Source: an uncultured Bacteroidales bacterium
GTDB taxonomy: Bacteria; Bacteroidota; Bacteroidia; Bacteroidales; Paludibacteraceae
NCBI GenBank assembly: GCA_900316845.1
Contig: ONEG01000006.1
Location: forward strand, 424 to 64,423
Length of the DNA stretch: 64,000 nt
Reading direction: 5' to 3'
Numbering within the stretch: the stretch's first letter is position 1; each line of letters begins with the position of its first letter. The position numbers were made by a program, and so were the translations under genes. Under the pieces are notes generated by a model. The model made no database searches and was not told the origin of the DNA. It saw only the letters and a program-made list of their open reading frames with translations. This document shows positions 1 to 64,000 of this stretch, piece after piece.

Positions 1-97
1 CGTCTGCGGCGCGGAGTGGGATCAGCAGCACGCGTAATCGCCACCGCTCTCCCCACCGGGTGCACTACGTTAGCGCCCGTTGGGGACCCCAAAGGGA

Positions 98-130
98 GAA
101 TTAAGAATTAAAAATTAAGAATTAAGAATT
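98..130. repeat. degenerate 8-nt tandem repeat (AATTAAGA-like) directly upstream of the ATG at 131
   Basis: Reads gaattaagaattaaaaattaagaattaagaatt and ends one base before the start codon. Confidence 0.8.
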
Positions 131-334
131 ATGAGTAAGCAACAGATTTACAAAATCATCGTTACCGTAACTACCGCTATCGTGACGTGCGTGGCGATTG
201 CGCTGGGACTGAGTTCGTGCAACGTCACCCGAACGGTAACGACCCGAAGCGAAGCATGGCAGAAAGGTGACACCAGCGTCGTTATTCAAACAAAGACCAT
301 CGAAACCTACGATGCTTCGAAGAAGGGATTGTAG
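131..334 (+). CDS. small hypothetical membrane/lipoprotein-like protein (67 aa)
   Basis: ATG ORF with an N-terminal hydrophobic helix ending LGLSSC (lipobox-like). A strong hairpin terminator follows at 384..421. Confidence 0.5.
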   Translation: MSKQQIYKIIVTVTTAIVTCVAIALGLSSCNVTRTVTTRSEAWQKGDTSVVIQTKTIETYDASKKGL

Positions 335-383
335 GTGAGAAGACCCCTTCTCCTACGATGCTTCGAAGAAAGGATTGTAGATG

Positions 384-421
384 AAAAGAGGAGCGAAAAT
401 TCGCTCCTCTTTTATTTTTTT
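384..421 (+). terminator. rho-independent terminator
   Basis: Stem agaggagcga (387..396) pairs with tcgctcctct (401..410) across a 4-nt loop, followed by a T-run at 411..421. Confidence 0.8.
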
Positions 422-534
422 GCGTGCACAATTCACACAAATCACACTTTCACACAAAAATGTGTGTTCATTTTTTCAGGGGCAAAAGAAAAAAGGCAAG
501 AAATAGAGGATTTTTGTGGAAAAATAATCTTTCA

Positions 535-566
535 TTTGCATATTTCAAAAAAAAAGTGTACCTTTG
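535..566 (+). promoter_or_regulatory. Bacteroidota-type promoter (-33 TTTG, -7 TACCTTTG) for the permease gene
   Basis: TTTG lies at 535..538 and TACCTTTG at 559..566. The ATG at 605 gives a ~30-nt leader. Confidence 0.6.
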
Positions 567-604
567 CACTCGCTTTTAGCGAGTTTAAATTAATTAAAAG
601 TACT

Positions 605-1951
605 ATGGAACAATTTGTACATTCGGCATGGTCGCTGATTCCGTTCGGACTCATGCTTCTGATGATTGCTATCGGTCCGCTGGTAGCAGAACACTGGTGG
701 GAGAAGAACACCAACAAACTCATTGTTTCCCTCTTCCTCGGCGTACCGGTAGCGGTATGCCTGATTATGGGCGGAATGATGCACGAGTTGGAGCACCAGA
801 TCTTCTTCGACTACGTGCCGTTCATCATCCTTCTGCTGGCGTTGTTTGTCATCACCGGCGGTATTCATTTCTCGGGAGACCTGAAAGCCAAACCCTGGGT
901 CAACACCGGTTTCTTGGGCTTGGGCTGGATCTTAGCCTCTATCATGGGTACGACGGGCGCAGCCATGCTGCTTATCCGTCCGCTCATCGAGACCAACAAA
1001 CAGCGTGAACACAAGGTTCACACCATCCTTTTCTTCATCGCGCTGGTAGCTAACTGCGGCGGTCTGCTGACCCCGCTGGGAGACCCACCCTTGTTCATGC
1101 TCTTCCTCCGCGGCGCGCACTTCTCCTGGTTCATGCACCTTGCTCCGGAATGGGCGGTAACGGGTCTGCTGCTGCTCGGCATCTATTTCGCGATAGATAC
1201 CTATTATTACAAGAAAGAGCACTGGACAGCCCTCTCCGCGGACTCGCGTGAGGCGACGCCGATGGTGATGAAAGGTACTATCAATTTCGTATATCTGTTA
1301 GGCGTAGTGCTGGCAGTGGCTTTTGTGAACGAAGGAACCATCAAGCAGATGGGTGAAGCGGACGCTCCGCTGTGGCTCAAATACCTGCGTGAGATAGTGC
1401 TGCTCTCGCTCACAGGTCTCTCGCTCTACACGACCAAGAAAGAAGTCCGTTTCGGCGACAACAAGTTCAGCTGGACTCCGATAGTAGAGGTAGCCGTTCT
1501 GTTCCTCGGTATCTTCACGACGATGACCCCTGCCCTCGCCTATCTGAAGGCGCACGCAGCCGACCTCGGTTTCACCCACGCATGGCAGTTCTATTACTCG
1601 ACCGGTGCGCTCTCTGCGTTCCTCGATAACACCCCGACAGCCGTTGCCTTCCACGGCGTAGCTTCCGGCCTGCCGGAGTCGCTTGCTGCCGCTGAAGCCG
1701 GTGTCGTAACAGGTATGTTCAATGGCACACCTTTCGTAGCCGGTGTTCCGGAGATACTGCTCAAAGCTATCTCCATCGCGGCTGTGATGTTCGGCTCACT
1801 GACCTATATCGGCAACGGACCGAACTTCATGGTGAAAGCTATCGCAGAGGAAAGCGGAATCAAGATGCCGTCCTTCTTCGGCTACATGATTAAGTTCAGC
1901 TTGATCATCCTCCTGCCGGTTTACGTCATCGTACAACTCCTCTTCATCTGA
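605..1951 (+). CDS. NhaD/ArsB-superfamily ion transporter (sodium:proton antiporter-like permease)
   Basis: Polytopic membrane protein starting MEQFVHSAWSLIPFGLMLLMIAIGPLV. The longer ORF from 335 spans a terminator and a promoter, so the ATG at 605 is preferred. Confidence 0.7.
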   Translation: MEQFVHSAWSLIPFGLMLLMIAIGPLVAEHWWEKNTNKLIVSLFLGVPVAVCLIMGGMMHELEHQIFFDYVPFIILLLALFVITGGIHFSGDLKAKPWVNTGFLGLGWILASIMGTTGAAMLLIRPLIETNKQREHKVHTILFFIALVANCGGLLTPLGDPPLFMLFLRGAHFSWFMHLAPEWAVTGLLLLGIYFAIDTYYYKKEHWTALSADSREATPMVMKGTINFVYLLGVVLAVAFVNEGTIKQMGEADAPLWLKYLREIVLLSLTGLSLYTTKKEVRFGDNKFSWTPIVEVAVLFLGIFTTMTPALAYLKAHAADLGFTHAWQFYYSTGALSAFLDNTPTAVAFHGVASGLPESLAAAEAGVVTGMFNGTPFVAGVPEILLKAISIAAVMFGSLTYIGNGPNFMVKAIAEESGIKMPSFFGYMIKFSLIILLPVYVIVQLLFI

Positions 1952-2604
1952 TGAGTTTAGTAGATCAAGTTATCACGTGGTATTCGGCGCATATGAACTA
2001 TGCGTCGATTACTGCGTTGATGGCGGTAGAGAGTTCGTTCATCCCCTTCCCGAGCGAAGTGGTGATCCCTCCGGCGGCGTTTGTCGCGGGTCAGCCGGAC
2101 AGCGTCCTTTGCACCACCGGCAACTACCCCGTCGATGTGCTGCTGATCATTCTTTTCGGTACGTTAGGAGCCATGATCGGCGCGATCATCAACTATGGTC
2201 TCTCCGTATGGCTCGGACGGATAGTGATCTATAAGTTCGCAGACTCCCGGTTAGGCCATATGTGCCTGCTCTCGAGCGAGAAGATCCAGCGCGCAGAGGA
2301 GTATTTCCGCGAGAAAGGCAACGTCTCTACGTTCGTCGGTCGTTTCATCCCGGGTATCCGCCAGCTGATCTCCATCCCTGCGGGTCTGAGCCGCATGCAT
2401 TTCGGCGCGTTCCTATGGTGGACATTCCTCGGGGCGTTTATATGGAACTGCATCTTAGCCGTCCTCGGTTACGTGGCAGCCGGCCAGATGGACCTAATCA
2501 AAGAATATAGCCACGAGCTATCCGTGGCCATACTGGTTCTGCTCGGGGCAGTCATTCTATACTACCTCATCCGATGGATCATCAAAAAACGCGTGAAGGC
2601 TTAG
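1951..2604 (+). CDS. DedA family membrane protein
   Basis: Carries the VESSFIPFPSEVVIPPAA motif and FIPGIRQLISIPAG. Its start overlaps the upstream stop (TGATG). Confidence 0.85.
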   Translation: MSLVDQVITWYSAHMNYASITALMAVESSFIPFPSEVVIPPAAFVAGQPDSVLCTTGNYPVDVLLIILFGTLGAMIGAIINYGLSVWLGRIVIYKFADSRLGHMCLLSSEKIQRAEEYFREKGNVSTFVGRFIPGIRQLISIPAGLSRMHFGAFLWWTFLGAFIWNCILAVLGYVAAGQMDLIKEYSHELSVAILVLLGAVILYYLIRWIIKKRVKA

Positions 2605-2619
2605 CCCCACGCGTTTTTT
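2584..2619. terminator. bidirectional hairpin terminator between convergent genes
   Basis: aaaaaacgcgtg (2584..2595) pairs with cacgcgtttttt (2608..2619). The A-run and T-run flanks allow termination in both directions. Confidence 0.65.
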
Positions 2620-2620
2620 A

Positions 2621-3571
2621 TTATTGTTTCAGCCATTCGATGATGGCTTTCCTTTTGTCTATCAGCTCCGCTAATGTGCACCCGAAGATCCATCCCAGGA
2701 GGAAGAAGATGACGATCATCTTCAGACGGTTATTCACGGGAATGGGGGCAGTAGAGAAATGATTCTCGAAGGTCACCGGCGCGGTAGCCAGCAGCATCCT
2801 GTAGTCTTTTTGCTGCAGGTGGTCATGCTGCTCATAGATATCCTCCAAGAACAACTCTATATCTCTGTCACCGTAGAAATTCACGCCGTTGCTGCTATAA
2901 TTCATGGGTCTCGCAGCAGAAGGCGCATTGAAATAATACTCGGAAGTGAGGCTGTCGAGTTTCTGCGCCTGGTTATGGTTGAAAGCCACCTCCTCCGCGA
3001 GATTCTTTCTATAGACAGCGAAAGAATGCTGCATCGCTTCGTTGCTATTGAACCATTCCAACAATGCCTGCTCAATAGCCGGTACTTGATGCATGTTCTT
3101 CACCTTGACGCGGAACTGCAGGCACAAACGGTCTTTCATCTGCACCTTAACCGTATCCGTAGGTTGCGATTTATGCTTAAAATCAATATAATCCGGCGTA
3201 CCGTCATCCAGACAATCGACGACGCGGAATGTATTGAAATCGGTAGCTATATGGTCCTTAATAAAAGGCGTAATAGCCGCCTCGTCCGGCAACATTCTCG
3301 TGGACAACAATGGCGCATAAGCCTGCTCAAACTGCTGAATAGACGGGCCATTGAGCATTGCAACGGCATTCATCTTGTACGTCAGATTTTCATTCCGGCT
3401 GGTATATACCGCCGCTGCGATCGCCAGAATCAAGATAGTCACGACGATATACCAATATCGGTACGTCAGGCGAACCATTCGTTCAAAAACCCGCCAGCAC
3501 GCGGCACAAGCACGACCTATGGCACGACCGATAGCCACGCATAAGTCAAAGAAATTCATCTCTTTTTCCAT
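2621..3571 (-). CDS. hypothetical membrane-anchored protein downstream of ftsZ
   Basis: 316-aa ORF with N- and C-terminal hydrophobic helices. It is co-directional with ftsZ and separated from it by 16 nt. Confidence 0.6.
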   Translation of the reverse strand: MEKEMNFFDLCVAIGRAIGRACAACWRVFERMVRLTYRYWYIVVTILILAIAAAVYTSRNENLTYKMNAVAMLNGPSIQQFEQAYAPLLSTRMLPDEAAITPFIKDHIATDFNTFRVVDCLDDGTPDYIDFKHKSQPTDTVKVQMKDRLCLQFRVKVKNMHQVPAIEQALLEWFNSNEAMQHSFAVYRKNLAEEVAFNHNQAQKLDSLTSEYYFNAPSAARPMNYSSNGVNFYGDRDIELFLEDIYEQHDHLQQKDYRMLLATAPVTFENHFSTAPIPVNNRLKMIVIFFLLGWIFGCTLAELIDKRKAIIEWLKQ

Positions 3572-3587
3572 ATATAAAAGTGTTCAG

Positions 3588-4844
3588 TTATTTTCTCCGG
3601 ATCCACCCGAAAGGACGATGGGCTGGTTTCTCCTCCTTTTTCTGCTCGGGCTTCTCTTCGTCCTCTACGGTAATCACGATCTCCTCTGCAGAAGTAGAAG
3701 GAACGCGCTCGCGCGCGGGAGCAGCAGGCACCTCAACGCCTTCGGCACGGAGCGTGTCGCTCAGGTCAATCAGCGCCGCTTTCTCGTCCTCCAGGGGTTT
3801 GGGTTGCTGCGGAGGATAGTTCGCCTCGATAGCTTCGGAGATAGTCTTCTTGCCCTCTTCTTCCTCTTCGGAAGGCAGTCCATCGACCTTATATCCCGTA
3901 GCGATGACCGTCACGCGTACCTCTTCGCCCAAGGTCTCGTCTATCGACGCACCCCATTGCACCTCGATATCGTCGCCGACCTCCTGTACGAAATCGTTGA
4001 TCTGGTCGATCTCCTCCATGACGATCGCGTGCTCCGTCGAGCAGTAGAACTGCAGCAAGATACGCTCCGCGCCGTGGACGTCGTTCGTGTTCACCAGCGG
4101 CGAGTTCAACGCATCGTTGATAGCATTGGTGATACGTTTCTCTCCGGACGCATGACCGATATTCATGATCGCTACTCCACCCTTACGCAAGGTGTTGCGC
4201 ACGTCGGCAAAGTCCGTATTGATATATCCCGGCACGGTGATGATCTCCGCAATCGCGCGTGCTGCATTAGCCACCACGTCATCCGACTTGGAGAACGCAT
4301 TGAGCAGGTTCAGCTCCGGATAAATCTGTTTGAGCTTCTCATTATTAATAATAAGGAGTGCATCCACATGCTTCGCCAGCCGCGCCACGCCGGTCATCGC
4401 CTTCTCGATCTTCTTCTTGCCCTCAAAAGCAAAAGGAATGGTGACGATCCCGACGGTGAGTATCCCCATCTCCTGCGCCACCTCCGCTACGACAGCCGAG
4501 GCGCCGGTACCTGTGCCACCACCCATGCCGGCGGTGATAAAGAGCATCTGCGTACCGTCGTTCAGCGCCTCGCGGATATGATCCTTGCTTTCCTCGGCAT
4601 ACTGACGCGCGGTCTCAGGATCGCCTCCGGCACCCAAACCCGGTCCCAGCTGCAGTTTGCTCGGTACAGAGCTCTTGATCAGCACCTGACGATCGGTGTT
4701 ACAAACCAGAAAAGAGACATCTTTCAGCCCCTGGCGATGCATATAATTGACGGCATTGCATCCGCCGCCACCCACGCCGATGACCTTGATAATACTATCT
4801 TCCGTCAATCCTTCCAAAGGAAGCGTAATTAAATCCTCGTTCAT
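3588..4844 (-). CDS. ftsZ: cell division protein FtsZ
   Basis: Contains GVGGGGCNAVNYM and the tubulin signature AGMGGGTGTGASAV. Confidence 0.97.
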   Translation of the reverse strand: MNEDLITLPLEGLTEDSIIKVIGVGGGGCNAVNYMHRQGLKDVSFLVCNTDRQVLIKSSVPSKLQLGPGLGAGGDPETARQYAEESKDHIREALNDGTQMLFITAGMGGGTGTGASAVVAEVAQEMGILTVGIVTIPFAFEGKKKIEKAMTGVARLAKHVDALLIINNEKLKQIYPELNLLNAFSKSDDVVANAARAIAEIITVPGYINTDFADVRNTLRKGGVAIMNIGHASGEKRITNAINDALNSPLVNTNDVHGAERILLQFYCSTEHAIVMEEIDQINDFVQEVGDDIEVQWGASIDETLGEEVRVTVIATGYKVDGLPSEEEEEGKKTISEAIEANYPPQQPKPLEDEKAALIDLSDTLRAEGVEVPAAPARERVPSTSAEEIVITVEDEEKPEQKKEEKPAHRPFGWIRRK

Positions 4845-4851
4845 ATCTATG

Positions 4852-4885
4852 AAATTAAAAATTCAAAATTAAAAATTAAAAATTA
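4852..4885. repeat. A/T-rich ~8-nt tandem repeat in the ftsA-ftsZ spacer (ftsZ leader)
   Basis: Reads aaattaaaaattcaaaattaaaaattaaaaatta, 7 nt upstream of the ftsZ ATG on the minus strand. Confidence 0.8.
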
Positions 4886-4888
4886 TTC

Positions 4889-6172
4889 TCAGTCTTGGTC
4901 GATAAACATATCGAGCGTGCTCTCCTTCATGCGGTCGAAGAAACCGGGTTGGCGCACGGGCTGGTTCTTATGGTTATCCCGGTAATCCTGCCCGAGCAGA
5001 AGTGTGCCGACCAGCGATGTATAAGCCGGGGAGAGGTATTTCTCCTCCGTGTCGCGGTGCAGCAAGAGATTATGGGCGCCATAGGTGACAGGCACGGGAA
5101 TGAGCGTCTGTATATACTCCGCCATGCCGGTCATCATCGATCCGCCGCCGGTGATATAGATCGTTTTGATACGGTCCTGCACTTTCTTCAGTTCGTCCAT
5201 GAGCGGCGCGAGTATCTCTTGCAACTTCAGCTCAATCGCCTCCGCCAACTCTTCGGCAGAGATGACGATATCTCCACCTATCTCCGGCGCGGCGGGCACC
5301 CTCAGACGGACGGGTTTGGGCACAAAAGCCGGTGCCGCGCATCCGTACTGCTTCTTGAGCACCTCCGCCGTCGCAAAACTCAAGCCCTGCTGCTCCAACA
5401 TCCGGGTGATATGATATCCGCCTTTCGGCACCACTTTGTTGAGCAGATACTGTCCTGCTTTATAGACCGCGAGGCTGGTGGTCTGCGCCCCCATATCGAG
5501 TACCGCACAGCCGTCGTCCAAGACATGACTGCCGTCGCAGGTGGCAAAAGCCGACAGAAGGCACTCCGGACGCACAAAAGCATGCTCTATACTTCTTCCT
5601 GCCTGCGAGAAAGCTTTCTGCAGCTGGGTGTCAATCGCTTTGCGGCCATAGAAAGCGATATAATGCGCCTCGAGTAATGCGGCTCTCTGATCGGGCCGAG
5701 GCGGGTCGTCCTGCTCTTTGCCGTCGAGCGTGAAGAAACTCGGAACGAGTCCCAGTACCGTCACGTCGGGATTACGCATCTCGATCTTCTCTTTACATTC
5801 CTGCTCCATCTCATCCAGGAGCTGCTGGCTGATCTCTTTTCGCCGTGCCTGATCCCGTTTGGAATGTACCGCAACGATCTGCATCGATTGTCCGCCGACC
5901 GACAGAAAAGCCGTCGGCAGTTCGTCCACGCCGATACGGTTCGCCAGCAGTTTGAGCACCTCGGCGATCACATAACCGGCGTTGCTGGATTGCGAGACAA
6001 TACCCTGCTCCACGCACACGTTACCGAATTTCTGCGGCCGCTCCTCTACGCCTAAGATCTGGAACAAGTCCGGCGCAATACGCCGCGCAGCCATCGCACG
6101 GACGCTGTCGCTGCCCAGATCAATCGCTACAAGCGGAAGAGAATCAGCTGTTTTGGGTTGTTTTCTTGCCAT
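4889..6172 (-). CDS. ftsA: cell division protein FtsA
   Basis: Actin-like ATPase motifs VAIDLGSDSVR, LDMGAQTTSLAVY and ITGGGSMMTG. It sits between ftsQ and ftsZ. Confidence 0.9.
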   Translation of the reverse strand: MARKQPKTADSLPLVAIDLGSDSVRAMAARRIAPDLFQILGVEERPQKFGNVCVEQGIVSQSSNAGYVIAEVLKLLANRIGVDELPTAFLSVGGQSMQIVAVHSKRDQARRKEISQQLLDEMEQECKEKIEMRNPDVTVLGLVPSFFTLDGKEQDDPPRPDQRAALLEAHYIAFYGRKAIDTQLQKAFSQAGRSIEHAFVRPECLLSAFATCDGSHVLDDGCAVLDMGAQTTSLAVYKAGQYLLNKVVPKGGYHITRMLEQQGLSFATAEVLKKQYGCAAPAFVPKPVRLRVPAAPEIGGDIVISAEELAEAIELKLQEILAPLMDELKKVQDRIKTIYITGGGSMMTGMAEYIQTLIPVPVTYGAHNLLLHRDTEEKYLSPAYTSLVGTLLLGQDYRDNHKNQPVRQPGFFDRMKESTLDMFIDQD

Positions 6173-6199
6173 TGTTGTTTGGTAGTTAAGGATTAGTAA

Positions 6200-6943
6200 T
6201 CAATATCGACCTATCACTTGCCCGTGAAAACGGAGGTCGTATTCTATATAATGTTTGTCTTTGGTCGCCTCTGCGCTGTTCTCCAAGAAGGTACGCATCT
6301 TGGCGAGTTTCTGCGCATATCTGTTCATGTTTCCCAGCAGTACACGGGGTTGTCCGGGTTGACGCATATAGAGATAGATCCTCTGTGGCGTCTGGACGTG
6401 TACAAACCGTATTCGTGCCCGCCAATACGGCTCGTCTTGCAGCCACTGAGCAAAATCCGCCAACTGCCGGCTCGCTATCTGCGGTCCTACAGCGCCGGTA
6501 GCAATCAGTACGCTGTCTTTAATCACCGCCCGCGCCTGCATCACACGCCTGTCGGTATCAATAAAATACGTATCTCCGGGCACCTGCACGCGCAGCAGCG
6601 GCACGCGTTGGGTGACGCGGATACGCATCTCGCTTCTCGGCGTGACATAACACTCCGCCGTGCGGATCATGGGATGGTGACCGATCGTCTGCTCGATGCG
6701 GTGAATCTGCCGTATATCTATCGCACGGCCGACGGGATACAGATTCTCGCTGCGCAGCAGGTTATTCATCTCCCCCACGGTGATATACATCCGCTCCTGC
6801 TGATCCAGGATCTCGTATTCAAGCGAAGCGCAGGGCTCCTCAGAGGGACGCATCCGGTAACCGGCAACGACCGCACCCACCAGCATCGCGGCTACCACCG
6901 TGACGCCTATGATCTGCCATATGATTCGCGCAAGACTACTCAT
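6200..6943 (-). CDS. ftsQ: cell division protein FtsQ-like
   Basis: 247 aa with a single N-terminal TM helix. Its position between murC and ftsA matches the dcw cluster order. Confidence 0.75.
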   Translation of the reverse strand: MSSLARIIWQIIGVTVVAAMLVGAVVAGYRMRPSEEPCASLEYEILDQQERMYITVGEMNNLLRSENLYPVGRAIDIRQIHRIEQTIGHHPMIRTAECYVTPRSEMRIRVTQRVPLLRVQVPGDTYFIDTDRRVMQARAVIKDSVLIATGAVGPQIASRQLADFAQWLQDEPYWRARIRFVHVQTPQRIYLYMRQPGQPRVLLGNMNRYAQKLAKMRTFLENSAEATKDKHYIEYDLRFHGQVIGRY

Positions 6944-8333
6944 TCTCCCATTTCTCTTTTAACGCACGGGTAATGTCCGGCACCAAGCGGTCTATATCTC
7001 CGGCACCCACGGTCAGTACGACCACCGGTTCATGACTCTGCTGAACGCGCCTTATGAGTTCCGCCACCAACGCCGGTTTCTCCACCACTTCGCCGCCTAA
7101 CATCTCACTCGTCACGCCCGGTATCGGCTCTTCGCGTGCCGGATAGATCGGCAGCAGTACGCACTCGTCCAAGGTGCCCAACACCGCCCTGAAGCCATCC
7201 GCGAAATCACGCGTACGGGTATAGAGATGCGGCTGAAAAACACCAATCAGTTTGCGCTCCGGGAAGAGTTTACGGATCGAATCGATCGCCGTAGCTATCT
7301 CTTGCGGGTGATGCGCATAATCGTCTATATATGCCACTTTCGGGGTGTTCACATGGATATTAAACCGCCGCTGCACGCCCTTGAAGGAAGCCATCGCCTC
7401 GCGCATCGCCTCATCTTTTACGCCGCAAAGATGCGCTACCGCCATCGCCGCTACCGCGTTCTCTATATTCACCCAAACCGGCACGCCTAACTGCACATCC
7501 TTGATCTGACCATCCGGCATCACATAATCAAACACTATCTGCCCGTCCGCGATACGGATATTCCTGGCATAAAAATCCGGGCCATCTACCATTTGGCCAT
7601 TTACCATTTGGTCATTTAGGAGTCCGTACGTATAGCACTTTACTCCCTCTTTTAGTCTCGGCTCCAACTCGATCCCGTGCTTCATGACCAAAGCGCCGGT
7701 AATCAGACTCGTATAATGCGCAAACGCCTCCCGATACGCCTCTGGCGTGCCGTATATATCCAGATGGTCCGCATCCACCGCCGTCACCACGGAGATAAAC
7801 GGCGTCAGATGATGAAACGACCGGTCGTACTCATCCGCCTCCACGACGACATACTCGCTCTGTTTCGACAGCAGCAGATTCGTATGGTAATTCTCGCTAA
7901 TCCCGCCCAGAAACGCGTTGACGGGGTGCATCAGATGCGCAATCATCGTACTCGTCGTCGTCTTCCCATGCGTCCCGGCGACACAGAGCGCCTTCATCCG
8001 TTGCGTCACGATACCCAACACCTCTGCACGCTTGCGGATATCGAATCCTTCCCGACGCAAATACGTATAGATCTCGCAATCCTCCGGCACCGCCGGCGTG
8101 CGTACAATCAGCGTATATTTACGGTCCAATCCCAGACCATTGAGCTTACTTACAGCATCTATGTACGTGATCTCAATGCCCTCTTTCTCCAACTCACGGG
8201 TCAGAGGCGAAGGCGTACGATCATAGCCGAAAACGGGATATCCCCGGTGATGAAAATAACGAGCTAAGGCACTCATTCCGATGCCTCCGATGCCCAAGAA
8301 AAAGAAATTTTTAATATCTTTTGAATGAATCAT
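6936..8333 (-). CDS. murC: UDP-N-acetylmuramate--L-alanine ligase
   Basis: Contains FFLGIGGIGMSALARYF and the GTHGKTTTSTM P-loop. Confidence 0.95.
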   Translation of the reverse strand: MIHSKDIKNFFFLGIGGIGMSALARYFHHRGYPVFGYDRTPSPLTRELEKEGIEITYIDAVSKLNGLGLDRKYTLIVRTPAVPEDCEIYTYLRREGFDIRKRAEVLGIVTQRMKALCVAGTHGKTTTSTMIAHLMHPVNAFLGGISENYHTNLLLSKQSEYVVVEADEYDRSFHHLTPFISVVTAVDADHLDIYGTPEAYREAFAHYTSLITGALVMKHGIELEPRLKEGVKCYTYGLLNDQMVNGQMVDGPDFYARNIRIADGQIVFDYVMPDGQIKDVQLGVPVWVNIENAVAAMAVAHLCGVKDEAMREAMASFKGVQRRFNIHVNTPKVAYIDDYAHHPQEIATAIDSIRKLFPERKLIGVFQPHLYTRTRDFADGFRAVLGTLDECVLLPIYPAREEPIPGVTSEMLGGEVVEKPALVAELIRRVQQSHEPVVVLTVGAGDIDRLVPDITRALKEKWENE

Positions 8334-8374
8334 TTTCGCTTACTCACAAATTTCCGCGCAAAGGTACAAAAAAA

Positions 8375-8406
8375 TTTGCACATATCAAAATATTTTTGTA
8401 ATTTTG
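8375..8406 (+). promoter_or_regulatory. Bacteroidota-type promoter (TTTG-N20-TAATTTTG)
   Basis: TTTG lies at 8375..8378 and TAATTTTG at 8399..8406. The TTG start at 8404 falls inside the -7 box, so the ATG at 8416 is preferred. Confidence 0.65.
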
Positions 8407-8415
8407 CGGCGAAAA

Positions 8416-9726
8416 ATGAAAAAAGTTCTTTTAGTCATATCACTCTGCGCTTGTTTACAAGCGTTTTCGCTACCTCATTACGAGTTGGCGTATCGTTTTG
8501 GCGGGACGGCACTCTTTATGTTGCCGGACGAGAAAGTGTCTCCGTTTTTAGGTCCGACGCCGATTGTCCCGGGTGGTGCTTTTACCGTAGAGTTTCTGCC
8601 GACGGGACGACGGAGCAGCCTCCAACAGTGGAACAATGCCTCTATCGGTGTCGGTGCGCGGTATCTGAATTTGGGCAATAACGCCATTCTCGGTTCCGCC
8701 ATCTCGGCGTACGGGTATATCAACATGCCTTTTTACAACGGCACGCATTTTCGTATCGGTGCCCGCCCCACCGTCGGCATTGCTGCCGTCACGAAGACCT
8801 ACGCCAATACCTACAAAGGCGAGAATCTGTATAAAGACCACGATGGTGCCAACTGGTCGATCGGCTCGGTGCTGAACGCCTATCTGGCGTTGGAGCTATA
8901 CATGGATTTTCCGATCAAGGAAGGCTGGGAAATCACCCTCAATGGCGGATGGCATCATATCTCCAACGGCTCTATCATGCACCCGAATGCCGGCTATAAC
9001 ATGCTCGGCGGAGAACTCGGGCTGCGCTATCATCCGCATGAGAAAGACTACTCTTCTCCCGAACCCGACGTGCCGCGCAAACTGTACGACGGCGTGGACA
9101 AACCCTGGGCAGTAGAGATCAGCGCTACAGGCGGCGTGAAGCAGAACTACTACCGCGACAACTATCCCAAGATGCAGTTCTTCGGCGCTGCTACCGTCAA
9201 AGCCGCGGCATACTGGGTGCCCGTCTCCATCTTCCGCATCGGAGCCGGTGTCGATGCCTTTTACGACGGCTACTACCGATGCGTGAACGATGAGTTTGCA
9301 GAGGCCAACCCGGGTGCGCCGCAGACCTTTTTCGGCAAGACGTACCTCAAAACGAGCGACCTCAAGAACTGCTTCCGCGTGGGTGTCAGCCTTCAGCCGG
9401 AGTTCATCATCGGGCATCTAACCGCAGGTATTCATGTGGGATTCTACGTCTTTGACCCGATCAAAAACCTCGAGCCGTATATCGGCAAGAAGTCCTGGGA
9501 TAAAGGGCAAGGCGCAGCCGAAATGGACCAAGCCGGCACGCCGCTGAACCGCGGTGTTTTCTATAAATACGACTTCTCCGACGCCAGCAATTATCAGGAC
9601 GGCTGGTGCTACATGCAATTTGTGCTCAAGTACCACGTACTCGACCACCTCTTCGTTCAATTAGGACTGAAAACACACGGCGCACGAGCAGAATTTATCG
9701 ACGCCGGTTTGGGTGTAGCTTTCTAA
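8416..9726 (+). CDS. acyloxyacyl hydrolase / PagL-like outer-membrane beta-barrel protein
   Basis: Signal peptide MKKVLLVISLCACLQA and a GWHHISNGS (His-x-Ser-Asn-Gly) motif typical of lipid A deacylase-like barrels. Confidence 0.6.
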   Translation: MKKVLLVISLCACLQAFSLPHYELAYRFGGTALFMLPDEKVSPFLGPTPIVPGGAFTVEFLPTGRRSSLQQWNNASIGVGARYLNLGNNAILGSAISAYGYINMPFYNGTHFRIGARPTVGIAAVTKTYANTYKGENLYKDHDGANWSIGSVLNAYLALELYMDFPIKEGWEITLNGGWHHISNGSIMHPNAGYNMLGGELGLRYHPHEKDYSSPEPDVPRKLYDGVDKPWAVEISATGGVKQNYYRDNYPKMQFFGAATVKAAAYWVPVSIFRIGAGVDAFYDGYYRCVNDEFAEANPGAPQTFFGKTYLKTSDLKNCFRVGVSLQPEFIIGHLTAGIHVGFYVFDPIKNLEPYIGKKSWDKGQGAAEMDQAGTPLNRGVFYKYDFSDASNYQDGWCYMQFVLKYHVLDHLFVQLGLKTHGARAEFIDAGLGVAF

Positions 9727-10946
9727 GGATTGATCAGCTGATCCTCCATCACATAGACGTGCTCCAGAGGAATGCCATGGTCTATGAGATTCTTCCGATC
9801 CGGACGGAAAAGAGCGAAAAACTCCTTGGACGTCTTGCATAACAACCGCGCTTGCTTATAGTTCTCATACGCCATCATCCGGTCGCCTCGCAGCAACAAA
9901 CAATGGGCATAATTGATATAATCCATCGGCTTATCTGTGCCCTCTCGCAAGATCTCCAGATAAATCTTCTCCGCGATCTGCGGATAATCCCACATCGCAT
10001 CGCGGAACCCGGCATGAACCATCACATACGCCAGCGCTTTCTCTCGACTCGGATACCCCTCAATTATCAAGGCATATAGCCACGTCCGCGGTATAAGCGG
10101 GATGACCTCCGTGATATATTTATGCTCCTGCGACGGGAATAATTGTGCAAAGGTCTGTGAATCATGCCCCATTCCGGACATCTCCATCAGCCGCTTCAGC
10201 TCCTCAGGAAACTGATTATCCTCGAACATGCTTTTCGCCAGCTCCTCTATCCAATTTTTCGACGAACTCTCCACCAGCGCACAAAGCACCTCAAACACAT
10301 GCTCGCTCAGGTCATTCTCGCCAATCACGTTCACCACCGCATCTTGTATCTGCGGAAAGAAATCGATGCGGATATCGTACTGAACCAGCAAAAGTGCCAC
10401 ATTCGAGATGCATTGGTCCAACACCGTCTCATTCTCTACGCTCATGCACTCGATCATCGTCAGGAAGGCTTCGAGTGAGAAACACGTTCTCAAATTATGC
10501 GCCAACGCAGACGTCGCCGCAAGCGCCAAAGAGGCTTTTGACTCATCGTTCATCACCTCTTTATACCACTCCAGATCCTCCGGCCGAAAACGGACGCAAT
10601 GTTCGAAATAATGCATGACCGAAGTAATGGAGTCATGGTTGAAACCATGAATCTCCGGCGACAGACCGCGCAACAGACGGATATCCGCATAGACGGCATC
10701 CACCATCTGGTAGGTCTCGCCGGTGATCTTACTCAACTCCTCATCCGAAGACGGCACATCGATATTCAGCCATTGCGTGAAGATCTCTTGGTAGCGCTTC
10801 TGGATGGAAGTGAACGCCTCTTCATAGGGGTTGTTCTCCCCTAACTCATTCAACCACGCACGTACGACCACCAGCGCTGTATCAATCATACATTCGCCTA
10901 ACGCCCGCTCGACTACCGTTACTTGTTCATCCAGAGTTTGTGCCAT
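9723..10946 (-). CDS. hypothetical protein (helical, TPR-like C-terminus)
   Basis: 407-aa ORF with core-like codon usage. I recognised no diagnostic motif. Confidence 0.6.
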   Translation of the reverse strand: MAQTLDEQVTVVERALGECMIDTALVVVRAWLNELGENNPYEEAFTSIQKRYQEIFTQWLNIDVPSSDEELSKITGETYQMVDAVYADIRLLRGLSPEIHGFNHDSITSVMHYFEHCVRFRPEDLEWYKEVMNDESKASLALAATSALAHNLRTCFSLEAFLTMIECMSVENETVLDQCISNVALLLVQYDIRIDFFPQIQDAVVNVIGENDLSEHVFEVLCALVESSSKNWIEELAKSMFEDNQFPEELKRLMEMSGMGHDSQTFAQLFPSQEHKYITEVIPLIPRTWLYALIIEGYPSREKALAYVMVHAGFRDAMWDYPQIAEKIYLEILREGTDKPMDYINYAHCLLLRGDRMMAYENYKQARLLCKTSKEFFALFRPDRKNLIDHGIPLEHVYVMEDQLINP

Positions 10947-10960
10947 CTGTCTCTTCCTTC

Positions 10961-11911
10961 TTAAAACTCCTCGCGAATCAGATAATCATTACGCGAAGGG
11001 CTGTTTCGTATCACTAATTCTGCCAGGAAGCCTGCCAAGAACAACATGCATCCCAAGATCATCATCAGTATGGCGATGTGGAAATACGGATTTACGCCCA
11101 CTAACATCGCGTGCACGCCATGCGACAGCGCGTACAACTTCATGCCGCCGACCACAATGACAGCGATAAATCCGATGAAGAACATCAGACTTCCAACCAG
11201 GCCGAAGAAATGCATCGGCTGCTTGCCGAACTTATTCAGGAACCACAGCGTCAAAAGATCCAGGTAGCCGTTTACGAAGCGGTTGATACCGAACTTCGAC
11301 GTACCGAACTCCCGCTTGCGATGCTGAACGACTTTCTCTCCGATCTTCGTAAATCCCGCATTCTTAGCCAGATACGGGATATAGCGATGCATCTCCGAGA
11401 AGACCTCGATATTCTTCACCACCTCATTCCGATACGCCTTCAGTCCGCAGTTCATGTCATGCAAATGAATGCCGGTCACCTTCCGCGCCGTGGCATTGAA
11501 GAGTTTGGACGGCAGATTCTTCGTCAAGGCGTTGTCATATCGTTTTTGCTTCCATCCGCTCACGAGATCGTATCCCTCTTCCGTAATCATGCGATAGAGC
11601 TCCGGGATCTCGTCCGGACTATCCTGCAAATCGGCGTCCATCGTGATGACCACATCTCCTTTCGCTGCCTTGAATCCGCAATACAAAGCCGCAGACTTAC
11701 CATAATTGCGACGGAAACAGATTCCGCGAATGACTTGGTTCTTCTCACGAAGCGATTGAATCACTTGCCAAGACTCGTCCGTTGACCCGTCATTGACGAA
11801 AATCAACTCATAAGAGAACTTGTTCTCCTTCATTACCCGGGCAATCCATTCATAGAGATGCGGCAACGATTCCGCCTCGTTAAAAAGTGGCACAATGATA
11901 GAAATATCCAT
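10961..11911 (-). CDS. family 2 glycosyltransferase (polyprenol-phosphate glycosyltransferase-like)
   Basis: Contains DISIIVPLFNEAES and FVNDGSTDES, with C-terminal TM helices. The ATG at 11911 lies downstream of a minus-strand TAATTTTG box (11932..11939), while the longer start at 11956 lies upstream of that box. Confidence 0.85.
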   Translation of the reverse strand: MDISIIVPLFNEAESLPHLYEWIARVMKENKFSYELIFVNDGSTDESWQVIQSLREKNQVIRGICFRRNYGKSAALYCGFKAAKGDVVITMDADLQDSPDEIPELYRMITEEGYDLVSGWKQKRYDNALTKNLPSKLFNATARKVTGIHLHDMNCGLKAYRNEVVKNIEVFSEMHRYIPYLAKNAGFTKIGEKVVQHRKREFGTSKFGINRFVNGYLDLLTLWFLNKFGKQPMHFFGLVGSLMFFIGFIAVIVVGGMKLYALSHGVHAMLVGVNPYFHIAILMMILGCMLFLAGFLAELVIRNSPSRNDYLIREEF

Positions 11912-11947
11912 ACTAAATTTTATTTTGTGTGCAAAATTACTATTTTT

Positions 11948-11979
11948 TTTGCACATATCAAAATTTTTTTGTAATTTTG
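11948..11979 (+). promoter_or_regulatory. Bacteroidota-type promoter (TTTG-N20-TAATTTTG) for the GH13 operon
   Basis: TTTG lies at 11948..11951 and TAATTTTG at 11972..11979, with the ATG at 11999. Confidence 0.65.
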
Positions 11980-11998
11980 CGCCAAAATACGTACCATT

Positions 11999-14044
11999 AT
12001 GAAAAAGACGATTTTCTTTTTAGCGATTCTTTCCTGTTTTTGGGGATGTAATAAGCCACATTATGCAGCCGGCTTGATGGCTGTCGAGTCTCCGATTATG
12101 CCGATTCGCATGAGTGGCGATACGATGCATATCGTGCTCACCGACTACGTGCCGGTTTTATACGGGGATACGACTTATTGGCAGGGCTTACAATGGACTA
12201 CCGGCGAGGCGATCGAATATACCAACCTCATCGGTACTCCGCAAGTCGTTCGCGAGATGGATATCATCAACCGTGATCATTCTATCCACGCTATCACTTT
12301 CCATGACAAGACCGGCAGTTTTGCCATCCCTGTATTGCCAGCCAAGCCCGTTCGCCAGAGCCTTTATTCGCTCAGCTACGAGGATGGCAAACTGCGTGTG
12401 GCATTCTTCGATACCGTCACGAATCCTACTATCGAGGCATATATCCAAAACACGCTCATTGACCACACCTTATGGCAAGCGGAGGAAGACGGCAGTTGGG
12501 CTTTGGACATGAACGCCATCGGCGATCAGTTGTCCGCGCTTCAGGGAAGAAGTTATCTGCGCGTCTTTGCCGAAGATGAGACATACCTCTACAACGACCT
12601 GCTATTGCCTTTGGAGAATGGACAGATTGTCACCGACGCTGCCCAACTGAACCGCCATGACCAGCAAGCACAGGTGTTATACTCCTTAATGATCGACCGG
12701 TTCTACAATGGCAATACCGCCAACGATTGGAAGATGAACAGCCCCGAAGTGCTCGACATCGTGGATTATCAAGGCGGTGATTTGGCCGGCATCACGAAGA
12801 AAATCAGCGAGGGCTATTTCGACCATTTGGGTGTCAACACGATCTGGATCAGCCCGATCACCCAGAACCCGTGGGACGCGTGGGGACTCTATCCTTTCCC
12901 GAACGGCAATAAATACGACAGTACCAAGACTTATACCAAATTCAGCGGCTACCACGGTTACTGGCCGATATATGCCACCAAACTCGATGAACGTTTTGGT
13001 ACGCCGGACGAACTGCGCACCTTATTAGATACCGCGCACGCGCACGAGATAAATATCATTCTGGATTATGTTGCCAACCACATGCATATCAACTCTCCTA
13101 CCCTCCAGGAGCACCCGGATTGGCATACAGACTCGATCCTGCCGGACGGCAGAAGGAATTTCGAGCTCTGGGACGATGCACGTCTGACCACGTGGTTTGA
13201 CAAGCATATCCCGACGCTGGACCTGGAGCGTGAGGAGGTCTGCGAGCAGATGACGGATAGCGCCCTTTATTGGTTAGCCAACTACGACCTGGACGGCTAC
13301 CGTCACGATGCCTGCAAGCATATCCCCGAGGGTTATTGGCGCATGTTGGGGCAGAAGATTGCTGCACGCTGGCCCGGCAGACCGATCTGGATGATTGGTG
13401 AGACATACGGTTCGCCGGAACTCATCGGCAGCTACGTCAAGTCCGGCATGCTCAATGCGCAATTTGATTTCAACGTCTATTTCACCGCCCGTGAGGCGCT
13501 TTGCGGACTCAAAGGCATGGATCAGGTGATGCAGAACGAATTGACTTCGCTCAGTACCTACGGTGCCCACCACACCATGGGAAATATCTCCGGAAACCAT
13601 GATCAGACACGTTTCGCCTCCATCGCCGGCGGTGCTATAGATATCTACAGCCAAGGCAAAGAAGAAGGATGGACCCGCGAAGTCGGTATCGGTGATACTG
13701 CTGTCGCTTACAAACGTGCGCTGCTGATGGAGGTACTCAACATGACCCTCCCCGGCGTGCCTTGTATCTACCAAGGCGATGAGTACGGAGAGGTCGGTGG
13801 TAATGACCCTGACAACCGTCATATGATGCGATTCGACAACCTCAATGAGGACGAGCAAAAGATGCGGAACGAAGTGGCTAAACTGATTCAGCTCCGCCGT
13901 CACTCGATGCCGCTCCTCTACGGAGATTTTATTCCGCTGATTGACCGCCCTGAGGAGATCGTCTTCCAGCGCATTTACCTCGGTCAGAAAGTAACCGTCA
14001 TGATCAACCGCGATGACTTAACATATCAAATCATAAATGAATAA
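11999..14044 (+). CDS. GH13 alpha-amylase family glycoside hydrolase (neopullulanase/cyclomaltodextrinase-like)
   Basis: GH13 conserved regions DGYRHDACKHI, MIGETYG and GNHDQTRF, plus a lipoprotein-like signal ending FWGC. Confidence 0.9.
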   Translation: MKKTIFFLAILSCFWGCNKPHYAAGLMAVESPIMPIRMSGDTMHIVLTDYVPVLYGDTTYWQGLQWTTGEAIEYTNLIGTPQVVREMDIINRDHSIHAITFHDKTGSFAIPVLPAKPVRQSLYSLSYEDGKLRVAFFDTVTNPTIEAYIQNTLIDHTLWQAEEDGSWALDMNAIGDQLSALQGRSYLRVFAEDETYLYNDLLLPLENGQIVTDAAQLNRHDQQAQVLYSLMIDRFYNGNTANDWKMNSPEVLDIVDYQGGDLAGITKKISEGYFDHLGVNTIWISPITQNPWDAWGLYPFPNGNKYDSTKTYTKFSGYHGYWPIYATKLDERFGTPDELRTLLDTAHAHEINIILDYVANHMHINSPTLQEHPDWHTDSILPDGRRNFELWDDARLTTWFDKHIPTLDLEREEVCEQMTDSALYWLANYDLDGYRHDACKHIPEGYWRMLGQKIAARWPGRPIWMIGETYGSPELIGSYVKSGMLNAQFDFNVYFTAREALCGLKGMDQVMQNELTSLSTYGAHHTMGNISGNHDQTRFASIAGGAIDIYSQGKEEGWTREVGIGDTAVAYKRALLMEVLNMTLPGVPCIYQGDEYGEVGGNDPDNRHMMRFDNLNEDEQKMRNEVAKLIQLRRHSMPLLYGDFIPLIDRPEEIVFQRIYLGQKVTVMINRDDLTYQIINE

Positions 14045-15395
14045 AACTACCATGAGAAAAACATTACTTTTTGCACTCGCATCCTTATTGATGGCGAGTT
14101 GCGCGGAAAAACAAGAGTTGCGTCACCCGGAATGGTCATATGACGCTACTATCTATGAGTTAAACACCCGTCAAGCGACCCCGGAAGGTACTTTTGCTGC
14201 AGCAGAGGCATTATTGCCCACCCTGCGTCAAAACGGTATCGACATCATCTGGGTCATGCCGTGCCAACCGATCGGCGTCATCACCCGCAAAGGTACACTC
14301 GGCAGCTACTACTCGATCATCGATTATTGCGCTATCAACCCGGAGTTTGGTACACGCGAGGACTTCGAGCATTTCCTGACAGCGGCTCACAAGCAGGGCT
14401 TTAAGGTCATCCTCGACTGGGTAGCTAACCACACGGCGCCGGATAGCGAATGGACCAAAAATGACGGATGGCACTACCGCGACAGCCTGGGTAACCTGAT
14501 GGTACAATACGATTGGACCGACATCTCCAAACTGAACTACAACAACCAAGATATGCGTAATGAGATGCTCAAAGCCATGCATTGGTGGATGGACTCTATC
14601 GGTATCGATGGTTTCCGCTGCGACGTAGCAGGCGAAGTGCCGACTGATTTCTGGAACTGGGCGATGGCTGATCTCCGTCTGACGCACCCGGACATGTTCA
14701 CCTTGGCGGAGGACGAAGATAAAGCGCAAGAGCTGACCGAAACGGCGTTCGACATGTACTACGGTTGGACGCTCCATCATATCATGAACGACGTAGCACA
14801 AGGAAAGAAAAGCGTTGATGACCTCTGGGCTTATTTTGCAAAGGCAGACACGACCATCCGTCCTGAAGCTATCCGCATGAATTTCATCACGAACCACGAC
14901 GAGAACTCCTGGAACGGAACGGAGCAAGAGCGCATGGGTGATGCAGTGCCTTTGTTCCAAGCCTTCTGTTATGTAGTACCGGGCATGCCGATGATCTACA
15001 CGGGTCAGCTGAGCGGTAACCACCATCGTCTGGAGTTCTTTGAGAAGGACTTGATTGATGTCGATGAGAACTACGCACAAGCGGATCTGTACAAACAACT
15101 GAATGGTCTGCGTGAGCGCAATAAGGCATTGTTCAGCCCGGAGGTTGGTGCACCGATGGTTCGTCTTGCGGCAGACAACGAGGCTATCTTCGCTTGCGCG
15201 CGTCAGAAAGAAGGTCGATGGCATACCAACACCGTCATTGCGGTGATGAATATGTCCGACAAAGAGCAAGAGGTTACGCTCGATCTCGCCGGATACGAAG
15301 GTTCTTATCAATGTATCTGCGGCAAGAAAGAGAAACTCGAAACCGCACAGACCTTCACCCTCGCCCCCTGGCAGTTTAAGATCTTTGAGAGATAA
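14037..15395 (+). CDS. GH13 alpha-amylase
   Basis: Contains DGFRCDVAGEV and FITNHDENSW, with lipoprotein signal LLMASC. An alternative start is at 14052. Confidence 0.9.
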   Translation: MNKTTMRKTLLFALASLLMASCAEKQELRHPEWSYDATIYELNTRQATPEGTFAAAEALLPTLRQNGIDIIWVMPCQPIGVITRKGTLGSYYSIIDYCAINPEFGTREDFEHFLTAAHKQGFKVILDWVANHTAPDSEWTKNDGWHYRDSLGNLMVQYDWTDISKLNYNNQDMRNEMLKAMHWWMDSIGIDGFRCDVAGEVPTDFWNWAMADLRLTHPDMFTLAEDEDKAQELTETAFDMYYGWTLHHIMNDVAQGKKSVDDLWAYFAKADTTIRPEAIRMNFITNHDENSWNGTEQERMGDAVPLFQAFCYVVPGMPMIYTGQLSGNHHRLEFFEKDLIDVDENYAQADLYKQLNGLRERNKALFSPEVGAPMVRLAADNEAIFACARQKEGRWHTNTVIAVMNMSDKEQEVTLDLAGYEGSYQCICGKKEKLETAQTFTLAPWQFKIFER

Positions 15396-15443
15396 TCGTT
15401 ATTACGTAATCCCGAAATAACGTCATCCCGTGATTACGACCAT

Positions 15444-15481
15444 AAAAAATCCCGAACGTGTTGTTCGGGATTTTCTTTTTT
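15444..15481. terminator. bidirectional rho-independent terminator
   Basis: atcccgaac (15449..15457) pairs with gttcgggat (15463..15471), flanked by an A-run and a T-run. It lies between the convergent amylase and fabG genes. Confidence 0.85.
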
Positions 15482-15490
15482 GACGGACGA

Positions 15491-16231
15491 TTATGCCATC
15501 GCTCCGTTGACTTGGATGACTTGTCCGGAGACATACGAACTGAGGTCGGACGCCAAGAAGAGCGCCACCTTGGCAACCTCTTCCGGTTCACCACCGCGCC
15601 TCATCGGAATGAGCGATACAAACTGCTTGAGCGTCTCTTCGCTAAGCGCCTTCGTCATGTCCGTCAGGATGAATCCCGGGGCGATGGCATTAGCGCGTAC
15701 GCCGCGGCTGCCTAACTCTTTCGCCACGGATTTGGTCAGCGCGATGATACCTGCCTTCGACGCCGCATAATTCGCTTGACCGGCGTTGCCGTTGATACCC
15801 ACCACAGAACTAAGCGAGATAATCGAACCGCTACGTTGGCGCATCATCACCGGCGTTACAGCATGGGTGAAGTTAAAGGCGGATTTGAGATTCACCTGCA
15901 TCACCAGATCCCATTGTTGCTCCGTCATACGCATGAGCAACGTGTCACGGGTGATTCCGGCGTTGTTGACCAGAATATCTATGCGTCCGAAATCCTTCAT
16001 AACGTCATCCACTACCGCGTGCGCAGCCTCAAAATTAGACGCATCGGAGGCATAAGCCTGTACTTTGACGCCCAGCGCTTTAAGTTCATTACTGGTCTCA
16101 ATACATGCTTCGTTCATCTCCAAGTCCGTGAACGCGATATTAGCGCCTTCACGAGCGAAAGCCAACGCTATCTGTTTGCCTATTCCACGGGCAGCCCCCG
16201 TGATCAAAGCTGTTTTTCCTTCCAATAACAT
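15491..16231 (-). CDS. fabG: 3-oxoacyl-ACP reductase (SDR)
   Basis: Contains TGAARGIGKQIA (TGxxxGIG) and the catalytic NYAASKAG (YxxxK) motif. Confidence 0.9.
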   Translation of the reverse strand: MLLEGKTALITGAARGIGKQIALAFAREGANIAFTDLEMNEACIETSNELKALGVKVQAYASDASNFEAAHAVVDDVMKDFGRIDILVNNAGITRDTLLMRMTEQQWDLVMQVNLKSAFNFTHAVTPVMMRQRSGSIISLSSVVGINGNAGQANYAASKAGIIALTKSVAKELGSRGVRANAIAPGFILTDMTKALSEETLKQFVSLIPMRRGGEPEEVAKVALFLASDLSSYVSGQVIQVNGAMA

Positions 16232-16279
16232 AAAGACATTAACTATTTAGTCAATTTACCATTTTGCTATTTAACCCTT

Positions 16280-16849
16280 TCACTCATCCTCTATAGGGAA
16301 AACACCGGTCGGATGAAGAATCGTATATTTGCTCATTTCCTCGTTGGAATCAAACCCCACTCCCTCGATGATACTCTTCTCCCGCGTGATATGAATCGTC
16401 GAATCTGAATAGACACGATGGGTCTGCTGGTCCCAGTTCAGTTCCGGCGTGTCGAACTGCTCTCCTTTGCGATTCAGGGCATGGACGTTTCCCGTCAGCC
16501 GCCAGCGTTGCGCTTTCTCGTCATAATAAGCGTAGTCCGCCTTGAGCGATGCCTGTACGGAGAGGTCGAAATCAAACTGCTCGAGGTATATTCCCTTCGG
16601 AAACTCCTGATAAGGAGGTTCTGTCTGGTCGTAGATAAGCCATTGCGGTGCCTCGATGCGGTAACGGGTGATACCCGAGTCGGAAATCAAGGTACTTACC
16701 GTATCGGTGATGAGCACGGCTATCTGCTCACGGGGCACAGAGACAGCGGTCTGCTGTACCTCACTACGACGACAGGCAGAAAAAAACATAGCGAGCATCA
16801 TCAAGACACTCGCTATGCAGATATTATCGGATAGACGTCGTCTCACCAA
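16280..16849 (-). CDS. lptC: LptC-like LPS export periplasmic protein
   Basis: 189 aa with an N-terminal anchor ending FFSAC and a beta-jellyroll-like repeat pattern. The start may instead be an internal Met near 16801. Confidence 0.65.
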   Translation of the reverse strand: MVRRRLSDNICIASVLMMLAMFFSACRRSEVQQTAVSVPREQIAVLITDTVSTLISDSGITRYRIEAPQWLIYDQTEPPYQEFPKGIYLEQFDFDLSVQASLKADYAYYDEKAQRWRLTGNVHALNRKGEQFDTPELNWDQQTHRVYSDSTIHITREKSIIEGVGFDSNEEMSKYTILHPTGVFPIEDE

Positions 16850-18236
16850 TCCAGCCTCCTACGTAATAAGTGGAGCCCGAGAACTCGTTCGGCAAGTCGA
16901 AACGCTCCTCTTTGGTCGGATAGTACTTGCTATAGGACGAGATGAACTCGGAAGCCTGTGCCTCTACCGACGGGTCAATCTGTTTTGCTTTCACGAACTT
17001 ATCTACAGCAGCCCAGTAAACGGTCTTGTTCAAGATCCGTCCCTTAGCATCCTGCGGATAGAGTTGCGTTGAAGCATAAGCCATACCGATGATGATGTAG
17101 CAACGGCCCTGACCTTTGTTCAAACCCAGACCTTGCAGCGTAGCGATAGATGCCAACGCGTACTTACGCGCCTCTGCGTATTTCTTGAGGTTGTTGTAGC
17201 AATAGAACGCTGCGTTGTACTGATAATCAGCTACGTCCTCGAGCTCGTCCTCTACCATCGCCAACTTGATGGCCTGATCGTAGTAAGCCACAGCTGCCTC
17301 GTAGTCGCCTTTCTTTGCGGCCATCGAAGCACAACCTGCTGCGGACTCGTCGGTCGGTTGCAGTTTGTGAGCGGCCTCGCATGCTGCGAAATAAACGTCA
17401 CTCTCCGTGCAACGAACACGTTTGTAGAGTTTCGCGATCTTGGTCAGCATATCGAGGTTCGTCAGGTTGTCCTTCACTACTGCAGCGTAGATCTCATCCA
17501 GCTTCGAGCAATCAGCTGCTCCGGAAACAGCGAAGATATTATCTACATAATCTTTCTGTTTGCCTGCGATCTCGGCGTTCTTGTTGTTGGTGTTGGATGC
17601 CTGCTCGCCCAGATAGGTGCTTGCCAACTCATAATCCGCGATGAACTGCTCTGCTTTGCCGTTCGGGTCTTGTTTGTAGAGCGCATACGAAGCATCTACC
17701 AGTTTGACAAGAACAAGGATCTTGCTGCCTGCAGCCATACCCTCTACCGATTGACGCAGACACTCGCGAGCCTCTGCAATCTTTGAGTCTCCGAAGAAAT
17801 CGAGGTATGCCAGACCCTTCTCACCGAGGATATATGCCTTCGGATATTTGGGGTCATTGCCGAAGAAACGGATACGTTTGTCTTGCATCTCTACTGCCAA
17901 CTTCGCCAGACGCTCTTTCTCTGCGGGATCTGAAGCAGCCTGATACAGTGCCTCGACAATCTTCGAACCATCGGAATAGATGGATTTGTTAGCGTTCGGG
18001 CAAGTGGTATAAACCTCCCACCACGGTCCGTACGCGTCGGCGTACATTTTGTTTTTTACTGCCTCGTGGAAGAGCGATACGTTCATTACGCATTCCTCCG
18101 TGATTACGGGATCTTCCTCCACTACAGCGGGCGCCTGAGCAGGAGCCTCTTCCGCTGCTTTCTTCGGTTTCTTAGCGCATGCCAACGCCGGAACGGCGGC
18201 TGCCAACGCTACTACAAGGATAGTTTTCAGTTTCAT
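16824..18236 (-). CDS. TPR-like lipoprotein, function unknown
   Basis: Signal peptide MKLKTILVVALAAAVPALAC and a helical repeat-rich body. The longer start at 18278 is also possible. Confidence 0.6.
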   Translation of the reverse strand: MKLKTILVVALAAAVPALACAKKPKKAAEEAPAQAPAVVEEDPVITEECVMNVSLFHEAVKNKMYADAYGPWWEVYTTCPNANKSIYSDGSKIVEALYQAASDPAEKERLAKLAVEMQDKRIRFFGNDPKYPKAYILGEKGLAYLDFFGDSKIAEARECLRQSVEGMAAGSKILVLVKLVDASYALYKQDPNGKAEQFIADYELASTYLGEQASNTNNKNAEIAGKQKDYVDNIFAVSGAADCSKLDEIYAAVVKDNLTNLDMLTKIAKLYKRVRCTESDVYFAACEAAHKLQPTDESAAGCASMAAKKGDYEAAVAYYDQAIKLAMVEDELEDVADYQYNAAFYCYNNLKKYAEARKYALASIATLQGLGLNKGQGRCYIIIGMAYASTQLYPQDAKGRILNKTVYWAAVDKFVKAKQIDPSVEAQASEFISSYSKYYPTKEERFDLPNEFSGSTYYVGGWIGETTSIR

Positions 18237-18283
18237 AATCGTGTATTTTTTTGTTATTGTTGTTGTCTTTTTTATCATAGGGC

Positions 18284-18313
18284 GTCCTAGGTTGTCCTAG
18301 GTCATCCTATGTC
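18284..18313. repeat. 9-nt degenerate tandem repeat (GTCCTAGGT-like)
   Basis: Reads gtcctaggttgtcctaggtcatcctatgtc, just upstream of the minus-strand TPR gene. Confidence 0.75.
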
Positions 18314-18336
18314 TTTCTATCAAATCCCGTGCCAAA

Positions 18337-19572
18337 CTACAGTTTGCGCTTGAAGAACCAGTTCTCCGCAATCGAAGCACCGATGGTGAACCGCAGGGCA
18401 TGTTCCTCCAAACCGGCAGGAGAGCCGCGGTGGGTATATTCGATAGTGGTATTAATGACCGTTCCTATCGTATAGAGCGGAAAACCGATACCGATACCGG
18501 CGGTAATACGTTTGGATCCGATCATACTCAGATACTCGTCCTGCACGCTCACGCCGGCTCTCCATAACATCCGCTCAGCATACTTACGTCCCATCGGGTT
18601 ATGGCGGTACTCTACACCGAAAGCATAGCGGTTCTTGTCCTGCAGACCGTTATACGGATTATCGCCACGCAGGCCGTTATACATTGCCGACGCCATGCAT
18701 TGGCGTTCAAAATCAAAACCGATCGTCAGCCGGTTTGCCCAGTTATAGCTGGCTCCCACGCCCCACACCATCGGCAGCTGCCATCCGTCGCGGTAAACGG
18801 GGATGGAGTCCTCCGTCTGGGTCTCCACCACGATCAGGTCGCTATGCAGCTTCATCCGGTTCTCGAAAATAGCTCCGACGTTGATACTATGATCGCCAAA
18901 CGTATGGAAGAACTGCGCGCCGTAACGCAGACGCACGTTGCTCACGCTCAGGATCTCTGCCTGAATCGTCGGGTTCATGCCGGCCTCGTCAAAAGTGAGC
19001 GTGCGCATGTGCGACAGATCGCCCCACATATAATAGACGTTCGCACCCACAGCAAACCAATTCAGCACATTAAAACTCAAACCGCCATAGACCTGGCTGA
19101 TATTTCCATCGCCTGTATAGGCCTTGGTATAATGGTAATCTCCGCCGGAGGTGGAGTCACGCAACTCAATGTTATAGCCCACGGAACTGTACGGCAGCAA
19201 ACCCACCGACATCGCGATCCAACGCTTGAACAGCGGGAATTGCATCGTCACATATTCGAGGTTACCGTTGGCTTTGTTCTTCTTTCCTCCGGAATCATGA
19301 TACCTGCTCCAGTTTGCGCTGGCGGCGACATCAAACATAAAGGTCAAGGTATCGCACGAGGTATAGGAAGCAGGCTGTGAGGGGTTGATAGCGCGGTTGT
19401 TGCGCATACCAAGCCCGATGCCTCCCATCGCACGATAAGCCGTGGGGACGTTCTCGTTGAGGTCTCCGTATGCGTAGCGCGAGTAAGGCGAACTGGTCAT
19501 GTTTTGTGCCATGCCGTTTGCCGTTACCACAACAGCTATCAGCAAAAATATAGTTCTAAATTTTATATTCAT
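18337..19572 (-). CDS. outer-membrane beta-barrel protein (porin/FadL-like), putative
   Basis: Signal peptide, a TSSPYSRYAYGDL N-terminal motif, alternating beta-strand pattern and a C-terminal aromatic residue. Confidence 0.6.
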   Translation of the reverse strand: MNIKFRTIFLLIAVVVTANGMAQNMTSSPYSRYAYGDLNENVPTAYRAMGGIGLGMRNNRAINPSQPASYTSCDTLTFMFDVAASANWSRYHDSGGKKNKANGNLEYVTMQFPLFKRWIAMSVGLLPYSSVGYNIELRDSTSGGDYHYTKAYTGDGNISQVYGGLSFNVLNWFAVGANVYYMWGDLSHMRTLTFDEAGMNPTIQAEILSVSNVRLRYGAQFFHTFGDHSINVGAIFENRMKLHSDLIVVETQTEDSIPVYRDGWQLPMVWGVGASYNWANRLTIGFDFERQCMASAMYNGLRGDNPYNGLQDKNRYAFGVEYRHNPMGRKYAERMLWRAGVSVQDEYLSMIGSKRITAGIGIGFPLYTIGTVINTTIEYTHRGSPAGLEEHALRFTIGASIAENWFFKRKL

Positions 19573-19604
19573 TTTCAGTCTTTACTCTTTCAGCGGAGCG
19601 GTCT

Positions 19605-20381
19605 TTACTCTTTGAGCGGCTTTGCCGCGGTCTTATTAAAAATCAGTATTGTATTCAATCCTATCAGCACTAAGTTCTTCTCCACCCGTATATCCCGTTT
19701 CTCCGTGCGCGACGTGCGTACGTTATTAAGGATATAGGGCGCGTTTCCGCCGGTGAGGAAGGTCTGGAAATGCGGCACTTTCTCGCTCAGCGTCCGCATG
19801 TATCCCTTCACCTCGTAAGCGATCCCCCGTATCACTCCGGCAGCTATCGCGTCGCGGGTGTTTTTGCCGAAAAGCGGAATGAGTTCATTCTCCTCCACTT
19901 CCACCAGCGGCAGTTTCTTTGTCATCCGTTGCAGCATCGTGAACCGCATCTTCAGTCCCGGCGCTATGTTTCCGCCCATGTATTCTCCTTTGTCGGACAC
20001 AAAGTCATACGTGACAGCCGACCCGGCGTCGATGATCAAGAGGTTCTCATCGGGGCACAAACTCTTCGCTCCCACAGCCGCAGCCAGACGGTCCTGTCCG
20101 AGCGTTTGCGGCGTGTCATAACGGTTCACAATCGGTACCGGCGTGTTGTGATCGAAAAGCACGAAATGTTGCGAACGGCGATGAAGCGTATTCACTACCG
20201 CCGCTTCGATATTCACCACCGAGGAGATAATCGAATCCGAGATGTCGTACAAGTCAAACAGACGCTCCACGTCCGCCGATGAGAACTGCTTGTAGATAAA
20301 ATGGTTCATCATCTTACCATCGTCCGTCATCAGAGCCACTTTCGTCCGGCTGTTTCCTTGATCAATACACAGATTCATCAC
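19605..20381 (-). CDS. coaX: type III pantothenate kinase
   Basis: N-terminal LCIDQGNSRTKVAL, plus IIDAGSAVTYD and TGGNA motifs. Confidence 0.9.
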   Translation of the reverse strand: MMNLCIDQGNSRTKVALMTDDGKMMNHFIYKQFSSADVERLFDLYDISDSIISSVVNIEAAVVNTLHRRSQHFVLFDHNTPVPIVNRYDTPQTLGQDRLAAAVGAKSLCPDENLLIIDAGSAVTYDFVSDKGEYMGGNIAPGLKMRFTMLQRMTKKLPLVEVEENELIPLFGKNTRDAIAAGVIRGIAYEVKGYMRTLSEKVPHFQTFLTGGNAPYILNNVRTSRTEKRDIRVEKNLVLIGLNTILIFNKTAAKPLKE

Positions 20382-22054
20382 ACCATATTCGTGTACAGGA
20401 ACCGTTTGATAGATTTCTTCGGCGTCTTCTCAAACTCATGCGGATAGAGTTTGACGATGGAGATCTGCTCGTACGCCGCGAGTTCGGAGTTCACCTGTTT
20501 GCGGGCGTCTTCCATCTGCTCGTCCAACTGCTCACGGGTCAGACCATCGGCGTCCACTTCATTGTAGTCCGGACAGATGAGTGCCACCAGACGGGTGTCT
20601 TCCTGTTGGAGTACCAGCGACTCCAGGACGTACGGCATATTATTGATCTTCGCCTCAATCTCTTCCGGATAGATATTTTGTCCGCTCGGTCCCAAGAGCA
20701 TGGTCTTGCAACGACCTTTGATAAAGAGGAATCCGTCTTCGTCCAGCTGTCCCAAATCACCCGTTCGGAGCCATCCGTCTTTGGTGAAGGCCTCTTTGGT
20801 AGCCTGGGGATTCTTGTAATAACCGGTCATCGTGTTCTCGCCGCGAACCACCACCTCACCTATTCCTTCTTCGTTCGGGTCAAGGATCTTCACTTCCATG
20901 ATTCCCGGTAACGGACGACCGCAGGAGTATATCTTCGGGCCTTCGCTAATCGGCGTGTAGCAGATCAGCGGAGCGCACTCCGTCATACCGTAACCCACCG
21001 AAACGGGGAATTTTATTCTGTGCAGGAATGCTTCTACTTCGGGGTTCAGCGGAGCGCCGCCGATGATCATCTGGCTGAACTCGCCGCCGAAGGCCTGAAC
21101 CAACTGCTCGCGGATCTTCGAACAAACGACTTCGTCCAGGAACGGCACTTTGAGTACCCAGCTTACGGGCGGTTTCTGAATCTGCGGCACGATCATCTTC
21201 TTGTATATCTTCTCCAGGATCAGCGGAACCGAGAGGATGACAGTCGGCTTGACTTCCGCAAAAGCATTCAGCAGAATCTTCGGACTCGGCGTACGGCCAA
21301 CCAACCATGTGTGGCCGCCGGCTGCCAGACAGGACAGAAAATCAAACGCGCAACCGTACGCATGTGCCAGCGGCAGGAACGTCACGAACCGTGCGCCCTT
21401 ATGCGCGATACCGCTCTCCAAGCCGTAACGCACGTTTCCAGCCAGACCGTTCAACGGCATGATCACGCCTTTGCTGAAACCCGTCGTGCCGGAGGTATAG
21501 TTGATAGAACCTATCTCGCTGTTGGCGCGCTCGTCGAAATGCACATCTTTTGCCCAGTAACCTTCCGGGTGTTTCTCTTTGAACATCGTCCCGATAGCCT
21601 CGTAGTTGATCTTCTTCGGGTCCAACGCCAAGGTTATCGGATGCCAGTCATTCAGGCTCACGGTCGCTTTCACCTTGGGGATCTGATCCAACTCAATACC
21701 CTCCCAGTTGATGTCGCTGATGAAAAGCAGCTTACTCTCCGAGTGGTTGATGATGTGAATCGCGTCGTTCGCACGGAAATCCTGCAGAATCGGCACGATG
21801 ATCGCTCCGTACGTCACAGCCGCCAGATATACAGCGACCCAGTTACTGTTGTTCTTGCCCATGACGGCTATCTTGTCGTTTTTCTTCACGCCGCATTCCT
21901 TGAAAAGGATGTGCAACTTCTCGATGTTGATAGCCAACTGGCCGTAAGTCAAGGTCACGTTTGTGCCGTAATCGGTCACAGCGGGCTCGTCCCAGTTCTC
22001 GCGGAACGAACGCTCGTACATCTTGACAAAATTATATTTCTCATCCGTCATCAT
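20378..22054 (-). CDS. AMP-dependent long-chain acyl-CoA synthetase
   Basis: AMP-binding signature YTSGTTGFSKGV, plus GYGMTE and TGDLG motifs. Confidence 0.9.
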   Translation of the reverse strand: MMTDEKYNFVKMYERSFRENWDEPAVTDYGTNVTLTYGQLAINIEKLHILFKECGVKKNDKIAVMGKNNSNWVAVYLAAVTYGAIIVPILQDFRANDAIHIINHSESKLLFISDINWEGIELDQIPKVKATVSLNDWHPITLALDPKKINYEAIGTMFKEKHPEGYWAKDVHFDERANSEIGSINYTSGTTGFSKGVIMPLNGLAGNVRYGLESGIAHKGARFVTFLPLAHAYGCAFDFLSCLAAGGHTWLVGRTPSPKILLNAFAEVKPTVILSVPLILEKIYKKMIVPQIQKPPVSWVLKVPFLDEVVCSKIREQLVQAFGGEFSQMIIGGAPLNPEVEAFLHRIKFPVSVGYGMTECAPLICYTPISEGPKIYSCGRPLPGIMEVKILDPNEEGIGEVVVRGENTMTGYYKNPQATKEAFTKDGWLRTGDLGQLDEDGFLFIKGRCKTMLLGPSGQNIYPEEIEAKINNMPYVLESLVLQQEDTRLVALICPDYNEVDADGLTREQLDEQMEDARKQVNSELAAYEQISIVKLYPHEFEKTPKKSIKRFLYTNMV

Positions 22055-22057
22055 GGC

Positions 22058-22096
22058 GATTAACGATTTAACAGTTTAACGATTTAACGGTTTAAC
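22058..22096. repeat. ~10-nt tandem repeat (ATTTAACGNT-like) in the acyl-CoA ligase leader
   Basis: Reads gattaacgatttaacagtttaacgatttaacggtttaacg, 3 nt upstream of the ATG on the minus strand. Confidence 0.8.
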
Positions 22097-22475
22097 GTTG
22101 CGGAGCAACATACACGCTATCGACGATAAACTGGCTGTTTCCGCGCCAAGGCAAAGTGCCGAGATAGCGTTTCCAATGAAGTTTCACACCGGTGTTGGCG
22201 CCGTCGTTCAGCTGCTTTGCCACATGCTCGTCCACGACCGAGAACTTGAACTCGTTCGATTGGATGGAGCCTTGTACCTTGGTATTCTTCAGACCTGTCT
22301 GGATCATCTTGCCCTCGTAGGTCTTGAAAAGAAAGCCCTCTTTCTGGAAATAGTTGATGTCACCTTCGTTCACGCCTTCGCTATACACGAAGCAGAATTT
22401 GAAAAAGATAAATACCGCCAATGCCAGCACGGCAATGACCGACGTCCACGTTACGACTTTTCCTGTTGTACTCAT
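22092..22475 (-). CDS. hypothetical N-terminally anchored protein (127 aa)
   Basis: ORF with one N-terminal TM helix. A minus-strand TAACTTTG box lies upstream. Confidence 0.6.
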   Translation of the reverse strand: MSTTGKVVTWTSVIAVLALAVFIFFKFCFVYSEGVNEGDINYFQKEGFLFKTYEGKMIQTGLKNTKVQGSIQSNEFKFSVVDEHVAKQLNDGANTGVKLHWKRYLGTLPWRGNSQFIVDSVYVAPQR

Positions 22476-22583
22476 ATCTGTATATTATTTTTTCTACGCA
22501 ATTCGGCTGCAAAGTTACAACAAAAATTGCACATATGCAAATAAAAATGTATTTTTCCGCAAAAAATAGAATTTTATTCTATT

Positions 22584-22613
22584 AAAAAATCTGCACTTGG
22601 GATGCAGATTTTT
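22584..22613 (-). terminator. rho-independent terminator downstream of rubredoxin
   Basis: atctgca (22589..22595) pairs with tgcagat (22603..22609), flanked by an A-run and a T-run. Confidence 0.75.
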
Positions 22614-22633
22614 GGATTTTACGCTTCAATGAA

Positions 22634-22792
22634 TTACGCCTTGGAGAATTGGTCCTTGCCTACTCCGCAGAGCGGACAAACCCAATCTTCGGGAAGAGAT
22701 TCAAACGGAGTGCCGGGAGCGATTCCGTTGTCCGGATCGCCTACTGCGGGATCGTACTCGTACCCGCATACATCACAAATGTACTTTGCCAT
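22634..22792 (-). CDS. rubredoxin (52 aa; below the ORF-track size cutoff)
   Basis: My hand translation reads [52 protein letters not shown]. It has two CxxCG knuckles and the conserved aromatic residues. Confidence 0.9.
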
Positions 22793-22831
22793 AAGATGTT
22801 AATTTTTAGAGAGTTAATATTTAGATTGCGC

Positions 22832-23983
22832 TTATTTCGCCAGCAAGGCATCTGCGAGGGCTTCTAATTCAGCCGTTTGTTCCGGCTTGAGGGAACCACG
22901 GATGGTTACAGTCGGTTCGACGATTTCGATGTTCTTGCAACCCGCCAACATCTCCTTCATGACACGTACCGCTTGCGGTGCCCAGGAGCCGTTTTCTACG
23001 AGTGCGACACGCCTGTTCTGATAGCCCTTGAGGCGGAGTTTATGCAGGAACATATGCATCGCCGGGAAGATGTCGCCGTCGTAGGTAGCGCAGCAAAGCG
23101 CCAAACGATTCATACGGAATGCATCCTCTATCGCCTCCGCCATGTCGTCACGGCTGAGGTCGGTAATGGCAACCTTCCCTGCCCCTTTCGCCTTGAGTAT
23201 CTCTGCGAGTTGCTCAGCCGCCTTCGCCGTATTGCCGTGGATGGAGGCATAAGCCACCAACACACCTTCGGTCTCTACGCCATACGCGCTCCATATCGAA
23301 TAGAGACGCAGCGCCTCGTCTTTCTTCCCGCCTTCCAACATCGGCCCGTGCAGCGGCGCGATGGTCTGAATATCCTTGTCCGCCAGCTTCTTCAACACAT
23401 TCGTTACCTGCACGCCGTACTTGCCGACGATATTGAAATAGTACCGCCTTGCCTCGCAAGCCCAGTCGTCCTCATCGGCGTGATAGACGCCGAACTTACC
23501 GAACGCGTCCGCGCTGAACAACACCTGTTCTTCGGCACAATACGTCATCATCACTTCCGGCCAGTGGATCATCGGCGCTGCGATGAACTGCAATGTCACG
23601 CCACCAAGGTCTATTCGCTGTCCTTCTGCCACAATCTGCACGTTCCTGGCCTCGATGCCGAACTGCTGCATCATCACCACCGCTTGCTTCGAACAAAGCA
23701 CTTGTGCCTGCGGATATTTCGCCAGGAACAAAGCCATCGCGCCGCTGTGATCCGGCTCCATATGCTGGCACACCAGATAATCGGGCGTGCGGCCGTCCAT
23801 AGCCTCCTCCACCTTGTTTAACCACTCATGCGCACACCGCGCATCTACTGCATCCATCACCGCCACCTGCTTCTCGCCGGGCACTACATAACTGTTGTAG
23901 CACATGCCGTCCGGCAAAGCGTACTGGCTCTCGAACAAATCTAACTCTGCGTCATCGCAGCCTACATATTTGATATTTTTCAT
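22832..23983 (-). CDS. flavodiiron protein (FprA-type; metallo-beta-lactamase-like + flavodoxin domains)
   Basis: Di-iron ligand motif HMEPDHSG and a C-terminal flavodoxin-like domain. It lies immediately upstream of rubredoxin. Confidence 0.9.
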   Translation of the reverse strand: MKNIKYVGCDDAELDLFESQYALPDGMCYNSYVVPGEKQVAVMDAVDARCAHEWLNKVEEAMDGRTPDYLVCQHMEPDHSGAMALFLAKYPQAQVLCSKQAVVMMQQFGIEARNVQIVAEGQRIDLGGVTLQFIAAPMIHWPEVMMTYCAEEQVLFSADAFGKFGVYHADEDDWACEARRYYFNIVGKYGVQVTNVLKKLADKDIQTIAPLHGPMLEGGKKDEALRLYSIWSAYGVETEGVLVAYASIHGNTAKAAEQLAEILKAKGAGKVAITDLSRDDMAEAIEDAFRMNRLALCCATYDGDIFPAMHMFLHKLRLKGYQNRRVALVENGSWAPQAVRVMKEMLAGCKNIEIVEPTVTIRGSLKPEQTAELEALADALLAK

Positions 23984-24099
23984 AAGCTTTAAAAATATTC
24001 TGCAAAGTTACGGTATTTTTCTCAATTATGCAAATAAATTGCAAAAATTGTTCGAGAAACTTGCACATTTGCAATTTTTGCAGTAATTTTGCAGGGCAA

Positions 24100-25011
24100 T
24101 TAGATCAGCATTCTCGTTTGCTTGCGGTAGGCGGCATAGCCGGGTTTGTTAGCGAGCTGGCGTTGTTCCATGAGAGGAATGGAGATACCAAGGAACAAGG
24201 CCGTCATGGCTATTGGACCGAGGATGAACCAATCGATGCCGTTTAAGGCCGCATACATGATCCAAATCCCCCACCAAAACTGAATCTCTCCGAAATAGTT
24301 CGGATGGCGACCGTTTTTCCATAGACCGACATTGCAGACCTCGCCCGGATGAGCCGCACGAAAATCATGGCTCTGCTTGTCGGCGATGAGCTGGATGGTA
24401 GCGGACGAAAGGCAAACAAGGAAGCCAAGTATTAAGACCACTCCGCTGACAGAGTACAGACCGCCTTCGGCTGACAGAGTATAGACCAAGTTTCCGGGTT
24501 CAAACAGTTTCAGGCCGGGGAGCATGGCAGCAAAGACAACAAGCGTCGGTACCATGTTGAGCCCAAAGAAATTGATGAGATGGAAGAGCACAGGATGCAG
24601 ACTTCTATACTTGGTATAACGCCAATCTTCATGAGCGATGCCCTTGAAGGTGATCACCCAGTTGCGCGTCAACCGCCAGCCCCAATACCACGAGGCTATC
24701 AGGAGCAGAATCACCGGCAGCGACCAGACACCCGTGTAAAACGCCCAAAGCAGAAAAGCGACCGGAGGAAAGACCGACCAATAAGGGTCATAGACGGACA
24801 CGTTTTCGTACAACAGCCCGAATGCCCATACCACGATCGTTGCTACCACATCCGCTATCAATAAGGCAATGATCGGCTGTGCAGAAGCAGTGAAGTCTAA
24901 GATTGATAAACGATTGGCAGCAAAATAGACCACGATGCCTACTACTGTAGCAAAGAGATAAATGGCAACTATGAGTGCAATGCTTGACCATTTGGAGTAA
25001 GAGCGACGCAT
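24100..25011 (-). CDS. DUF1295 / steroid 5-alpha-reductase-like membrane protein
   Basis: Polytopic protein with a C-terminal GLWKNGRHPNYFGEIQFWWGIW motif. Confidence 0.75.
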   Translation of the reverse strand: MRRSYSKWSSIALIVAIYLFATVVGIVVYFAANRLSILDFTASAQPIIALLIADVVATIVVWAFGLLYENVSVYDPYWSVFPPVAFLLWAFYTGVWSLPVILLLIASWYWGWRLTRNWVITFKGIAHEDWRYTKYRSLHPVLFHLINFFGLNMVPTLVVFAAMLPGLKLFEPGNLVYTLSAEGGLYSVSGVVLILGFLVCLSSATIQLIADKQSHDFRAAHPGEVCNVGLWKNGRHPNYFGEIQFWWGIWIMYAALNGIDWFILGPIAMTALFLGISIPLMEQRQLANKPGYAAYRKQTRMLI

Positions 25012-25186
25012 AACAATTTTATTTACTAAGTAAAAACAATATTTTTTTTCGAAATATGCTGCAAAGATACATCAAAATTTGCATATATGCAAAATAATTT
25101 GTTAATTTTTGCATAAACTCAATATTTTTTGCGCATAAGACATACACTATCCTTGTTCTATAGTGTAAAATTTAGCCTTCATTTCC

Positions 25187-25229
25187 GTTACCATCTCGTT
25201 ACCATCTCGTTACCATCTCGTTCCCATTA
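25187..25229. repeat. 11-nt tandem repeat GTTACCATCTC x3 plus a partial copy
   Basis: Three perfect units at 25187..25219 followed by gttcccatta. It lies in a 478-nt non-coding gap at the left edge of the island. Confidence 0.9.
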
Positions 25230-25489
25230 CGGACGTGTACGTACAGTTTGAGTCGTTCCGGAGATCAGTTTGAATCGGTTTCCTACCCCGTTCCAGGTAA
25301 GAAATAGGTCCGAGAATGGTTAACGATGACTAAGAATATATAAGAACAACTAACGCTCAATTTTTGAACAAAGCGTTCGAAAAAGGGAGGTTGGAAGTAG
25401 AAGAAAAAGACAATTTTTTTTCTTTCAGTTCACAAATTTAACCAATTAAACGAACTTATTCACAAAGCGGATAGTAGATGCAACTGTAA

Positions 25490-25951
25490 TCACGCCAAGC
25501 CTATTCCTGTTAGTTTGTAGAAGATGATTGCGGCTCCACTTACGATTATTCCAAAGATCAGGAGCAACACTATTTCGCCTACCGATGATTCAAAAAAACG
25601 CTCCCAGGCATCGCCTCGCGTGCCATAATCCGGGTGGATAATATCGGCAATCAATCCCCAAATATAAGTGAATGGGAAAAATATACGGTACGCGTCCGGA
25701 TGAAAGAGCCTTAGCCCTGAACGATGCAACTCACGATCATATTTATCGTTGAACGGATTTTTAGCCAACCATACATGCTCCAGGGCATTCTTCTTGTCCA
25801 GCCACCAGCCTTGCGAGAACACTCCGGGTTCCTTATCACAGCCGTACAATACCGAACCATCCGGTTCTACTTTTTGGTTTTCAGGTTGCTCCAATAACTC
25901 ATCCAACCAATACTCGTTTTCTTCCATTTTTGTTTTCTTGTTCGTTTTCAT
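25490..25951 (-). CDS. hypothetical protein with C-terminal TM anchor (153 aa)
   Basis: ORF preceded by the cassette promoter (-7 TACCTTTG, complement of 25981..25988). No motif recognised. Confidence 0.5.
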   Translation of the reverse strand: MKTNKKTKMEENEYWLDELLEQPENQKVEPDGSVLYGCDKEPGVFSQGWWLDKKNALEHVWLAKNPFNDKYDRELHRSGLRLFHPDAYRIFFPFTYIWGLIADIIHPDYGTRGDAWERFFESSVGEIVLLLIFGIIVSGAAIIFYKLTGIGLA

Positions 25952-25977
25952 ACTTATGCGCGTTTAAAATTTTTTTT

Positions 25978-26049
25978 CGGCAAAGGTAATACTTTATTTT
26001 GGGATTAAAAAATAGAAGTTCTTATTAGCCCTAATTAGCCCAATAAAAG
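25978..26049. repeat. cassette junction/promoter element, copy A (contains GCCCTAATTAGCCC)
   Basis: Reads cggcaaaggtaatactttattttgggattaaaaaatagaagttcttattagccctaattagccc. It is homologous to copies at 31392 and 42281. A perfect 16-bp inverted repeat pairs 26005..26020 with 26072..26087. Confidence 0.85.
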
Positions 26050-26153
26050 TTATTTTTTTTCATTTTTTATTAACTTCTATTTTTTAATTTAAAACCTTTT
26101 TATTACTTTTGCGGCGAAAATTCAGTTTTACAATTTAAAATCAGGAGGTAGAT

Positions 26154-26588
26154 ATGGAAAAGAAATTCAGTGAATGGTTAGCAGAAAATTACGGCAAGAC
26201 GGTCACCAAGTCTTTAAAAGGTTCTCAAAAGTGCTTTGAGTCCTTGTCCGCCGATGAGGATCTGAATGACATGTGTCTCATGGAACTGATGGAGCACATG
26301 GCGAACATGGCGGAAAATAACGGCTCTCCAAGACAACAAATCAAGCGCCCAATCATGGCCTTCTACGCCACCGAATTAGGTAATCGGTTGGACATCACTC
26401 CGTTGCAGGTATTCTTGCTCGCGGAGTTTGTAGACCAGTTTCCCGACGATAGTATTGAGACGAAGCAACTGGCAAAGAACCTCGGTTGCAGCAATCTTTC
26501 CATCATGTCATGTTATCAGGATATTGCCGTCCTGCGCGATAAGAAGTATCTCTCCGAGCGCAGATATAATAAAAACAAAGTGGTGTGA
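26154..26588 (+). CDS. N-terminal (winged-helix-like) fragment, possibly the 5' part of the downstream AAA+ ATPase gene
   Basis: Has a TACTTTTG box at 26104..26111 and an AGGAGG 5 nt upstream of the ATG. It ends at a TGA that is in frame with the next ORF. Confidence 0.55.
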   Translation: MEKKFSEWLAENYGKTVTKSLKGSQKCFESLSADEDLNDMCLMELMEHMANMAENNGSPRQQIKRPIMAFYATELGNRLDITPLQVFLLAEFVDQFPDDSIETKQLAKNLGCSNLSIMSCYQDIAVLRDKKYLSERRYNKNKVV

Positions 26589-26660
26589 TACCAGATCCCT
26601 ATCCGTGTCATTACTGCGTTTCAGGCAAACCAAAATGTAGAGCCTTTGGACTATAGCAAT

Positions 26661-27899
26661 ATGAACGGAGATCAGCTGATGGACGAGCTTTTCCAAGTGA
26701 TATCCTCCTATCGGAGTGATGACATCGATATACACGAAGCCTACGAAACCACTTCTGCTATGATTGCAGCCAATATGCAGCTTGGTTTCTGCCGCCAAAT
26801 AAACGAATACTCCCTTTCCAAAGAGAGTTGGATAATTCTTGTCTATGTCTGCACGGGTTACTATTACAGCCCGAAATTTACGATGGATAGTGATGAGTTC
26901 CGGGAGTTTTTTGATATGCGTTGCGGTCTTTCGCAGCTGCGACTTTTCCGCAGTAACAAGCACGAACTGCTCACAAAATCGATTCTAGAACCCGCCGGAG
27001 GAGAACTGGCTAATGCGAATGAGTGGTGCCTTTCACGCCGCGCAGCCAACGATCTGATGAGCGAACTGTGTCCTGTTACGGCGAAAAGCACCAAACAAGG
27101 CGTGATTGATGCGGAAAGTATCGGCAAGAAGGCTCTGTTCTACCCGACAAAGACCACCAGACAGGTTTCTGAGTTGGAGAGTTTGCTCTCGACGGAGAAG
27201 TTCCAACAAGTGCAGGAGAGCTTGGAGGCGCATGGTATGCGCAAAGGTTTCGCGTGCCTTTTCTATGGTACGCCCGGAACAGGAAAGACCGAGACCGTTC
27301 TGCAAATAGCCCGAAAAACGGGCCGCGATATCATGCAGGTAGATATGTCGCAGATGCGCGACAAGTACGTCGGTGAAAGCGAGAAGAACGTGAAGCAGAT
27401 CTTCACGCGTTACCGCCGGATTTGCAAAGAGAGTGATCAGACGCCTATTCTCCTCCTCAATGAAGCGGACGCCCTGCTCGGCGTGCGTATGACGAATGTG
27501 GAGCACTCGGTGGATCAGATGGAGAACACGATGCAGAATATCCTGTTGCAGGAAATGGAGAACTTCGACGGCATCCTGATTGCGACAACCAACCTTACGC
27601 AGAATCTGGATGGAGCGTTCGACCGTCGGTTCCTCTACAAAGTAGAGTTCCTCAAACCCACACCGGAGGAGAGCCGGCATATCTGGCAAGCCATGTTGCC
27701 GGAAATCAGCGAAGAGGATGCTTGGACACTCGCGAAGCAGTATGCTTTCTCCGGCGGCCAGATTGAAAATATTGCCCGCAAACAGATAGTGAACTCTATC
27801 CTCTTTCCTGAGGAAGGCAGAGATCTGAACAAAATCCGCCAGGCTTGTGACAGCGAGTATCTGAACAAAAAACAAACCCGCCCCATCGGCTTTTGCTGA
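26661..27899 (+). CDS. AAA+ ATPase (classic AAA clade)
   Basis: Walker A FYGTPGTGKTE, Walker B ILLLNEADAL, and a second region of homology ending FDRRF. The frame is open back to the TGA at 26586 (TTG at 26646, ATG at 26661). Confidence 0.8.
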   Translation: MNGDQLMDELFQVISSYRSDDIDIHEAYETTSAMIAANMQLGFCRQINEYSLSKESWIILVYVCTGYYYSPKFTMDSDEFREFFDMRCGLSQLRLFRSNKHELLTKSILEPAGGELANANEWCLSRRAANDLMSELCPVTAKSTKQGVIDAESIGKKALFYPTKTTRQVSELESLLSTEKFQQVQESLEAHGMRKGFACLFYGTPGTGKTETVLQIARKTGRDIMQVDMSQMRDKYVGESEKNVKQIFTRYRRICKESDQTPILLLNEADALLGVRMTNVEHSVDQMENTMQNILLQEMENFDGILIATTNLTQNLDGAFDRRFLYKVEFLKPTPEESRHIWQAMLPEISEEDAWTLAKQYAFSGGQIENIARKQIVNSILFPEEGRDLNKIRQACDSEYLNKKQTRPIGFC

Positions 27900-27920
27900 T
27901 GCGGCGGGGGTTGGTGACGA

Positions 27921-28160
27921 TCACGCTAAGAGCATTTCTGCATCGATTGTCTCACAATGGATGATGTCGTGCAGATAGGTTTCCATCTTGGCTCGAGTAG
28001 TCTCATCCATGTGTATTTCCGGCAGGAGAGATAGAATCTCTTCTGCTGTTTTTTTTGCAGAGGTATCATCTACACTATCCGATAGACAGTCATTCACCCC
28101 GCGTAGCAGATACCATAAAAGACCGTTGTTATAAACGACTTGAAGAAGTTCTTTTGTCAT
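27921..28160 (-). CDS. small hypothetical protein (79 aa), paralogous to the N-terminus of the 33071..33658 product
   Basis: ATG at 28160 overlaps the hydrolase stop (ATGA). It shares LLWY...G...LP...DE(T/A)TR motifs with the 195-aa protein. Confidence 0.5.
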   Translation of the reverse strand: MTKELLQVVYNNGLLWYLLRGVNDCLSDSVDDTSAKKTAEEILSLLPEIHMDETTRAKMETYLHDIIHCETIDAEMLLA

Positions 28161-28798
28161 AAGTTTCCAAATAGAATATTCTTGATTTGTTTGGCGGCTT
28201 GTTCGTTGCAGCGATGCCCGAATTTGGCATTCCAATAGATCTCATAGCCCAAGGATTCCAAGATAGCTGCGTTTTTCTTCGAGAACTCACGCCCAATCAG
28301 TTCGTCGTCCGTGGAGAATAATGCAATATTCCGTGTTCAGGGAATAGGCGTATGGGTCTCGCGGAATGTAATAAACTGGCGTATCATCGGTTCGTCAATA
28401 GTATATTCCGTCTCGCCATTCTCCCGTGGTTGCAGATAGGGATGCTTGCCATAGCCAATCTTACGAAGCACCCGCTCTATCTCAATACACGGATTGACGG
28501 CTACTTTGATGGCATTCGGACTGTTGACATACATTGCCAACAATCCGCCCATCGATGTGCCGGCAATCAGAGCCGGCTGGAATGCAGCAACCCACTCATT
28601 CAATATATCTGATGATTCAAACGGGTTATGCGTTATTTCCGGCGACAGCCATTCATAAGCATCCAAACTGCGCGCCAGAGAGGATTTCGTTCCAGACGCC
28701 GCGCTGGATCCTAAGCCGTGAATATATAGTGCGTACGGCTTTTGTGCCGGAGTGCCATAATAGAAAGATTTATTCATTTCATCAAATAACATAAGCAA
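28157..28798 (-). pseudogene. YqiA/YcfP-like alpha/beta hydrolase interrupted by one in-frame TGA (28337..28339)
   Basis: The N-terminal part has YIHGLGSS and the nucleophile elbow GTSMGG. After the TGA the same frame continues TRNIALFSTDDELIG...KFGHRCN, supplying the Asp and His of the triad, and reaches a stop at 28157. Confidence 0.7.
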
Positions 28799-29356
28799 TT
28801 AAAACGCATAGCCCGTTAGTTCTGGGTTGCGGAGTGATTCATGTTGTGCGAGTTGACAGAACCAATATAAAGCCTCATCCTTATCGCAGCAGCGTTCATC
28901 CTTGGCAAGGATCTCCGCCAAGAACAGCTGACCACGCTGCTCTCCTTGTGTAGCTGCCTCTTTCAGCCACGACAAAGCGTCAGACAAATTAGGTTCTGTT
29001 CCGACTCCTTTGTACAAACACATTCCTACTGCTGTCATCGCTTCTGCGCATCCTCGGTTAGCCGCTTTGCGATACCATGCAAAGGCCAGTTTCTCATCTT
29101 TGGCATCTGCGACTTTCCCTCCGAGACAGCCTGTCTCATGGATGACTCCCATATTGTATTGTGCGGTCGGGAATCCCTGTTCTGCCGATAAGCGAATCAA
29201 TTCAAACGGGTCTTCATTAACTTCCACACCATCCGGCAATTGAGAGTTCAGAATCCAAATCCCCAATAAGTTTTGGCTCAAGGCATTCCCTTCCCTGGCT
29301 CGCTTCAGCGTACCTTCAAAGGTAGATATTTCATTATCATTCTCTTGGGTCGTCAT
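28799..29356 (-). CDS. Sel1-repeat (SLR) protein
   Basis: Repeated A..WY.KAA..G...A pattern, for example AFAWYRKAANRGCAEAMTAVGMCL and ALSWLKEAATQGEQRGQ. Confidence 0.85.
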   Translation of the reverse strand: MTTQENDNEISTFEGTLKRAREGNALSQNLLGIWILNSQLPDGVEVNEDPFELIRLSAEQGFPTAQYNMGVIHETGCLGGKVADAKDEKLAFAWYRKAANRGCAEAMTAVGMCLYKGVGTEPNLSDALSWLKEAATQGEQRGQLFLAEILAKDERCCDKDEALYWFCQLAQHESLRNPELTGYAF

Positions 29357-29362
29357 TTGTAT

Positions 29363-29839
29363 TCACTTTTGGCGTTTCTCAAAGCATTTTGTTACTTCCT
29401 GCGGCATGATTTCTTCGTAGCAATCCACGAAGATACGCATGTAATATTCCTGGCTGACAATATGGACAAATACGCTGTCCAGTGCCGATTCGGTGCGATT
29501 CAGTTGCTTAACAAACTCCCCGGAAGCACCTGAGCGCAGAGGCAAAGTTTGCTGATGCAGGTAGGTCTTGGCGTTCTGCAATCGATGCCAGTATCTTGCT
29601 GAATATTCGGGCGGGAAGTTGGGATGTATTTGTGCTCCTATATCTTCCGCCCAGTCGCAGTTGTACGGGCGGTAATAAAGCGTGTCTATCAATGCCCAAT
29701 CTACCGTTGAGCAATTATAAAAGTTCTGCAGAACAGTTTCCGAAGTCTGCTGCTGGCATGGACGGGAACAACTGACCAACACCAATAAGGCAATCAGCAG
29801 AAGTTCCGATACGACTTTTTTTGAAAATTTATAGTTCAT
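29363..29839 (-). CDS. hypothetical lipoprotein
   Basis: The internal Met gives the signal peptide MNYKFSKKVVSELLLIALLVLVSC. Confidence 0.55.
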   Translation of the reverse strand: MNYKFSKKVVSELLLIALLVLVSCSRPCQQQTSETVLQNFYNCSTVDWALIDTLYYRPYNCDWAEDIGAQIHPNFPPEYSARYWHRLQNAKTYLHQQTLPLRSGASGEFVKQLNRTESALDSVFVHIVSQEYYMRIFVDCYEEIMPQEVTKCFEKRQK

Positions 29840-30482
29840 AGGTGTTAATCTTCCCCAAAGGTATATTGCACATTTGTTTTTCCGCACCATTAGGAATAAA
29901 GACTTGTTTCAGGTTCGGGATGTTCGAGAAACTATTATCGCCTATCTCACGCAGAGACGATGGAAAAGTTATTCGTTCCAGTTTGTCATCATACCAGAAT
30001 GCGACTTTTTCTACACGCTTCACTCCATCCGGAATAATGAGTTCTCTACGCCTGAACAGGCTTCGCAGCAAGGTCGTTCCATCTTGAGTCAACACCAACC
30101 CGTCTTGTACTCTGAGATGCGGATTGTGCCTATCAATCGTAATGGAATGCAACTTGGGGCAACAACGGAAATGCCAGTTGAGCAAGTATTGCACCCCTTT
30201 CCCTATATATACACTACGGAGGTTAGGCAGGTGTGTAAATTCATCCTCATCAATATATTCGATTGTATCCGGGAAAACCAAATGCTGCAACGTACGCGGA
30301 CACTTGTATGCCCCAAGTTCCACGGAAGTGATGGCATAACGCACTCCTTCTATATTTACAGAGGAGGGGATTCGGTAAGTCTTGCACCTACCGATATGCC
30401 CATGTTTAATCCAGACGGTATGGTCGTTATCGTCTAATAGATAAACGTATCGACCTATTCTGTATTCTCTCCTTTCTGTCAC
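29829..30482 (-). CDS. BspA-type leucine-rich repeat protein
   Basis: Repeated patterns such as IPSSV..I...AF..C..L..V.FP.SL..IG..AF, e.g. ITFPSSLREIGDNSFSNIPNLKQVFIPNG. Confidence 0.75.
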   Translation of the reverse strand: MTERREYRIGRYVYLLDDNDHTVWIKHGHIGRCKTYRIPSSVNIEGVRYAITSVELGAYKCPRTLQHLVFPDTIEYIDEDEFTHLPNLRSVYIGKGVQYLLNWHFRCCPKLHSITIDRHNPHLRVQDGLVLTQDGTTLLRSLFRRRELIIPDGVKRVEKVAFWYDDKLERITFPSSLREIGDNSFSNIPNLKQVFIPNGAEKQMCNIPLGKINTYEL

Positions 30483-30485
30483 ACT

Positions 30486-31325
30486 TTATTTTCCCCAGCC
30501 GGCATCTTTGAGTTTTTTGACGATCAACTCAGGACTTTCCCATACATCCACATAAGGAATGCCTTCGCAAAGGAATCGTTTGTCTTTTTCCGACAATTCT
30601 TTGGAAAGTAGTCCTATGAGATACAAGCGGCTCCCTTTGTATTGGTGAGATTCATAGCAATTCAGCTCAATTTCCTCAACATACGTAACTGCTGCAGCAT
30701 GCAAAATAATGGACTTGCTCCAGAATTCATCCCGCCGGCTCCCATCATTGTTAAAACGAGGCGCCTCTGTCAATCTAACCAACTTGCCATCAGCCGGCTC
30801 TTCATTGGGTTGAGGAGCACGGAAGAACAGATGATTGTTTTTCGCCTTGTCTGTGCCTTCTATCTTCACATTCTCGTAATAGTTGTTGATATAAAAATCA
30901 TAATTCTTAGCTACTATGGAGTCTCTTTCGTCAATGCGCAGTAATTCTATTTCATCTTCAAATCGAATCTCTTTTCTGCAATACTCATCCCCTAAAGATA
31001 TACCGTATTTGTCAGGATTATAACTATTGGCCCATTTGAAAATGTAATACGTTTTTCTCCACCATCTAAAATCTATTTTCTTCTCTCCGCCTTTGGTAAA
31101 AATCACCCCGTCTGACTCCTTTACTGCAGCCTCGTACTTACTACCGATACTGTAGAGCGGGGAACAAAAAACCTTTGCATTCTTATATTCATTGCGAAAC
31201 TCCTTTTCTATTTCTATTACCGAATAAGGAGAGATGCGCTGATCTATGCCATCCACTTGGCAGATGTCCTTACTACACGCATCATAATTGAGCAGCTTAG
31301 ATGGGATTTTTAGTAGATTTTCCAT
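30486..31325 (-). CDS. hypothetical protein (279 aa)
   Basis: First ORF downstream of cassette promoter copy B. No motif recognised. Confidence 0.55.
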   Translation of the reverse strand: MENLLKIPSKLLNYDACSKDICQVDGIDQRISPYSVIEIEKEFRNEYKNAKVFCSPLYSIGSKYEAAVKESDGVIFTKGGEKKIDFRWWRKTYYIFKWANSYNPDKYGISLGDEYCRKEIRFEDEIELLRIDERDSIVAKNYDFYINNYYENVKIEGTDKAKNNHLFFRAPQPNEEPADGKLVRLTEAPRFNNDGSRRDEFWSKSIILHAAAVTYVEEIELNCYESHQYKGSRLYLIGLLSKELSEKDKRFLCEGIPYVDVWESPELIVKKLKDAGWGK

Positions 31326-31391
31326 ATGCTATTAAATTTTTAAAGTTTCGCCCCCTTCTTTGTTCGGCATTGGGGCACTTTCCGATTTTGC

Positions 31392-31477
31392 GCGGCAAAG
31401 ATAATACTTTATTTTCAAATAAAAAAATAGAAGTTAATCTTTTTTGCAATAAGCCCTAATTAGCCATAAAGGTATTA
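31392..31477. repeat. cassette junction/promoter element, copy B
   Basis: Reads gcggcaaagataatactttattttcaaataaaaaaatagaagttaatcttttttgcaataagccctaattagccataaaggtatta. The -7 box TATCTTTG is the complement of 31396..31403. Confidence 0.9.
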
Positions 31478-31501
31478 ATTTTGCACTTTTAATGAAAAAT
31501 A

Positions 31502-31533
31502 TTTGCACAATTCATTTTATTTTTGTAATTTTG
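31502..31533 (+). promoter_or_regulatory. Bacteroidota-type promoter (TTTG-N20-TAATTTTG) for abiEi/abiEii
   Basis: TTTG lies at 31502..31505 and TAATTTTG at 31526..31533, with the ATG at 31595. Confidence 0.65.
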
Positions 31534-31594
31534 CAGCGGATTTGTTTCTATAGTGTAACAATATCATCACATTACAGAAATAAAACGCGCATTT

Positions 31595-32212
31595 ATGACT
31601 TATCAATCGTTTTATAATCAGTGGCATCATTTGGCTTGTTTTTCTATCACACAAGTGAGGGCAATATATCCGACATTTAACCGCCGGAACTATTCCGAAT
31701 GGCAGAAAGCGGGCTATATCGTTCCTTTGCGTCAAGGATGGTACGCCTTTGCGGATTATGTGAACAAGCCGGATTACGCACGCTATTTAGCGTCAAAGAT
31801 CTATACCCCATCGTATATCAGCCTGCATACCGCCTTGTCCTTTTACGGCATTATCCCGGAAGCAGTGGTAGCCATTACGAGTATCACTACGCGCAAAACA
31901 GCTCAGTTTGAGAACGTCTTTGCGTCTTACAGCTACCAAACAATCAAGCCTTCTCTGTTCTGGGGATATGAGCCCAAGCAACTATCCGACGGAAAGACCT
32001 ATCTATTAGCCACGCCGGAGAAAGCGCTGATTGACCTGCTTTACCTCTATCCGCAGTATTCGACGGAAGAAGAGATGCGTGAGTTGCGTCTGGATGAAGA
32101 TTTCATGCACAACGAGTTAGATAAGGAACGGCTTATCGAATATTCTACTCGCATTGGAAGTCCGATAATCACCAAGCGGGTACAACTCTTGCTCAAAACA
32201 CACGGATTATGA
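31595..32212 (+). CDS. AbiEi-like antitoxin / transcriptional regulator (type IV TA)
   Basis: The N-terminal wHTH-like region and the YISLHTALSFYGIIPE motif are typical of AbiEi_4-type proteins. It has a 4-nt ATGA overlap with the next gene. Confidence 0.8.
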   Translation: MTYQSFYNQWHHLACFSITQVRAIYPTFNRRNYSEWQKAGYIVPLRQGWYAFADYVNKPDYARYLASKIYTPSYISLHTALSFYGIIPEAVVAITSITTRKTAQFENVFASYSYQTIKPSLFWGYEPKQLSDGKTYLLATPEKALIDLLYLYPQYSTEEEMRELRLDEDFMHNELDKERLIEYSTRIGSPIITKRVQLLLKTHGL

Positions 32213-32991
32213 TTGATTTAACATACATACGCGGTTTCTATCCGCCGCAGATTGCCAATAATGCCAACTTTCAGAAGCATTTGCTCAAGGAATACATTGA
32301 GTGTCTGGCAATAGAATGGATTTCACAGTCGGCGTGGTCGGACAAGTTGGCTTTTATCGGCGGCACGAACTTACGGCTGATACAGGGTATTGACCGTTTC
32401 TCCGAAGATTTGGATTTTGATTGCAAGAACCTGAGCCAAGAGGATTTCGTCCAAATGACGGATGGTTTAATGCGCTATCTGACGCTACAGGGTTTAACGG
32501 TCGAGGCACGCGATAAAGAGAATCCGAACTTGACGGCTTTCCGTCGAAATGTCTATTTTCCGGAACTGCTCTTCTCGCTCCAACTAACGGGGCATCGGGA
32601 AGAACGTTTCTTAATGAAGATCGAGGCGCAAGACCAAGGTATCAGTTATCCGCGTGAAATGGCGACAATCAGTCGCTTAGGTTTTTATTTCCCAGTTCCT
32701 GTTCCAACGATTAGCATTCTCTTGTCCATGAAACTATCGGCTCTGTTGACTCGTCAGAAAGGCCGTGATTTTTACGATGTCCTTTTCTTGTGGCAACGCA
32801 CAAAGCCGGATTACGCATTCCTAAAGCAACGCCACGGCATAGAAAACGAGGAGCAGTTACGTACGCAACTCCAGGAAACCGTCGCTCATACGGACCTCAA
32901 AACCAAGCAGCGTGATTTTGAGCATCTGCTCTTTGAGCCCCGCAAAAGCGAGCAGATTCTTCATTTCCTGGAGATAATGGGAATAGCGTAG
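32209..32991 (+). CDS. AbiEii/AbiGii nucleotidyltransferase toxin (DUF1814)
   Basis: Contains the nucleotidyltransferase motif FIGGTNLRLIQGIDRFSEDLDFD. Confidence 0.85.
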   Translation: MIDLTYIRGFYPPQIANNANFQKHLLKEYIECLAIEWISQSAWSDKLAFIGGTNLRLIQGIDRFSEDLDFDCKNLSQEDFVQMTDGLMRYLTLQGLTVEARDKENPNLTAFRRNVYFPELLFSLQLTGHREERFLMKIEAQDQGISYPREMATISRLGFYFPVPVPTISILLSMKLSALLTRQKGRDFYDVLFLWQRTKPDYAFLKQRHGIENEEQLRTQLQETVAHTDLKTKQRDFEHLLFEPRKSEQILHFLEIMGIA

Positions 32992-33024
32992 AATTTTGGA
33001 AACGATTTCAAAGATCACATTTTA

Positions 33025-33062
33025 TTTTTTGCAATTCACCCTAATTAGCCATAAAGGCATTA
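33025..33062. repeat. cassette junction element, partial copy D (direct repeat of 31440..31477)
   Basis: ttttttgcaattcaccctaattagccataaaggcatta matches ttttttgcaataagccctaattagccataaaggtatta at 34 of 38 positions. Confidence 0.9.
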
Positions 33063-33070
33063 GGAGGATA

Positions 33071-33658
33071 CTATTTCAATAGTTTCTCATACTTGCTGAT
33101 TGTGTCGTCAAAATACCACAACTTGCCATTGAGTGCTGGGTCATCGGACTTCTGCAGCATCTCCCGTATCGCGAGTGTAACGTCATATGCGGATTGAAGT
33201 TCTTCCTTAGGAGTTCTGGCATCGCAATAGCAATCCAAGCCGTTCGCGAGAATCCATAACAAGTCTATATCATCATCGGGAAAGCGAATAGAAGCCAATC
33301 GTTTTAACAACTCCGGAGTGATTATTCCCGAATCTTCTTTTTCTTCTCCATTTGAGAAAGAAAGGAATCTCTCTCTGTAGGAATAGTACGGGCTTATAGA
33401 CTTCCTGGACATGGCTAAATCTGTTCCGAAATAATCCTGAATTTCCTTCATTTGCCGGACTAACTGCAAGCGGGTTGCTTCGTCAATAGAGGTGTATGGT
33501 AGTACTTGCAGGAAATCATTAATCATTTCTATGGCCTCGAGTTCATTCTTATAGGTGATAATCATATCCGCGTCAAAACCTTCCACCATATACCATAGCA
33601 ACTTGCGCTGATACAAGTTGTCTATGAACTCTTTTATTTTCTGCTCAAACTCTGTCAT
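33071..33658 (-). CDS. hypothetical protein (195 aa)
   Basis: Last ORF of the co-directional cluster. Its N-terminal ~70 aa are paralogous to the 27921..28160 product. Confidence 0.55.
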   Translation of the reverse strand: MTEFEQKIKEFIDNLYQRKLLWYMVEGFDADMIITYKNELEAIEMINDFLQVLPYTSIDEATRLQLVRQMKEIQDYFGTDLAMSRKSISPYYSYRERFLSFSNGEEKEDSGIITPELLKRLASIRFPDDDIDLLWILANGLDCYCDARTPKEELQSAYDVTLAIREMLQKSDDPALNGKLWYFDDTISKYEKLLK

Positions 33659-33709
33659 GGATTTTTGAGGATGAATGCGGCATTTTCGCCGATTATTTGC
33701 TGTTTTATG

Positions 33710-35590
33710 TTATTTTGATACTCTGTATAATTCCTTCAAAATAACCACCATTGACCAGGTGTCGAGTGCGCAGTATTGGAGCAAGTCTTTGCGTGTTTGT
33801 GCTTCTTTTTCGGGAGACATGTCCTTCATCTTCGGGAAGATCTCCATCGCCTCACCGCCGTTATGCACACAGCCCGGCAATTTGTGATAATTGAGTGTCG
33901 GGTCATCGGGGAATAACGCCGGCAGCACTTTTTTGATGCTGAACGAACCATCCATCGCAGGGCGATAGTAAGCGCCATCGCGGAAGGGATCCAACAGATC
34001 TACGATGTTCTCACGAATCGCCAGTAGATGGTTGCTCAAATCAGGGAAAGCCTTTGCCATCTCTTTGAGACGCGATTTCTCAAAATTATCATTAAATACC
34101 ATAACGGTGACATCCATCGGGATATCTTTGCAGAGCTGCTCTGCTACTTCACGCATCGGATTCGCGCTATGCGCATCGGCGAGGAACTCGAAGTGCTCAC
34201 ATGTGTCGAATTCAGAATGCTGAATATGGAGCGAATACTGCGTAGGAATCTGCTGATAAGGATGCGTACCTTGATATTCAGGAATAGTAGGCTGGATGGT
34301 CTCGAAATCCAAGTGATAGATCGGATATTTTAGCCCCGCCAAGAACGCACGTATCTTCGCTTTGTCGATGATATCAACATTATGCAACGTGCTTTCTATT
34401 TGGATTCGCTGAATCTCATTTTGCTTGTTCTCTTTATTACAAAATTCCTTGTCTGCAAGTATATCCTCAAAAGAAGCTACACCTCTTTTGAAACACTTCA
34501 GCGCCGTTCTCCATTGCATTCCATACAAGTCAAATACACTCGGCGTAGGAACGTGATGCTGCTCCATGCAATAAGCCTTGAACGGGCAGGGATATGGTTT
34601 GTTGCAACCATTATTGAGGTCAGCAGATTCATACGCGAGTATAAGTTCCCTTTTTGCCAATTCAACAGAATCTGCCATCTTGGGAGATTCTGCATCTACC
34701 AATTTGGCCATATCATAGATATTGAACAGTTGCTTTATGTCCAAATCGCCGTCCAGGATATAGTGCTTATCCAACTGCATTAGGTATGTGCCGGTTACAT
34801 CAATGCCACATTTCTTCAACACGTATTTCTGGAAAGAGACATCCCAGATGTAAACCTCATCGGGCTTCTTTTCTTTTTTCTTTTTGGTTTCGTTCTCATC
34901 ATCAAGGTCAGACTCATAATCCTTTGCGGTAGAACTCTTTACCTCATAAATCGCCCATCCGCCTTTCTCGCGATGCAGCAGATCCACGGCACAATAACAG
35001 CCGTTTGCCTCAAACGCCGCTTCGCAGATGGTCTCAACCGAAGGATCAGCCATCAAGCGTTGCGTCTCTTCGAGCATAGCTGCGATATCCAAACTGCCAT
35101 CCGCCCTGCGCTTGGTTGCTTCGTGGTAGGTACCGAAATAGGTTTTCGCGAGATTACCTACTTCTATTCCGGCTTTGATGCGTGATTCCGGAATAGCTTC
35201 CTCAACAGCCTCTTCCGGCTTATTGATTTTCATCCACAAGCATTTCGGGCATTGCCGAAAGGCGGTGTAACGGGATTTGGTTAAGAGGATGGGCTCCGGT
35301 CTCGGCTTTTCAATTGGGTGGTCAAGATCTATCCAAAGTACATCAGCTTCTTGAAGAATAAAGCCGTTCCAAAATTCATACTTGAAATCGTATTCCTGCG
35401 TGAGTGTTTCCTGAAGCCATTGGTTCCAACCTTCTTCGTTGTCGGCATCCTCGGGATATTCTTCCAAGAACTCCTTACGCGCAGCATCTACCGCTTTGCG
35501 GTATTCTGCATATTCTTTCTCATCCAGTTCTATCTCCCATGTATCATACACTTCGGGATAGAATACTTTTGCTTTATAATATGTAGCCAT
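33710..35590 (-). CDS. DUF2779-like protein: Cas4/RecB-type PD-(D/E)xK nuclease with Cys cluster fused to a DEDD-type exonuclease-like domain
   Basis: Contains CPKCLW, then D...IYEVKSS (D/ExK), CNKPYPCPFKAYC, YHLDFETI (Exo I-like DxE), NDNFEKSRL and YCALDTW. Assignments are by motif only. Confidence 0.65.
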   Translation of the reverse strand: MATYYKAKVFYPEVYDTWEIELDEKEYAEYRKAVDAARKEFLEEYPEDADNEEGWNQWLQETLTQEYDFKYEFWNGFILQEADVLWIDLDHPIEKPRPEPILLTKSRYTAFRQCPKCLWMKINKPEEAVEEAIPESRIKAGIEVGNLAKTYFGTYHEATKRRADGSLDIAAMLEETQRLMADPSVETICEAAFEANGCYCAVDLLHREKGGWAIYEVKSSTAKDYESDLDDENETKKKKEKKPDEVYIWDVSFQKYVLKKCGIDVTGTYLMQLDKHYILDGDLDIKQLFNIYDMAKLVDAESPKMADSVELAKRELILAYESADLNNGCNKPYPCPFKAYCMEQHHVPTPSVFDLYGMQWRTALKCFKRGVASFEDILADKEFCNKENKQNEIQRIQIESTLHNVDIIDKAKIRAFLAGLKYPIYHLDFETIQPTIPEYQGTHPYQQIPTQYSLHIQHSEFDTCEHFEFLADAHSANPMREVAEQLCKDIPMDVTVMVFNDNFEKSRLKEMAKAFPDLSNHLLAIRENIVDLLDPFRDGAYYRPAMDGSFSIKKVLPALFPDDPTLNYHKLPGCVHNGGEAMEIFPKMKDMSPEKEAQTRKDLLQYCALDTWSMVVILKELYRVSK

Positions 35591-35681
35591 AGTTAGAAAT
35601 TATTTATTGCCCAAAGGTGGGGTAATGGAATTTGGGTAAGAGATAGGGCGTAGCATTAAAAGTATTAACTATTTAAAGTTG

Positions 35682-37973
35682 TTATTTCATTATATGCAAG
35701 GATTGCAATTTCTCTATTATCGCCTCATCAGCCAACACTTGTTGAGAGCAGTTTTTATCTGAGTATAAATATTTTCCCCCATTAGTAAGACCTATACAAA
35801 TATTATTAGTAGAAATTGATAGAGTATTAGAGTTGCCATTCTCTGGATACCAATCTAATATAATTGCTTTGTCTTGATCTATTTGCGACCACAAATATGC
35901 CAAGAATATTTCCCGATGTTGAGTATCTGATTGTAGTTTCTGACGAAGGAACATATGTTCTGTATTCGTATCATACCAAAGTTTCGAGTTGGATGCAAAC
36001 TCAAGTATTGATGGATTTCGAACTATATGTTTTCTCCAATCTTGAGGTTCAAATCGTTTTCTTAATTCTTCAAAAAGTTCATCAAATGTAACACAATCTG
36101 CAAATTCTGCATACCACAAATCTATGAGTTTCTTAATAACTTCTCCATAACTTGATTCCTGTGAGCGAAGGAAATTTTTGAAACTGCGGTCGCGATTGAA
36201 ATAATTTTCGCACAAATATAAATCTTCGGCACTCTTTTTCCAGTTTCCATAATTTTCCACACATAGCAAAGCCGCCCTTAATTTATATTCGTCAGAGATA
36301 GGAAATATTTTTTGAAGTTTCTCTGCATATGACTTAAATAATGCGAAAACAGGTTTTCCACTCGGTTGCATTGACCATTGAAGTGGAGCTATAATCTGCC
36401 CCCATAGATATGTATTATTTTCCAAATTTTCAATTTCTTCAAGCCAATTAGAGTCTGCCAATTGAACACTGGATTTAATTCGTTCTTCTTCTAACGACAC
36501 ATTGGCCAATCCCGAAATATTATCTAAATTGGATAAGAATTCACGCATGGAACTATTTTGAGTTCTATACTTTTTCCAGATATTTTCTATAGCCTCAATA
36601 GCTTTTCTTTCCTTTTCTGATTTATCAATTTGTTGCTGCGTGTTTCTTAACAAAACTGTATTACGGATAAAACGCATCCAATCATTAAATTCTTTAATAA
36701 GTTCATCCTTATTTAAAAGTTCTGTAGCAGAATACGTGCGCAAAAACAATATCATTGCAAAAAAGGCAACTTGTAAATCTTTTTCTGGATCTTTAAGATA
36801 TTCATCCCATAAAGACTTCTCCGGTAGCCATAGTATATTTAAAAAATCAGAAGCATTATGTATTTGCCCACCGTCAATGTAAAACAAGTTGTTGATATCT
36901 GTGATTAAACTTTCAAAATCAAGTTTCTCTGGAAAATTCACTTTGCGCTCAATAGTTCTTCGTTTCCATGCCAAATCACAATACATGGGTAAAACATTTT
37001 CAAAATCTAACTGCTTACCAATCATCCATAGTTCATAATCAACATCAACTCGGTTATAGAATTGAACACATATTATCCGTTGAATGAGTCGTTTTAACTG
37101 CATTTCAACTTTTCCCTCTACATCGTCATATGCTATATTTGGAATATCATTGATGTTTTTGTCTTTGCAATAATTCTGCCAAAAATAATTTATCCAAAGA
37201 CCATCTATTTGCGTTCTCCATTGCTTTTCTGTCTCACTTCCAGATAGACCTTGTATTTGCATTTCCTCTTCTAGCACCGATTTCATGATGTCAAAAGATG
37301 ATAATTGCTTTCCACGTGCATTCATCTTGACATATAATTCATCTCCCATATCAAACTCATCTAGATTAAGTAGATGAAATGATATGTTCTTCAAATTCTC
37401 ATAATGAGGGTCTTGATACTTGTTTTGGATTATTAAATTGTCAATTTCTTCAATAACCACCAACATTGATAATATACTTGGATCATACCGCCACTGCCAT
37501 TTAAACCACCCCTCCTTCATAAGGAAGAGTGATAAGGGCAACTCCTCTTTCTGTTTACAATAAGCACTCTTTTTTTTACATATTTCACTGGCGGAATGAC
37601 AAACTAACTCGTTGCAAAAATCAATAGTTGATTGTCTTGTTGCATATGAAAGAACTGCTTTTCCGTTCAATATCAAATCATTTTTAAAATTTTCAGGACA
37701 AAAAAACCAGTGCAATAAGAATAACGTGGTTAATCGTTGTTGACCATCAAGAGGTTCAAATGCGCCGTCTCTGTCATAACCATACACAAAATCCAAATGC
37801 AATCTATCTCCAGAAGGCGAATAAATCACTTTTAGTAAATCATTTAAAAATAATCTGCGAATCTCATTAACGCGAGTGGTTCTTCTGCCTTCGGCATAAT
37901 CTCGTTGGATTCCTGGGACTCTAATCATTTTATTCTTACACAAAGTAAGAAAGTTTTTTTCAAAAGTAACCAT
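35682..37973 (-). CDS. DUF262 (ParB/GmrS-like NTPase) protein with a long C-terminal region and no recognisable His-Me finger
   Basis: Contains IRVPGIQRDYAEG, LDGQQRLTTLFLL and MNARGKQLSSFDIMK. Its ATG overlaps the upstream stop (TAATG). Confidence 0.8.
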   Translation of the reverse strand: MVTFEKNFLTLCKNKMIRVPGIQRDYAEGRRTTRVNEIRRLFLNDLLKVIYSPSGDRLHLDFVYGYDRDGAFEPLDGQQRLTTLFLLHWFFCPENFKNDLILNGKAVLSYATRQSTIDFCNELVCHSASEICKKKSAYCKQKEELPLSLFLMKEGWFKWQWRYDPSILSMLVVIEEIDNLIIQNKYQDPHYENLKNISFHLLNLDEFDMGDELYVKMNARGKQLSSFDIMKSVLEEEMQIQGLSGSETEKQWRTQIDGLWINYFWQNYCKDKNINDIPNIAYDDVEGKVEMQLKRLIQRIICVQFYNRVDVDYELWMIGKQLDFENVLPMYCDLAWKRRTIERKVNFPEKLDFESLITDINNLFYIDGGQIHNASDFLNILWLPEKSLWDEYLKDPEKDLQVAFFAMILFLRTYSATELLNKDELIKEFNDWMRFIRNTVLLRNTQQQIDKSEKERKAIEAIENIWKKYRTQNSSMREFLSNLDNISGLANVSLEEERIKSSVQLADSNWLEEIENLENNTYLWGQIIAPLQWSMQPSGKPVFALFKSYAEKLQKIFPISDEYKLRAALLCVENYGNWKKSAEDLYLCENYFNRDRSFKNFLRSQESSYGEVIKKLIDLWYAEFADCVTFDELFEELRKRFEPQDWRKHIVRNPSILEFASNSKLWYDTNTEHMFLRQKLQSDTQHREIFLAYLWSQIDQDKAIILDWYPENGNSNTLSISTNNICIGLTNGGKYLYSDKNCSQQVLADEAIIEKLQSLHIMK

Positions 37974-39775
37974 TATAGATAGAATTTAAGGGTTTCAAAT
38001 AATTGTTCCTTATATGCTTGCCTATCAGTTTCATTCCACCGTATTATATCTAATTGGGAAGAACCCCTTTTAGCGCCCGTGTAGTATTTTAAAAACAAAT
38101 TACGAGTACATAGTGGAATAAATACACCGTTTTTATCATTTTGAATAATTATTGAGCGTTTACATGAGAAAGGTGCATTTTTATAACTACGATTAATACC
38201 ACAATTTAATAATGCCAAATTATCTATTGTATCTTTTTCTTCTCCAATAATATTGCTGTTATAGTATTTATATACTGCATCATAGAAATCCTTGAATACG
38301 TTATTTGAATCCTGATTCTCGGTTTTAAATTTATCGAGCAATTCTTTTCCTTGTTTCATTAACTGCTTAGCTTGTTCCATTGGATCGTATTGCAATTGCT
38401 CTATTACCAAATTTATCCATTCAATTTTATGTTTCAACTCTTGCATATTATTATCTTTCTGGGAGTCGACATGCTCCACATCCCATTCCTTCTTCTTAAA
38501 CTGTTCAAATGGAAATTTAAGATTGGATTTATTATACGACTCTATATTAAACAATAAAAGCATTTCTCTTATTTTGCTTAAATCAGTAGAATATTCCCAT
38601 TCCTCAAAAGGACGTTTCGTTTCTATACAATATTTAGAGCAATTTATTTTGCTTTTTATTAATTCTTGTAAAGATTTTATTAATAGATCTTCATCCATTT
38701 GAACTGCAGTTTTGTATACGCCTGCCTTAATATGTTGGGGCAACATTCCTTTCCATACTAAATATCCTACGTAATTATAGATACGGTTATCTTCATACCA
38801 ACGAAGAAACATATCATAAACTTTTTTTACTTCTTCCCATATATGCTCAAAACTATTAGAGGCGTTATCATATTTCTTTTGAAAAAATCTATATGCCTCC
38901 AGAGGGTCAGTCTTTTGATAATCAACATCAGCCACATAATCAAATAACACATCCATCCGAGTTCCTACATTTTCTCTTCTGTCACTAATAAAATACCAAA
39001 AATCATCTTTCTCAAATTGCTTCTCCATTATGTCCCATTCCATACTGAATCTATCCACATTTAATTGATTGTTATTAGGAGTTGTGGATTTAAATTTAAT
39101 ATAGAAAAGTGCTTTTATAAGTTCAGAACTAGTTAATGAAATCTTACCCTTGTTAAGTCGGTTGAAAACTTTGATTGCACTCAGATCTGAAACTATGGCA
39201 TCTTTATTTTCCTCTGAAACCACATACCATATAAACTTTACTTTTTTCTCATTGTCTCTATAAAATAATGCCTCTGCCATATTCCGTAAGGCGCGTTTAT
39301 AATCTTTTTTCTCTTCGCACCATTGAATAATCTTTTGTTGTGCTTTCATTAGATAGAAACTATCTATATTATCAAAGGGGCACAATGAATCAAAGTTAGG
39401 CGTAACACGTTCTATATAATTGACGGTATATAACTGGAAGTCCTCTGCCTCTTCTTTATTAAAACGTTTGATAAATTGTTTTAAAATCAACAACATTGTG
39501 GTAAGACGTTGTTGTCCGTCTAATACTTCCCATTCATTTTTATTTTGCCCTCTACGCACAACTAATGGCTGAAGGAAATATGATTCTTCTTTGTTATCTT
39601 GAGATACAAAATTATAAATATCATCTAACATATCAATAACATGTTTTTCTTCCCATCTATATCCTCTTTGAAAAGAGGGTATTTGGAAGACATAAGGTGC
39701 CTGTTGACCTTGCAATAGAAATGCTACTGGCAGTGTATCAAAGTCCTGTAGCGTGTCTTTTAATAAATCATTCAT
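37973..39775 (-). CDS. GmrSD-family DUF262 + DUF1524 (HNH/His-Me finger) protein
   Basis: Contains IPSFQRGYRWE, LDGQQRLTTMLLIL and FNRLNKGKISLTSSELIK. The C-terminal nuclease motifs are WDVEHVDSQ and IDNLALLNCGINRSYKN. Confidence 0.85.
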   Translation of the reverse strand: MNDLLKDTLQDFDTLPVAFLLQGQQAPYVFQIPSFQRGYRWEEKHVIDMLDDIYNFVSQDNKEESYFLQPLVVRRGQNKNEWEVLDGQQRLTTMLLILKQFIKRFNKEEAEDFQLYTVNYIERVTPNFDSLCPFDNIDSFYLMKAQQKIIQWCEEKKDYKRALRNMAEALFYRDNEKKVKFIWYVVSEENKDAIVSDLSAIKVFNRLNKGKISLTSSELIKALFYIKFKSTTPNNNQLNVDRFSMEWDIMEKQFEKDDFWYFISDRRENVGTRMDVLFDYVADVDYQKTDPLEAYRFFQKKYDNASNSFEHIWEEVKKVYDMFLRWYEDNRIYNYVGYLVWKGMLPQHIKAGVYKTAVQMDEDLLIKSLQELIKSKINCSKYCIETKRPFEEWEYSTDLSKIREMLLLFNIESYNKSNLKFPFEQFKKKEWDVEHVDSQKDNNMQELKHKIEWINLVIEQLQYDPMEQAKQLMKQGKELLDKFKTENQDSNNVFKDFYDAVYKYYNSNIIGEEKDTIDNLALLNCGINRSYKNAPFSCKRSIIIQNDKNGVFIPLCTRNLFLKYYTGAKRGSSQLDIIRWNETDRQAYKEQLFETLKFYL

Positions 39776-39886
39776 ATAAATATTTTTTTAAGTTCTAATA
39801 TAATTTAGAACCTCAGTTAATAACATTCCGATTCGCAACTGCTCATACATATTTCTTTCTCGTCAAAAGAGACACGAATGAGGGCT

Positions 39887-41251
39887 CTAATGTGTTCTGT
39901 TTCCATTCTTATCTATGGTATATTCCTCACCATCTTTCTGAACCCTATATGTTCCATCACTATTTTTTTTAATCTCCTTATATATAAGCGGTACTTGTTC
40001 TTTCCCTTGTTTATTTACAAGACCACATTGACCTGACTGAGAACCGCTTTCTACTAAAAACAATCCATTCTCATCACAAAAACAAACGTGTCCATACTTA
40101 AAGGGAACTATTACATGCAGCTGTTTATCAACTACCCCCCATTTGTCGTTTCTACGTATAAGATATAAACCATCAAGACCTTGTCTAAGACATGGAGTAT
40201 TATCTTTCCTCAAAATGGGGATACCATTACTTCCTTGTTTATAAGTCTTGTTCTTTGGCGACACAATCACATTTATTGTTTCGGATATATAAGCGAGATC
40301 GTAAACTCTATAACAACCATCAGAGAGTTCATCACATCTAAATCTATCTGCGAAGTATATATTTTGGGGATTAGCTCCATATCGGCGACAGATTTCCATC
40401 TGATCTATTCCCGTCCAATCACCATCCAAACCTAAGGTATCTGTTTGTTTGTCATAGAAGTAAGACAAATTATGCCACTGAGGAAAAATATTCTTTCCTC
40501 CCAATACTATCGGGTTTGAGGCCAAACTTTGTGGTAAAGATATAGGATTGTTTTTCCACGATGGAATGACATAATCTGCCAGTTGAATCTTATACGATTG
40601 CAAGTAGTCACGCAATGTTGCATCTCCTTGCAAATATTGATCCATCAACTTGGCGCCATATTTATAGCACGTCTGTTTAATACTCACATCGTTATATGCC
40701 CAATCATAGTAACTACTTTTAGTTTCTTTCAAATAGAGAAGCATTCCGAACTCTGCTAATGGTTCTTCTACAAATAGAACGTATGGATACTTTTCGTGCC
40801 CGGAACGATTGAAATAGGCATGCATCGTCTCATGAGCAAACGTAGAGACAAGTAATTCGTCCATATGTTTACCACCATACTCTTGCCGCATTTCTTCAGG
40901 GAAAAGTTTTATTTGATTTTTCTTCGGATCATACAAGCCACGAAGCCGCATTGTCCGCCATGCTTCTATATTTTGACTTATTATATCAAGATTTCGTTCG
41001 GCCTGATTTCGTTCTTCCATGTAAACATCAGCTTGCTTTTTTTTCGCATTCCAATAGTCCTGCGCTTCTTCTAACTCACGTGGTATAGATCTTGTGATAA
41101 TACCCGGCTCAATTATGACATCTACCTTTAACTTTGTTAAAATATTATCTATCGATCCAATCGTGTCAAGATAAAAAGGAACTGCGGCACATTGCTTAAG
41201 CAAATCTAACTGTTGCTGTGATAATAATGAGTGGTCATCAATAATTGTCAT
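39887..41251 (-). CDS. HExxH metallopeptidase-like (ImmA/IrrE-like spacing) protein with C-terminal WG repeats
   Basis: Contains FAHETMHAYF followed ~17 aa later by EEPLAEFG. The C-terminal repeats are NDKWGVVDKQLHVIVPFKY and GLVNKQGKEQVPLIYKEI. Confidence 0.6.
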   Translation of the reverse strand: MTIIDDHSLLSQQQLDLLKQCAAVPFYLDTIGSIDNILTKLKVDVIIEPGIITRSIPRELEEAQDYWNAKKKQADVYMEERNQAERNLDIISQNIEAWRTMRLRGLYDPKKNQIKLFPEEMRQEYGGKHMDELLVSTFAHETMHAYFNRSGHEKYPYVLFVEEPLAEFGMLLYLKETKSSYYDWAYNDVSIKQTCYKYGAKLMDQYLQGDATLRDYLQSYKIQLADYVIPSWKNNPISLPQSLASNPIVLGGKNIFPQWHNLSYFYDKQTDTLGLDGDWTGIDQMEICRRYGANPQNIYFADRFRCDELSDGCYRVYDLAYISETINVIVSPKNKTYKQGSNGIPILRKDNTPCLRQGLDGLYLIRRNDKWGVVDKQLHVIVPFKYGHVCFCDENGLFLVESGSQSGQCGLVNKQGKEQVPLIYKEIKKNSDGTYRVQKDGEEYTIDKNGNRTH

Positions 41252-41352
41252 AAATGTTTTAGATTTTTAAAGTTGCACTTACTCTTTTCCGGATTGCCTT
41301 GTCTCACTCACGTTCGAACGAATGCGGCATCATCCAATATATTGTGAGTTTA

Positions 41353-41823
41353 TTATTTTTTGACCATTTGCCATTCTCCTTCTTCATCCGAAAATAGCGG
41401 ATAGTATTGTTCCGCCTCTTCAAGAGGCATGGCTTTGTCTAAATTTTTGACGATAGATTTATATAGATCTAAAAAATTAAGATCGCAATATAGGTACGCA
41501 TCTTTTCCCTTACTATCTTTGTAACAAAGAGGTTGGAATTTATCATCTGGACTTGGTTCATTCCACTCCGCATAAGATTTTAGTTGTATGGTTCCATCAA
41601 AAGCGCCTACAGCCCATATCACGTGGTCTTCCGTATAGAGTACATCTTCACTCTCCGGAGCAAATAAGATGCAGTTTCCTTTTGGATTCTTACTCAAGAT
41701 TTCGTAACACTCGGCTAATGCTTGCAAGCCGATTGCATTAATTTGAGATTTAATCTCCTTTATCTGCGCATAAAGGGGTGTTACCATTTCTTCGAATTTG
41801 TTCGGATTCAGTTTTGTTTCCAT
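41353..41823 (-). CDS. hypothetical protein (156 aa)
   Basis: ORF co-directional with its neighbours. No motif recognised. Confidence 0.5.
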   Translation of the reverse strand: METKLNPNKFEEMVTPLYAQIKEIKSQINAIGLQALAECYEILSKNPKGNCILFAPESEDVLYTEDHVIWAVGAFDGTIQLKSYAEWNEPSPDDKFQPLCYKDSKGKDAYLYCDLNFLDLYKSIVKNLDKAMPLEEAEQYYPLFSDEEGEWQMVKK

Positions 41824-41910
41824 ACTATTATAGTTTTAAAGTTTTACCTAATCTTATATTGATTTTCTCATCTCGCAATGCAAGAACGATTACACGGCTT
41901 TCTCCAATTA

Positions 41911-42249
41911 TTATTCGATTATTAAAAGGAAGTGATACCCCTGTATTTCGATACAATAATTGTATTCTACATCCTCATATTCCATTTCGTCTTCTACTTC
42001 AAATGCCTCTTGAACTATCCATTTTCCTGATTGTAACGGATAGTAGGCACCGCCATAAACGATAGCCAATTCTCCCTGTTCGTTTTCATGGAGTTCGCCA
42101 TCGACCACCACGTTTTCATACGTGTTAGAAATTTGTTTATGCAATTCAGGATTGTCTGCGCGTAAAGCCATTATGGCGTCCTGCTCAATTGCACCTCCTA
42201 TGCAAATAACAAATTTTGAGGATTTTTTCCAAGATGATTTACCATTCAT
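41911..42249 (-). CDS. hypothetical acidic protein (112 aa)
   Basis: First ORF downstream of cassette promoter copy C. Confidence 0.5.
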   Translation of the reverse strand: MNGKSSWKKSSKFVICIGGAIEQDAIMALRADNPELHKQISNTYENVVVDGELHENEQGELAIVYGGAYYPLQSGKWIVQEAFEVEDEMEYEDVEYNYCIEIQGYHFLLIIE

Positions 42250-42280
42250 AAATTTTCTCGTTTAAAATTTTAGTATTCAC

Positions 42281-42360
42281 GCTGCAAAGATAATACTTTA
42301 TTTTCAAATTAAAAAATAGAAGTTATTCTTTTTTTCATTTTGCCATAATTAGCCATAAAG
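42281..42360. repeat. cassette junction/promoter element, copy C
   Basis: Reads gctgcaaagataatactttattttcaaattaaaaaatagaagttattctttttttcattttgccataattagccataaag. By hand alignment it is about 87% identical to copy B. The -7 TATCTTTG is the complement of 42285..42292. Confidence 0.9.
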
Positions 42361-42421
42361 TTTTACTTACTTGCTTACGAGCGACATACGACTCACATAC
42401 GAGACGATAGCGACAAACTAT

Positions 42422-44155
42422 TTATACCAGACACAGTGCTTGTTTTAATAATTGCTTGCGTGCATCAACAAAAGTTCCGAAATCTGCAATATCAATAGAT
42501 AACTTCTTGAAGAAATGATCTTGGGGATATTTGATTTGATCTGCCGGAGTTGCATTGTTTAGCCAATCTTTCAAAGGTTTCTTATTCTTGGAGCGATTGG
42601 TATCATTATCCAATAATTCGAGATTTGCAACGGTGTCATACGTAATTCCGTCGTTCGCAACATTTGCATCGTTAGGAGTATTAAAACTAATTGTACTTAA
42701 TGTTGCAGGAGTAAATGTTGCTTTGGGATGCATATGATCCACATCGTATGCCTGTCCTGCCACCGGAGTCATACACAACCCGCTTGATGCGCCCAAGGCA
42801 TAAATGATATTCAAAACAGGGAACGCGTTCTGTTTCCTGGTTGCTAAAAAATTATCAACATCTGCGTTTGTAATGATTAGTTTAGTATACGTACTTTCAA
42901 TTTCATTATAAGGGAAGTGGTTGTTTGAGGAAGAAGTATTTATGATATCTCTTATATTCTTCAAAATCTCATCCGTCCCTGCTTCATATAAGTTTTTGAG
43001 AATGGCACGATACAGATATTTTCTCATGTCTATATATACGCCACTCATCGCGTTTGTTGATTGGATGGCTGTATGTGAAAGTTTATGCTTGTATATATAA
43101 TAGACCAGAGGAATAACTGCTAATTTTGTAGTCAAGCCTTTTTCTAACAGATGAAAATCAGCCACCAAGTCAAATGCTTTTTCCACACTATCCATTATCA
43201 GTTGGCTATTCATATATATGGATTGCGGGATATTGGGTGTAGTGGCAGTTGCCATAAAATCGGATGGTTGTACACTAAGGGTATTGCCAAATAACATCAA
43301 GAACATCTTGAATACCCAATCTTTATCCACCTCATAGTTCTTTTTTTCCACTAAATCGATTATATCTCCCACATAATCCCGTGCACTAATCGTATAACCA
43401 TTATTTGCCCAACTAACTGTAAGGGCAGACATTAACAGATCACCTTTCTTAAGGACATATCCGCCACTATTAGTACGAACAAAGATTTCCAACACATCAT
43501 CTATATTATTGCTGTTTATCTCGTAATAATTGATCACTGCATTGTTATTTACCAATGCCCACAACAGTTGAATGGAGGTTTGCGCATATTCATTATCTTG
43601 TAATCCTAACTTATTTAATGTGTTTATCATATTAGACCCAGAAAGAATATCTTTCACTTTGAACCATATTTCACCGTTCTTTTGATTGCTCGCCAGTTTG
43701 GTGGGCGTTAAGAATTGAAAATCATATTTCAATTCAGAATTCGTTCGTGGTTTATCTAAACGAAGATATAATTCCGCAGCTTGCTTTCCAGATGGCGTTT
43801 TGTAGGAACCGTATAAACCGATCCATAAACTAGTTAAACGCTGCTGACCGTCTATCACTATCTCATATGATTCATTTGGTATTGCAGCTTTATGATTGAA
43901 TATAGGATTAGGAGTTCCGCTTATATGGTTTGCCGGTAAGAATTGATAAAAAGCTATCGGTTGATTAGGAAGATTATTCGTGTTCCAAAACATCATGGTA
44001 TTTATTGGATAGTCCTGCATCAAACTATCAAACAATTCGCATATATCTCTTGTTTTCCAAACAAATTCGCGCTGCAGAGCAGGGAGGAGAAGTTTATTAG
44101 AAGGTATCTTGCTTAAAACTCCGGTAATTGAATTGCTTAAAATTCTAGGTGTCAT
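42422..44155 (-). CDS. GmrSD-family DUF262 + DUF1524 protein (third DUF262 paralogue)
   Basis: Contains LPALQREFVWK, IDGQQRLTSLWIGL and VRTNSGGYVLKKGDLL. The C-terminal motifs are YDVDHMHPKA and LELLDNDTNRSKN. Confidence 0.85.
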   Translation of the reverse strand: MTPRILSNSITGVLSKIPSNKLLLPALQREFVWKTRDICELFDSLMQDYPINTMMFWNTNNLPNQPIAFYQFLPANHISGTPNPIFNHKAAIPNESYEIVIDGQQRLTSLWIGLYGSYKTPSGKQAAELYLRLDKPRTNSELKYDFQFLTPTKLASNQKNGEIWFKVKDILSGSNMINTLNKLGLQDNEYAQTSIQLLWALVNNNAVINYYEINSNNIDDVLEIFVRTNSGGYVLKKGDLLMSALTVSWANNGYTISARDYVGDIIDLVEKKNYEVDKDWVFKMFLMLFGNTLSVQPSDFMATATTPNIPQSIYMNSQLIMDSVEKAFDLVADFHLLEKGLTTKLAVIPLVYYIYKHKLSHTAIQSTNAMSGVYIDMRKYLYRAILKNLYEAGTDEILKNIRDIINTSSSNNHFPYNEIESTYTKLIITNADVDNFLATRKQNAFPVLNIIYALGASSGLCMTPVAGQAYDVDHMHPKATFTPATLSTISFNTPNDANVANDGITYDTVANLELLDNDTNRSKNKKPLKDWLNNATPADQIKYPQDHFFKKLSIDIADFGTFVDARKQLLKQALCLV

Positions 44156-44265
44156 AATATTATTATTATTTATAAAAGTTTTGCCTACTCTTTTTCGGAT
44201 TTTCGGCTTCCTCCATTAATTGTATTTTTAGGTTGTTTCTGCATCTATATAGTCAAAATCAGACT

Positions 44266-44335
44266 GGCGAGACACTAACGAGAGAGAATCGAGTCGAGAG
44301 TATTTCGAGGGTTTATCGAGGGTATATCGAGAGCA
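44266..44335. repeat. degenerate CGAG-rich tandem repeats in the long leader of the 42422..44155 gene
   Basis: Reads ggcgagacactaacgagagagaatcgagtcgagagtatttcgagggtttatcgagggtatatcgagagc. Confidence 0.7.
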
Positions 44336-44697
44336 TAACATATCCTACTGCACCCTATATATACATAGTATATATCCCGTGATTTTTAATTTTTCTCCTT
44401 CATTCGTAAATAAAAGATCTCTTTTGTTCCGACCATTCTTTCCAAATCCGCTGCAAAGATACAACAAATTTTGCATATTTGCAAGCGTTCGGAGATTTTT
44501 TGGGGCAGAATAGAATAAAATTCTATCTATTTTATGTGGATATAGGGGGTCATGCTCGCATGAAGCGGTCTATAACCACATAAAAGAGGAAGCCTTCTGG
44601 CTCGGCAAAAAAATCGCCGCCGCACAATATATTCCGCAAAATGCGAACGTATTTTCGGTGGGTGACCCTGCTATATCTCATATAGTCCAAAGGCTTG

Positions 44698-45252
44698 TTA
44701 TTTGCCCCTTACTATATATCCGTGCTTGTCCAGATGATTCGTGCGATCCAAAACCGCGTCAATCATAGCTCCGATAAACGCCTTTTGGCACAACGGAAAC
44801 GAAGTTTCTGGAATGTCATTCTGTGCGGATTGTTCCTGCGCTTTCTTGATTCGTTCGGGGCAAAAAACGATTCGGAATGCTTCCCCGTCATAGTACCCGA
44901 GAGACTCCAACGGGATGTATTCAACCTCGGTTACTTCTGGCATTTCTGATTCCTTTGCAAAACGGACACAGAGTGTAGCAACTACCTCGGAAATATCCAA
45001 CCTCTTGTTCCGCATTTCTTTTTCTTCCGGCATACTGAAATATGCCTTAGTAGGATCAAACGCATCCCAGAAATCAGCAACGATGTCTGCCGGAACCGCT
45101 TGCACGATGCTTGTAAAATCGGGTTCCGGAGTTGGCGAGTCTGCCAGACACGAAATGATAAAATCCTGCTCATCGTCAGTAAGTTGTTCCCTACATATTT
45201 TCAGGAGTAAACGATTGTATTCAATAATATCTGCAAGTGTATTATTTTCCAT
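44698..45252 (-). CDS. hypothetical protein (184 aa)
   Basis: The ATG at 45252 lies just downstream of a -7 box (complement of 45264..45271). The longer start at 45294 would lie upstream of that box. Confidence 0.5.
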   Translation of the reverse strand: MENNTLADIIEYNRLLLKICREQLTDDEQDFIISCLADSPTPEPDFTSIVQAVPADIVADFWDAFDPTKAYFSMPEEKEMRNKRLDISEVVATLCVRFAKESEMPEVTEVEYIPLESLGYYDGEAFRIVFCPERIKKAQEQSAQNDIPETSFPLCQKAFIGAMIDAVLDRTNHLDKHGYIVRGK

Positions 45253-45259
45253 GTTTTTT

Positions 45260-45340
45260 GCGACAAAGATACAATAAAAAATCAAAAGACGCAAAGGTTT
45301 GACCCTTTACGCCCTAATTAGCCCCAATTTAACGAGTGAA
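45260..45340. repeat. cassette junction/promoter element, copy E (family 2)
   Basis: Reads gcgacaaagatacaat...cgcaaaggtttgaccctttacgccctaattagccccaatttaacgagtgaa. The 51-nt core at 45290..45340 matches 47181..47231 at 50 of 51 positions. Confidence 0.9.
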
Positions 45341-45400
45341 CGAAACAATCGTTCGAGATAGTTCGAGAAAAGAATTAACGAGTGAATGAATGAGTGAATT
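45331..45400. repeat. ACGA-rich degenerate tandem array
   Basis: Reads aacgagtgaacgaaacaatcgttcgagatagttcgagaaaagaattaacgagtgaatgaatgagtgaatta. Confidence 0.7.
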
Positions 45401-45405
45401 ATTTG

Positions 45406-45681
45406 TTACTCAGTAATATTCTGCCAAATTGCATTACAAGCAAGGCTAAGCAACAATACAATCCATGGCCATTTAAGAGACAAGTATATCTGTGTCTTTC
45501 CACGGACACTCATGATAAAAAGCACGAGTAGCCATATAGCCATCACCGGCCATGGGGGAAAACGATACAAGCTGTCCAAAATGCGGCCATCCAGCAAGAG
45601 CAACATAGCCCGCTGGAAGCCGCACAAAGGACAGCTTATACCAAAGAGTTGCTTATATGCACAGGGCAGTAACAAGAACAC
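45406..45681 (-). CDS. DUF2752 family membrane protein
   Basis: Contains the N-terminal CAYKQLFGISCPLCGFQRA motif typical of DUF2752. Confidence 0.7.
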   Translation of the reverse strand: MFLLLPCAYKQLFGISCPLCGFQRAMLLLLDGRILDSLYRFPPWPVMAIWLLVLFIMSVRGKTQIYLSLKWPWIVLLLSLACNAIWQNITE

Positions 45682-45693
45682 TCTATCGGCCGT

Positions 45694-46008
45694 TTAGGAG
45701 AACATGTTCATCCATTCGAGCCAAGCGAAACCGGCCGTTCCAAGGATAGCCACTACAACTACATAATAAACGATGTAGATTGCGCCGAAAATGATACCAA
45801 TGATGGAAGTAATCCGTCCCGCATTGAGCATGCCATAACCGGAATAGATAGCGGGATTAGCGTGATAAGCAGCCAAGCCTTTGTTAGCCAATACAAGACC
45901 TACAATGCCACAAATGAGGCCTACAAAAAAACATCCGAAAACGAGGGAACAAATTCCCAGCACTAATGCCGCTACGGCATAAGGTGCATTTTGTTGCTGA
46001 GTTTCCAT
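45694..46008 (-). CDS. DUF4190-like small membrane protein (CCC-motif type)
   Basis: Two TM helices, with AALVLGICSLVFGCFFVGLICGIVGLVLA containing three Cys. Confidence 0.65.
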   Translation of the reverse strand: METQQQNAPYAVAALVLGICSLVFGCFFVGLICGIVGLVLANKGLAAYHANPAIYSGYGMLNAGRITSIIGIIFGAIYIVYYVVVVAILGTAGFAWLEWMNMFS

Positions 46009-46038
46009 AAATAGAATAATTAAATTTGATTGGTTATT

Positions 46039-46845
46039 TTACATTTGAGCCGCAGCGGAAGCCATTTTTGCTGCAATTTTCTGGAATCTTGTTGCTTGTG
46101 CGACGCTCATGTTATCGTTTGCAGAGGACAACTTTTCATTCAGTTCATTGCATTCCTGCATTAATGACATCATTTCTGAATAAGCATTAGCATCACCCGC
46201 ATTCACTTTCTTCAAAACTTTGATATACTGATCCATATAGCTCTCATACGAATCCAATATGGCATCCCAATCTTCCGAAGAGCCAGAATTCTCCATATCT
46301 TCATCATCCAAATCTGCCTCTGCCTCTAAGATGTCACGTTCAAGTGCAGACAGGAAATCCTCCTCTTCCGGTTCATCTACATGCAATTCTATGTCGCAAG
46401 AAGCAAAGGACTGTAATACTTCTTTCACTTGTTTGCTATCTGCAAGTATGCACGTAAATTTAACCTTAACCACATCTCCTATTGATGCACTTATAAGGTC
46501 TTTATAGGCAGATGTCATATTTTCGGCGGCAAACTCTACATCCTTGTGATTGATCTCAATATCACGCCCTTCTTTATCTTTTGCTTCAAGAATGAATTTT
46601 TCTACGATATAATCGGGATTTTCATATCTTCTAACTATCTTTAAATCAATCGTTGTTGAAAGTGCGTTTTCTTCCACCGAAATAGTATATGTGCCCGGAA
46701 CAGGTTCAAAGAAATCGTTACTGCCGTACACATCCCCAATATCCTCTGCGTCATCTGTTGTGATCACAAAGGTAGTGCTTTTACTGGAGCAACCGGTTAA
46801 AATAATTGCAAATGCAATTACAAACAAACTAAAATACTTTTTCAT
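46039..46845 (-). CDS. hypothetical lipoprotein with acidic linker and helical C-terminal domain
   Basis: Signal peptide MKKYFSLFVIAFAIILTGC. Confidence 0.6.
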   Translation of the reverse strand: MKKYFSLFVIAFAIILTGCSSKSTTFVITTDDAEDIGDVYGSNDFFEPVPGTYTISVEENALSTTIDLKIVRRYENPDYIVEKFILEAKDKEGRDIEINHKDVEFAAENMTSAYKDLISASIGDVVKVKFTCILADSKQVKEVLQSFASCDIELHVDEPEEEDFLSALERDILEAEADLDDEDMENSGSSEDWDAILDSYESYMDQYIKVLKKVNAGDANAYSEMMSLMQECNELNEKLSSANDNMSVAQATRFQKIAAKMASAAAQM

Positions 46846-46857
46846 ATTGATTAAAGA

Positions 46858-47076
46858 TTAAAAATTTGCTTCCAAAGTGATTTTGTGAAAACGTTCCAAT
46901 TGTTCCATTGTTAGTTCGTTTTCGTCTAACTTTTCCATAATTTTTAACGCTTCTACCTGATCTCCCTTCTTACATGCTTTTTCATACTGATCAAGCAACG
47001 AATCGTTAGAAGGAGTACAAGCAACCATAGCTAAACAAAATAATGCCATGACTGCAAAAATTAACTTTTTTTTCAT
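46858..47076 (-). CDS. small lipoprotein (72 aa)
   Basis: Signal peptide MKKKLIFAVMALFCLAMVAC. It is the first ORF after cassette promoter copy F. Confidence 0.55.
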   Translation of the reverse strand: MKKKLIFAVMALFCLAMVACTPSNDSLLDQYEKACKKGDQVEALKIMEKLDENELTMEQLERFHKITLEANF

Positions 47077-47147
47077 ATTATTAATAGTTTTAAAGTTTTG
47101 CCTACTCTTTTAAGGATTTTCGGCATCTTCCATTTCATTGACAATTT

Positions 47148-47231
47148 GCGAGCGCAAAGATACAACAAAATAACGAAAGGCGCAAAGGTTTGACCCTTTA
47201 CGCCCTAATTAGCCCCATTTTAACGAGTGAA
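47148..47231. repeat. cassette junction/promoter element, copy F (family 2)
   Basis: Reads gcgagcgcaaagatacaac...cgcaaaggtttgaccctttacgccctaattagccccattttaacgagtgaa. The -7 TATCTTTG is the complement of 47155..47162. Confidence 0.9.
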
Positions 47232-47288
47232 GGAATTAACGAATGAACGAATTAACGAATGAACGAATGAACGAATGAACGAATGAAG
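47221..47288. repeat. tandem array of GAATGAAC / AATTAACG units at the right edge of the island
   Basis: Reads taacgagtgaaggaattaacgaatgaacgaattaacgaatgaacgaatgaacgaatgaacgaatgaaggg. Confidence 0.9.
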
Positions 47289-47322
47289 GGTGTTTAATGT
47301 TTAGATGGAGATGGAAGAAGTA

Positions 47323-48534
47323 TTACTCGGCAAGCGGTTTTTGCTGAATAATCATTGTATCGCCGTTAAGGTTTACATACATTATCGGATAATCTTTATA
47401 GATGATTTCCAAGCGCGGGAGGTCACGGGTATAGGTAACAAGGTATTGCTTTTGCAGTTGTTCCTCATATTGAGGATAGGACTTCGCTAATTTGTCTCGC
47501 GTTTGGTGCATCTGCGTAGCATAGCGATTTGTCATAGTGATGCCTTCATTCATACTCTTTACCGGCATATTCCTGAGCGAATCGGAATAAGTGCGGTACA
47601 AGGCGCTATACTGCCGTTCTGCCCTACTCTTTACATCCAGCCAAACGGAGTCAACAACAGGTTTTGCAGGAACAATAACCACCACTGTGTCGGTCTGTAT
47701 CTCTATTGGTTGCACCGTTTCCTTCGGGCTTGGCAAGAATACTATGACAAATGCCACAATAGCAGCTAACGCAAGAGCCAAAGGCAGTAACCATCTCATC
47801 CGCCAATAGCGGTGAAGCGCAGCACGGACTTGGCGGACGGAAGTGTAACGGCTTCTATCGGAGGCAAGGCAACGACGGATAATTGGTTTAGCCGAATGCG
47901 GGAAAAGAAGTGCCAACATCTTGCCTAAGGCATAGATGTCCCGCTCAGGCAACAAGGTATCGGACGGCAGTTGCTCCGGGACGCTGATTGACGGCGATGT
48001 GCCGATATTCTTAGCTATATAGGCTTCATTATCCGCAAAGCCGAAATCAATCAGCCGCACATGATTGCCGGAGTCGTTAATAAGGATGTTAGAAGGCTTG
48101 AGATCACCGTGGACTATCTGGCGTTCATGGAGGAAAACCAAGGCTTCCATTAATTCGTCCGCTACGCGCCGACGCTCTGTACAGGAGGGCTTTTCTGCTA
48201 TGAATTTATCCAATGGGCGACCATGGATGTATTCCATGAGGATAGCTCGCCCTAACTGCGGATCGTCCACCATGGATATTGTCTGAACCACATAGATTGA
48301 GTCCAGACGGTGCATGATCTCAAACTCACGTTCCAACAGGAGTTGATTGCGAGTCCGTTCGCCTTCGGTGGGCTTGGCAGCCTTCAGAACGACCCATTTG
48401 CCGCCCATTTGCGCACGATAAATCAGATTGTGCCCGGAGTCAGACAACAACTCATAATCCGTAAGGTGATCCACGCCTAATTCTTGCGAACTAAGCGGAC
48501 GGATAGGACCCGATGTGAACGAATTTGTATCCAT
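47323..48534 (-). CDS. serine/threonine protein kinase with TM segment and C-terminal extracytoplasmic domain
   Basis: Catalytic loop HGDLKPSNILI and the DFG motif LIDFGFA. The ATG at 48534 lies downstream of a minus-strand TACTTTTG box. Confidence 0.85.
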   Translation of the reverse strand: MDTNSFTSGPIRPLSSQELGVDHLTDYELLSDSGHNLIYRAQMGGKWVVLKAAKPTEGERTRNQLLLEREFEIMHRLDSIYVVQTISMVDDPQLGRAILMEYIHGRPLDKFIAEKPSCTERRRVADELMEALVFLHERQIVHGDLKPSNILINDSGNHVRLIDFGFADNEAYIAKNIGTSPSISVPEQLPSDTLLPERDIYALGKMLALLFPHSAKPIIRRCLASDRSRYTSVRQVRAALHRYWRMRWLLPLALALAAIVAFVIVFLPSPKETVQPIEIQTDTVVVIVPAKPVVDSVWLDVKSRAERQYSALYRTYSDSLRNMPVKSMNEGITMTNRYATQMHQTRDKLAKSYPQYEEQLQKQYLVTYTRDLPRLEIIYKDYPIMYVNLNGDTMIIQQKPLAE

Positions 48535-48542
48535 TGACGGTG

Positions 48543-48590
48543 CAAAAGTACAAAAAAATTTGCGTATATGCAAATAATTTTATAATTTTG
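48543..48590. promoter_or_regulatory. divergent promoter pair sharing a palindromic -33 region
   Basis: TACTTTTG is the complement of 48543..48550 (kinase). TTTGCGTATATGCAAA lies at 48559..48574 and TAATTTTG at 48583..48590 (gene at 48607). Confidence 0.6.
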
Positions 48591-48606
48591 CACAAATTTT
48601 TGAATT

Positions 48607-49146
48607 ATGGACACATCCTATCCATCCAATAGTATCGCTATCTGCCAACTGAAGAAGGCAGTTGAAGCACGATTCGGACATGTTCCATCCGGCCCCGCCG
48701 ACTTCGGAGAGTTGAGTATCGCTATCTCTAAAACGACCGGTGAACGCATCAGTCCGGACACTCTCAGCCGTATTTGGGGCTACAAAAAAGGCTATTCTTC
48801 CGTGCGGCAGAGCACGGTGCGTGTGTTGGAACAATACGCAAAAGCGAACGAAGAATCGGACTTCGTTCATACAACCGCTATTTATGCCGACGAATGCCAG
48901 AAAGGTGATCGCGTGCGTATTGCATGGCTGCCGGACCGCGTTTGTGTGCTGAGTTATCTGGGGAACTACCGATGGCGATTGGAGGAAGCTATCAACTGCA
49001 AACTGCATGTCGGAGACACATTCTCTTGCCGCACGATAGCAAAATGTGAAATACTGGTAGTGGATCACGTGGAAACGGCAAACGGCTCATATGAATGTTA
49101 CCGCATGGGGAACAAAAACGGGCTCACGATAGTAGAAAAACTATAA
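48607..49146 (+). CDS. hypothetical protein (179 aa)
   Basis: ORF with core-like composition and its own promoter. No motif recognised. Confidence 0.6.
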   Translation: MDTSYPSNSIAICQLKKAVEARFGHVPSGPADFGELSIAISKTTGERISPDTLSRIWGYKKGYSSVRQSTVRVLEQYAKANEESDFVHTTAIYADECQKGDRVRIAWLPDRVCVLSYLGNYRWRLEEAINCKLHVGDTFSCRTIAKCEILVVDHVETANGSYECYRMGNKNGLTIVEKL

Positions 49147-49169
49147 TAGAATTGATAAAACGCATAGAT

Positions 49170-51176
49170 ATGCAAGACGAACGGTATTTACGGCTATTAA
49201 GCGAGAAGTTTCCGAACTCGCAAGCGGTTGTGACTGAGTTGATTAACCTGCGCGCTATCCTCTCTCTGCCCAAAGGGACAGAGCATTTCGTGAGCGACCT
49301 GCACGGCGAGTCGATGGCTTTCATCCACATGATCAAAAACGCTTCCGGCGTGGTACGGAAGAAAGTGGATGAGGTCTATGGCGCGACGCTCTCCGAAGAG
49401 GAGAAAAGGGCGATCTGTGCGCTCATTTACTACCCCGACGAGCGGATCGAGTTGATAAAGAAGTACTACGACGGAGACAAAGACGAGAACTACACCACGC
49501 TCTTTACGCTCAATGCGCAGATATCGAACCTGCCGACTTTGGAAGAATGGTACCGGACGAGGCTGCATCAGGTGGTGAATATCGCGCGGGCGGTGACCAT
49601 CAAATACAGCCGCTCGAAAGTACATCGGCTCCTGCCGAAAGGCTATGAATACGTCATCGCCGAGTTGCTGCACGAGTCGAACCTGGAGCAGCACGACCGC
49701 CAGACGTATTACAACGCCATCATCGATGCCATCATCGAGACCGGTTGTGCGGATCAGCTGATCATCGCTATCTCGTATCTGATACACGGTCTGACGATCG
49801 ACACGCTGCATATTGTCGGAGATATTTTTGACAGAGGACCCGGTGCTTCGAAGATTCTGGACGTGCTCTCCACCGTGCGGGATTATGACATCCAGTGGGG
49901 CAATCACGATATCGAATGGATGGGTGCGATGGCAGGCAACATGGCGTTGTTGGCGACCGTGCTGCGCGTCTCTATCCGTTACGCCAATATCGAGACCCTC
50001 GAAGAGGGTTACGGCATCAACCTGCTGCCGCTGGCGAACTTCGCGATGACCGTTTACGGGGACGACCCGTGTACTATCTGGCAGACCAAAGATTTTGAGA
50101 ATAACCCGCGTCTGACGCGCTCGGCACAACTGATGGCGAAGATGCACAAGGCTATCTCCATCATTCAGTTCAAGCTCGAAGGACAGACCGTCAAGCGTCA
50201 TCCGGAGTGGCACATGGATCATCGGGCGGTATTGGATCATTTGAGATTTGAGGATGGACATCTGACATTTAACGGTCAGCCTTTGCTGGACACCAACCTG
50301 CCGACTGTTGATCCGAAAGACCCTTACGCGCTGAACCAGTACGAGCAGGATCTGATGAACCAGCTATGGCGTTCGTTCCGTAAGTCCGAGAAGATGCAAC
50401 GGCACCTGAAGATGCTGTATGAGCACGGATCGCTGTACTTGGTTCGGAACGGTTTCCTACTCTACCACGCGGCTATTCCGCTGAATGCCGATGGGTCTTT
50501 TGCCGAGGCCGACGTATGCGGCAAACGCGTGAAAGGCAAGGCGCTTATGGACCGCACGGACGAAGTGATCCGCATGGCGTATTACGGTGAAGGCAAAGAG
50601 AAAGAGGATGCGCTGGACTATATGTTATACCTCTGGGAAGGCGAGTTCTCTCCGCTGTACCACAAAGACAAGATGACCACTTTTGAGCGGTATTTTCTGG
50701 CAGACAAAGAGACCTGGGCGGAGAAGAAAGGCGCTTATTTCACGTTAGCAGACGACGAGAAGATCTGCGAGCAGATACTCAAAGAGTTCGGTCTCAACCC
50801 TGCGACGGGGCGTATTATTAACGGACACGTACCCGTTCGCACAATAAAAGGAGAAACACCTATCCGCGCAAACGGTAAGCGTTTTGTGATTGACGGAGGG
50901 TTCAGCAAGCCTTACCAGGAGAAGACCGGCATCGCCGGTTACACGCTGATCTACAACAGTCATGGCATCCAGCTCGTGGAGCATGAGTCGTTCGAGAGCC
51001 GCGAGCAAGCGATCCTCTCCGGTTCGGACATCCATAGCCGGACTTTGCTGCAGGATTTCTCCGGCAGCCGGCTGCGTATCAAAGATACGGACAAAGGCAA
51101 AGAGCTTTTGGAGCAATTAGAGGCGTTAGAGCAACTGCTGCATGCTTACCGTTCCGGTATCTTCCGCGAGCAATAA
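49170..51176 (+). CDS. fbp: fructose-1,6-bisphosphatase class 3
   Basis: Contains YLRLLSEKFPNSQAVVTELINLRAILSLPKGTEHFVSDLHGE and IVGDIFDRGP. The ATG at 49170 is preferred over the longer ORF start. Confidence 0.93.
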   Translation: MQDERYLRLLSEKFPNSQAVVTELINLRAILSLPKGTEHFVSDLHGESMAFIHMIKNASGVVRKKVDEVYGATLSEEEKRAICALIYYPDERIELIKKYYDGDKDENYTTLFTLNAQISNLPTLEEWYRTRLHQVVNIARAVTIKYSRSKVHRLLPKGYEYVIAELLHESNLEQHDRQTYYNAIIDAIIETGCADQLIIAISYLIHGLTIDTLHIVGDIFDRGPGASKILDVLSTVRDYDIQWGNHDIEWMGAMAGNMALLATVLRVSIRYANIETLEEGYGINLLPLANFAMTVYGDDPCTIWQTKDFENNPRLTRSAQLMAKMHKAISIIQFKLEGQTVKRHPEWHMDHRAVLDHLRFEDGHLTFNGQPLLDTNLPTVDPKDPYALNQYEQDLMNQLWRSFRKSEKMQRHLKMLYEHGSLYLVRNGFLLYHAAIPLNADGSFAEADVCGKRVKGKALMDRTDEVIRMAYYGEGKEKEDALDYMLYLWEGEFSPLYHKDKMTTFERYFLADKETWAEKKGAYFTLADDEKICEQILKEFGLNPATGRIINGHVPVRTIKGETPIRANGKRFVIDGGFSKPYQEKTGIAGYTLIYNSHGIQLVEHESFESREQAILSGSDIHSRTLLQDFSGSRLRIKDTDKGKELLEQLEALEQLLHAYRSGIFREQ

Positions 51177-51203
51177 CTGACAAAATGGCAGAACTGACAG
51201 CTT

Positions 51204-51218
51204 TGGCACAGAGTTTGC
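51204..51218 (+). promoter_or_regulatory. sigma-54 type -24/-12 element (TGGCAC-N5-TTGC) upstream of groES
   Basis: Reads tggcacagagtttgc, with GG at 51205..51206 and GC at 51217..51218 (10 nt between). It lies 70 nt upstream of the groES ATG. The same bases form an inverted repeat TTGGCA-N7-TGCCAA. Confidence 0.45.
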
Positions 51219-51227
51219 CAATGATGA

Positions 51228-51267
51228 AAGCGGAAAGTCGAAAGTAAAAAGTCGAAAGTAGAAAGAC
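51228..51267. repeat. degenerate tandem repeat (GAAAGT-like units) in the groES leader
   Basis: Reads aagcggaaagtcgaaagtaaaaagtcgaaagtagaaagac. Confidence 0.7.
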
Positions 51268-51287
51268 AATTTTAAAACACAGATATT

Positions 51288-51563
51288 ATGAGCAAGATTC
51301 AACCATTAGGAGACCGCGTGCTGGTAAAAGCAGCGGCTTCAGAGGAAAAGACCGTAGGCGGTATTATCATTCCTGATAACGCCAAAGAAAAGCCCAACCG
51401 CGGCGAAGTAATAGCCGTAGGAGCAGGAACCAAAGACGAGCCGATGCTTCTACAACCGGGAGACCAGATCCTATTCGGCAAATGGGCCGGTTCGGATTTT
51501 GAGTTCGACGGCGAGAAATACCAGATGATGAAACAAAGCGATATCTGGGCGGTGATTAAGTAA
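51288..51563 (+). CDS. groES: co-chaperonin GroES
   Basis: Reads [30 protein letters not shown] and lies directly upstream of groEL. Confidence 0.97.
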
Positions 51564-51568
51564 TTTAG

Positions 51569-53230
<1,662 letters not shown>

Positions 53231-53258
53231 AAAAGACGCCTTCGGGCGTCTTTTTTTT
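53231..53258 (+). terminator. rho-independent terminator of groESL
   Basis: agacgcc (53234..53240) pairs with ggcgtct (53245..53251) across loop ttcg, followed by a T8 run. Confidence 0.9.
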
Positions 53259-53260
53259 AT

Positions 53261-53274
53261 TGTGTGTGTGTGTG
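53261..53274. repeat. (TG)7 dinucleotide microsatellite
   Basis: Reads tgtgtgtgtgtgtg, between the groEL terminator and the dnaA stop. Confidence 0.95.
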
Positions 53275-53278
53275 GAGT

Positions 53279-54649
53279 TTATGCGTTGAGTTGGGATTGG
53301 ATCTGTGCGACGGCTTGACGCAGAACAGGATCGTACTCCAGCTGGTCACGCATGATCGCAAGGGAATGCAGGACGGTTGCGTGCGTACGGCGACCCATCT
53401 TAAAACCAATCTCCGTGAGGGAGGAATCGGTTAACTCTTTAGTCAAGTAGATGGCTACGTGGCGTGCACGGGTGATCTCGCGTGAGCGGTTCTGGCTGAG
53501 GATCGCTTTCTCCGGCAGACCATAATGTTCTGCGACCGCCCCAATGACATCTCCGATGGCGATCTTACGCGGCTGGATAGCGACGATATGGCTGACAACC
53601 TGCTCTGCCAGAGCGAGATCTATCTCACGATCTGTGAGCGTGGAGTGCGCCAAGAGGGATGCAAGAATACCTTCCAAGTCACGAACGGAGTTGCGGACGT
53701 TCGTTGCAATGAAATCCACCACTTCGTCCGAGAGCGATATGCCGTCACGGCGCATCTTGGAGAGGAGAATATTCTTACGCAGCTGGTAGTCCGGATGCTT
53801 GATCTCCGCGGAGAGACCCCATTTGAAACGGGTGAGGAGTCGCTCCTCGATATCCTTGAGCTCAATCGGCGGCCTATCGGACGTGAGGATCAGCTGTTTG
53901 CGGCTCTGCTGGAGATAGTTGAAGATGTGGAAGAAGGTATCCTGGGTTCCTTTGAGACCCGCGAAATACTGAATATCATCCACGATCAGCACATCTACCG
54001 ACTGATAGAAATTGAGGAAATCGGGGATGCGGTTGCTCTTCGCTGCGTCCTGATACTGGAGCTTGAAGGTGTTCGCACTCACGTAGAGCACACGCGCATG
54101 AGGATTGAGCAGTTGAACCTGATTTCCGATGGCGTTTGCCAGATGGGTCTTTCCTACTCCGCTACCGCCATAGATGAAGAGCGGGTTGAAAGCAGTGTAG
54201 CCCGGTTGCTTGGCAATCGCAATGCCGGCTGTACGCGCCAGTTTATTCGGTTCTCCCGCTACAAACGAATCAAAGGTATAATAGGTATTGAGTTGGGAGT
54301 CGAAGTTATCCGTACGGATCGGCGCGTTATTAATTATATGGTTCGCCTGCGCTTGTGCGCCCGCGGAAGGAAGCATGGTTCCTGCTCCGGAGGTGGAGTC
54401 AATCAAGACGCGGTACTCGAGATGGGTTCCCTGTCCGAAGACGCGGATGATGGTTGCGGAGAGGAGAGATATATAGTTCTCCTCTATATATTCCGCGACG
54501 AATTGCGATTTCACTTGAAGGACAAGAATGCCATTCTCAAACTGCAACGGCACAATGGGTGCGAACCATGTTTGGTAGGCACTGCTTGTCAAGTTGTCGG
54601 CGAGAATAGCCTGACACCGACCCCATTGTTGTTGTAGTGTTTCTGTCAT
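53279..54649 (-). CDS. dnaA: chromosomal replication initiator DnaA
   Basis: Walker A GGSGVGKTHL, Walker B LIVDDIQYF and a C-terminal DNA-binding region RARHVAIYLTKELT. Confidence 0.97.
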   Translation of the reverse strand: MTETLQQQWGRCQAILADNLTSSAYQTWFAPIVPLQFENGILVLQVKSQFVAEYIEENYISLLSATIIRVFGQGTHLEYRVLIDSTSGAGTMLPSAGAQAQANHIINNAPIRTDNFDSQLNTYYTFDSFVAGEPNKLARTAGIAIAKQPGYTAFNPLFIYGGSGVGKTHLANAIGNQVQLLNPHARVLYVSANTFKLQYQDAAKSNRIPDFLNFYQSVDVLIVDDIQYFAGLKGTQDTFFHIFNYLQQSRKQLILTSDRPPIELKDIEERLLTRFKWGLSAEIKHPDYQLRKNILLSKMRRDGISLSDEVVDFIATNVRNSVRDLEGILASLLAHSTLTDREIDLALAEQVVSHIVAIQPRKIAIGDVIGAVAEHYGLPEKAILSQNRSREITRARHVAIYLTKELTDSSLTEIGFKMGRRTHATVLHSLAIMRDQLEYDPVLRQAVAQIQSQLNA

Positions 54650-54703
54650 TTTTTTCGGCGAAAAACTGTTCGCAAAATGGTGCTCTCAGAGCGAAATCGA
54701 GTG

Positions 54704-54735
54704 CAAAGGTACTACTTTTTTTTGAATTGAGCAAA
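54704..54735 (-). promoter_or_regulatory. Bacteroidota-type promoter for dnaA (TTTG-N20-TACCTTTG on the minus strand)
   Basis: caaaggta at 54704..54711 and caaa at 54732..54735 are the plus-strand complements of the motifs. Confidence 0.6.
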
Positions 54736-55030
54736 TGTCAAGTTAAGTTGTTAAAAAACAAGAATGCGTAACATCCTGATTTTTCGGGAGTTACGCATAA
54801 ATATGCCTATTTTCAGGGGTTTACACGAAATGGCGTTTCGTAAGTTGCTGATTTTCAGTGGTTTTTATATATGCAAGAGCAAAATAATTTTTTGTTAATA
54901 ATTTTTATAAGACACTGATAATAAGCACGATGAATTTTGTTGAAAATATTTTCAGTTTATAAAATCTACAAATTGCGGAACGCGTGTTCCACAGTTTTTT
55001 TTGAGCATTTTATACCCTTTTTTTCGGTTG

Positions 55031-55948
55031 CTATTTATCCTTGCGTCCGAAGACGGAGAAATGGACATAACGCTTGGGGTGTGCCTTGATATCCGTGAGG
55101 AGCGAATCGGCAGAAACGATGGTAGCATCGATGTGCTGCAGGATCGGCGATTTGACTTGTGCAACAACGTTATTGATGTTATCGACGGCATCATCCACTT
55201 TGGCGACGGTTGCTTTGAGATTAGCATCTTTGATGTCCGCCACGACAGTATTGAGGTTGGCGATGGCGGTATCGGCGTTATTGACGATCCGCGGCACTTG
55301 GTTATTCATCATCCCTTTGAGGTCATGCGAGACGGAAGATAGGTCTCCGGAGACGCGATCTACGTTCGCAAGGGTGTTTTTGATATGATTGCCTTCGACC
55401 TGTCCGCGCAGACCCGCCACAAGCGAATCCACACCATGGATTGTCTGATCCACATCCTGGATAGCGCTATCCAGATGCGCGAGGAGCTCACCCTGCAGGT
55501 TCTCCATGAGACCCGGGACGTATGTCGTGGGAAGGAAAGAGCCTTTTTGAATGTTGGAATGAGCCGCTTCGCTTAATGATGCACCCTCGGTGCCTAATGA
55601 TGAATTCGGCAGTTGGAGTTCGATCGCCATGCCACCGAGCAGACCATCTGAAATGAGCGCCATACGGGTTCCTTGAGGCAGGACGATGTCGCGGTTGATG
55701 GAGATGTCGATGGTGAAAGCGCTGTCGCGTGTGTAGTCATAACGGATGGCATCCACCTGTCCCACTTTATGGCCTCGGATATAGACCGCTGCTTGTTCTT
55801 CCAAACCATGCAGATGGGCATAGGTGCCATGAAAACTATTGGTTGGCGAGAAGATATTCACGCCTTTGAGGAAGTTAAAACCAAAGAACAACAGGAAAAG
55901 ACAAACTGCGGCCAGGATGCCAACTTTTATTTCACGTGTATGTTTCAT
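55031..55948 (-). CDS. mlaD: MlaD/MCE family protein
   Basis: N-terminal anchor KVGILAAVCLFLLFFGFNFLKG, an MCE-like beta domain and a helical C-terminus. Confidence 0.8.
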   Translation of the reverse strand: MKHTREIKVGILAAVCLFLLFFGFNFLKGVNIFSPTNSFHGTYAHLHGLEEQAAVYIRGHKVGQVDAIRYDYTRDSAFTIDISINRDIVLPQGTRMALISDGLLGGMAIELQLPNSSLGTEGASLSEAAHSNIQKGSFLPTTYVPGLMENLQGELLAHLDSAIQDVDQTIHGVDSLVAGLRGQVEGNHIKNTLANVDRVSGDLSSVSHDLKGMMNNQVPRIVNNADTAIANLNTVVADIKDANLKATVAKVDDAVDNINNVVAQVKSPILQHIDATIVSADSLLTDIKAHPKRYVHFSVFGRKDK

Positions 55949-55995
55949 AATTCAGTATTCAGTATTCAGTAATCAGTATTCAGTTATCAGTAATT
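55949..55995. repeat. 8-nt tandem repeat (ATTCAGTA-like, about 5.5 units) abutting the mlaD start codon
   Basis: Reads aattcagtattcagtattcagtaatcagtattcagttatcagtaatta. Confidence 0.9.
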
Positions 55996-57085
55996 ATTTT
56001 TCCACTTTGATGATCCAACAATCAGGGAAGAGGGATTTGAGTTCTTGTTGTGCGGTCTGCACTTTGGCGCGGTCGGTATCCGCTGCCGTGTAATATTTGT
56101 ACCACTCACCGACTTGGATGAACTCGCAGGTCCGGCCTTTGAGTTTGGGGTCGTTGGGAGCAAGAGGAGTCTTGGATGCGCAAATTTGCACCGCATAGTA
56201 CGTCTGTGGCTGTTGCCCCTTGTTTAATACGCTTTTACTCTCGATCCGATTCTCTCTCGATAGTGTCTCGCCAGTCTGATTTGGCGTCTCTACGGCCATC
56301 TCGGTGGTGTCGATAGCGAGGCTCTCTTGGCGTACTGCCTGTTTATGAGTGTACGCGCCAAAGGCGTTGACGATGGCATTCGCCATCTGGGCGATGGAGG
56401 CAGGTTGGTTGAGGAAACGCTCTTCTTCGGGGTTGGAGATGAAGCCCATCTCAAAGAGGATGGACGGACAGGCAGTTTTGAGAAGTACCCAGAAGGCGGC
56501 TTGCCGCACGCCGCGGTCTTCCCGATTGAGGTGTCCGACGAAGCGTTTCTGGACTTGCTCGGCAAAACGCAAGGATTGATCCATATAACTGTTCTGCATG
56601 AGTTCGAACATGATATAGGAGTCGATGGAGTTTGGGTCGAAACCCTGGTAGGTTGTTTTATAATCCGCCTCGAGTTTCATTACGGCGTTCTCACGCATCG
56701 CCACGTCGAGGTTTTTCTCCATTTTCTCGGTTCCGAGGATAAAGGTCTCCACGCCACAAGGCGCTTTGTTCTCCGAAGAGTTGGTGTGGATGGAGATAAA
56801 GAGGTCTGCGTTATTCTTGTTGGCTATATCCGCACGGGTCTGCAAAGGGATGAAGACATCCGTGGAACGGGTATAAACGACGTTGACGTCGGGGTATTGT
56901 TCGTTGAGTTTCTTGCCGATCTCGAGCACGAGCTTGAGGTTAAGATCTTTCTCCTGTGAGAATTTCCCGACCGCTCCGGGGTCTTTGCCTCCATGCCCGG
57001 CATCCAGAACGACGGTATATTGTTTCTCCGCTGCCAGAGGCAGGAAGAAGAAAGAAAGGAATGCAATAAAAAGATATTTCCGCAT
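55994..57085 (-). CDS. N-acetylmuramoyl-L-alanine amidase (Amidase_3) with C-terminal SPOR-like domain
   Basis: Contains VVLDAGHGGKDPGAVG and ISIHTNS. The C-terminal YYAVQICASK...WYKYYT stretch resembles SPOR. Confidence 0.88.
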   Translation of the reverse strand: MRKYLFIAFLSFFFLPLAAEKQYTVVLDAGHGGKDPGAVGKFSQEKDLNLKLVLEIGKKLNEQYPDVNVVYTRSTDVFIPLQTRADIANKNNADLFISIHTNSSENKAPCGVETFILGTEKMEKNLDVAMRENAVMKLEADYKTTYQGFDPNSIDSYIMFELMQNSYMDQSLRFAEQVQKRFVGHLNREDRGVRQAAFWVLLKTACPSILFEMGFISNPEEERFLNQPASIAQMANAIVNAFGAYTHKQAVRQESLAIDTTEMAVETPNQTGETLSRENRIESKSVLNKGQQPQTYYAVQICASKTPLAPNDPKLKGRTCEFIQVGEWYKYYTAADTDRAKVQTAQQELKSLFPDCWIIKVEK

Positions 57086-57291
57086 AATTAGCCAATTTAA
57101 CCGATTGCAAAATTACAAAAAAAGTTGCATATAGACAAGAGTCTATCGCAGTTAGGTCAAAAAATATGCCAAAAATGCACTTTTTTCATTTTTTTTGCGC
57201 GCGGGCTTGCGTATATAAAAAAAAAGTAGTAACTTTGCGGTCGCGTTTGATTTATGTGTACATACACCCACACGAACCCAAAAGAATAAAG

Positions 57292-59526
57292 ATGCAAAAG
57301 AGCGAGTTTTCACAGGAAGAAGATCTGATGATCCAACGCGAGTTTGAGGCGTTGTTGGACGATTACGCGCATACTCTTCACCGCCAGAAAGTGGAGCTGA
57401 TTACTCATGCCTTTAATTTTGCTTACAAGGCTCATTATGGCGTTCGTCGTCTGAGCGGCGAGCCGTATATCATGCATCCCCTCGCTGTCGCGCGTATCTG
57501 CGTGAAGGAGATTGGTTTGGGCAGTACGAGTATCTGCTCGGCGTTGTTGCACGACGTGGTGGAAGATACGGATTACACGGTAGAGGATATCGCGGGGCTT
57601 TTCGGCGACAAGATTGCGCAGATAGTAGATGGATTGACGAAGATCAGCGGTGGTGTGTTCGGCGACCGCGCGAGTGAGCAAGCGGAGAACTTCCGTAAGC
57701 TGCTGTTGACCATCAGCGAAGATATCCGTGTGGTGCTGATCAAGATAGCGGATAGGTTGCATAACATGCGTACCTTGGGTTCGCAGCCGAAAGACAAACA
57801 ATACAAGATCGCCGGCGAGACGCAGTATATCTACGCACCGCTGGCCCATCGTCTGGGACTTTTCCCTATCAAGACAGAATTAGAGGACCTGAGTTTCCGT
57901 TACGAGCATCCGGAGACCTGGCAGGAGATACACGACAAGTTAGAGGCCATCAAAGCCAGCAAGTTAGAGAGCTACGAGGTGTTCTCGAAGCCTATTCGCG
58001 AGCGGTTGGAGAGCATGGGTTACACGTTTACAATGAAGGCCCGCATCAAAACCGCCTACTCGATCTGGAAGAAGATGATGCGGCAACAATGCGCTTTCGA
58101 GGATGTGTACGACATCATGGCCGTGCGAATCGTGTTCACGCCGAACGAGTCGATGAGCGAGAAAGACCAGTGTTGGATGATCTACTCGGCTATCACGGAG
58201 ATTTACCGTCCTCACCCGGAGCGTATCCGCGACTGGATCTCCACGCCGAAAGCCAATGGTTACGAGGCTTTGCACGTGACGGTCATGGGTAAGAACGGCG
58301 AATGGGTCGAAGTACAGATACGTACCGACCGGATGAATGAGATAGCGGAGCATGGTTATGCAGCGCACTGGAAATACAAGACCGGTGAGTCGGACGACAG
58401 CGAGCTCGATAAATGGCTGCAGGAGATCAAGGAGATCCTTGCGCATCCGGACAAAGATGCGATGGAGTTCCTCGGCACGTTCAAGCTGAATCTGTTTGCG
58501 CAAGAGGTGTTCGTGTTCACGCCGAAAGGCGAGATCAAGACGATGCCGCTCGGTGCTACAGCGCTGGACTTCGCGTTCATGTTGCACTCGGAGTTAGGCG
58601 AACACTGTATCGGCGCGAAAGTGAACCATAACTTAGTGCCGCTGTCGTATCAGTTGAAAGGCGGCGACCAGATAGAGATCCTCACGTCGAACAGCCAACA
58701 TCCGCAGAAAGAATGGCTCAAGCTCGTCACGACCGCCAAAGCGCGAAACTGTCTGAACCAGTATTTCAAACGCGAAGAGCGCAAATACATGAAGCATGGC
58801 GAGCGGCTTGTGGCGGACGCTATCAGCATGGATAAAGACCTCGCCGCCAACCCGGAAAAGAGTTTGGCACGATTATTGGACTACTATGGTTCGGAATCCC
58901 TTTCGGAACTCTATACAGCGATCGGCCAAGGGTCCATCCGATTGACGAACATCCACGACATCGTGTTCCCGAAGCGAGGATTGCTGTCTTACATCCCGTT
59001 CATCGGCAAGAAAGATACGCCGGTCAACGAGCGCAACGGAGAGAACCAGGAGATCGTCAAGCCGAAAAAAGGCTCGCACGCGATAGTGCTGACGGATGAG
59101 AACTTAGGGAAGGATTATCTGCTGAGCAACTGTTGCCATCCGATCCCGGGCGACGAGGTGTTGGGATTCCTGGACGAGAAAGGCCAGATGCATATTCACA
59201 AGGTGGACTGCCCGGAGGCGAATCTGCTGAAGACGAGTTACGGCAAACGGCTTTACTCCGCAACCTGGAACACCCACCGCGTGCAATCGTTCGTAGAGAC
59301 GATCGAACTGAAGGGAATAGACAAGTTCGGTGTGTTCATCCAGGTGTTGCAGACCATCACTACGGAGTTCCACATCAACATGCGCGCTATCCATATGTCC
59401 AGCGACGACGGCATCTTCCAAGGCACGATGGAGATCTACGTGTATGACAAGAGCGAATTGGAAGATCTGTTGAAGGCTATCAAAAAGATAGATGATATCA
59501 AAGAAGTAAGAAGAATTGACAATTGA
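57292..59526 (+). CDS. bifunctional (p)ppGpp synthetase/hydrolase, RelA/SpoT family
   Basis: HD domain HPLAVARI...HDVVEDT, and synthetase motifs MAVRIVF and YEALHVTV, followed by TGS and ACT-like regions. The ATG at 57292 lies downstream of a TAACTTTG box. Confidence 0.93.
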   Translation: MQKSEFSQEEDLMIQREFEALLDDYAHTLHRQKVELITHAFNFAYKAHYGVRRLSGEPYIMHPLAVARICVKEIGLGSTSICSALLHDVVEDTDYTVEDIAGLFGDKIAQIVDGLTKISGGVFGDRASEQAENFRKLLLTISEDIRVVLIKIADRLHNMRTLGSQPKDKQYKIAGETQYIYAPLAHRLGLFPIKTELEDLSFRYEHPETWQEIHDKLEAIKASKLESYEVFSKPIRERLESMGYTFTMKARIKTAYSIWKKMMRQQCAFEDVYDIMAVRIVFTPNESMSEKDQCWMIYSAITEIYRPHPERIRDWISTPKANGYEALHVTVMGKNGEWVEVQIRTDRMNEIAEHGYAAHWKYKTGESDDSELDKWLQEIKEILAHPDKDAMEFLGTFKLNLFAQEVFVFTPKGEIKTMPLGATALDFAFMLHSELGEHCIGAKVNHNLVPLSYQLKGGDQIEILTSNSQHPQKEWLKLVTTAKARNCLNQYFKREERKYMKHGERLVADAISMDKDLAANPEKSLARLLDYYGSESLSELYTAIGQGSIRLTNIHDIVFPKRGLLSYIPFIGKKDTPVNERNGENQEIVKPKKGSHAIVLTDENLGKDYLLSNCCHPIPGDEVLGFLDEKGQMHIHKVDCPEANLLKTSYGKRLYSATWNTHRVQSFVETIELKGIDKFGVFIQVLQTITTEFHINMRAIHMSSDDGIFQGTMEIYVYDKSELEDLLKAIKKIDDIKEVRRIDN

Positions 59527-59551
59527 TATTTTTAACATTAAGGAATTTTAT

Positions 59552-60631
59552 ATGAAAAAGATTTTCAGTACTCTCTTCATGGCTCTCACGGCAGTAGCCA
59601 TGATGGCACAACAGCCAGTGATTACATTTGAGAAGACCGAGCACGATTTCGGCAAGATCAACGAGGCCGACGGTCGTGTATCCACCGTTTTTGAGTTTAA
59701 GAACGAAGGAATGGCTCCGTTGGTATTAAGCAACGTCCGCGCGAGTTGCGGTTGCACCACTCCGACCTGGACGAAAGAGCCGATTGAGCCGGGACAGACC
59801 GGTAGTATCACCGTCACTTACAACCCAAACGGCCGTCCGGGACGTTTCCAGAAGACTGTTACCATCACTTCCAATGCTACAGAGGCAACAAAGCGCGTGT
59901 ATATCAAAGGTGAAGTGATCCCGAAGGCAGCCAAACCGGCCAACAAATACAACGTGGCAGTAGGTGCGCTGAACATGAAGACTAAGACACTGGATCTCGG
60001 TACAATCAAGAAAGGCGAGAACAAATCCGGCGAGTTGGAGTACGCTAATCTCGGCAAGGATGCTCACCACGTAGAGTTGGCTACCAACGGCGCTGACGCT
60101 TACCTGATCAACCAAGTGACACTGGCAGACGTGAAAGCCAATGAGACCGGAAAATTCGTCTTCGCTATCGATAGCAAGAACCCGAAACTGTATGGTCCGC
60201 AAGAGGCTTATGCATTCGTGGTTATCGACGGGAAGAAAGAGATCGACGAGACACACAAGCTGACCATCAAAGCCAATATCGTAGAGGACTTCAGCGGTCT
60301 GAGCGTAGAGGAGAAACAGCAGGCTCCGATTATCGAGCTGCCGGCTGAGTTCAACGCAGGCAAGGTGGCAGCAGGCAAGAACCTGAAGTTCTCGTTGCCG
60401 ATCAAGAATATCGGTGTGAACCCGCTGGAGATTCGTCGCGCATATGCTGCTGACAAGGCGGTGAACGTGAAACAGCCGAAAGCCGTTAAGTCCGGCAAGA
60501 AAGGTTCGATCGCAGTGGAGATCAACACCAAAGGTATGAATCCGGGTGCTTACGGCCGCGAGGTGGTTGTCATCACCAACGACTACATGAACCCGATCAA
60601 ACGCGTGAAAGTCAACTTCGTTGTTGAATAA
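59552..60631 (+). CDS. DUF1573 domain protein (three tandem domains), secreted
   Basis: Signal peptide MKKIFSTLFMALTAVAMMAQQ and RASCGCTTPTWTKEPIEPGQTGSITVTYNP, typical of DUF1573. Confidence 0.8.
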   Translation: MKKIFSTLFMALTAVAMMAQQPVITFEKTEHDFGKINEADGRVSTVFEFKNEGMAPLVLSNVRASCGCTTPTWTKEPIEPGQTGSITVTYNPNGRPGRFQKTVTITSNATEATKRVYIKGEVIPKAAKPANKYNVAVGALNMKTKTLDLGTIKKGENKSGELEYANLGKDAHHVELATNGADAYLINQVTLADVKANETGKFVFAIDSKNPKLYGPQEAYAFVVIDGKKEIDETHKLTIKANIVEDFSGLSVEEKQQAPIIELPAEFNAGKVAAGKNLKFSLPIKNIGVNPLEIRRAYAADKAVNVKQPKAVKSGKKGSIAVEINTKGMNPGAYGREVVVITNDYMNPIKRVKVNFVVE

Positions 60632-61728
60632 TGATAGACCATCCCGAAAATAGTGCAGAATACAAGGGGCTGACGGTGAATGCGGGTGTTGAGAACCTGC
60701 CATCCGTCAATCCGTATGCGACTTTCCGGCGCAAGAAGACGGTGCTTACCCCCGAAGAGTATTTCGAGGGTATTCGCCGTGGCGACATGACGATTCTGAG
60801 TCAGGCGGTGACGCTGGTGGAGAGTAATCTGTTAGCGGATCAGGCGATTGCGCAGAAAGTGATAGAGCTGTGCCTGCCCTACGCAGGTAACTCGATTCGC
60901 GTGGGTATCACCGGTGTGCCGGGAGCAGGCAAATCGACCTTTATTGAGGCCTTAGGAAGCGAACTTTGCGACCATGGCAAGAAACTTGCCGTGTTGGCGA
61001 TAGACCCGTCGAGCGAACGCAGCAAGGGTTCGATCTTAGGCGACAAGACCCGTATGAACGAGCTCTCCGTGAAGTCCAATGCGTTTATCCGCCCCAGCCC
61101 GTCGGCCGGTTCGTTAGGCGGCGTGGCGCGTAAGACGCGCGAGACGATCGTGCTATGCGAGGCAGCGGGGTTTGACACGATCCTACTGGAGACCGTCGGT
61201 GTCGGTCAATCCGAGACGGCAGCACACTCCATGGTGGATTATTTCCTGTTGCTGCAGGTAACCGGCACGGGTGATGAACTGCAAGGCATCAAACGCGGTA
61301 TCATGGAGATGGCGGACGGTATAGCTATCAATAAATGCGATGGTAATAATATAGAACGTGCGCGTGCTGCGCGCGTGAGTTTCAAGAATGCGCTGATGCT
61401 CTTCCCGCCCTCTGAATCCGGATGGAAACCCGAGGCTATCTGTTGCTCCTCGATCGACCATTCGGGCGTCATGGAGGTTTGGCAGAATATCGAAGAGTAT
61501 ATCGCTTTCACGAAAGAGAACGGTTATTTTGATGCGCACCGCACGGAGCAAGCCAAGTACTGGATGTACGAGACGATCAATCAGGCGCTGCTGGACGGTT
61601 TCTACAAGAACGAACAGATGGAGCACCAGATAGAAGTAGCCGAGCGGCAAGTGCTCAATAACGAGATCAGCAGCTTTATCGCTGCGCACAACCTAATCAC
61701 TACTTATGGCAGGATTAACCAAAAATAA
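60631..61728 (+). CDS. meaB: methylmalonyl-CoA mutase-associated G3E GTPase MeaB/ArgK
   Basis: P-loop GITGVPGAGKSTFIEALG, plus ETVGVGQSE and INKCD motifs. Confidence 0.9.
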   Translation: MIDHPENSAEYKGLTVNAGVENLPSVNPYATFRRKKTVLTPEEYFEGIRRGDMTILSQAVTLVESNLLADQAIAQKVIELCLPYAGNSIRVGITGVPGAGKSTFIEALGSELCDHGKKLAVLAIDPSSERSKGSILGDKTRMNELSVKSNAFIRPSPSAGSLGGVARKTRETIVLCEAAGFDTILLETVGVGQSETAAHSMVDYFLLLQVTGTGDELQGIKRGIMEMADGIAINKCDGNNIERARAARVSFKNALMLFPPSESGWKPEAICCSSIDHSGVMEVWQNIEEYIAFTKENGYFDAHRTEQAKYWMYETINQALLDGFYKNEQMEHQIEVAERQVLNNEISSFIAAHNLITTYGRINQK

Positions 61729-63229
61729 CAAACGCACTCCTCAGACCACCATTATCAAAGTGGGAACCAACGAAGCCGGCAAACTCCCCCCTCAGGCACA
61801 GGAGTTGGAAGACTCGGTATTGGGTGCCCTGATGATCGAGAAAGATGCCTACGGAACGGTAGCGGATCTGCTGCGTCCGGAGGTATTCTATAAGGATCAG
61901 AACCGGCTGGTTTACGAGGCTATCCGTGAGTTGGCAGGTAAAGACCAACCGATTGACATGCTGTCTGTAGGCGAGAAGATGCGTTCATTAGGCACGCTGG
62001 AGAAAGCCGGCGGCGCCGTCTATCTGGCTGATTTGACCCGCCGTGTGGCTTCCACAGCTCACCTGCGTTATCATGCAGAGATCATTGCGAAGAAGGCTAC
62101 CGCGCGTGATGTGATCGCACTCGCAGCACAAATAGAGGAGATGGGATTCGATGAGACCCAAGATGTGGATGAGCTGATGCAGACAGCGGAGGCGGGCATT
62201 TTTGAGATCTCGCAACGCTCGCAGAAACGCGACGTGACGCAGATAGACCCGGTGATTGAAGAGGCTTTCAAACGTATGGAGAAAGCGGCGATGAACACCG
62301 GTTCGATCTCCGGTATTCCTTCGGGATTCCATGCCTTGGATAAGATCACATCGGGTTGGCAGTCTCCGGATCTCGTGATCATCGCTGCGCGACCGGCGAT
62401 GGGTAAGACCGCTTTTGTGCTCTCGATGGCGAAGAACATGGCTATCGACCGTGAGATACCGACAGCCGTCTTCTCGCTGGAGATGAGTAACGTACAGCTC
62501 GTGAACCGTCTGATCATGAATGTGTGCGAGTTGGAAGGCGACAAGATCAAGACAGGAAAGATGAGCAAAGAGGATGCCAAACGACTCAATACAAAGATCA
62601 ATATCATGAAGGGTAAGCCGCTCTATCTGGACGACACCCCTTCCCTCTCGATCTTTGAGTTGCGCTCCAAAGCCCGTAAGTTGGTTCGCGAGCATGACGT
62701 CAAGATCATCATCATCGACTACCTGCAGCTGATGAACGCGCAGGGGACATCTTTCGGCAGCCGTGAGCAGGAGGTATCTATCATCTCACGCGGTCTGAAA
62801 GGCTTGGCCAAAGAGTTGGACATCCCAATTATCGCCCTCTCACAGCTGAACCGTGGTGTAGAGGCTCGTCAGGGTGTGGAAGGTAAGACGCCGCAGTTGA
62901 GCGACCTTCGTGAGTCGGGTGCCATCGAGCAGGATGCCGACTTGGTTTGCTTCATCCACCGCCCCGAATACTACCATCTCTACAACGATGACAAGACCGG
63001 AAAAGACCTGCGTGGGTTGGGTCAGATCATCGTAGCGAAGCACCGTAACGGTGCTACAGACAGTATCTGGCTGCGGTTCCGGGGCAAGTACGCGAAGTTC
63101 CAGAACGAGGACGACGCTATCGATCCGGAGGAGTTGGGCGCTCCTATACCGCCGACACCGGAGAACACCGTATCTATCCAATCCAGCATGAACGGCATGG
63201 GAGAAGATATTAGTCAGTATAATTTATAA
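61706..63229 (+). CDS. dnaB: replicative DNA helicase DnaB
   Basis: Walker A AARPAMGKTAFVLSMA, Walker B IIIIDYLQLM, and SQLNR. Confidence 0.95.
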   Translation: MAGLTKNNKRTPQTTIIKVGTNEAGKLPPQAQELEDSVLGALMIEKDAYGTVADLLRPEVFYKDQNRLVYEAIRELAGKDQPIDMLSVGEKMRSLGTLEKAGGAVYLADLTRRVASTAHLRYHAEIIAKKATARDVIALAAQIEEMGFDETQDVDELMQTAEAGIFEISQRSQKRDVTQIDPVIEEAFKRMEKAAMNTGSISGIPSGFHALDKITSGWQSPDLVIIAARPAMGKTAFVLSMAKNMAIDREIPTAVFSLEMSNVQLVNRLIMNVCELEGDKIKTGKMSKEDAKRLNTKINIMKGKPLYLDDTPSLSIFELRSKARKLVREHDVKIIIIDYLQLMNAQGTSFGSREQEVSIISRGLKGLAKELDIPIIALSQLNRGVEARQGVEGKTPQLSDLRESGAIEQDADLVCFIHRPEYYHLYNDDKTGKDLRGLGQIIVAKHRNGATDSIWLRFRGKYAKFQNEDDAIDPEELGAPIPPTPENTVSIQSSMNGMGEDISQYNL

Positions 63230-63253
63230 TTTGAAATTTGAAATTTGAAATTA
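63228..63253. repeat. 8-nt tandem repeat AATTTGAA x3 in the asnS leader
   Basis: Reads aatttgaaatttgaaatttgaaatta, 5 nt upstream of the asnS ATG. Confidence 0.9.
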
Positions 63254-63258
63254 GATAT

Positions 63259-64000
63259 ATGCAAAGAACAGTAATCATAGACGCGTTAAAACGCACCGAT
63301 TTCGGGTCGGAGATTAACGTGCGAGGCTGGGTTCGCAGCCGTCGAGGCAACAAGAACGTCTCATTCATCGCCCTTAACGACGGCTCAACCATTAAGAACA
63401 TTCAGATCGTAGTGGATCTGGAGAAGTTTAGCGAGGAGCAACTGAAACCCGTTACGACGGGTTCGTGTATCTCCGCCACGGGTATCCTGGTAGAGAGCCA
63501 GGGAGCAGGTCAGGCCGTGGAGATCCAACTGACGGAGTTAGAGGTTTATGGCACCGCCGATCCGGAGAAATACCCGCTGCAGAAGAAAGGTCTGAGTATG
63601 GAGTTCCTGCGCACGGTAGCTCACCTGCGTCCGCGCACCAACACGTTTGGCACGGTCTTCCGCATTCGTCATAATATGGCAATGGCGATCCACACCTATT
63701 TCCACGAGCACGGCTATTTCTATTTCCATACGCCGCTGATTACCGCGTCGGATTGTGAAGGTGCCGGTCAGATGTTCCAGGTCACAACCAAGAACCTCTA
63801 TAACCTCAAGAAGGACGAAAACGGACAGATTGATTACTCCGATGACTTCTTCGGCAAACAGGCAGCGCTGACCGTCAGCGGCCAACTCGAGGGAGAGTTA
63901 GGCGCCATGGCGCTCGGTAAGATCTATACCTTCGGTCCTACTTTCCGCGCAGAGAACAGTAACACCCCGCGTCACTTGGCAGAGTTCTGGATGATTGAGC
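63259..64000 (+). CDS. asnS: asparagine--tRNA ligase (5' partial; runs off the window end)
   Basis: My hand translation reads [44 protein letters not shown]...[44 protein letters not shown]. There is no stop before 64000, so the ORF is not in the track. Confidence 0.9.

Follow-up and report, generated by a model that had tools for sequence, protein, structure and literature searches.

Six similar short sequences, all in one orientation, punctuate a variable gene region in the 64,000-nucleotide stretch of DNA analysed here (the window), which comes from an uncultured rumen Bacteroidales bacterium. A first-pass annotation read them as the junction elements of an integron-like or rAID-like array, in which promoter-bearing cassettes would be separated by a conserved recombination site. 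The locus raises the question of what these sequences do: mark the points at which cassettes are gained and lost, or serve the promoters beside which they lie.

In this study, we examine the distribution, conservation and spacing of a 12-bp element common to the copies, the modules that carry it, and the junctions of the surrounding island in related loci. The 12-mer, an undescribed motif, resembles a regulatory site common to re-used promoter modules more closely than it does an integron-type recombination site. What stands of the array reading is a hypervariable, cassette-like island to which the motif is confined and in which some indels end at copies; what lacks support is the recombination system: no recombinase was detected in the window or in most of the related loci, which were searched, and most junctions lack the motif.

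Results

The element is confined to a low-GC island

The 12-mer is GGCTAATTAGGG in its minus-strand form and CCCTAATTAGCC in its plus-strand form. With at most one mismatch, CCCTAATTAGCC occurs six times in the window, always on the plus strand, where 0.21 matches are expected by chance and none of 100 shuffles reached six or more, so that the six same-strand copies first described are borne out. Read on the minus strand, these are copy A (26029..26040), copies B (31454..31465) and E (45312..45323), copy C (42343..42354), copy D (33039..33050) and copy F (47203..47214). Only copy C deviates, by one mismatch (variant GGCTAATTATGG; plus strand CCATAATTAGCC). All six lie inside a low-GC island at approximately 25.4-47.3 kb (31-47% GC in 2-kb windows, versus about 52% in the flanks), so that there are six copies in about 22 kb and none in the other 42 kb or so of the window; their common direction follows that of the island's genes. 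The similarity proposed for B and C (about 87% over 80 nt) is confirmed, at a measured 90% over 81 nt. For E and F the identity over 81 nt is 91%, and the 50 of 51 matching core positions claimed for them came to 48 of 51 in an E/F core segment of our own choosing.

A generic promoter-upstream motif of core genes would have undone the array reading, and scanning the window and related genomes showed the 12-mer to be island-specific. Genome-wide, the motif-plus-promoter pattern had four matches in RUG456 and three in UBA4333, each set on one contig. The 12-mer was absent from about 107 unrelated Bacteroidota metagenome loci, and among 185,579 species representatives the motif-plus-promoter pattern occurred in none from Bacteroides, Parabacteroides or Prevotella.

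Conservation and spacing were assessed on a non-redundant set of 47 copies in related loci (336 kb, numbered with the prefix L), a sample of which part was ascertained through an exact motif match. Among the copies retrieved without the motif (by way of the c1 protein described below or the P1 21-mer, or because a locus held a second copy), 14 were exact and seven had one mismatch, as tallied from the copy table; these mismatches all fall at positions 8-11, and the first seven bases, GGCTAAT, are invariant. Whole modules are approximately 85-93% identical between copies, and the 12-mer, having diverged by about 3% per site, has changed several times less than the remainder of the module. At the distance of L149-152, where c1 is 59% identical, the 12-mer is exact, the adjoining hairpin has a compensated change and the -7 box is different. 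Most copies match at 12 of 12 positions, a tighter constraint than many operators show.

The element lies at two fixed distances from the promoter box

Promoter modules of three types, P1, P2 and D, have the 12-mer at their upstream end; it and a TAnnTTTG box are their only common features, the types being otherwise unrelated. On the minus strand the gap between the two is 40 nt at A, E and F and 50 nt at B and C, in agreement with the 40-60 nt originally placed between the element and a TA(T/C)CTTTG -7 block at these five copies. In the larger sample the gap is 40 nt in 27 of 47 copies and 50 or 51 nt in 15; together, 42 of the 47 thus hold a fixed position and orientation to a core promoter at several operons, as operator or regulon sites do, and all 47 share one orientation relative to the promoter. 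The two gap classes differ by one helical turn, and P1 alone occurs in both. D-type copies have no canonical promoter; at copy D, which is directed into the AbiEii gene at its 3' end, GATCTTTG stands at 22 nt.

The modules are promoter regions of high similarity in front of non-homologous genes: at least seven distinct first genes follow P1 and at least 11 follow P2, and upstream and downstream contexts around the 12-mer are found in all combinations. P1 copies are 88-93% identical over about 80 nt, including a shared 5' UTR; that of module B is conserved while the genes behind it differ. In four to seven P1 modules the -7 region remains and the 12-mer has been lost through 5' truncation. The -7 block had been taken for a cloned sequence, a view that its distribution does not sustain: the 21-mer AAAATAAAGTATTAYCTTTGC occurs in at least 120 metagenome stretches, and about 110 of the 126 matches listed are in unrelated contexts. 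Judged from these matches, the block is a generic Bacteroidota consensus and no private clone.

P2 modules carry a terminator-like hairpin

Stems of 12 pairs with T-rich tails lie at 47177-47206 (copy F) and 45286-45315 (copy E), with folding z values of -3.0 and -4.0, respectively, and no other site in the region is as good a terminator candidate as these two. The hairpin persists across 21 sequences, among which there are wobble changes and a single compensated change. The 12-mer runs with its last bases into the stem in every one of the 22 P2 copies; the hairpin follows the upstream gene, and the -33 TTTG of P2 sits in the 3' arm. Because the motif abuts a terminator-like hairpin that contains the -33 TTTG, each P2 unit reads as an instruction to stop the upstream transcript and start a new one. 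As intrinsic terminators do, the P2 hairpin combines a GC-rich stem-loop with a T run and lies downstream of a gene. P1 and D modules had no significant structure (z +0.55 to -1.3). In L016 and L025, hairpins of this family serve as terminators without the 12-mer.

Layout and content of the island

The island is a hypervariable region of defence and accessory genes. It begins directly after a conserved Ser/Thr protein kinase gene (47323..48534, minus strand), the C-terminal domain of which is polymorphic between species and which is divergent, wherever a locus covered the region, from the orphan gene c1 (48607..49146, plus strand). The clade-restricted 179-aa c1 protein gave a confident structural model (pLDDT 86.6) with a four-helix N-terminal domain, and no relative in Pfam, PDB-sequence or Foldseek searches. 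On the far side of c1 the neighbours vary between species (FBPase, IspG, Ig_Eae/LpxD). Several anti-phage systems cluster in the island: PADLOC identified AbiEi (E = 1.5e-73), AbiEii (8.1e-100), HEC-05 (8.7e-134), a HEC-06-like protein (6.4e-19) and an IetA-like protein (2.1e-29), and there are three GmrSD_N proteins. Small Sel1 and LRR ORFs and lipoproteins accompany them, and the content differs in almost every related species.

Copy F is the first copy after the kinase gene, a position conserved in more than 14 related genomes. Its P2 module (47155..47235, minus strand) comprises the 12-mer, the hairpin and the -7 box TATCTTTG (47156-47163), and its leader holds a DUF805b RNA motif (47099..47133, minus strand; 48.3 bits against a gathering score of 35.6). 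P2 module E (45264..45344, minus strand), likewise with 12-mer, hairpin and -7 box (45265-45272), drives a 184-aa gene (44698-45252); orthologues of copy E in L011, L013, L018 and L077 precede different genes. The sole island promoter without the 12-mer, of generic type with a TTTGCATATTTGCAA -33 region (44435..44500, minus strand), drives a DUF805b leader and HEC-05/GmrSD (42422-44155). P1 module C (42280..42360, minus strand) drives 41911-42249 and an operon that continues down to about 33071. The D-type module (33009..33062, minus strand) consists of the 12-mer, then ATTGCAAAAAA, then ATAAAATGTGATCTTTG, and is conserved in L005, L027 and L080. P1 module B (31326..31477, minus strand), with a conserved 65-nt 5' UTR, drives a small-ORF operon (27921-31325) for products of 279 aa, LRR_5, 175 aa, Sel1, UPF0227 and 104 aa. 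P1 module A (25978..26056, minus strand), the 40-nt spacing variant, drives 25490-25951, and an inverted P1 promoter copy (26069..26123, plus strand) drives both 26154-26588, whose 144-aa product has a weak HTH match below threshold, and 26661-27899, the IetA-like AAA ATPase. Copy A is the centre of this mirror-image divergent promoter pair, the 49-nt arms of which are 25972-26020 and 26072-26120.

ACGA-rich tandem arrays had also been reported just distal to copies C, E and F. An array of period 8 is present at F (AACGAATG, 8.2 copies, 47222..47287, between the kinase stop codon and copy F) and a weak one at E; at C the repeat finder made no call. More than 15 stretches of the window, its core-gene parts included, hold short-period arrays of a similar kind, several of them checked as intergenic, and the F-side array is a genome-wide repeat type that is not specific to the element.

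Most junctions lie away from the element, and no recombinase was detected

As to whether the element marks cassette boundaries, it does so at two places. The AbiEi/AbiEii module (31478..33024, plus strand) lies between 38-nt direct repeats of B and D, which have the 12-mer at their centre, as an insertion relative to UBA4333, where the site is empty, and pig5.17 holds a 270-nt mini-cassette with the same ends. In comparison with RUG456 there is a HEC-05/GmrSD insertion or deletion whose end falls inside copy C; homology to RUG456 and L077 stops at 42350. Most recurrent breakpoints, in contrast, lack the motif and fall at gene starts or stops (w28171, 33696, 29325 and 25490 are gene boundaries) or at microhomologies (GCAAA and GAAAATAAAGT in L012 and L080). 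At the conserved island edge the junction with variable cargo is downstream of the promoter: L149 and L151, which have identical c1, remain alike through the kinase gene, the 12-mer, P2 and 385 nt more, and diverge only then, which places the 12-mer in the conserved part, away from the cargo junction. Insertions upstream of the 12-mer (c20 in RUG456, YhcG in L013/L153-type loci) are without duplication.

The co-occurring tyrosine or serine recombinase that an array would call for was detected neither in the window nor in the related loci searched, which were most of them. Pfam scans of all sizeable window ORFs returned no recombinase domain, and tblastn of approximate XerD, lambda Int and Hin queries against the window and L001-L028 gave a best E value of 0.087. 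The search took in every covered 5' edge of the array, and none was detected there.

Discussion

From its sequence conservation and placement, the 12-mer is most likely a sequence-specific protein-binding site, operator or activator, at the upstream end of promoter modules that head nearly every island unit, a reading that we hold tentatively, at close to but below an even chance. Its main competitor in our weighing treats the 12-mer as a functionless passenger at the edge of block-copied promoter modules, conserved in appearance because the copies are young. Such copying before unrelated genes is documented (PMC3575422), and both the similarity of the P1 copies, shared 5' UTR included, and the truncated P1 modules that have lost the 12-mer and kept the -7 region agree with it. 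P1, P2 and D, however, share just the 12-mer and the box at quantised spacing, and the 12-mer stays exact at 59% c1 identity despite a changed hairpin and -7 box and diverges far less than the module around it; we therefore consider a passenger unlikely, though seriously to be reckoned with. That the 12-mer is the core of an attI/attC-like site, with a recombinase elsewhere or of a novel kind, and that the island captures promoter cassettes as integrons or rAID arrays do, is quite unlikely. The direct repeats around AbiE with their empty and mini-cassette counterparts, the indel end in copy C, the free combination of contexts, the confinement to a hypervariable array and the palindromic core all speak for it. 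Against it are the recombinase searches, negative in the window and most of the related loci, junctions that mostly lack the motif (those of L012 being microhomologies), the strain-level cargo junction 385 nt downstream and upstream insertions without duplication; the three B/D states can arise by allelic exchange through long homologous flanks, and recombination leaves the helical-phase spacing to the -7 box unexplained. The indels that end at or inside copies (B/D and C) are in turn not predicted by a purely regulatory site, except that similarity ends at module edges by definition. The unusually strict match and the D-type copies, with no canonical promoter, likewise count against the protein-binding reading.

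The 12-mer could also be part of a transcriptional insulator, as a protein roadblock or an aid to the adjacent terminator, so that units are expressed independently. It is invariably placed after one unit ends and before the next promoter, and enters the stem in 22 of 22 P2 copies, but P1 and D modules lack significant structure and the hairpin family terminates without it elsewhere, which makes this very unlikely. Origin-proximal chromosome-organisation sites, parS- or ram-like and in intergenic DNA by chance, would fit one cluster per genome, here within 22 kb beside the cumulative GC-skew minimum and near dnaA; yet distance and orientation to promoters are fixed, and the origin link is not conserved because the c1-side neighbourhood differs between species, and we regard such sites as scarcely probable at all.

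Under the protein-binding reading, a putative clade-specific DNA-binding protein would occupy the site at about -58 or -68 and would co-regulate or insulate the island units. To name c1 as its candidate is speculative and only a guess. Modules may spread and cassettes may shuffle by promoter re-use together with recombination between repeated modules, homologous or microhomology-mediated, and by allelic exchange across conserved flanks. Since most recurrent breakpoints lie at gene boundaries and microhomologies, shuffling can proceed without the motif, and no dedicated site-specific recombinase would be needed.

The arrangement resembles several known systems in part. Like integrons, it has a conserved edge with an outward promoter, then variable co-oriented cargo, and a short repeat between some units. 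An attC site is a palindrome of 57-141 nt located 3' of a promoterless ORF. The present element has 12 bp and is found 40 or 50 nt 5' of the promoter that each unit has for itself, in helical phase with the -7 box, in all of which it is unlike attC or attI sites. Indels touch it only at B/D and C, boundaries being mostly elsewhere; no intI-type integrase was found by Pfam scans of the window ORFs or by tblastn against the window and L001-L028. Class I activator sites such as those of CRP, at -61.5 or -71.5, offer another likeness, being short, partly palindromic motifs at fixed, helically phased distances upstream of unrelated operons, although the "regulon" here is one contiguous island and the motif is asymmetric and nearly invariant.

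With rAID-1 (Ross et al., bioRxiv 10.1101/471110; PMC12247911) the locus shares a Bacteroidales setting, a mostly co-oriented low-GC array, repeated intergenic sequences, some small Sel1/LRR-type ORFs and strain-variable content. In rAID-1, two or more downstream genes point the same way and have a GC of 41% or lower; here the genes are co-directional, and GC is at or below 41% in only part of the island. No XerD-like recombinase was detected at the 5' end, where the kinase gene and c1 form the anchor in at least 14 related loci; unlike in rAID-1, there are many large anti-phage defence genes and no repeats between genes inside operons, and the pattern is absent from Bacteroides, Parabacteroides and Prevotella, genera that carry rAID-1.

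Near-identical promoter regions before non-homologous genes, within a genome and across relatives, have been described as promoter re-use or putative mobile promoters (Nijveen, Matus-Garcia, van Passel; PMC3575422), and the modules here are alike in this respect. They differ in that three unrelated types share a 12-bp motif at a quantised distance within a single hypervariable island, one type having a terminator and another a conserved 5' UTR. Finally, AbiE, GmrSD-like HEC-05 and IetA-like genes between conserved flanking genes, with content turnover between relatives, are as expected of defence islands and hotspots, whereas here a shared cis motif and promoter modules head different systems. 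These suggest that transcription is wired across the whole island, something not described as a general property of defence islands.

Results

The 12-mer is confined to a variable island

The accessory island occupies about 25.4-47.3 kb of the window and is a defence island in that several anti-phage systems are grouped in a variable region: AbiEi/AbiEii, HEC-05/GmrSD, a HEC-06-like GmrSD pair and an IetA-like AAA ATPase. It also carries genes for DUF2779, WG-repeat, lipoprotein, DUF4190 and DUF2752 proteins, and a small-ORF operon with Sel1, LRR_5 and UPF0227 ORFs. The flanks hold the core genes ftsA, lptC, groEL, dnaA, relA and dnaB, plus those for a Mur ligase, pantothenate kinase and FBPase (an exact-protein look-up of the last returned zero records). 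A Ser/Thr kinase gene (47323-48534) directly borders the island start and diverges from c1 (48607-49146, plus strand), the gene of a 179-aa orphan protein. Cumulative GC skew reaches its minimum at about 46-48 kb; dnaA lies at 53279-54649 (minus strand) and dnaB at 61706-63229. Judged by the skew and the position of dnaA, the island probably adjoins the replication origin. A 43-nt sequence 5' of dnaA (54694-54736) has repeats of 84-86% identity in three related loci (L014, L016, L026).

Allowing one mismatch, the 12-mer CCCTAATTAGCC occurs six times in the window, always on the plus strand, with starts at 26029 (copy A), 31454 (B), 33039 (D), 42343 (C, the variant CCATAATTAGCC), 45312 (E) and 47203 (F). 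Only 0.21 copies were expected by chance and no shuffle contained six, so the recurrence is confirmed to be far above chance. The uniform orientation is explained by the leftward majority of island genes alone. All six copies lie within a segment of 31-47% GC between flanks of about 52% GC. The similarity of the blocks around the copies, pointed out in the first-pass annotation, was upheld, B and C being 90% and E and F 91% identical, each over 81 nt. The possibility that the element is a generic motif of core genes was looked for as well; the 12-mer was confined to the island and no copy lay in the window's 42 kb of core DNA, which also rules out a DNA-uptake sequence. The 18-mer CCCTAATTAGCCATAAAG had no match among viral contigs.

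The 12-mer forms the upstream end of three promoter modules

Read in the gene direction as GGCTAATTAGGG, the 12-mer is the upstream end of three distinct promoter modules, and similar modules stand ahead of non-homologous genes, as expected of re-used promoters. In P1 (copies A, B and C, and an inverted copy at 26069-26123) it is followed by CTAATTGCAAAAAAGATTAACTTCTATTTTTTAATTTGAAAATAAAGTATTATCTTTGC, and copy B additionally has a conserved 65-nt leader. In P2 (E and F) it runs straight into the hairpin GGCGTAAAGG-GTCAAA-CCTTTGCGCC and then a T-rich run, the -33 TTTG lying within the 3' arm of the hairpin, 20 nt 5' of TATCTTTG. The D module reads ATTGCAAAAAA-ATAAAATGTGATCTTTG and has no canonical -7 box (TAnnTTTG).

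The F and E hairpins are the top terminator-like sites in 41-49.5 kb (folding z = -3.0 and -4.0). They are kept in 21 related sequences with wobble changes, and distant relatives show one fully compensated change, AAAGG/CCTTT to AATGG/CCATT. Elsewhere in related genomes the same hairpin family serves without the 12-mer as an ordinary terminator. P1 and D had no significant fold, which rules out an RNA-structure role of the 12-mer in these two modules. A sigma-54-type site (tGGC...GGGC) was weighed and discarded by eye, as the spacing is one off, TTGC is lacking and a terminator follows immediately.

Two other features had been read as part of a cassette design. The -7 block, taken for a privately cloned promoter, proved to be a generic Bacteroidota consensus found in unrelated contexts: a metagenome scan with the P1 -7 region, intended as a motif-neutral collection of P1, yielded mostly unrelated Bacteroidota promoters. 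The 21-mer used, AAAATAAAGTATTAYCTTTGC, matched at least 120 metagenome stretches; among the 126 matches listed, about 110 lay in unrelated contexts (gut, freshwater and other samples) and 13 were true P1. ACGA-rich arrays had been noted distal to copies C, E and F; the array at F is real, that at E is weak, and the repeat finder called none next to C. Like arrays recur in more than 15 stretches of the window, core parts included. Tandem repeats of period 7-16 in 2-8 copies (97-131, 4852-4885, 7580-7618, 22060-22097, 25186-25227, 44294-44337, 47222-47287, 51233-51265, 55950-55992 and 63228-63252) occur in core-gene parts and island, were intergenic where checked, and seem to characterise the genome as a whole.

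Other elements accompany island promoters and leaders. The 16-bp perfect palindrome TTTGCATATATGCAAA lies at 25079-25094, with variants near 44469-44484 and 48560-48575, and palindromes of this type fill the -33 region of promoters lacking the 12-mer (DUF1295, HEC-05 and the kinase gene). A permissive Rfam search of the island returned the DUF805b RNA motif and no further family; its hits at 44182-44216 and 47099-47133 (both minus strand; 49.4 and 48.3 bits, above the gathering threshold) lie in the leader regions of genes of the island. Degenerate versions occur at 41259-41305 and 41828-41874, with AAAACTTTAAAA after them, just 5' of start codons inside an operon.

Spacing and conservation of the 12-mer

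Spacing was measured on 47 non-redundant copies drawn from related loci totalling 336 kb. Of these, 27 stand 40 nt from TAnnTTTG and 15 stand 50/51 nt from it; another copy, listed at 30 nt because of a spurious earlier match, has a true gap of 50 nt, which brings 43 of 47 to one of these two spacings. The four D-type copies lack the canonical box. Both spacings, which differ by one helical turn, occur within P1. All 47 copies share one orientation relative to the promoter; with no inverted copy and no transposase, a MITE or IS end is ruled out. Among copies not ascertained by exact motif match, a tally gave 14 exact and seven with one mismatch. Mismatches were confined to positions 8-11, and the first seven bases, GGCTAAT, were invariant. 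Whole modules are 85-93% identical; the greater constancy of the 12-mer points to selection acting on the 12-mer itself. Class I activator sites, as for E. coli CRP, typically lie near -58/-68 on one helix face. From the two spacings we infer that the motif centre would lie near -58 or -68 on a single helix face, a class I activator-like position.

The 12-mer is clade specific and its island is anchored by the kinase gene

The pattern CAAAGRTA-N35-55-CCCTAATTAGCC was scanned across 185,579 species, each represented by one genome. It matched 25 stretches, about 20 of them in uncultured rumen or gut Bacteroidales genomes (RUG, UBA and RGIG 'Paludibacteraceae'); the rest were isolated hits spread over unrelated phyla, a pattern compatible with chance. 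The scan matched no genome of Bacteroides, Parabacteroides or Prevotella. Single contigs of the related genomes RUG456 and UBA4333 carried all of their four and three matches. The exact 12-mer was not found in about 107 unrelated Bacteroidota metagenome loci. These clade-limited matches, and the absence from unrelated loci, show that the 12-mer is specific to this clade and island and is not a generic upstream element. Literature searches with the motif strings gave irrelevant eukaryotic matches only, and neither the motif nor the kinase/c1 anchor was found described.

The order kinase gene, 12-mer, hairpin and promoter, in some cases with one gene inserted after the kinase gene, recurs in at least 14 species-level genomes. 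Loci retrieved through c1 (59-61% protein identity), a route independent of the motif, have the same arrangement: four (L149-152) carry the exact 12-mer soon after the kinase stop codon, and in L153 a YhcG gene is inserted first, followed by the variant GGCTAATTGGGG, hairpin and promoter. In every fetched locus that reaches past the kinase gene, c1 adjoins it divergently. The c1 homologues form 171 clusters; most hits are unnamed as to source, and each of the few source-named ones is a hypothetical protein of Paludibacteraceae. The c1 family is restricted to this clade. By eye, c1 contains an HTH-like pattern (ELSIAISKTTGERISPDTLSRIWG), and its confident AlphaFold model (pLDDT 86.6) has a four-helix N-terminal and a beta-rich C-terminal domain. 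There was no Pfam hit, no PDB relative by profile search and no Foldseek match below E = 0.087, so c1 was not confirmed as a transcription factor and a role as a DNA-binding partner of the 12-mer is speculation; the predicted structure may represent a new fold or a new domain combination.

The first gene 3' of the anchor promoter belongs to at least 11 distinct families, and cargo in other species includes FtsK-like ATPase, InlB-repeat, zinc-ribbon and DUF6175 proteins; one genome has a short island followed by core genes. The loci of UBA4333 (L008, L012, L019) and of RUG456 (L013, L014) do not overlap, and their islands are seen in parts. P-loop ATPase genes of 411-431 aa, AAA_14/DUF4143-like by eye and absent from the window, occupy varied points of related islands (L013:3222-4517 in RUG456, L015, L005:6256-7491), in one case separating the kinase gene from the first 12-mer. 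The 144-aa protein (whose HTH match is weak and below threshold) and the 412-aa IetA-like ATPase at 26154-27899 (plus strand) are separate ORFs in the window and a single ORF of 542-581 aa in L014:2816-4561 and L027:6323-7951; either a frameshift or the splitting of one gene accounts for the difference. Species differ in the C-terminal domain of the kinase, and the array carries an orphan alternative copy: a 175-aa ORF (29363-29890, minus strand) that includes a transmembrane segment and an outer domain and matches residues 236-371 of the kinase of the related genome RUG437 (L010:642-2114) at 67% identity.

Discussion

We tentatively favour, at somewhat short of an even chance, the reading of GGCTAATTAGGG as an operator-like, putative protein-binding site on re-used promoter modules that head the transcription units of the island. 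The 12-mer would mark the upstream end of these modules (in P2, of terminator-plus-promoter modules). The island itself, which carries defence and accessory genes, is hypervariable and anchored by the kinase gene, and belongs to uncultured Paludibacteraceae-like Bacteroidales of the rumen. Its cassettes would be shuffled by recombination, both homologous and microhomology-mediated, and by allelic exchange. That the 12-mer is a functionless passenger of promoter re-use is unlikely, given a constancy exceeding that of the modules carrying it. It is improbable that it acts as an insulator, and that it is an origin-proximal organisation site, despite the probable origin nearby, is scarcely credible.

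The first-pass annotation proposed integron-like or rAID-like cassettes, and the island does have hypervariable cargo and indels at B/D and C. The AbiE module (31478-33024) is flanked by 38-nt direct repeats centred on B and D; the same site holds a single 12-mer and no insert in UBA4333, and in the genome pig5.17 a 270-nt mini-cassette with identical start and end sequences. That unit (L005, 7613-7870) lies between two 12-mers and has its own TTTG/TATCTTTG promoter plus a terminator (GCGG-TTTG-CCGC and a T run). It contains no ORF and could be a cassette for a small RNA. Upstream and downstream contexts around the 12-mer are found in all combinations, and the HEC-05 unit is absent from RUG456, homology restarting at 42350, inside copy C. 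However, the three states of the B/D site are exchangeable by homologous recombination through long conserved flanks, and the most recurrent breakpoints lie at gene starts or stops and are motif-free (some seven cases at 28171, and three to five at each of 33696, 29325 and 25490). Relocation of a 279-aa gene in UBA4333 used microhomology junctions (GCAAA and GAAAATAAAGT) and removed the 12-mer, and genes inserted 5' of the kinase-proximal 12-mer cause no duplication of it. In two strains with identical c1, the shared sequence covers the kinase gene, the 12-mer and P2 and runs on for 385 nt before the cargo diverges, which places the 12-mer inside a conserved platform and not at the junction. 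A recombinase was detected neither by domain searches of the sizeable window ORFs nor by tblastn with XerD, lambda Int and Hin sequences against the window and the related loci L001-L028. That the 12-mer is an integron-like recombination site whose recombinase is encoded elsewhere is quite unlikely. Less probable still is a gene-capture platform with no adjacent integrase, anchored by kinase and c1, in which an unlinked or structurally novel recombinase, possibly c1, inserts promoter-bearing cassettes at the 12-mer as recombination core; such a platform would be a Bacteroidales integron analogue of other site logic, its site lying 5' of each cassette's own promoter.

The expression wiring of defence islands and accessory hotspots is poorly understood. 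Here, one hotspot, starting invariably beside a Ser/Thr kinase gene, sets AbiE, GmrSD-like nucleases, an IetA-like ATPase, putative small immunity ORFs and lipoproteins behind modules with a near-invariant 12-bp site. If that site is an operator, horizontally acquired genes would be co-regulated island-wide through a standard 'plug-in' promoter, and kinase signalling could be tested for a link to the expression of defence genes in an uncultured rumen lineage; if it is a recombination site, a new gene-capture system would be defined. Under either reading the 12-mer is a practical marker for such hotspots in rumen and gut metagenomes. Like integrons and rAID-1, the island has a conserved edge, an outward promoter and variable, co-oriented cargo, but it is not a member of either family as defined. 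We rate it as fitting known kinds, those of re-used promoters and of defence-island hotspots.

Follow-up and report, generated by a model that had tools for sequence, protein, structure and literature searches.

An AbiE unit in a Bacteroidales defence array is bounded by copies of a predicted promoter module and may be exchanged by homology-dependent recombination

Introduction

Defence islands are known to vary, and the route by which single systems enter and leave them is mostly obscure outside integrons and mobile elements. The pdif (XerC/XerD-site) modules of Acinetobacter plasmids, which often carry toxin–antitoxin pairs, are bounded by dif-like dyads of 28 bp whose orientation alternates. 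Among integrons and their integrase-less attC counterparts (CALINs) are sedentary chromosomal integrons that serve as stores of defence cassettes (bioRxiv 10.1101/2024.07.02.601686). The rAID-1 immunity-gene arrays of Bacteroidales are defined by a XerD-like recombinase gene at their 5′ end (Ross et al. 2019; bioRxiv 10.1101/471110), and their authors likewise compare them with integrons (bioRxiv 10.1101/471110). In the hyperplastic regions of T4-type phages, non-essential genes are separated by repeated copies of promoter-early/stem-loop (PeSL) cassettes, which are short, conserved promoter/terminator modules (Arbiol et al. 2010, PMC2839356). These modules bound insertions, deletions and replacements between relatives; recombination between them needs no dedicated recombinase, and PeSL mini-circles have been demonstrated (PMC2839356).

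Here we analyse a 64,000-nt stretch of DNA (the window) from an uncultured Bacteroidales bacterium, in which a short, predicted promoter module delimits the units of a defence array and the limits of each exchange can be placed at nucleotide resolution. Species of one gut (rumen) genus have shuffled among them the same AbiE unit, together with an ATPase unit and further genes; literature searches turned up no account of a junction or array of this kind. On balance we lean towards a reading in which AbiE is an exchangeable unit of an array without a linked recombinase, gained by recombination, likely homology-dependent, within a stretch shared by two junction types.

A low-GC defence island with a fixed head

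The array forms a 22-kb defence and immunity island that starts 3′ of a conserved kinase gene near dnaA (Table 1) and has a GC content of 30–46% at 25–48 kb, versus about 52% in the flanks. Its cargo consists mostly of phage-defence genes (GmrSD-like, AbiE, PDC-S01), with Sel1/LRR-type small proteins in addition. The kinase gene and the 179-aa gene together flank the array in 11 of the 11 kinase-bearing loci fetched, and the type A junction next to the kinase gene is the array head in every genome examined. Plus-strand HTH/AAA+ genes (26154–27899) adjoin the core copy at 26029.

Table 1. Features of the AbiE unit, the junction modules and the flanking genes (coordinates are those of the window)
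Feature	Coordinates	Strand	Remarks
Core copy 26029-26040	25976..26123	.	Divergent promoter copies on either side form a 49-nt inverted repeat (I3)
279-aa gene, function not assigned	30486..31325	-	First behind the type B junction
Complete type B module	31326..31477	-	Heads the 279-aa-gene operon; core, 50-nt AT-rich spacer, -7 box TATCTTTG (complement of 31396-31403), conserved leader reaching the ATG at 31325
Left 38-nt repeat TTTTTTGCAATAAGCCCTAATTAGCCATAAAGGTATTA	31440..31477	+	Core-proximal part of the type B junction; repeat family D4; T-run, GCAAT, core 31454-31465, ATAAAGGTATTA
Predicted abiE promoter and leader	31478..31594	+	-33 TTTG 31502-31505; -7 TAATTTTG 31527-31534
abiEi, predicted antitoxin/transcriptional regulator, 205 aa	31595..32212	+	PADLOC AbiEi, E = 1.5e-73
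abiEii, predicted nucleotidyltransferase toxin, 260 aa	32209..32991	+	Pfam PF08843, E = 2.3e-20
Type C-specific left part ATTTCAAAGATCACATTTTA	33005..33024	+	Resembles type B minus ~26-29 nt; without canonical -7 box
Right 38-nt repeat TTTTTTGCAATTCACCCTAATTAGCCATAAAGGCATTA	33025..33062	+	Core-proximal part of the type C junction; core 33039-33050
195-aa gene, function not assigned	33071..33658	-	Ends (3′) directly beside the right repeat; resident gene flanking the insertion site
Paralogous type B junction	42280..42366	+	Core CCATAATTAGCC 42343-42354; repeat family D1, 90% over 81 nt
Type A junction	45257..45340	+	Core 45312-45323, 10-bp terminator-like hairpin, predicted promoter
Type A junction	47144..47235	+	Core 47203-47214; immediately 3′ of the conserved kinase gene
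Conserved Ser/Thr protein kinase gene	47323..48573	-	Array flank
179-aa gene	48607-49146		Array flank; divergent from the kinase gene

Anatomy of the AbiE unit

The first-pass annotation had described the AbiE genes as bracketed by 38-nt direct repeats, identical at 34 of 38 positions and sharing one orientation, with only the abiE promoter, abiEi and abiEii between them. A direct reading of the sequence bears this out. The repeats differ in AAG versus TCA immediately left of the core and in T versus C at 31473/33058; they enclose 1547 bp (31478–33024), where the predicted promoter and the two genes are accompanied only by short overlapping frames. The further statement that AbiE is the sole plus-strand module is correct between 27.9 and 48.6 kb, but the island as a whole contains another, the HTH/AAA+ genes.

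The two genes form one operon, with abiEi directly upstream and its stop codon overlapped by the abiEii start (ATGA, 32209–32212). The AbiEii protein (DUF1814) also matches the PADLOC AbiEii profile (E = 8e-100), and AbiEi gives a weak match to NCBIfam. An AbiEi-family gene overlapping an AbiEii nucleotidyltransferase gene, with strong profile matches to both, is the likeness to known AbiE systems, and the pair appears to be an AbiE type IV toxin–antitoxin/abortive-infection system, a cargo that would in itself be unremarkable. Its promoter is predicted from the Bacteroides consensus; the leader, which starts with GGATTTGTTTC, is conserved across all AbiE units of the genus.

Among the inverted repeats reported for the window, none are terminal repeats pairing the ends of the AbiE unit, and neither the ORF list nor the profile search revealed a transposase ORF inside it. 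Since the flanking repeats are, moreover, 38 nt long and non-identical, a transposon, IS or MITE was rejected. A plasmid or phage source was likewise rejected, blastn having given no match.

The junction module and its three types

The junction module consists of the core GCCCTAATTAGCC, an AT-rich spacer, a predicted Bacteroidota-type promoter and a leader. At no more than one mismatch the core CCCTAATTAGCC occurs six times in the window, always on the plus strand, against 0.21 copies expected, so that the repeats are not due to chance. The 13-mer has four copies in the whole 2.34-Mb genome, every one within the island, to which BLAST matches of the junction module in this genome are also restricted. 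The module is confined to the genus, where it occurs in 11 of 82 genomes, versus background elsewhere in 400 genomes of the family. The core is 12–13 nt long, is partly palindromic over an 8-bp centre that forms its sole dyad, and keeps a constant orientation within every array.

Three junction architectures can be distinguished. Type A combines a 10-bp hairpin and a T-tract with a predicted promoter; type B has a predicted promoter and no stable hairpin, folding no better than shuffled sequence (z = -0.06 and +0.06), and type C forms a marginal small hairpin. No known RNA motif was found at the junction in Rfam, whose sole matches are DUF805b leaders elsewhere in the island. Types B and C have 35–38 nt in common, whereas type A shares only the core with either of them; the 38-nt repeat is the stretch common to types B and C of a ~150-nt predicted promoter module. 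The complete type B module beside AbiE is 87–95% identical to copies in four other genomes (G371, G380, G418 and G459). The paralogous type B junction, located between a 577-aa GmrSD-like gene and a 112-aa gene, is unoccupied. The type C element also terminates other cargo, namely the PDC-S01 ATPase unit in G371 and L035, the 221-bp insert of G418 described below, and cargo in L043.

The distance from core to -7 box is a constant 40 or 50 nt, one helical turn apart, across the three architectures. Each unit has its own -7 box at one of these distances, directed away from the core, and the AbiE and ATPase units bring their own predicted promoters. The core is conserved between types A and B while all the DNA between core and promoter differs; it is therefore under selection of its own and might serve as the site of a recombinase, a point against the homology-dependent reading given below.

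Empty, refilled and rearranged sites

The first-pass annotation had proposed looking in relatives for an AbiE-free junction and for the same cassette at other sites, and both were found. A rumen metagenome contig (L039) carries the empty site: homologues of the 279-aa and 195-aa genes are contiguous, joined by a full type B junction with one core. AbiE is also absent at the 195-aa gene in L037, L047, L051 and G380, and in G418 its site is occupied by a different, 221-bp insert. The AbiE unit lies beside other neighbour genes in G388, G459 and L050, and in the first two its ends are those of the window. Together, the AbiE-free sites, the G418 insert and the neighbours in G388 and G459 show that AbiE is a distinct unit that can be exchanged and whose limits are copies of the junction. 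The 279-aa gene is itself replaceable, being missing in G388 and L050 and relocated in G380, and unit order is permuted between genomes.

Among 56 non-redundant junction copies, the left part is kept in all, while the right side diverges at the core or within about 11 nt of it, giving 25 right-flank classes. The same right flank can follow types B and C and none follows both A and B/C, a contrast that is drawn from just three or four multi-member flank classes. Breakpoints outside the core are found at the ATG-side edge of the type B module, at a core-less junction of the 279-aa gene in G380 and at a truncated type C in G459.

Island units are 88–98% identical between species whose kinase and FBPase genes are 57–79% identical or undetectable at the DNA level, which indicates that units have been transferred between species of the genus. 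Within the source species, the same neighbourhood was recovered in all 24 contigs read for each of two exact protein look-ups (AbiEii and the 195-aa protein). As 24 of 24 contigs share one arrangement, with no within-species polymorphism, there is no sign that exchange is active.

This fixed arrangement fits the view that the core is an operator or upstream element unrelated to the arrival of AbiE, whose presence and absence would then reflect vertical descent and unrelated deletions. The constant spacing to the -7 box, the position of the core between divergent promoters at 26029 and 31454, and the continuation of the module through the leader up to the ATG are further points in its favour. 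We nonetheless consider this very improbable: type C retains the core without a canonical -7 box, several independent comparisons place the ends of inserts at the junction, and neither the permuted unit order nor an interspecies identity far above that of core genes accords with it.

AbiE at sites without the core

Two further species carry AbiE between 35–41-nt repeats of the promoter of a core gene, with no junction core present. The repeats are 41 nt long (88% identity, spacing 1551) in G003 and 35 nt long (94% identity, spacing 1575) in G551, and the right copy is the resident promoter, that of an ABC ATPase gene in G003 and of the pyruvate phosphate dikinase (PPDK) gene in G551. AbiE-free relatives have one copy of the same ABC-gene promoter; the PPDK relatives examined have one promoter, similar to that of G551 just near the -7 box and leader. 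At both sites the AbiE part begins precisely at the GGATTTGTTTC leader. The idea that the abiE promoter is a captured ABC-gene promoter was rejected, since outside G003 the likeness does not exceed the general Bacteroidota promoter consensus.

These sites invite the explanation that AbiE enters by a target-duplicating insertion, for instance through replication template switching or microhomology-mediated repair, in which 35–45 nt of local sequence are copied twice and so become the flanking repeats. The resident promoter in the right copy, the single copy in AbiE-free relatives of the ABC gene, the exact start at the leader and the similar repeat lengths (35, 38 and 41 nt) all agree with it. 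In the window, however, the two repeats differ at lineage-conserved positions: L040 shows the same contrast as the window, AAG on the left against TCA or TCG on the right, and type C typically has TCG. Because this difference is old, the repeats point to two parental junctions, one B-like and one C-like, and not to a duplication. The right repeat is also preceded by the type C element, which ends other cargos as well, and the left boundary of the AbiE unit varies between sites. For these reasons we regard target duplication as a very unlikely explanation.

Mechanism of exchange

Could a dedicated enzyme act at the core? No tyrosine-recombinase ORF was found in 603 kb of fetched loci and contig C32, and the array contigs of five genomes gave no PF00589 match and no serine-recombinase (resolvase-family) gene; the entire G388 and G371 genomes were also free of serine recombinases. 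A type C-like 16-mer in a recombinase gene on contig C36 was dismissed as a chance match inside coding sequence. Two Xer-like tyrosine recombinase genes are present in each of five array-bearing genomes checked, and an enzyme encoded elsewhere, such as these, might insert a circular AbiE cassette, carrying type C and its core, into a resident core. Such a mechanism would suit a conserved, partly palindromic 12–13-mer of constant orientation, at or beside which homology ends and apart from which types A and B share no block; in at least three cargos, type C with its core also has the behaviour expected of a site carried on a cassette, and the geometry, the empty site and the alternative occupancy are all compatible with it. 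We hold it to be a tentative alternative, and a rather doubtful one. Exchange between types A and B was not seen, breakpoints lie outside the core too, and AbiE is also present at core-less sites; the sites, all directly oriented, are not dif-like, an attC-type fold is absent, and no recombinase gene lies in or near the arrays examined. Of the circular-cassette model put forward in the first-pass annotation, the exchangeable, junction-bounded unit is thus retained; site-specific recombination at CCCTAATTAGCC finds no support, given that the arrays have no recombinase, the sites no attC fold and some AbiE sites no core.

We therefore favour PeSL-like, homology-dependent shuffling over site-specific insertion at the core, because exchange is seen just between junction types that share at least 35 nt. 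In this scheme the AbiE pair would be a self-contained transcription unit of an array in which each unit is headed by a junction module. The left repeat is part of the type B junction already resident at the 279-aa-gene operon, and the right repeat part of a type C junction that lacks a promoter and would move together with its cargo; the two would not be a target duplication. AbiE would have been gained through recombination inside the stretch shared by B and C, and elsewhere lost or never acquired. The likeliest route would be homology-dependent (RecA-type) recombination on DNA swapped between species of the genus, either by Campbell-type entry of a circularised unit or by a double crossover anchored in the ~150-nt B module on one side and 38 nt on the other. 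More probably than a crossover site, the core would be an element within the promoter module to which a protein binds. It is important to point out that a shared stretch of 35–38 nt is close to the minimum that RecA needs to recombine DNA efficiently, which weakens the homology route, and that G003 and G551 count against simple homologous exchange because duplicated resident promoters bracket AbiE there.

A more far-reaching possibility, to which we give limited credence, would treat the junction module as a dual-purpose 'express-and-capture' site, part of a genus-wide platform that captures defence and toxin–antitoxin genes without a linked recombinase. Some host factor whose gene lies elsewhere, such as a Xer-like enzyme or a protein bound to the promoter, would recognise the core, and AbiE would land repeatedly at promoters, each landing leaving 35–41-nt repeats of local sequence.

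Comparison with known systems and perspective

Exchange mediated by the module itself would make regulatory DNA a recombination substrate as well, as in the PeSLs of T4-type phages. This would account for patchwork defence clusters in Bacteroidota and provide a testable rule for locating cassette boundaries in metagenomes. Should the core prove to be a recombinase site instead, the array would represent a new site-specific capture system.

Like pdif modules, the units described here are discrete, have short bounding sites and are moved without a linked recombinase gene; unlike in pdif, the sites are directly oriented and not dif-like, the sole dyad being the 8-bp CTAATTAG. With integrons and CALINs the array shares co-oriented units with a repeated site between them, a content that varies among relatives, defence and toxin–antitoxin cargo, and one cassette-borne site type (C) that pairs with resident sites (B). 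It differs from them in having no IntI, attC hairpin or R/L boxes, in units with their own predicted promoters reading away from the site, and in cargo that may lie in either orientation. The rAID-1 arrays resemble it in their Bacteroidales hosts, low-GC co-oriented genes, repetitive intergenic sequences and Sel1/LRR-type small proteins, whereas here there is no recombinase, the head gene encodes a Ser/Thr kinase and the cargo is mostly phage-defence. PeSL cassettes differ in belonging to phages, while the present array lies on a bacterial chromosome, has an additional invariant 13-nt core and includes a type B without a stable hairpin. The likeness to PeSLs is that type A junctions also combine a terminator-like hairpin with a predicted promoter, and that insertions, deletions and replacements between relatives are here, too, bounded by the junction modules.

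The AbiE unit and its flanking repeats

As the first-pass annotation had claimed, the two 38-nt repeats are present in the same orientation, agree at 34 of their 38 positions and enclose 1547 bp with the abiE promoter and the two abiE genes. The promoter is of the Bacteroidota type; abiEi encodes 205 aa and abiEii 260 aa, the abiEii start overlapping the abiEi stop (ATGA). The annotation's further statement that this is the only plus-strand module within a run of minus-strand genes needs one correction: the island contains a second one. AbiEii matches Pfam PF08843 (E = 2.3e-20), and the PADLOC AbiE profiles give strong matches to both proteins (AbiEi 1.5e-73, AbiEii 8e-100); as cargo, the AbiE pair is ordinary. 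The core of the repeats, CCCTAATTAGCC, occurs six times in the window with at most one mismatch, always on the plus strand, against 0.21 copies expected, and none lies outside the island in the remainder of the 2.34-Mb genome; the repeat is therefore not due to chance.

Coordinates of features in the window and in loci of relatives
Feature	Source	Position	Strand	Remark
Left repeat	window	31440-31477
Right repeat	window	33025-33062
abiEi	window	31595-32212	+
abiEii	window	32209-32991	+
Core copies	window	26029, 31454, 33039, 42343, 45312, 47203	+	≤1 mismatch
Second plus-strand module	window	26154-27899	+	AAA+ ATPase gene
Hydrolase gene	window	28157-28798
LRR and 175-aa frames	window	29363-30482		overlapping
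279-aa gene	window	30486-31325	-
195-aa gene	window	33071-33658	-
DUF805b RNA motif	window	44182-44216	-	49 bits
DUF805b RNA motif	window	47099-47133	-	48 bits
Kinase gene	window	47323-48573	-
Kinase/179-aa intergenic region	window	48539-48610
179-aa gene	window	48607-49146
41-nt direct repeats	L022 (G003)	1430-1470, 2981-3021		88% identical
35-nt direct repeats	L024 (G551)	1479-1513, 3054-3088		94% identical
15-nt inverted repeats ATATTGGATTACCGC / GCGGTAATCCAATAT	L006 (G371)	2866-2880 / 4366-4380		PDC-S01 ATPase unit
ATTATTGCCGATTATTAAGATTC motif	L023, L026, L028, L029, L030			3′ of abiEii

The junction module

In every copy, in the window's genome and in relatives, the core is the upstream end of a conserved module, whose order on the minus strand is core, spacer, Bacteroides-type -7 box (TAnnTTTG), conserved leader and start codon. 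Type A has a 10-bp terminator-like hairpin between core and promoter; all 11 kinase-bearing loci fetched have a copy of this type on the 3′ side of the conserved Ser/Thr kinase gene, mostly directly behind it, and additional copies occur inside arrays. Type B has an AT-rich spacer between core and promoter, and folding gave no significant single-stranded DNA structure (z about 0). Type C, which lacks a canonical -7 box, resembles type B shortened by about 26-29 nt. The left repeat is the core-proximal portion of the type B module heading the operon of the 279-aa gene, and the right repeat is that of a type C module; the 38-nt repeat is the stretch common to types B and C. Spacing between -7 box and core is strict, at 40 nt in type A and in the copy at 26029, and 50 nt in type B. 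This phasing, together with the location of the core between divergent promoters, suggests that the core belongs to promoter control, which would account for its conservation without a recombinase.

Junctions in related genomes

Enrichment of the core is confined to the window's genus (11 of 82 genomes), where the copies often cluster on a single contig and on the same strand, with background levels only elsewhere among 400 genomes of the family. The window comes from an uncultured Bacteroidales bacterium, and the core-bearing relatives are rumen, pig-gut and UBA MAGs. Across 56 non-redundant junction copies the left homology is kept and 25 classes of right side can be distinguished, divergence beginning at the core or within about 11 nt of it.

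The exact empty junction, proposed in the first-pass annotation as something to look for, was found in a rumen metagenome contig (L039), where a complete type B module with one core lies between homologues of the 279-aa protein (79% aa identity) and of the 195-aa protein (92%). Four further loci (L037, L047, L051 and genome G380) are likewise AbiE-free, the 195-aa gene adjoining a single type B junction, and in G418 the AbiE site holds a 221-bp insert, a promoter remnant and a terminator, with type B plus core at one end and type C plus core at the opposite end. The same AbiE unit was also recovered beside other neighbours, as had been anticipated: in G388 it is 94% identical in nucleotides and both junctions are present, but the right flank differs and the 279-aa gene is missing, and in G459 it lies beside other genes and type C is truncated. 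Type C plus core also terminates a PDC-S01 ATPase unit (G371, L035) and another unit (L043), and in G380 the gene order is permuted to DUF2779, 279-aa, 195-aa and Sel1 genes. Between genomes, island units are 88-98% identical, whereas the kinase and FBPase genes of the same genomes reach 57-79% and those of G388 are undetectable at the DNA level; the units therefore move between species. The window arrangement was seen in all 24 contigs read with the exact AbiEii protein and in all 24 read with the exact 195-aa protein, with no sign of present-day exchange.

The PDC-S01 ATPase unit additionally has 15-nt inverted repeats just inside its junction copies, a degenerate copy of which is kept in the G418 mini-insert.

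AbiE units at core-less sites

Of 266 genomes of the genus, 54 contain AbiE DNA, for the most part at core-less sites, for example downstream of the pyruvate phosphate dikinase (PPDK) gene. In AbiE arrays at that place in other species, unit ends repeatedly carry a second boundary motif, ATTATTGCCGATTATTAAGATTC, sometimes as three copies about 105 nt apart; it may correspond to the CCCTAATTAGCC core in diverged form.

The AbiE units of G003 and G551 are bracketed by direct repeats. The core gene that follows (for an ABC ATPase in G003, PPDK in G551) has the right copy as its resident promoter, and in both genomes the AbiE part begins exactly at its own leader, GGATTTGTTTC. AbiE-free relatives have one copy of the same promoter before the ABC gene; the relatives examined for PPDK have one promoter, which is like that of G551 only near the -7 box and leader. 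Promoters may serve generally as landing pads by way of the -7 region that they share, with gene conversion afterwards; alternatively, the target may be duplicated during insertion. The G003 unit retains the type C-specific tail without the core; it therefore probably derived from a junction context, and the core would not be needed for insertion.

The island setting

Both repeats belong to a block of low GC content (30-46% against about 52% in the flanks) that spans about 25 to 48.5 kb and adjoins the cumulative GC-skew minimum at about 46-47 kb, with dnaA 5 kb away (window 46000-54700). Leftward replication runs in the direction of the block's minus-strand units and opposite to that of AbiE. 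Besides the AbiE pair, the cargo includes three GmrSD-like genes, a DUF2779 nuclease gene, genes for Sel1, LRR and WG-repeat proteins, lipoprotein genes and the AAA+ ATPase gene. In the window's genome the ATPase and hydrolase genes are each split by an in-frame TGA and a third gene into overlapping LRR and 175-aa frames; G388 has single intact ORFs of 581, 208 and 356 aa, respectively. The splits are real, because independent metagenome contigs (L003) show the same ones.

Two Rfam DUF805b RNA motifs sit in leaders of island units, immediately downstream of junction promoters. The kinase at the array's head resembles two defence proteins, PD-T4-6 and mad6, in their kinase domains (PADLOC E = 1e-24 to 1e-26), but is conserved genus-wide together with its divergent 179-aa partner, which has no domain match. 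About 60 nt of the region between them are a member of a repeat family that is scattered, in dozens of copies and both orientations, through every searched genome of the genus.

Mechanism of exchange

The array contigs of five genomes, 603 kb of fetched loci and the 95-kb contig C32 are all free of tyrosine recombinase genes; G388 and G371 have no serine recombinase, and in the window's genome serine recombinases are broken. Plasmid and phage collections gave no match to the AbiE unit. On the sequence comparisons we favour homology-dependent exchange as the putative mechanism, because the module is conserved as a whole block of about 150 nt whose ATG-side edge is also a breakpoint, the core is lost at some junctions (G380, G459), the same class of right flank is found behind both B and C (35-38 nt in common) and never behind both A and B/C, which share only the core, and the difference between left and right repeat (AAG versus TCA/TCG), common to the window and L040, is typical of the subtypes. 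The repeats therefore stem from two parental junctions, not from target duplication. Two points count against homology-dependent exchange: 38 nt is short for RecA, and the core stays conserved whatever surrounds it. The latter would fit a recombinase acting in trans on the core, an explanation that we consider unlikely; a role in promoter control would explain the same conservation.

Comparison with known systems

No description of such a junction or array type was found in the literature. The array differs from integrons and CALINs in having neither IntI nor an attC fold and in units that carry their own promoters; from rAID-1, whose defining criterion is a 5′ XerD-like recombinase (bioRxiv 10.1101/471110), in lacking that gene; and from dif modules in the direct orientation of its sites, with no dif-like dyad. 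The closest likeness to how the array works is PeSL shuffling, the same logic having been shown experimentally for the PeSL cassettes of T4-type phages (PMC2839356).

Follow-up and report, generated by a model that had tools for sequence, protein, structure and literature searches.

The window, that is, the whole stretch of 64,000 nucleotides that was analysed, belongs to a rumen or gut Bacteroidales bacterium, probably of the Paludibacteraceae. All seven minus-strand open reading frames (ORFs) that an earlier sequence-only reading had grouped into one cluster were found in the sequence:

41911-42249, minus strand: g112 ORF, 112 aa
41353-41823, minus strand: g156 ORF, 156 aa
39887-41251, minus strand: g454 ORF, 454 aa
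37973-39775, minus strand: g600 ORF, 600 aa
35682-37973, minus strand: g763 ORF, 763 aa
33710-35590, minus strand: g626 ORF, 626 aa
33071-33658, minus strand: g195 ORF, 195 aa

From g112 to g195, the intergenic gaps are 87, 101, 111, -1 (an overlap), 91 and 51 nt. All of them had been put at 110 nt or less, which holds except for the 111 nt between g454 and g600. The stop codon of g600 and the start codon of g763 do overlap in the sequence (TAATG), with one base common to both. Regarding composition, the seven genes split into three G+C classes (31-34%, 37-38% and 42-46%). The G+C content is 31.2% in g600, 33.5% in g763 and 45.5% overall in g626 (51% at third codon positions only), so the jump described from about 32% to about 50% exists but its size had been overstated. 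The sole intergenic TAnnTTTG box located 5' of any of the seven genes is, as claimed, the Bacteroidota -7 box TATCTTTG at 42285-42292, and no intrinsic terminator was found between the genes. Since there is one canonical promoter box and no intergenic terminator, all seven genes may be co-transcribed from one recognisable promoter. This promoter and the features flanking the cluster are the following:

42281..42360, minus strand: repeated portable promoter/leader element ('cassette promoter C'), GGCTAATTATGG core plus the -7 box
42422-44155, minus strand: g577, 577 aa, single-chain BrxU/HEC-05-type GmrSD enzyme (PADLOC HEC-05 8.7e-134, full length)
31595..32991, plus strand: AbiEi/AbiEii toxin-antitoxin defence pair (PADLOC AbiEi 1.5e-73 and AbiEii 8.1e-100, both full length)
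33025-33062: remnant of the repeated element, following g195

The promoter/leader element is 90% identical to 31391-31471 and is present in several copies in two loci from related strains (L088 and L093), while its core occurs six times in the window versus 0.85 expected. The AbiEi/AbiEii genes are convergent with the cluster, and its neighbour g577 is a Type IV restriction gene in its own right that has already been classified; the HEC-05 representative that was tested shares 99.2% identity with BrxU (preprint 10.1101/2024.01.29.577857). These full-length matches agree with the previous description of AbiE and a third GmrSD-like gene as adjacent. The whole region can also be recognised as a defence island, as had been proposed, with AbiE, the BrxU-like gene, an IetA-like ATPase and a PD-T4-6-like kinase in it.

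The g600 product is, judging from its sequence, a GmrSD-class enzyme with a predicted N-terminal DUF262 NTPase/sensor domain and a C-terminal DUF1524 His-Me-finger nuclease. Both domains had been read in it before. Pfam gives a GmrSD_N match (E = 8.8e-32) and a weak GmrSD_C match (5.5e-4; 20.3 bits, below the 23-bit cut-off), the latter being backed by the DUF1524 residues E434-H435, N519 and N528, invariant in 77/77 family members. The DUF262 motifs (Q36-R37, D86-G-Q-Q-R90 and F204..N208-x-G-K) are invariant in the same 77/77. When compared with the PADLOC HEC-06, Orf5 and SspE models, it is mostly the N-terminal ~80-100 residues of g600 that match, at most about half of its length. Just ahead of the gene lies a further feature:

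39792..39811, minus strand: palindrome GTTCTAA-ATTATA-TTAGAAC, perfect 7-bp stem, 17-36 nt 5' of the g600 start codon

It occurs a single time in the window, where 0 matches are expected by chance, and, by inference, it may act as an operator or form a hairpin ahead of the g600+g763 pair.

The g763 gene encodes, as previously suggested, a DUF262-only paralogue translationally coupled to g600 through the TAATG overlap: GmrSD_N is its only Pfam match (1e-18), no nuclease motif is present, and a DUF1524 signal is absent both by Pfam and by hhalign. No PADLOC v2 model matches it. Members of this family (660-940 aa) share the invariant motifs QRDYAxGR, DGQQR and KMNxRG, DGQQR being kept in 77/77 of them. 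The QR, DGQQR and FxxxN-type motifs are invariant in the g600 and g763 families alike, whereas E-H...N...N is invariant solely in the former. In the same way, hhalign of the two families aligns the DUF262 core (97% probability) but not the C-terminal domains (0.3%). In the protein, the DUF262 domain is followed by a long helical middle part and, at the C-terminus, by an alpha/beta domain that matches no solved fold. The top fold match of its AF2 model (pLDDT 87) is SspE, with a probability of 0.96, and the model of the C-terminal domain (pLDDT 82) found no match in the PDB.

Concerning the remaining genes, g454 carries the HExxH motif and WG repeats that had been described: Pfam detects C-terminal WG repeats (WG_beta_rep, E = 1.3e-9) and HExxH (H140 E141 H144) is invariant in 25 homologues. 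Its assignment as ImmA/IrrE-like was not confirmed, with no Peptidase_M78/ImmA match in Pfam, NCBIfam or PADLOC. This family is restricted to Bacteroidales (~520 proteins) and a DUF2779 gene lies 3' of its orthologues, either as the next gene or beyond another pair or McrBC. The neighbouring g156 gene belongs to a small unit:

~41855 to 41257, minus strand: g156 cassette unit, which takes in the 'decayed leader' upstream of g454

DNA homology of this unit to L088 and L093 (92.8-94%) is confined to 41855/41844..41257/41248 of the window, and in L093 g156 lies between two DUF2779 genes and directly follows a separate copy of the promoter element. Similarly, g112 is placed right behind the repeated promoter element; one relative was found, 34% identical and on the opposite strand, in L093. 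A copy of g195 (91-93% identical) is present in the same locus behind a homologue of a different gene, m279. Neither g112 nor g195 has a family match in Pfam, NCBIfam, PADLOC or PHROGs.

The g626 product is a DUF2779 protein (PF11074, E = 4.9e-46, plus a weak Cas4 match in PADLOC), in agreement with the earlier assignment. Following PMC3985635 and PMC13621843, it is interpreted as a Cas4-like PD-(D/E)xK domain joined to a DEDD-like 3'-5' exonuclease domain. In this case the gene also includes an additional segment:

35306-35590, minus strand: extra N-terminal module of g626, ~95 aa, foreign to ordinary DUF2779 proteins

In fact, 80/80 metagenomic g626 homologues align only from residue ~89-152 on, most of them from 97-103.

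The comparison with related strains revealed how these genes are arranged. Those strains hold g156 (93-94% identity), g626 (97%) and g195 (91%) in other arrangements, and the DNA homology ends at the cassette borders: 41855..41257 for g156, 35652..33711 over g626 and 33696..33025 over g195. The 97%-identical copy of g626 in L088 is located 3' of a different pair, whose members are 36%/30% identical to those of the window, and in L093 the pair is absent altogether. These near-identical genes in other neighbourhoods, together with the three G+C classes, bear out the caveat of the sequence-only reading that the cluster could consist of neighbouring independent cassettes. It is quite probable that we are dealing with a mosaic part of an origin-proximal, low-G+C defence island that varies between strains and in which genes of one orientation are shuffled as separate cassettes.

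The pair was followed through 80 representative genomes, drawn from many phyla, and through 7 metagenome loci. In all of these loci whose contig reaches that far, a g600 homologue lies directly 5' of the g763 homologue. Among the phyla represented are Bacteroidota, Spirochaetota, Firmicutes, Proteobacteria, Actinobacteria, Campylobacterota, Verrucomicrobiota and CPR. The two genes usually overlap by 1-11 nt, with typical junctions of -1, -4, -8 or -11 nt, or else stand a few nt apart. The pair is also found on plasmids, both genes annotated merely as 'DUF262 domain-containing protein', and in several genomes it lies inside Type I restriction-modification (R-M) loci (HsdR in 7/80, HsdM in 6/80 and HsdS in 5/80), with hsdM/hsdS upstream and hsdR/YgjP-like genes downstream. 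On the other hand, g112, g156, g454 and g195 accompany the pair in 0/80 genomes and DUF2779 in 3/80.

These results largely refute the proposal that all seven genes form one co-evolved, co-transcribed system in which the two DUF262 proteins cooperate with the metallopeptidase-WG protein, the Cas4/DEDD nuclease and three small proteins, an explanation to which we give hardly any credence. The genes are certainly co-directional and tightly spaced, behind a single -7 box and with no terminator-like site between them, and the order g454, pair, DUF2779 recurs in L175/L176. However, outside this lineage only g600 and g763 co-occur, g156, g626 and g195 appear at 91-97% identity in different neighbourhoods of related strains, and the genes differ in composition. 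Moreover, the L175 pair is 29-32% and its DUF2779 26% identical to those of the window; the recurrence of the order therefore reflects a shared insertion slot, not a shared system. Given its absence from 80/80 pair-centred genome loci, g454 is an independent cassette gene and no partner of the pair. The proposed seven-gene system is thus a patchwork of independently shuffled genes.

A less extensive modular system is rather unlikely, but clearly less so. Here DUF2779, possibly with a g454-type HExxH-WG protein, would be the conserved partner of interchangeable Type IV modules and might degrade the DNA ends that they make, the unit being g600+g763+g626 with or without g454. DUF2779 genes do occur 3' of pair homologues above chance (window, L088, L175, L001, L047 and L078, and L062 at ~4.8 kb). 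They adjoin three divergent pair variants (window, L088 and L175), a close pair relative (L001), the pairs of Campylobacter (L078, 0-nt gap) and Piscinibacter (L047), BrxU-like genes (L133, 4-nt gap, and L139) and McrBC (L177, L137 and L155). A Type IV gene lies within 5 kb upstream in about 5 of the 43 DUF2779-centred loci with at least 2.5 kb upstream, an RNase_T-type DEDD exonuclease is immediately 5' of the pair in 9/80 genomes and on plasmid NZ_CP033935, and orthologous g454 and 700-aa DUF2779 genes enclose nothing (L181), a pair (L175) or McrBC (L177). Nevertheless, DUF2779 is found with the pair in just the three genomes mentioned, none of the 32 DUF2779 loci that extend 4.5 kb or more upstream has a same-strand pair, and g454 is confined to Bacteroidales arrays, also without DUF2779 (L182). 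Furthermore, these arrays are rich in DUF2779 genes (L093 has two within 20 kb) and defence genes cluster generally, therefore a shared island or insertion hotspot explains the adjacency without functional coupling. g626 is an independent cassette that may serve Type IV restriction modules as an optional accessory, and a looser functional link of the pair with DUF2779 is possible.

It is also highly improbable that g600 is an autonomous single-chain GmrSD enzyme and g763 an adjacent, independently acting paralogue with no catalytic role as partner. In that case g763 might act against anti-restriction proteins such as IPI*, as a decoy or guard, or might be a further sensor linked to an effector of its own. 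g600 carries every motif of an autonomous GmrSD, single-chain relatives such as BrxU, HEC-06 and Eco94GmrSD act without a partner, and the TgvAB authors themselves suggest that the DUF262-only protein might counter inhibitors. However, across phyla the two genes are strictly adjacent, in a fixed order and with overlapping stop and start codons, which argues that they are co-expressed stoichiometrically and function jointly. In TgvAB, the genes of TgvA (DUF262-only) and TgvB (DUF262+DUF1524) overlap by 8 bp, neither works alone, and DGQQR mutants in either protein, including the nuclease-less subunit, abolish defence (PMC11014532, PMC11411939); DGQQR is likewise invariant throughout the g763 family.

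From the strict pair co-occurrence, the absence or rarity of the other genes, the mosaicism and the G+C classes, the functional unit is therefore g600+g763. We consider it likely that this is the sole true multi-gene unit in the cluster, a two-protein Type IV (modification-dependent) restriction module, which is widespread, unnamed and TgvAB-like. On the model of TgvAB, BrxU and SspE, the pair would act as a hetero-oligomer, and both genes may be needed. The DUF262 (ParB-like, DGQQR) domains of both could bind and hydrolyse NTP and sense modified foreign DNA, and this sensing would allow g600, which has the only His-Me-finger (DUF1524) nuclease of the two, to cleave the invader. A further NTPase/sensor would come from g763, as would a large C-terminal region particular to its family, which probably sets specificity or regulates activity. 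g112, g156, g454, g626 and g195 would be neighbouring cassettes outside the module.

Regarding known systems, the array layout, not the pair, resembles the recombinase-associated rAID-1 orphan-immunity arrays of gut Bacteroidales (bioRxiv 10.1101/471110), which are also co-directional, low-G+C and strain-variable, with mostly small genes and repeated intergenic sequences. In contrast to them, the island holds known anti-phage genes (BrxU-like, AbiE, IetA-like ATPase and PD-T4-6-like kinase) and the window ORFs that were scanned include no XerD-like tyrosine recombinase. At the protein level, Eco94GmrSD/EcoCTGmrSD, BrxU (= HEC-05), HEC-06 and SspE share with g600 the succession of DUF262, helical linker and DUF1524 and the same catalytic motifs, and SspE is like g763 as its top structural match. 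However, single-chain enzymes act as one-protein homo-oligomers, whereas g600 is strictly co-inherited with a nuclease-less DUF262 paralogue; among the single-chain models (HEC-06, Orf5 and SspE), the partial match to g600 has no counterpart in g763.

The closest parallel is TgvAB (VC1767/VC1766), a Type I-embedded GmrSD-like Type IV restriction system of Vibrio cholerae VPI-2 that cuts modified phage DNA (PMC11014532; PMC11411939). A DUF262+DUF1524 protein paired with a DUF262-only one thus has a precedent in the published logic of this system (PMC11014532, PMC11411939). Both systems have adjacent genes with overlapping stop/start codons, DUF262 with QR, DGQQR and FxxxN-type motifs in both proteins, and a DUF1524 His-Me nuclease in only one, and both families are sometimes embedded in Type I R-M operons and widely scattered across phyla. 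Nevertheless, the window pair lies outside any Type I R-M locus, and the gene order is reversed, with the nuclease-bearing subunit first. In an HMM comparison covering the first ~400 aa of each Tgv protein, g600 and g763 show no similarity to TgvA/TgvB outside the DUF262 core, and the g763-family HMM scores that part of TgvA at only 18-24 bits. Hence, g600+g763 appears to be analogous to TgvAB with no specific orthology, the g763 family having a helical middle region and a C-terminal alpha/beta domain of its own.

The seven minus-strand ORFs (g112, g156, g454, g600, g763, g626 and g195, named by the length of their products in aa, from 42249 to 33071) lie exactly at the coordinates proposed in the sequence-only reading, and that observation is confirmed with small corrections. 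The spacings are, in order, 87, 101, 111, -1, 91 and 51 nt, the third being a single nucleotide above the claimed maximum of 110 nt. The TAATG overlap is present, with the g600 stop and the g763 start having one base in common (37973), and the sole intergenic TAnnTTTG box upstream of the cluster genes is indeed the one at 42285-42292. No terminator-like site was found between the seven genes on the coding strand. A scan for sigma-70-type promoters returned 49 sites versus 36 expected, although such a consensus is uninformative for Bacteroidota. Regarding the domain calls, Pfam recovered WG_beta_rep in g454, GmrSD_N in g600 (8.8e-32) and g763 (1e-18) and DUF2779 in g626, whereas GmrSD_C of g600 was sub-threshold (20.3 bits versus the 23-bit gathering cut-off). 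g112, g156 and g195 had no Pfam match, and PHROGs matched only the DUF262 part of g600 among the cluster genes searched. G+C is 31-34% in g600/g763, 37-38% in g112/g156/g454 and 42-46% in g195/g626; the claimed jump towards the DUF2779 gene is real, and the value of about 50% given for it applies to third codon positions only.

These genes had been proposed as one multi-component system. The co-occurrence test outside this genome revealed that only g600 and g763 co-occur generally, so a seven-gene system is not supported and a false lead at this locus is cleared away. According to this analysis, the real unit is the pair formed by g600 (DUF262 and DUF1524, GmrSD-like) and g763 (DUF262 only), a predicted two-gene Type IV restriction module. 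When one genome per species was scanned, at least 593 loci matched and the best 80 were retained; in these, tblastn and family HMMs showed that, wherever the contig is long enough, the g763 homologue is directly preceded by a homologue of g600. In most of these approximately 80 loci the genes overlap (-1 to -17 nt, mostly -1, -4, -8 or -11 nt) or are separated by a few nucleotides. Likewise, on the contigs of the closest g763 relatives a GmrSD_N protein of about 600 aa always precedes the g763 homologue. The hosts comprise Bacteroidota, Spirochaetota, Firmicutes, Alpha-, Beta- and Gammaproteobacteria, Actinobacteria, Campylobacterota, Verrucomicrobiota and candidate phyla, and there are plasmid-borne pairs too, in which neither gene has an annotation beyond 'DUF262 domain-containing protein'. 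A word-index search gave more than 6,700 g763 relatives of about 750-900 aa, all DUF262-only. The pair is thus a very widespread module whose second subunit lacks a model in PADLOC v2.

The neighbourhood of the pair is variable. Homologues of g112, g156, g454 and g195 were absent from the best 80 of the at least 593 pair loci, and DUF2779 was present in three of these 80 (L047, L062, L078). The commonest neighbours in the same set were WYL regulators (10/80), RNase_T-type exonucleases (9/80) and YgjP-like peptidases (7/80), together with Type I R-M subunits (HsdR 7, HsdM 6, HsdS 5). On the contigs of the closest g763 relatives, the pair is followed by a DUF2779 gene (L001), a PLD protein and a reverse transcriptase (L003) or a SACS-domain protein and helicases (L005). 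In the Campylobacter MAG locus L078 (12062-13540) the DUF2779 gene starts right at the stop codon of the pair and is broken into two ORFs, either as a pseudogene or by an assembly frameshift.

The exonuclease of these loci, an RNase_T-type DEDD 3'-5' enzyme of about 160-185 aa, is located directly upstream of the pair in L023, L027, L033, L045, L048, L059, L065 and L067, and immediately upstream of it on plasmid NZ_CP033935.1 (L185, 3628-8211); in L063 it lies downstream on the opposite strand. The hosts of this arrangement are Flavobacteriia, Sphingobacteriia and other Bacteroidota, often with a WYL/WCX regulator within a few kb. Exonuclease, pair and, in some cases, regulator suggest a three- or four-gene operon variant.

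Related strains show how the cluster was put together. Exact copies of window proteins were found on 41-54 metagenomic contigs, and the protein cluster of GroEL bears the label Paludibacteraceae. L088-L092 carry g156 (93%), a 330-aa gene, a different pair (36% and 30% identical to g600 and g763) and the same DUF2779 gene (97%), while L093/L094 have no pair, g156 (94%) being flanked by two other DUF2779 genes and g195 (91%) located behind an m279 homologue. DNA homology to these strains ends at the cassette borders (g156, 41855..41257; g626, 35652..33711; g195, 33696..33025), and positions 35653-41256, with g454 and the pair, have no DNA match in strains of the L088/L093 type. For the pair, DNA identity to L001 and L003 is 67-68%, in both cases with unrelated flanks. 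Considering these rearrangements and homology breaks, the seven genes are at least six separately shuffled units, which happen to sit between two copies of a repeated promoter/leader element. This element, of about 80-110 nt, consists of a GGCTAATTAGGG core and a TAnnTTTG box, and its core occurs six times in the window versus 0.85 expected (plus-strand coordinates):

26029-26040, inter-cassette element core
31454-31465, inter-cassette element core
33039-33050, inter-cassette element core, without the -7 box
42343-42354, inter-cassette element core
45312-45323, inter-cassette element core
47203-47214, inter-cassette element core

The invariant part of the core is GGCTAATTA(G/T)GG, with CTAATTAG as its palindromic portion, and a Bacteroidota -7 box, TA(T/C)CTTTG, follows about 45-55 nt after the core. 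All copies have one orientation and two subtypes can be distinguished (26029/31454/42343 and 45312/47203). Several copies are also present in L088 and L093, in the latter directly 5' of g156, and in its behaviour the element resembles a portable cassette promoter. Tandem repeats with a short unit of about 8 nt, of the TTCGTTCA / TTAACGAA type, were observed just 5' of the repeated elements at 47220-47291 and 45367-45406. Similar degenerate CG-containing repeats lie upstream of g112 (~42365-42420) and of the neighbouring BrxU-like gene g577 (~44220-44325).

The surrounding low-G+C island (~25-48 kb; 39.8% G+C versus 51.6% in the flanks) also carries AbiE and the following genes:

42422-44155, minus strand, g577, HEC-05/BrxU-family enzyme (PADLOC 8.7e-134, full length)
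26646-27899, plus strand, AAA ATPase, IetA-like, of the Iet system (PADLOC 2.1e-29)
47323-48573, minus strand, Ser/Thr protein kinase at the 5' edge of the island (PD-T4-6 and mad6 models, E ~1e-24 to 1e-26)

No IetS-like protease ORF was seen adjacent to the IetA-like ATPase; homologues of this ATPase lie within a few kb of the DUF2779 gene in 10 of 80 DUF2779-centred metagenome loci. A kinase similar to the PD-T4-6-like one is located at the array edge in L181. The island abuts the origin region (~46000-54649), with the cumulative GC-skew minimum at ~46-47 kb and dnaA at 53279-54649 on the minus strand. Its co-directional genes, low G+C and repeated intergenic elements resemble the rAID-1 arrays, the recombinase-associated orphan-immunity gene arrays of gut Bacteroidales (bioRxiv 10.1101/471110), but it differs from them in that a Pfam scan of 40 window ORFs detected no tyrosine recombinase (Phage_integrase family), and the island was not classed as a rAID-type array. 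No tRNA gene marking an integration site was found at the island.

Concerning the pair itself, g600 combines an N-terminal DUF262 and a C-terminal DUF1524 in a single chain and keeps the catalytic motifs, as corresponds to the GmrSD family. Its hallmarks (QR, DGQQR, F...N-x-G-K and E-H...N...N) are invariant in 77/77 family members, including the nuclease residues E434-H435, N519 and N528. In g763 the motifs QRDYAxGR, DGQQR and KMNxRG are equally invariant (77/77), and no DUF1524 signature was detected by Pfam, by hhalign of its C-terminus with that of g600 (0.3%) or as an invariant histidine among 77 sequences. A cryptic His-Me finger had been considered at residues 664-697 of g763 ('EHM', beta-beta-alpha-like) and was rejected with the same 0.3% hhalign result against the g600 DUF1524 and with no histidine conserved at 90% or more in the 77 sequences. 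When both families were compared by hhalign, the DUF262 core alone aligned (97% probability). The AF2 model of g763 (pLDDT 87) has SspE as its best fold match (probability 0.96), and its C-terminal domain (residues 570-763, pLDDT 82) gave no meaningful PDB match; PDB sequence searches with g763, g600 and g626 returned nothing significant. Using residues 240-763 of g763, phmmer found 143 cluster representatives at E <= 0.001, and the full-length matches are mostly proteins of 700-900 aa aligned C-terminal to the expected DUF262 position.

g577, noted in the sequence-only reading as a third GmrSD-like gene, does belong to the GmrSD family and is recognized by PADLOC as a stand-alone HEC-05/BrxU Type IV gene. 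g600 has only partial matches to the HEC-06, Orf5 and SspE models, mostly in its N-terminal ~100 residues (HEC-06 in v2.0.0, residues ~29-126 only), and g763 matches none of the v2.0.0 models, including BrxU/HEC-05 and HEC-06. Upstream of g600 there is also a candidate regulatory feature:

39792-39811, perfect palindrome, 17-36 nt upstream of g600, which may be a regulatory site

The g454 product had been labelled ImmA/IrrE-like (Peptidase_M78), a label that found no support: Pfam, NCBIfam and PADLOC gave only WG_beta_rep matches. A relationship to the YgjP/SprT-like peptidases of Type I R-M loci was also rejected (hhalign 1%), and its family profile found no homologue in the PDB. Since the HExxH motif is invariant in 25 homologues, a metallopeptidase outside the named families is plausible. 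The family has about 520 members and, among the loci examined, occurs in Bacteroidales-type arrays only. The 461-aa gene upstream of DUF2779 in L093 was found to be unrelated to g454.

g626 is a DUF2779 protein with a Cas4-like N-terminal region: it scores 156.5 bits against PF11074 (cut-off 23.3 bits) and has a weak Cas4 match in PADLOC (2.4e-4, residues 201-267), and with 53 bits versus the 225-bit NCBIfam cut-off it is not an equivalog of UU173_fam. Its residues 1-95 (35306-35590) are absent from ordinary DUF2779 proteins, 80 homologues aligning from ~89-152 and most of them from 97-103. In L093 (7451-7738) the module forms an ORF of its own, of 95 aa and 95% identical, which precedes another DUF2779 gene; in L088 (12787-13068) a version with 55% identity is joined to a g198-like protein, and the module is also listed in L114 (2897-3100) and L170 (3562-3708). 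It appears to be a mobile module, or small ORF, common to several cassettes.

An alternative is that DUF2779, a fusion of a Cas4-like nuclease with a DEDD exonuclease, is a recurrent accessory of Type IV (modification-dependent) restriction, with interchangeable modules (GmrSD-like pairs, BrxU-like, McrBC) plugged in beside its gene. In Bacteroidales arrays these modules would sit between the HExxH-WG protein and DUF2779, and the exonuclease would finish off cleaved invader DNA; the equivalent arrangement would be the stand-alone RNase_T-type exonuclease joined to the pair operon in Flavobacteriia. Type IV genes do adjoin DUF2779: L133 (4-nt gap) and L139 have BrxU-like genes there, and L137 and L155 have McrBC. 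The closest 80 DUF2779 loci from metagenomes include 32 with 4.5 kb or more of upstream sequence; a same-strand pair was absent from all 32, and one locus has a divergent pair. L181, L175 and L177 share orthologous g454 (57-63% to one another) and 700-aa DUF2779 genes (58-88% to one another), between which there is nothing, a third pair variant, and a 243-aa gene with McrBC, respectively. The regions concerned are:

L181, 9001-13107
L175, 7001-15115
L177, 7001-14790
window, 33710-41251

The window shares this arrangement, its DUF2779 gene belonging to another subfamily. The pattern resembles a slot or hotspot at which Type IV modules insert upstream of DUF2779. It keeps the accessory role alive as a minority hypothesis, which we consider unlikely, and neither g454 nor DUF2779 becomes part of the pair through it. 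That Type IV modules of different kinds recur next to DUF2779 or RNase_T-type/DEDD exonuclease genes is nevertheless the most interesting residue of this analysis and offers a testable lead on DUF2779 function.

Returning to the two-gene module, g600 and g763 would form a hetero-oligomer in which both DUF262 domains, by binding and hydrolysing NTP, could couple the recognition of modified foreign DNA to the activation of the single His-Me nuclease of g600, and the family-specific C-terminal two-thirds of g763 may provide specificity or regulation. The closest known system is TgvAB, a two-protein Type IV restriction system of V. cholerae, in which TgvA is DUF262-only, TgvB carries DUF262 and DUF1524 and the two reading frames share 8 bp (PMC11014532, PMC11411939). 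Its defence against glucosyl-hmC phages requires both genes and is lost in DGQQR mutants of either protein or in TgvB His-Me mutants (PMC11014532, PMC11411939). The pair likewise consists of two adjacent, translationally coupled genes, with an intact QR/DGQQR/FxxxN NTPase signature in both DUF262 domains (77/77 each) and the DUF1524 His-Me nuclease in one subunit only. Nevertheless, tgvA lies upstream of tgvB (PMC11014532), whereas in the window and in all pair-centred loci the nuclease-bearing gene is upstream. Moreover, in BLASTP and family HMM comparisons with the N-terminal ~400 aa of the Tgv proteins of three species (Table S5 of PMC11411939), similarity is essentially confined to the DUF262 core, the g600 HMM scoring 61-82 bits against both TgvA and TgvB and that of g763 18-39 bits. 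Given the same logic, the reversed order and no similarity past the DUF262 core within those ~400 aa, the pair is treated as working like TgvAB and not as a demonstrated member. It would repeat the unexplained logic of TgvAB, a complete GmrSD-type enzyme that still needs a nuclease-less DUF262 partner, in a separate lineage whose gene order is the opposite one, and so provides a useful second case for asking why such enzymes need two NTPase/sensor subunits.
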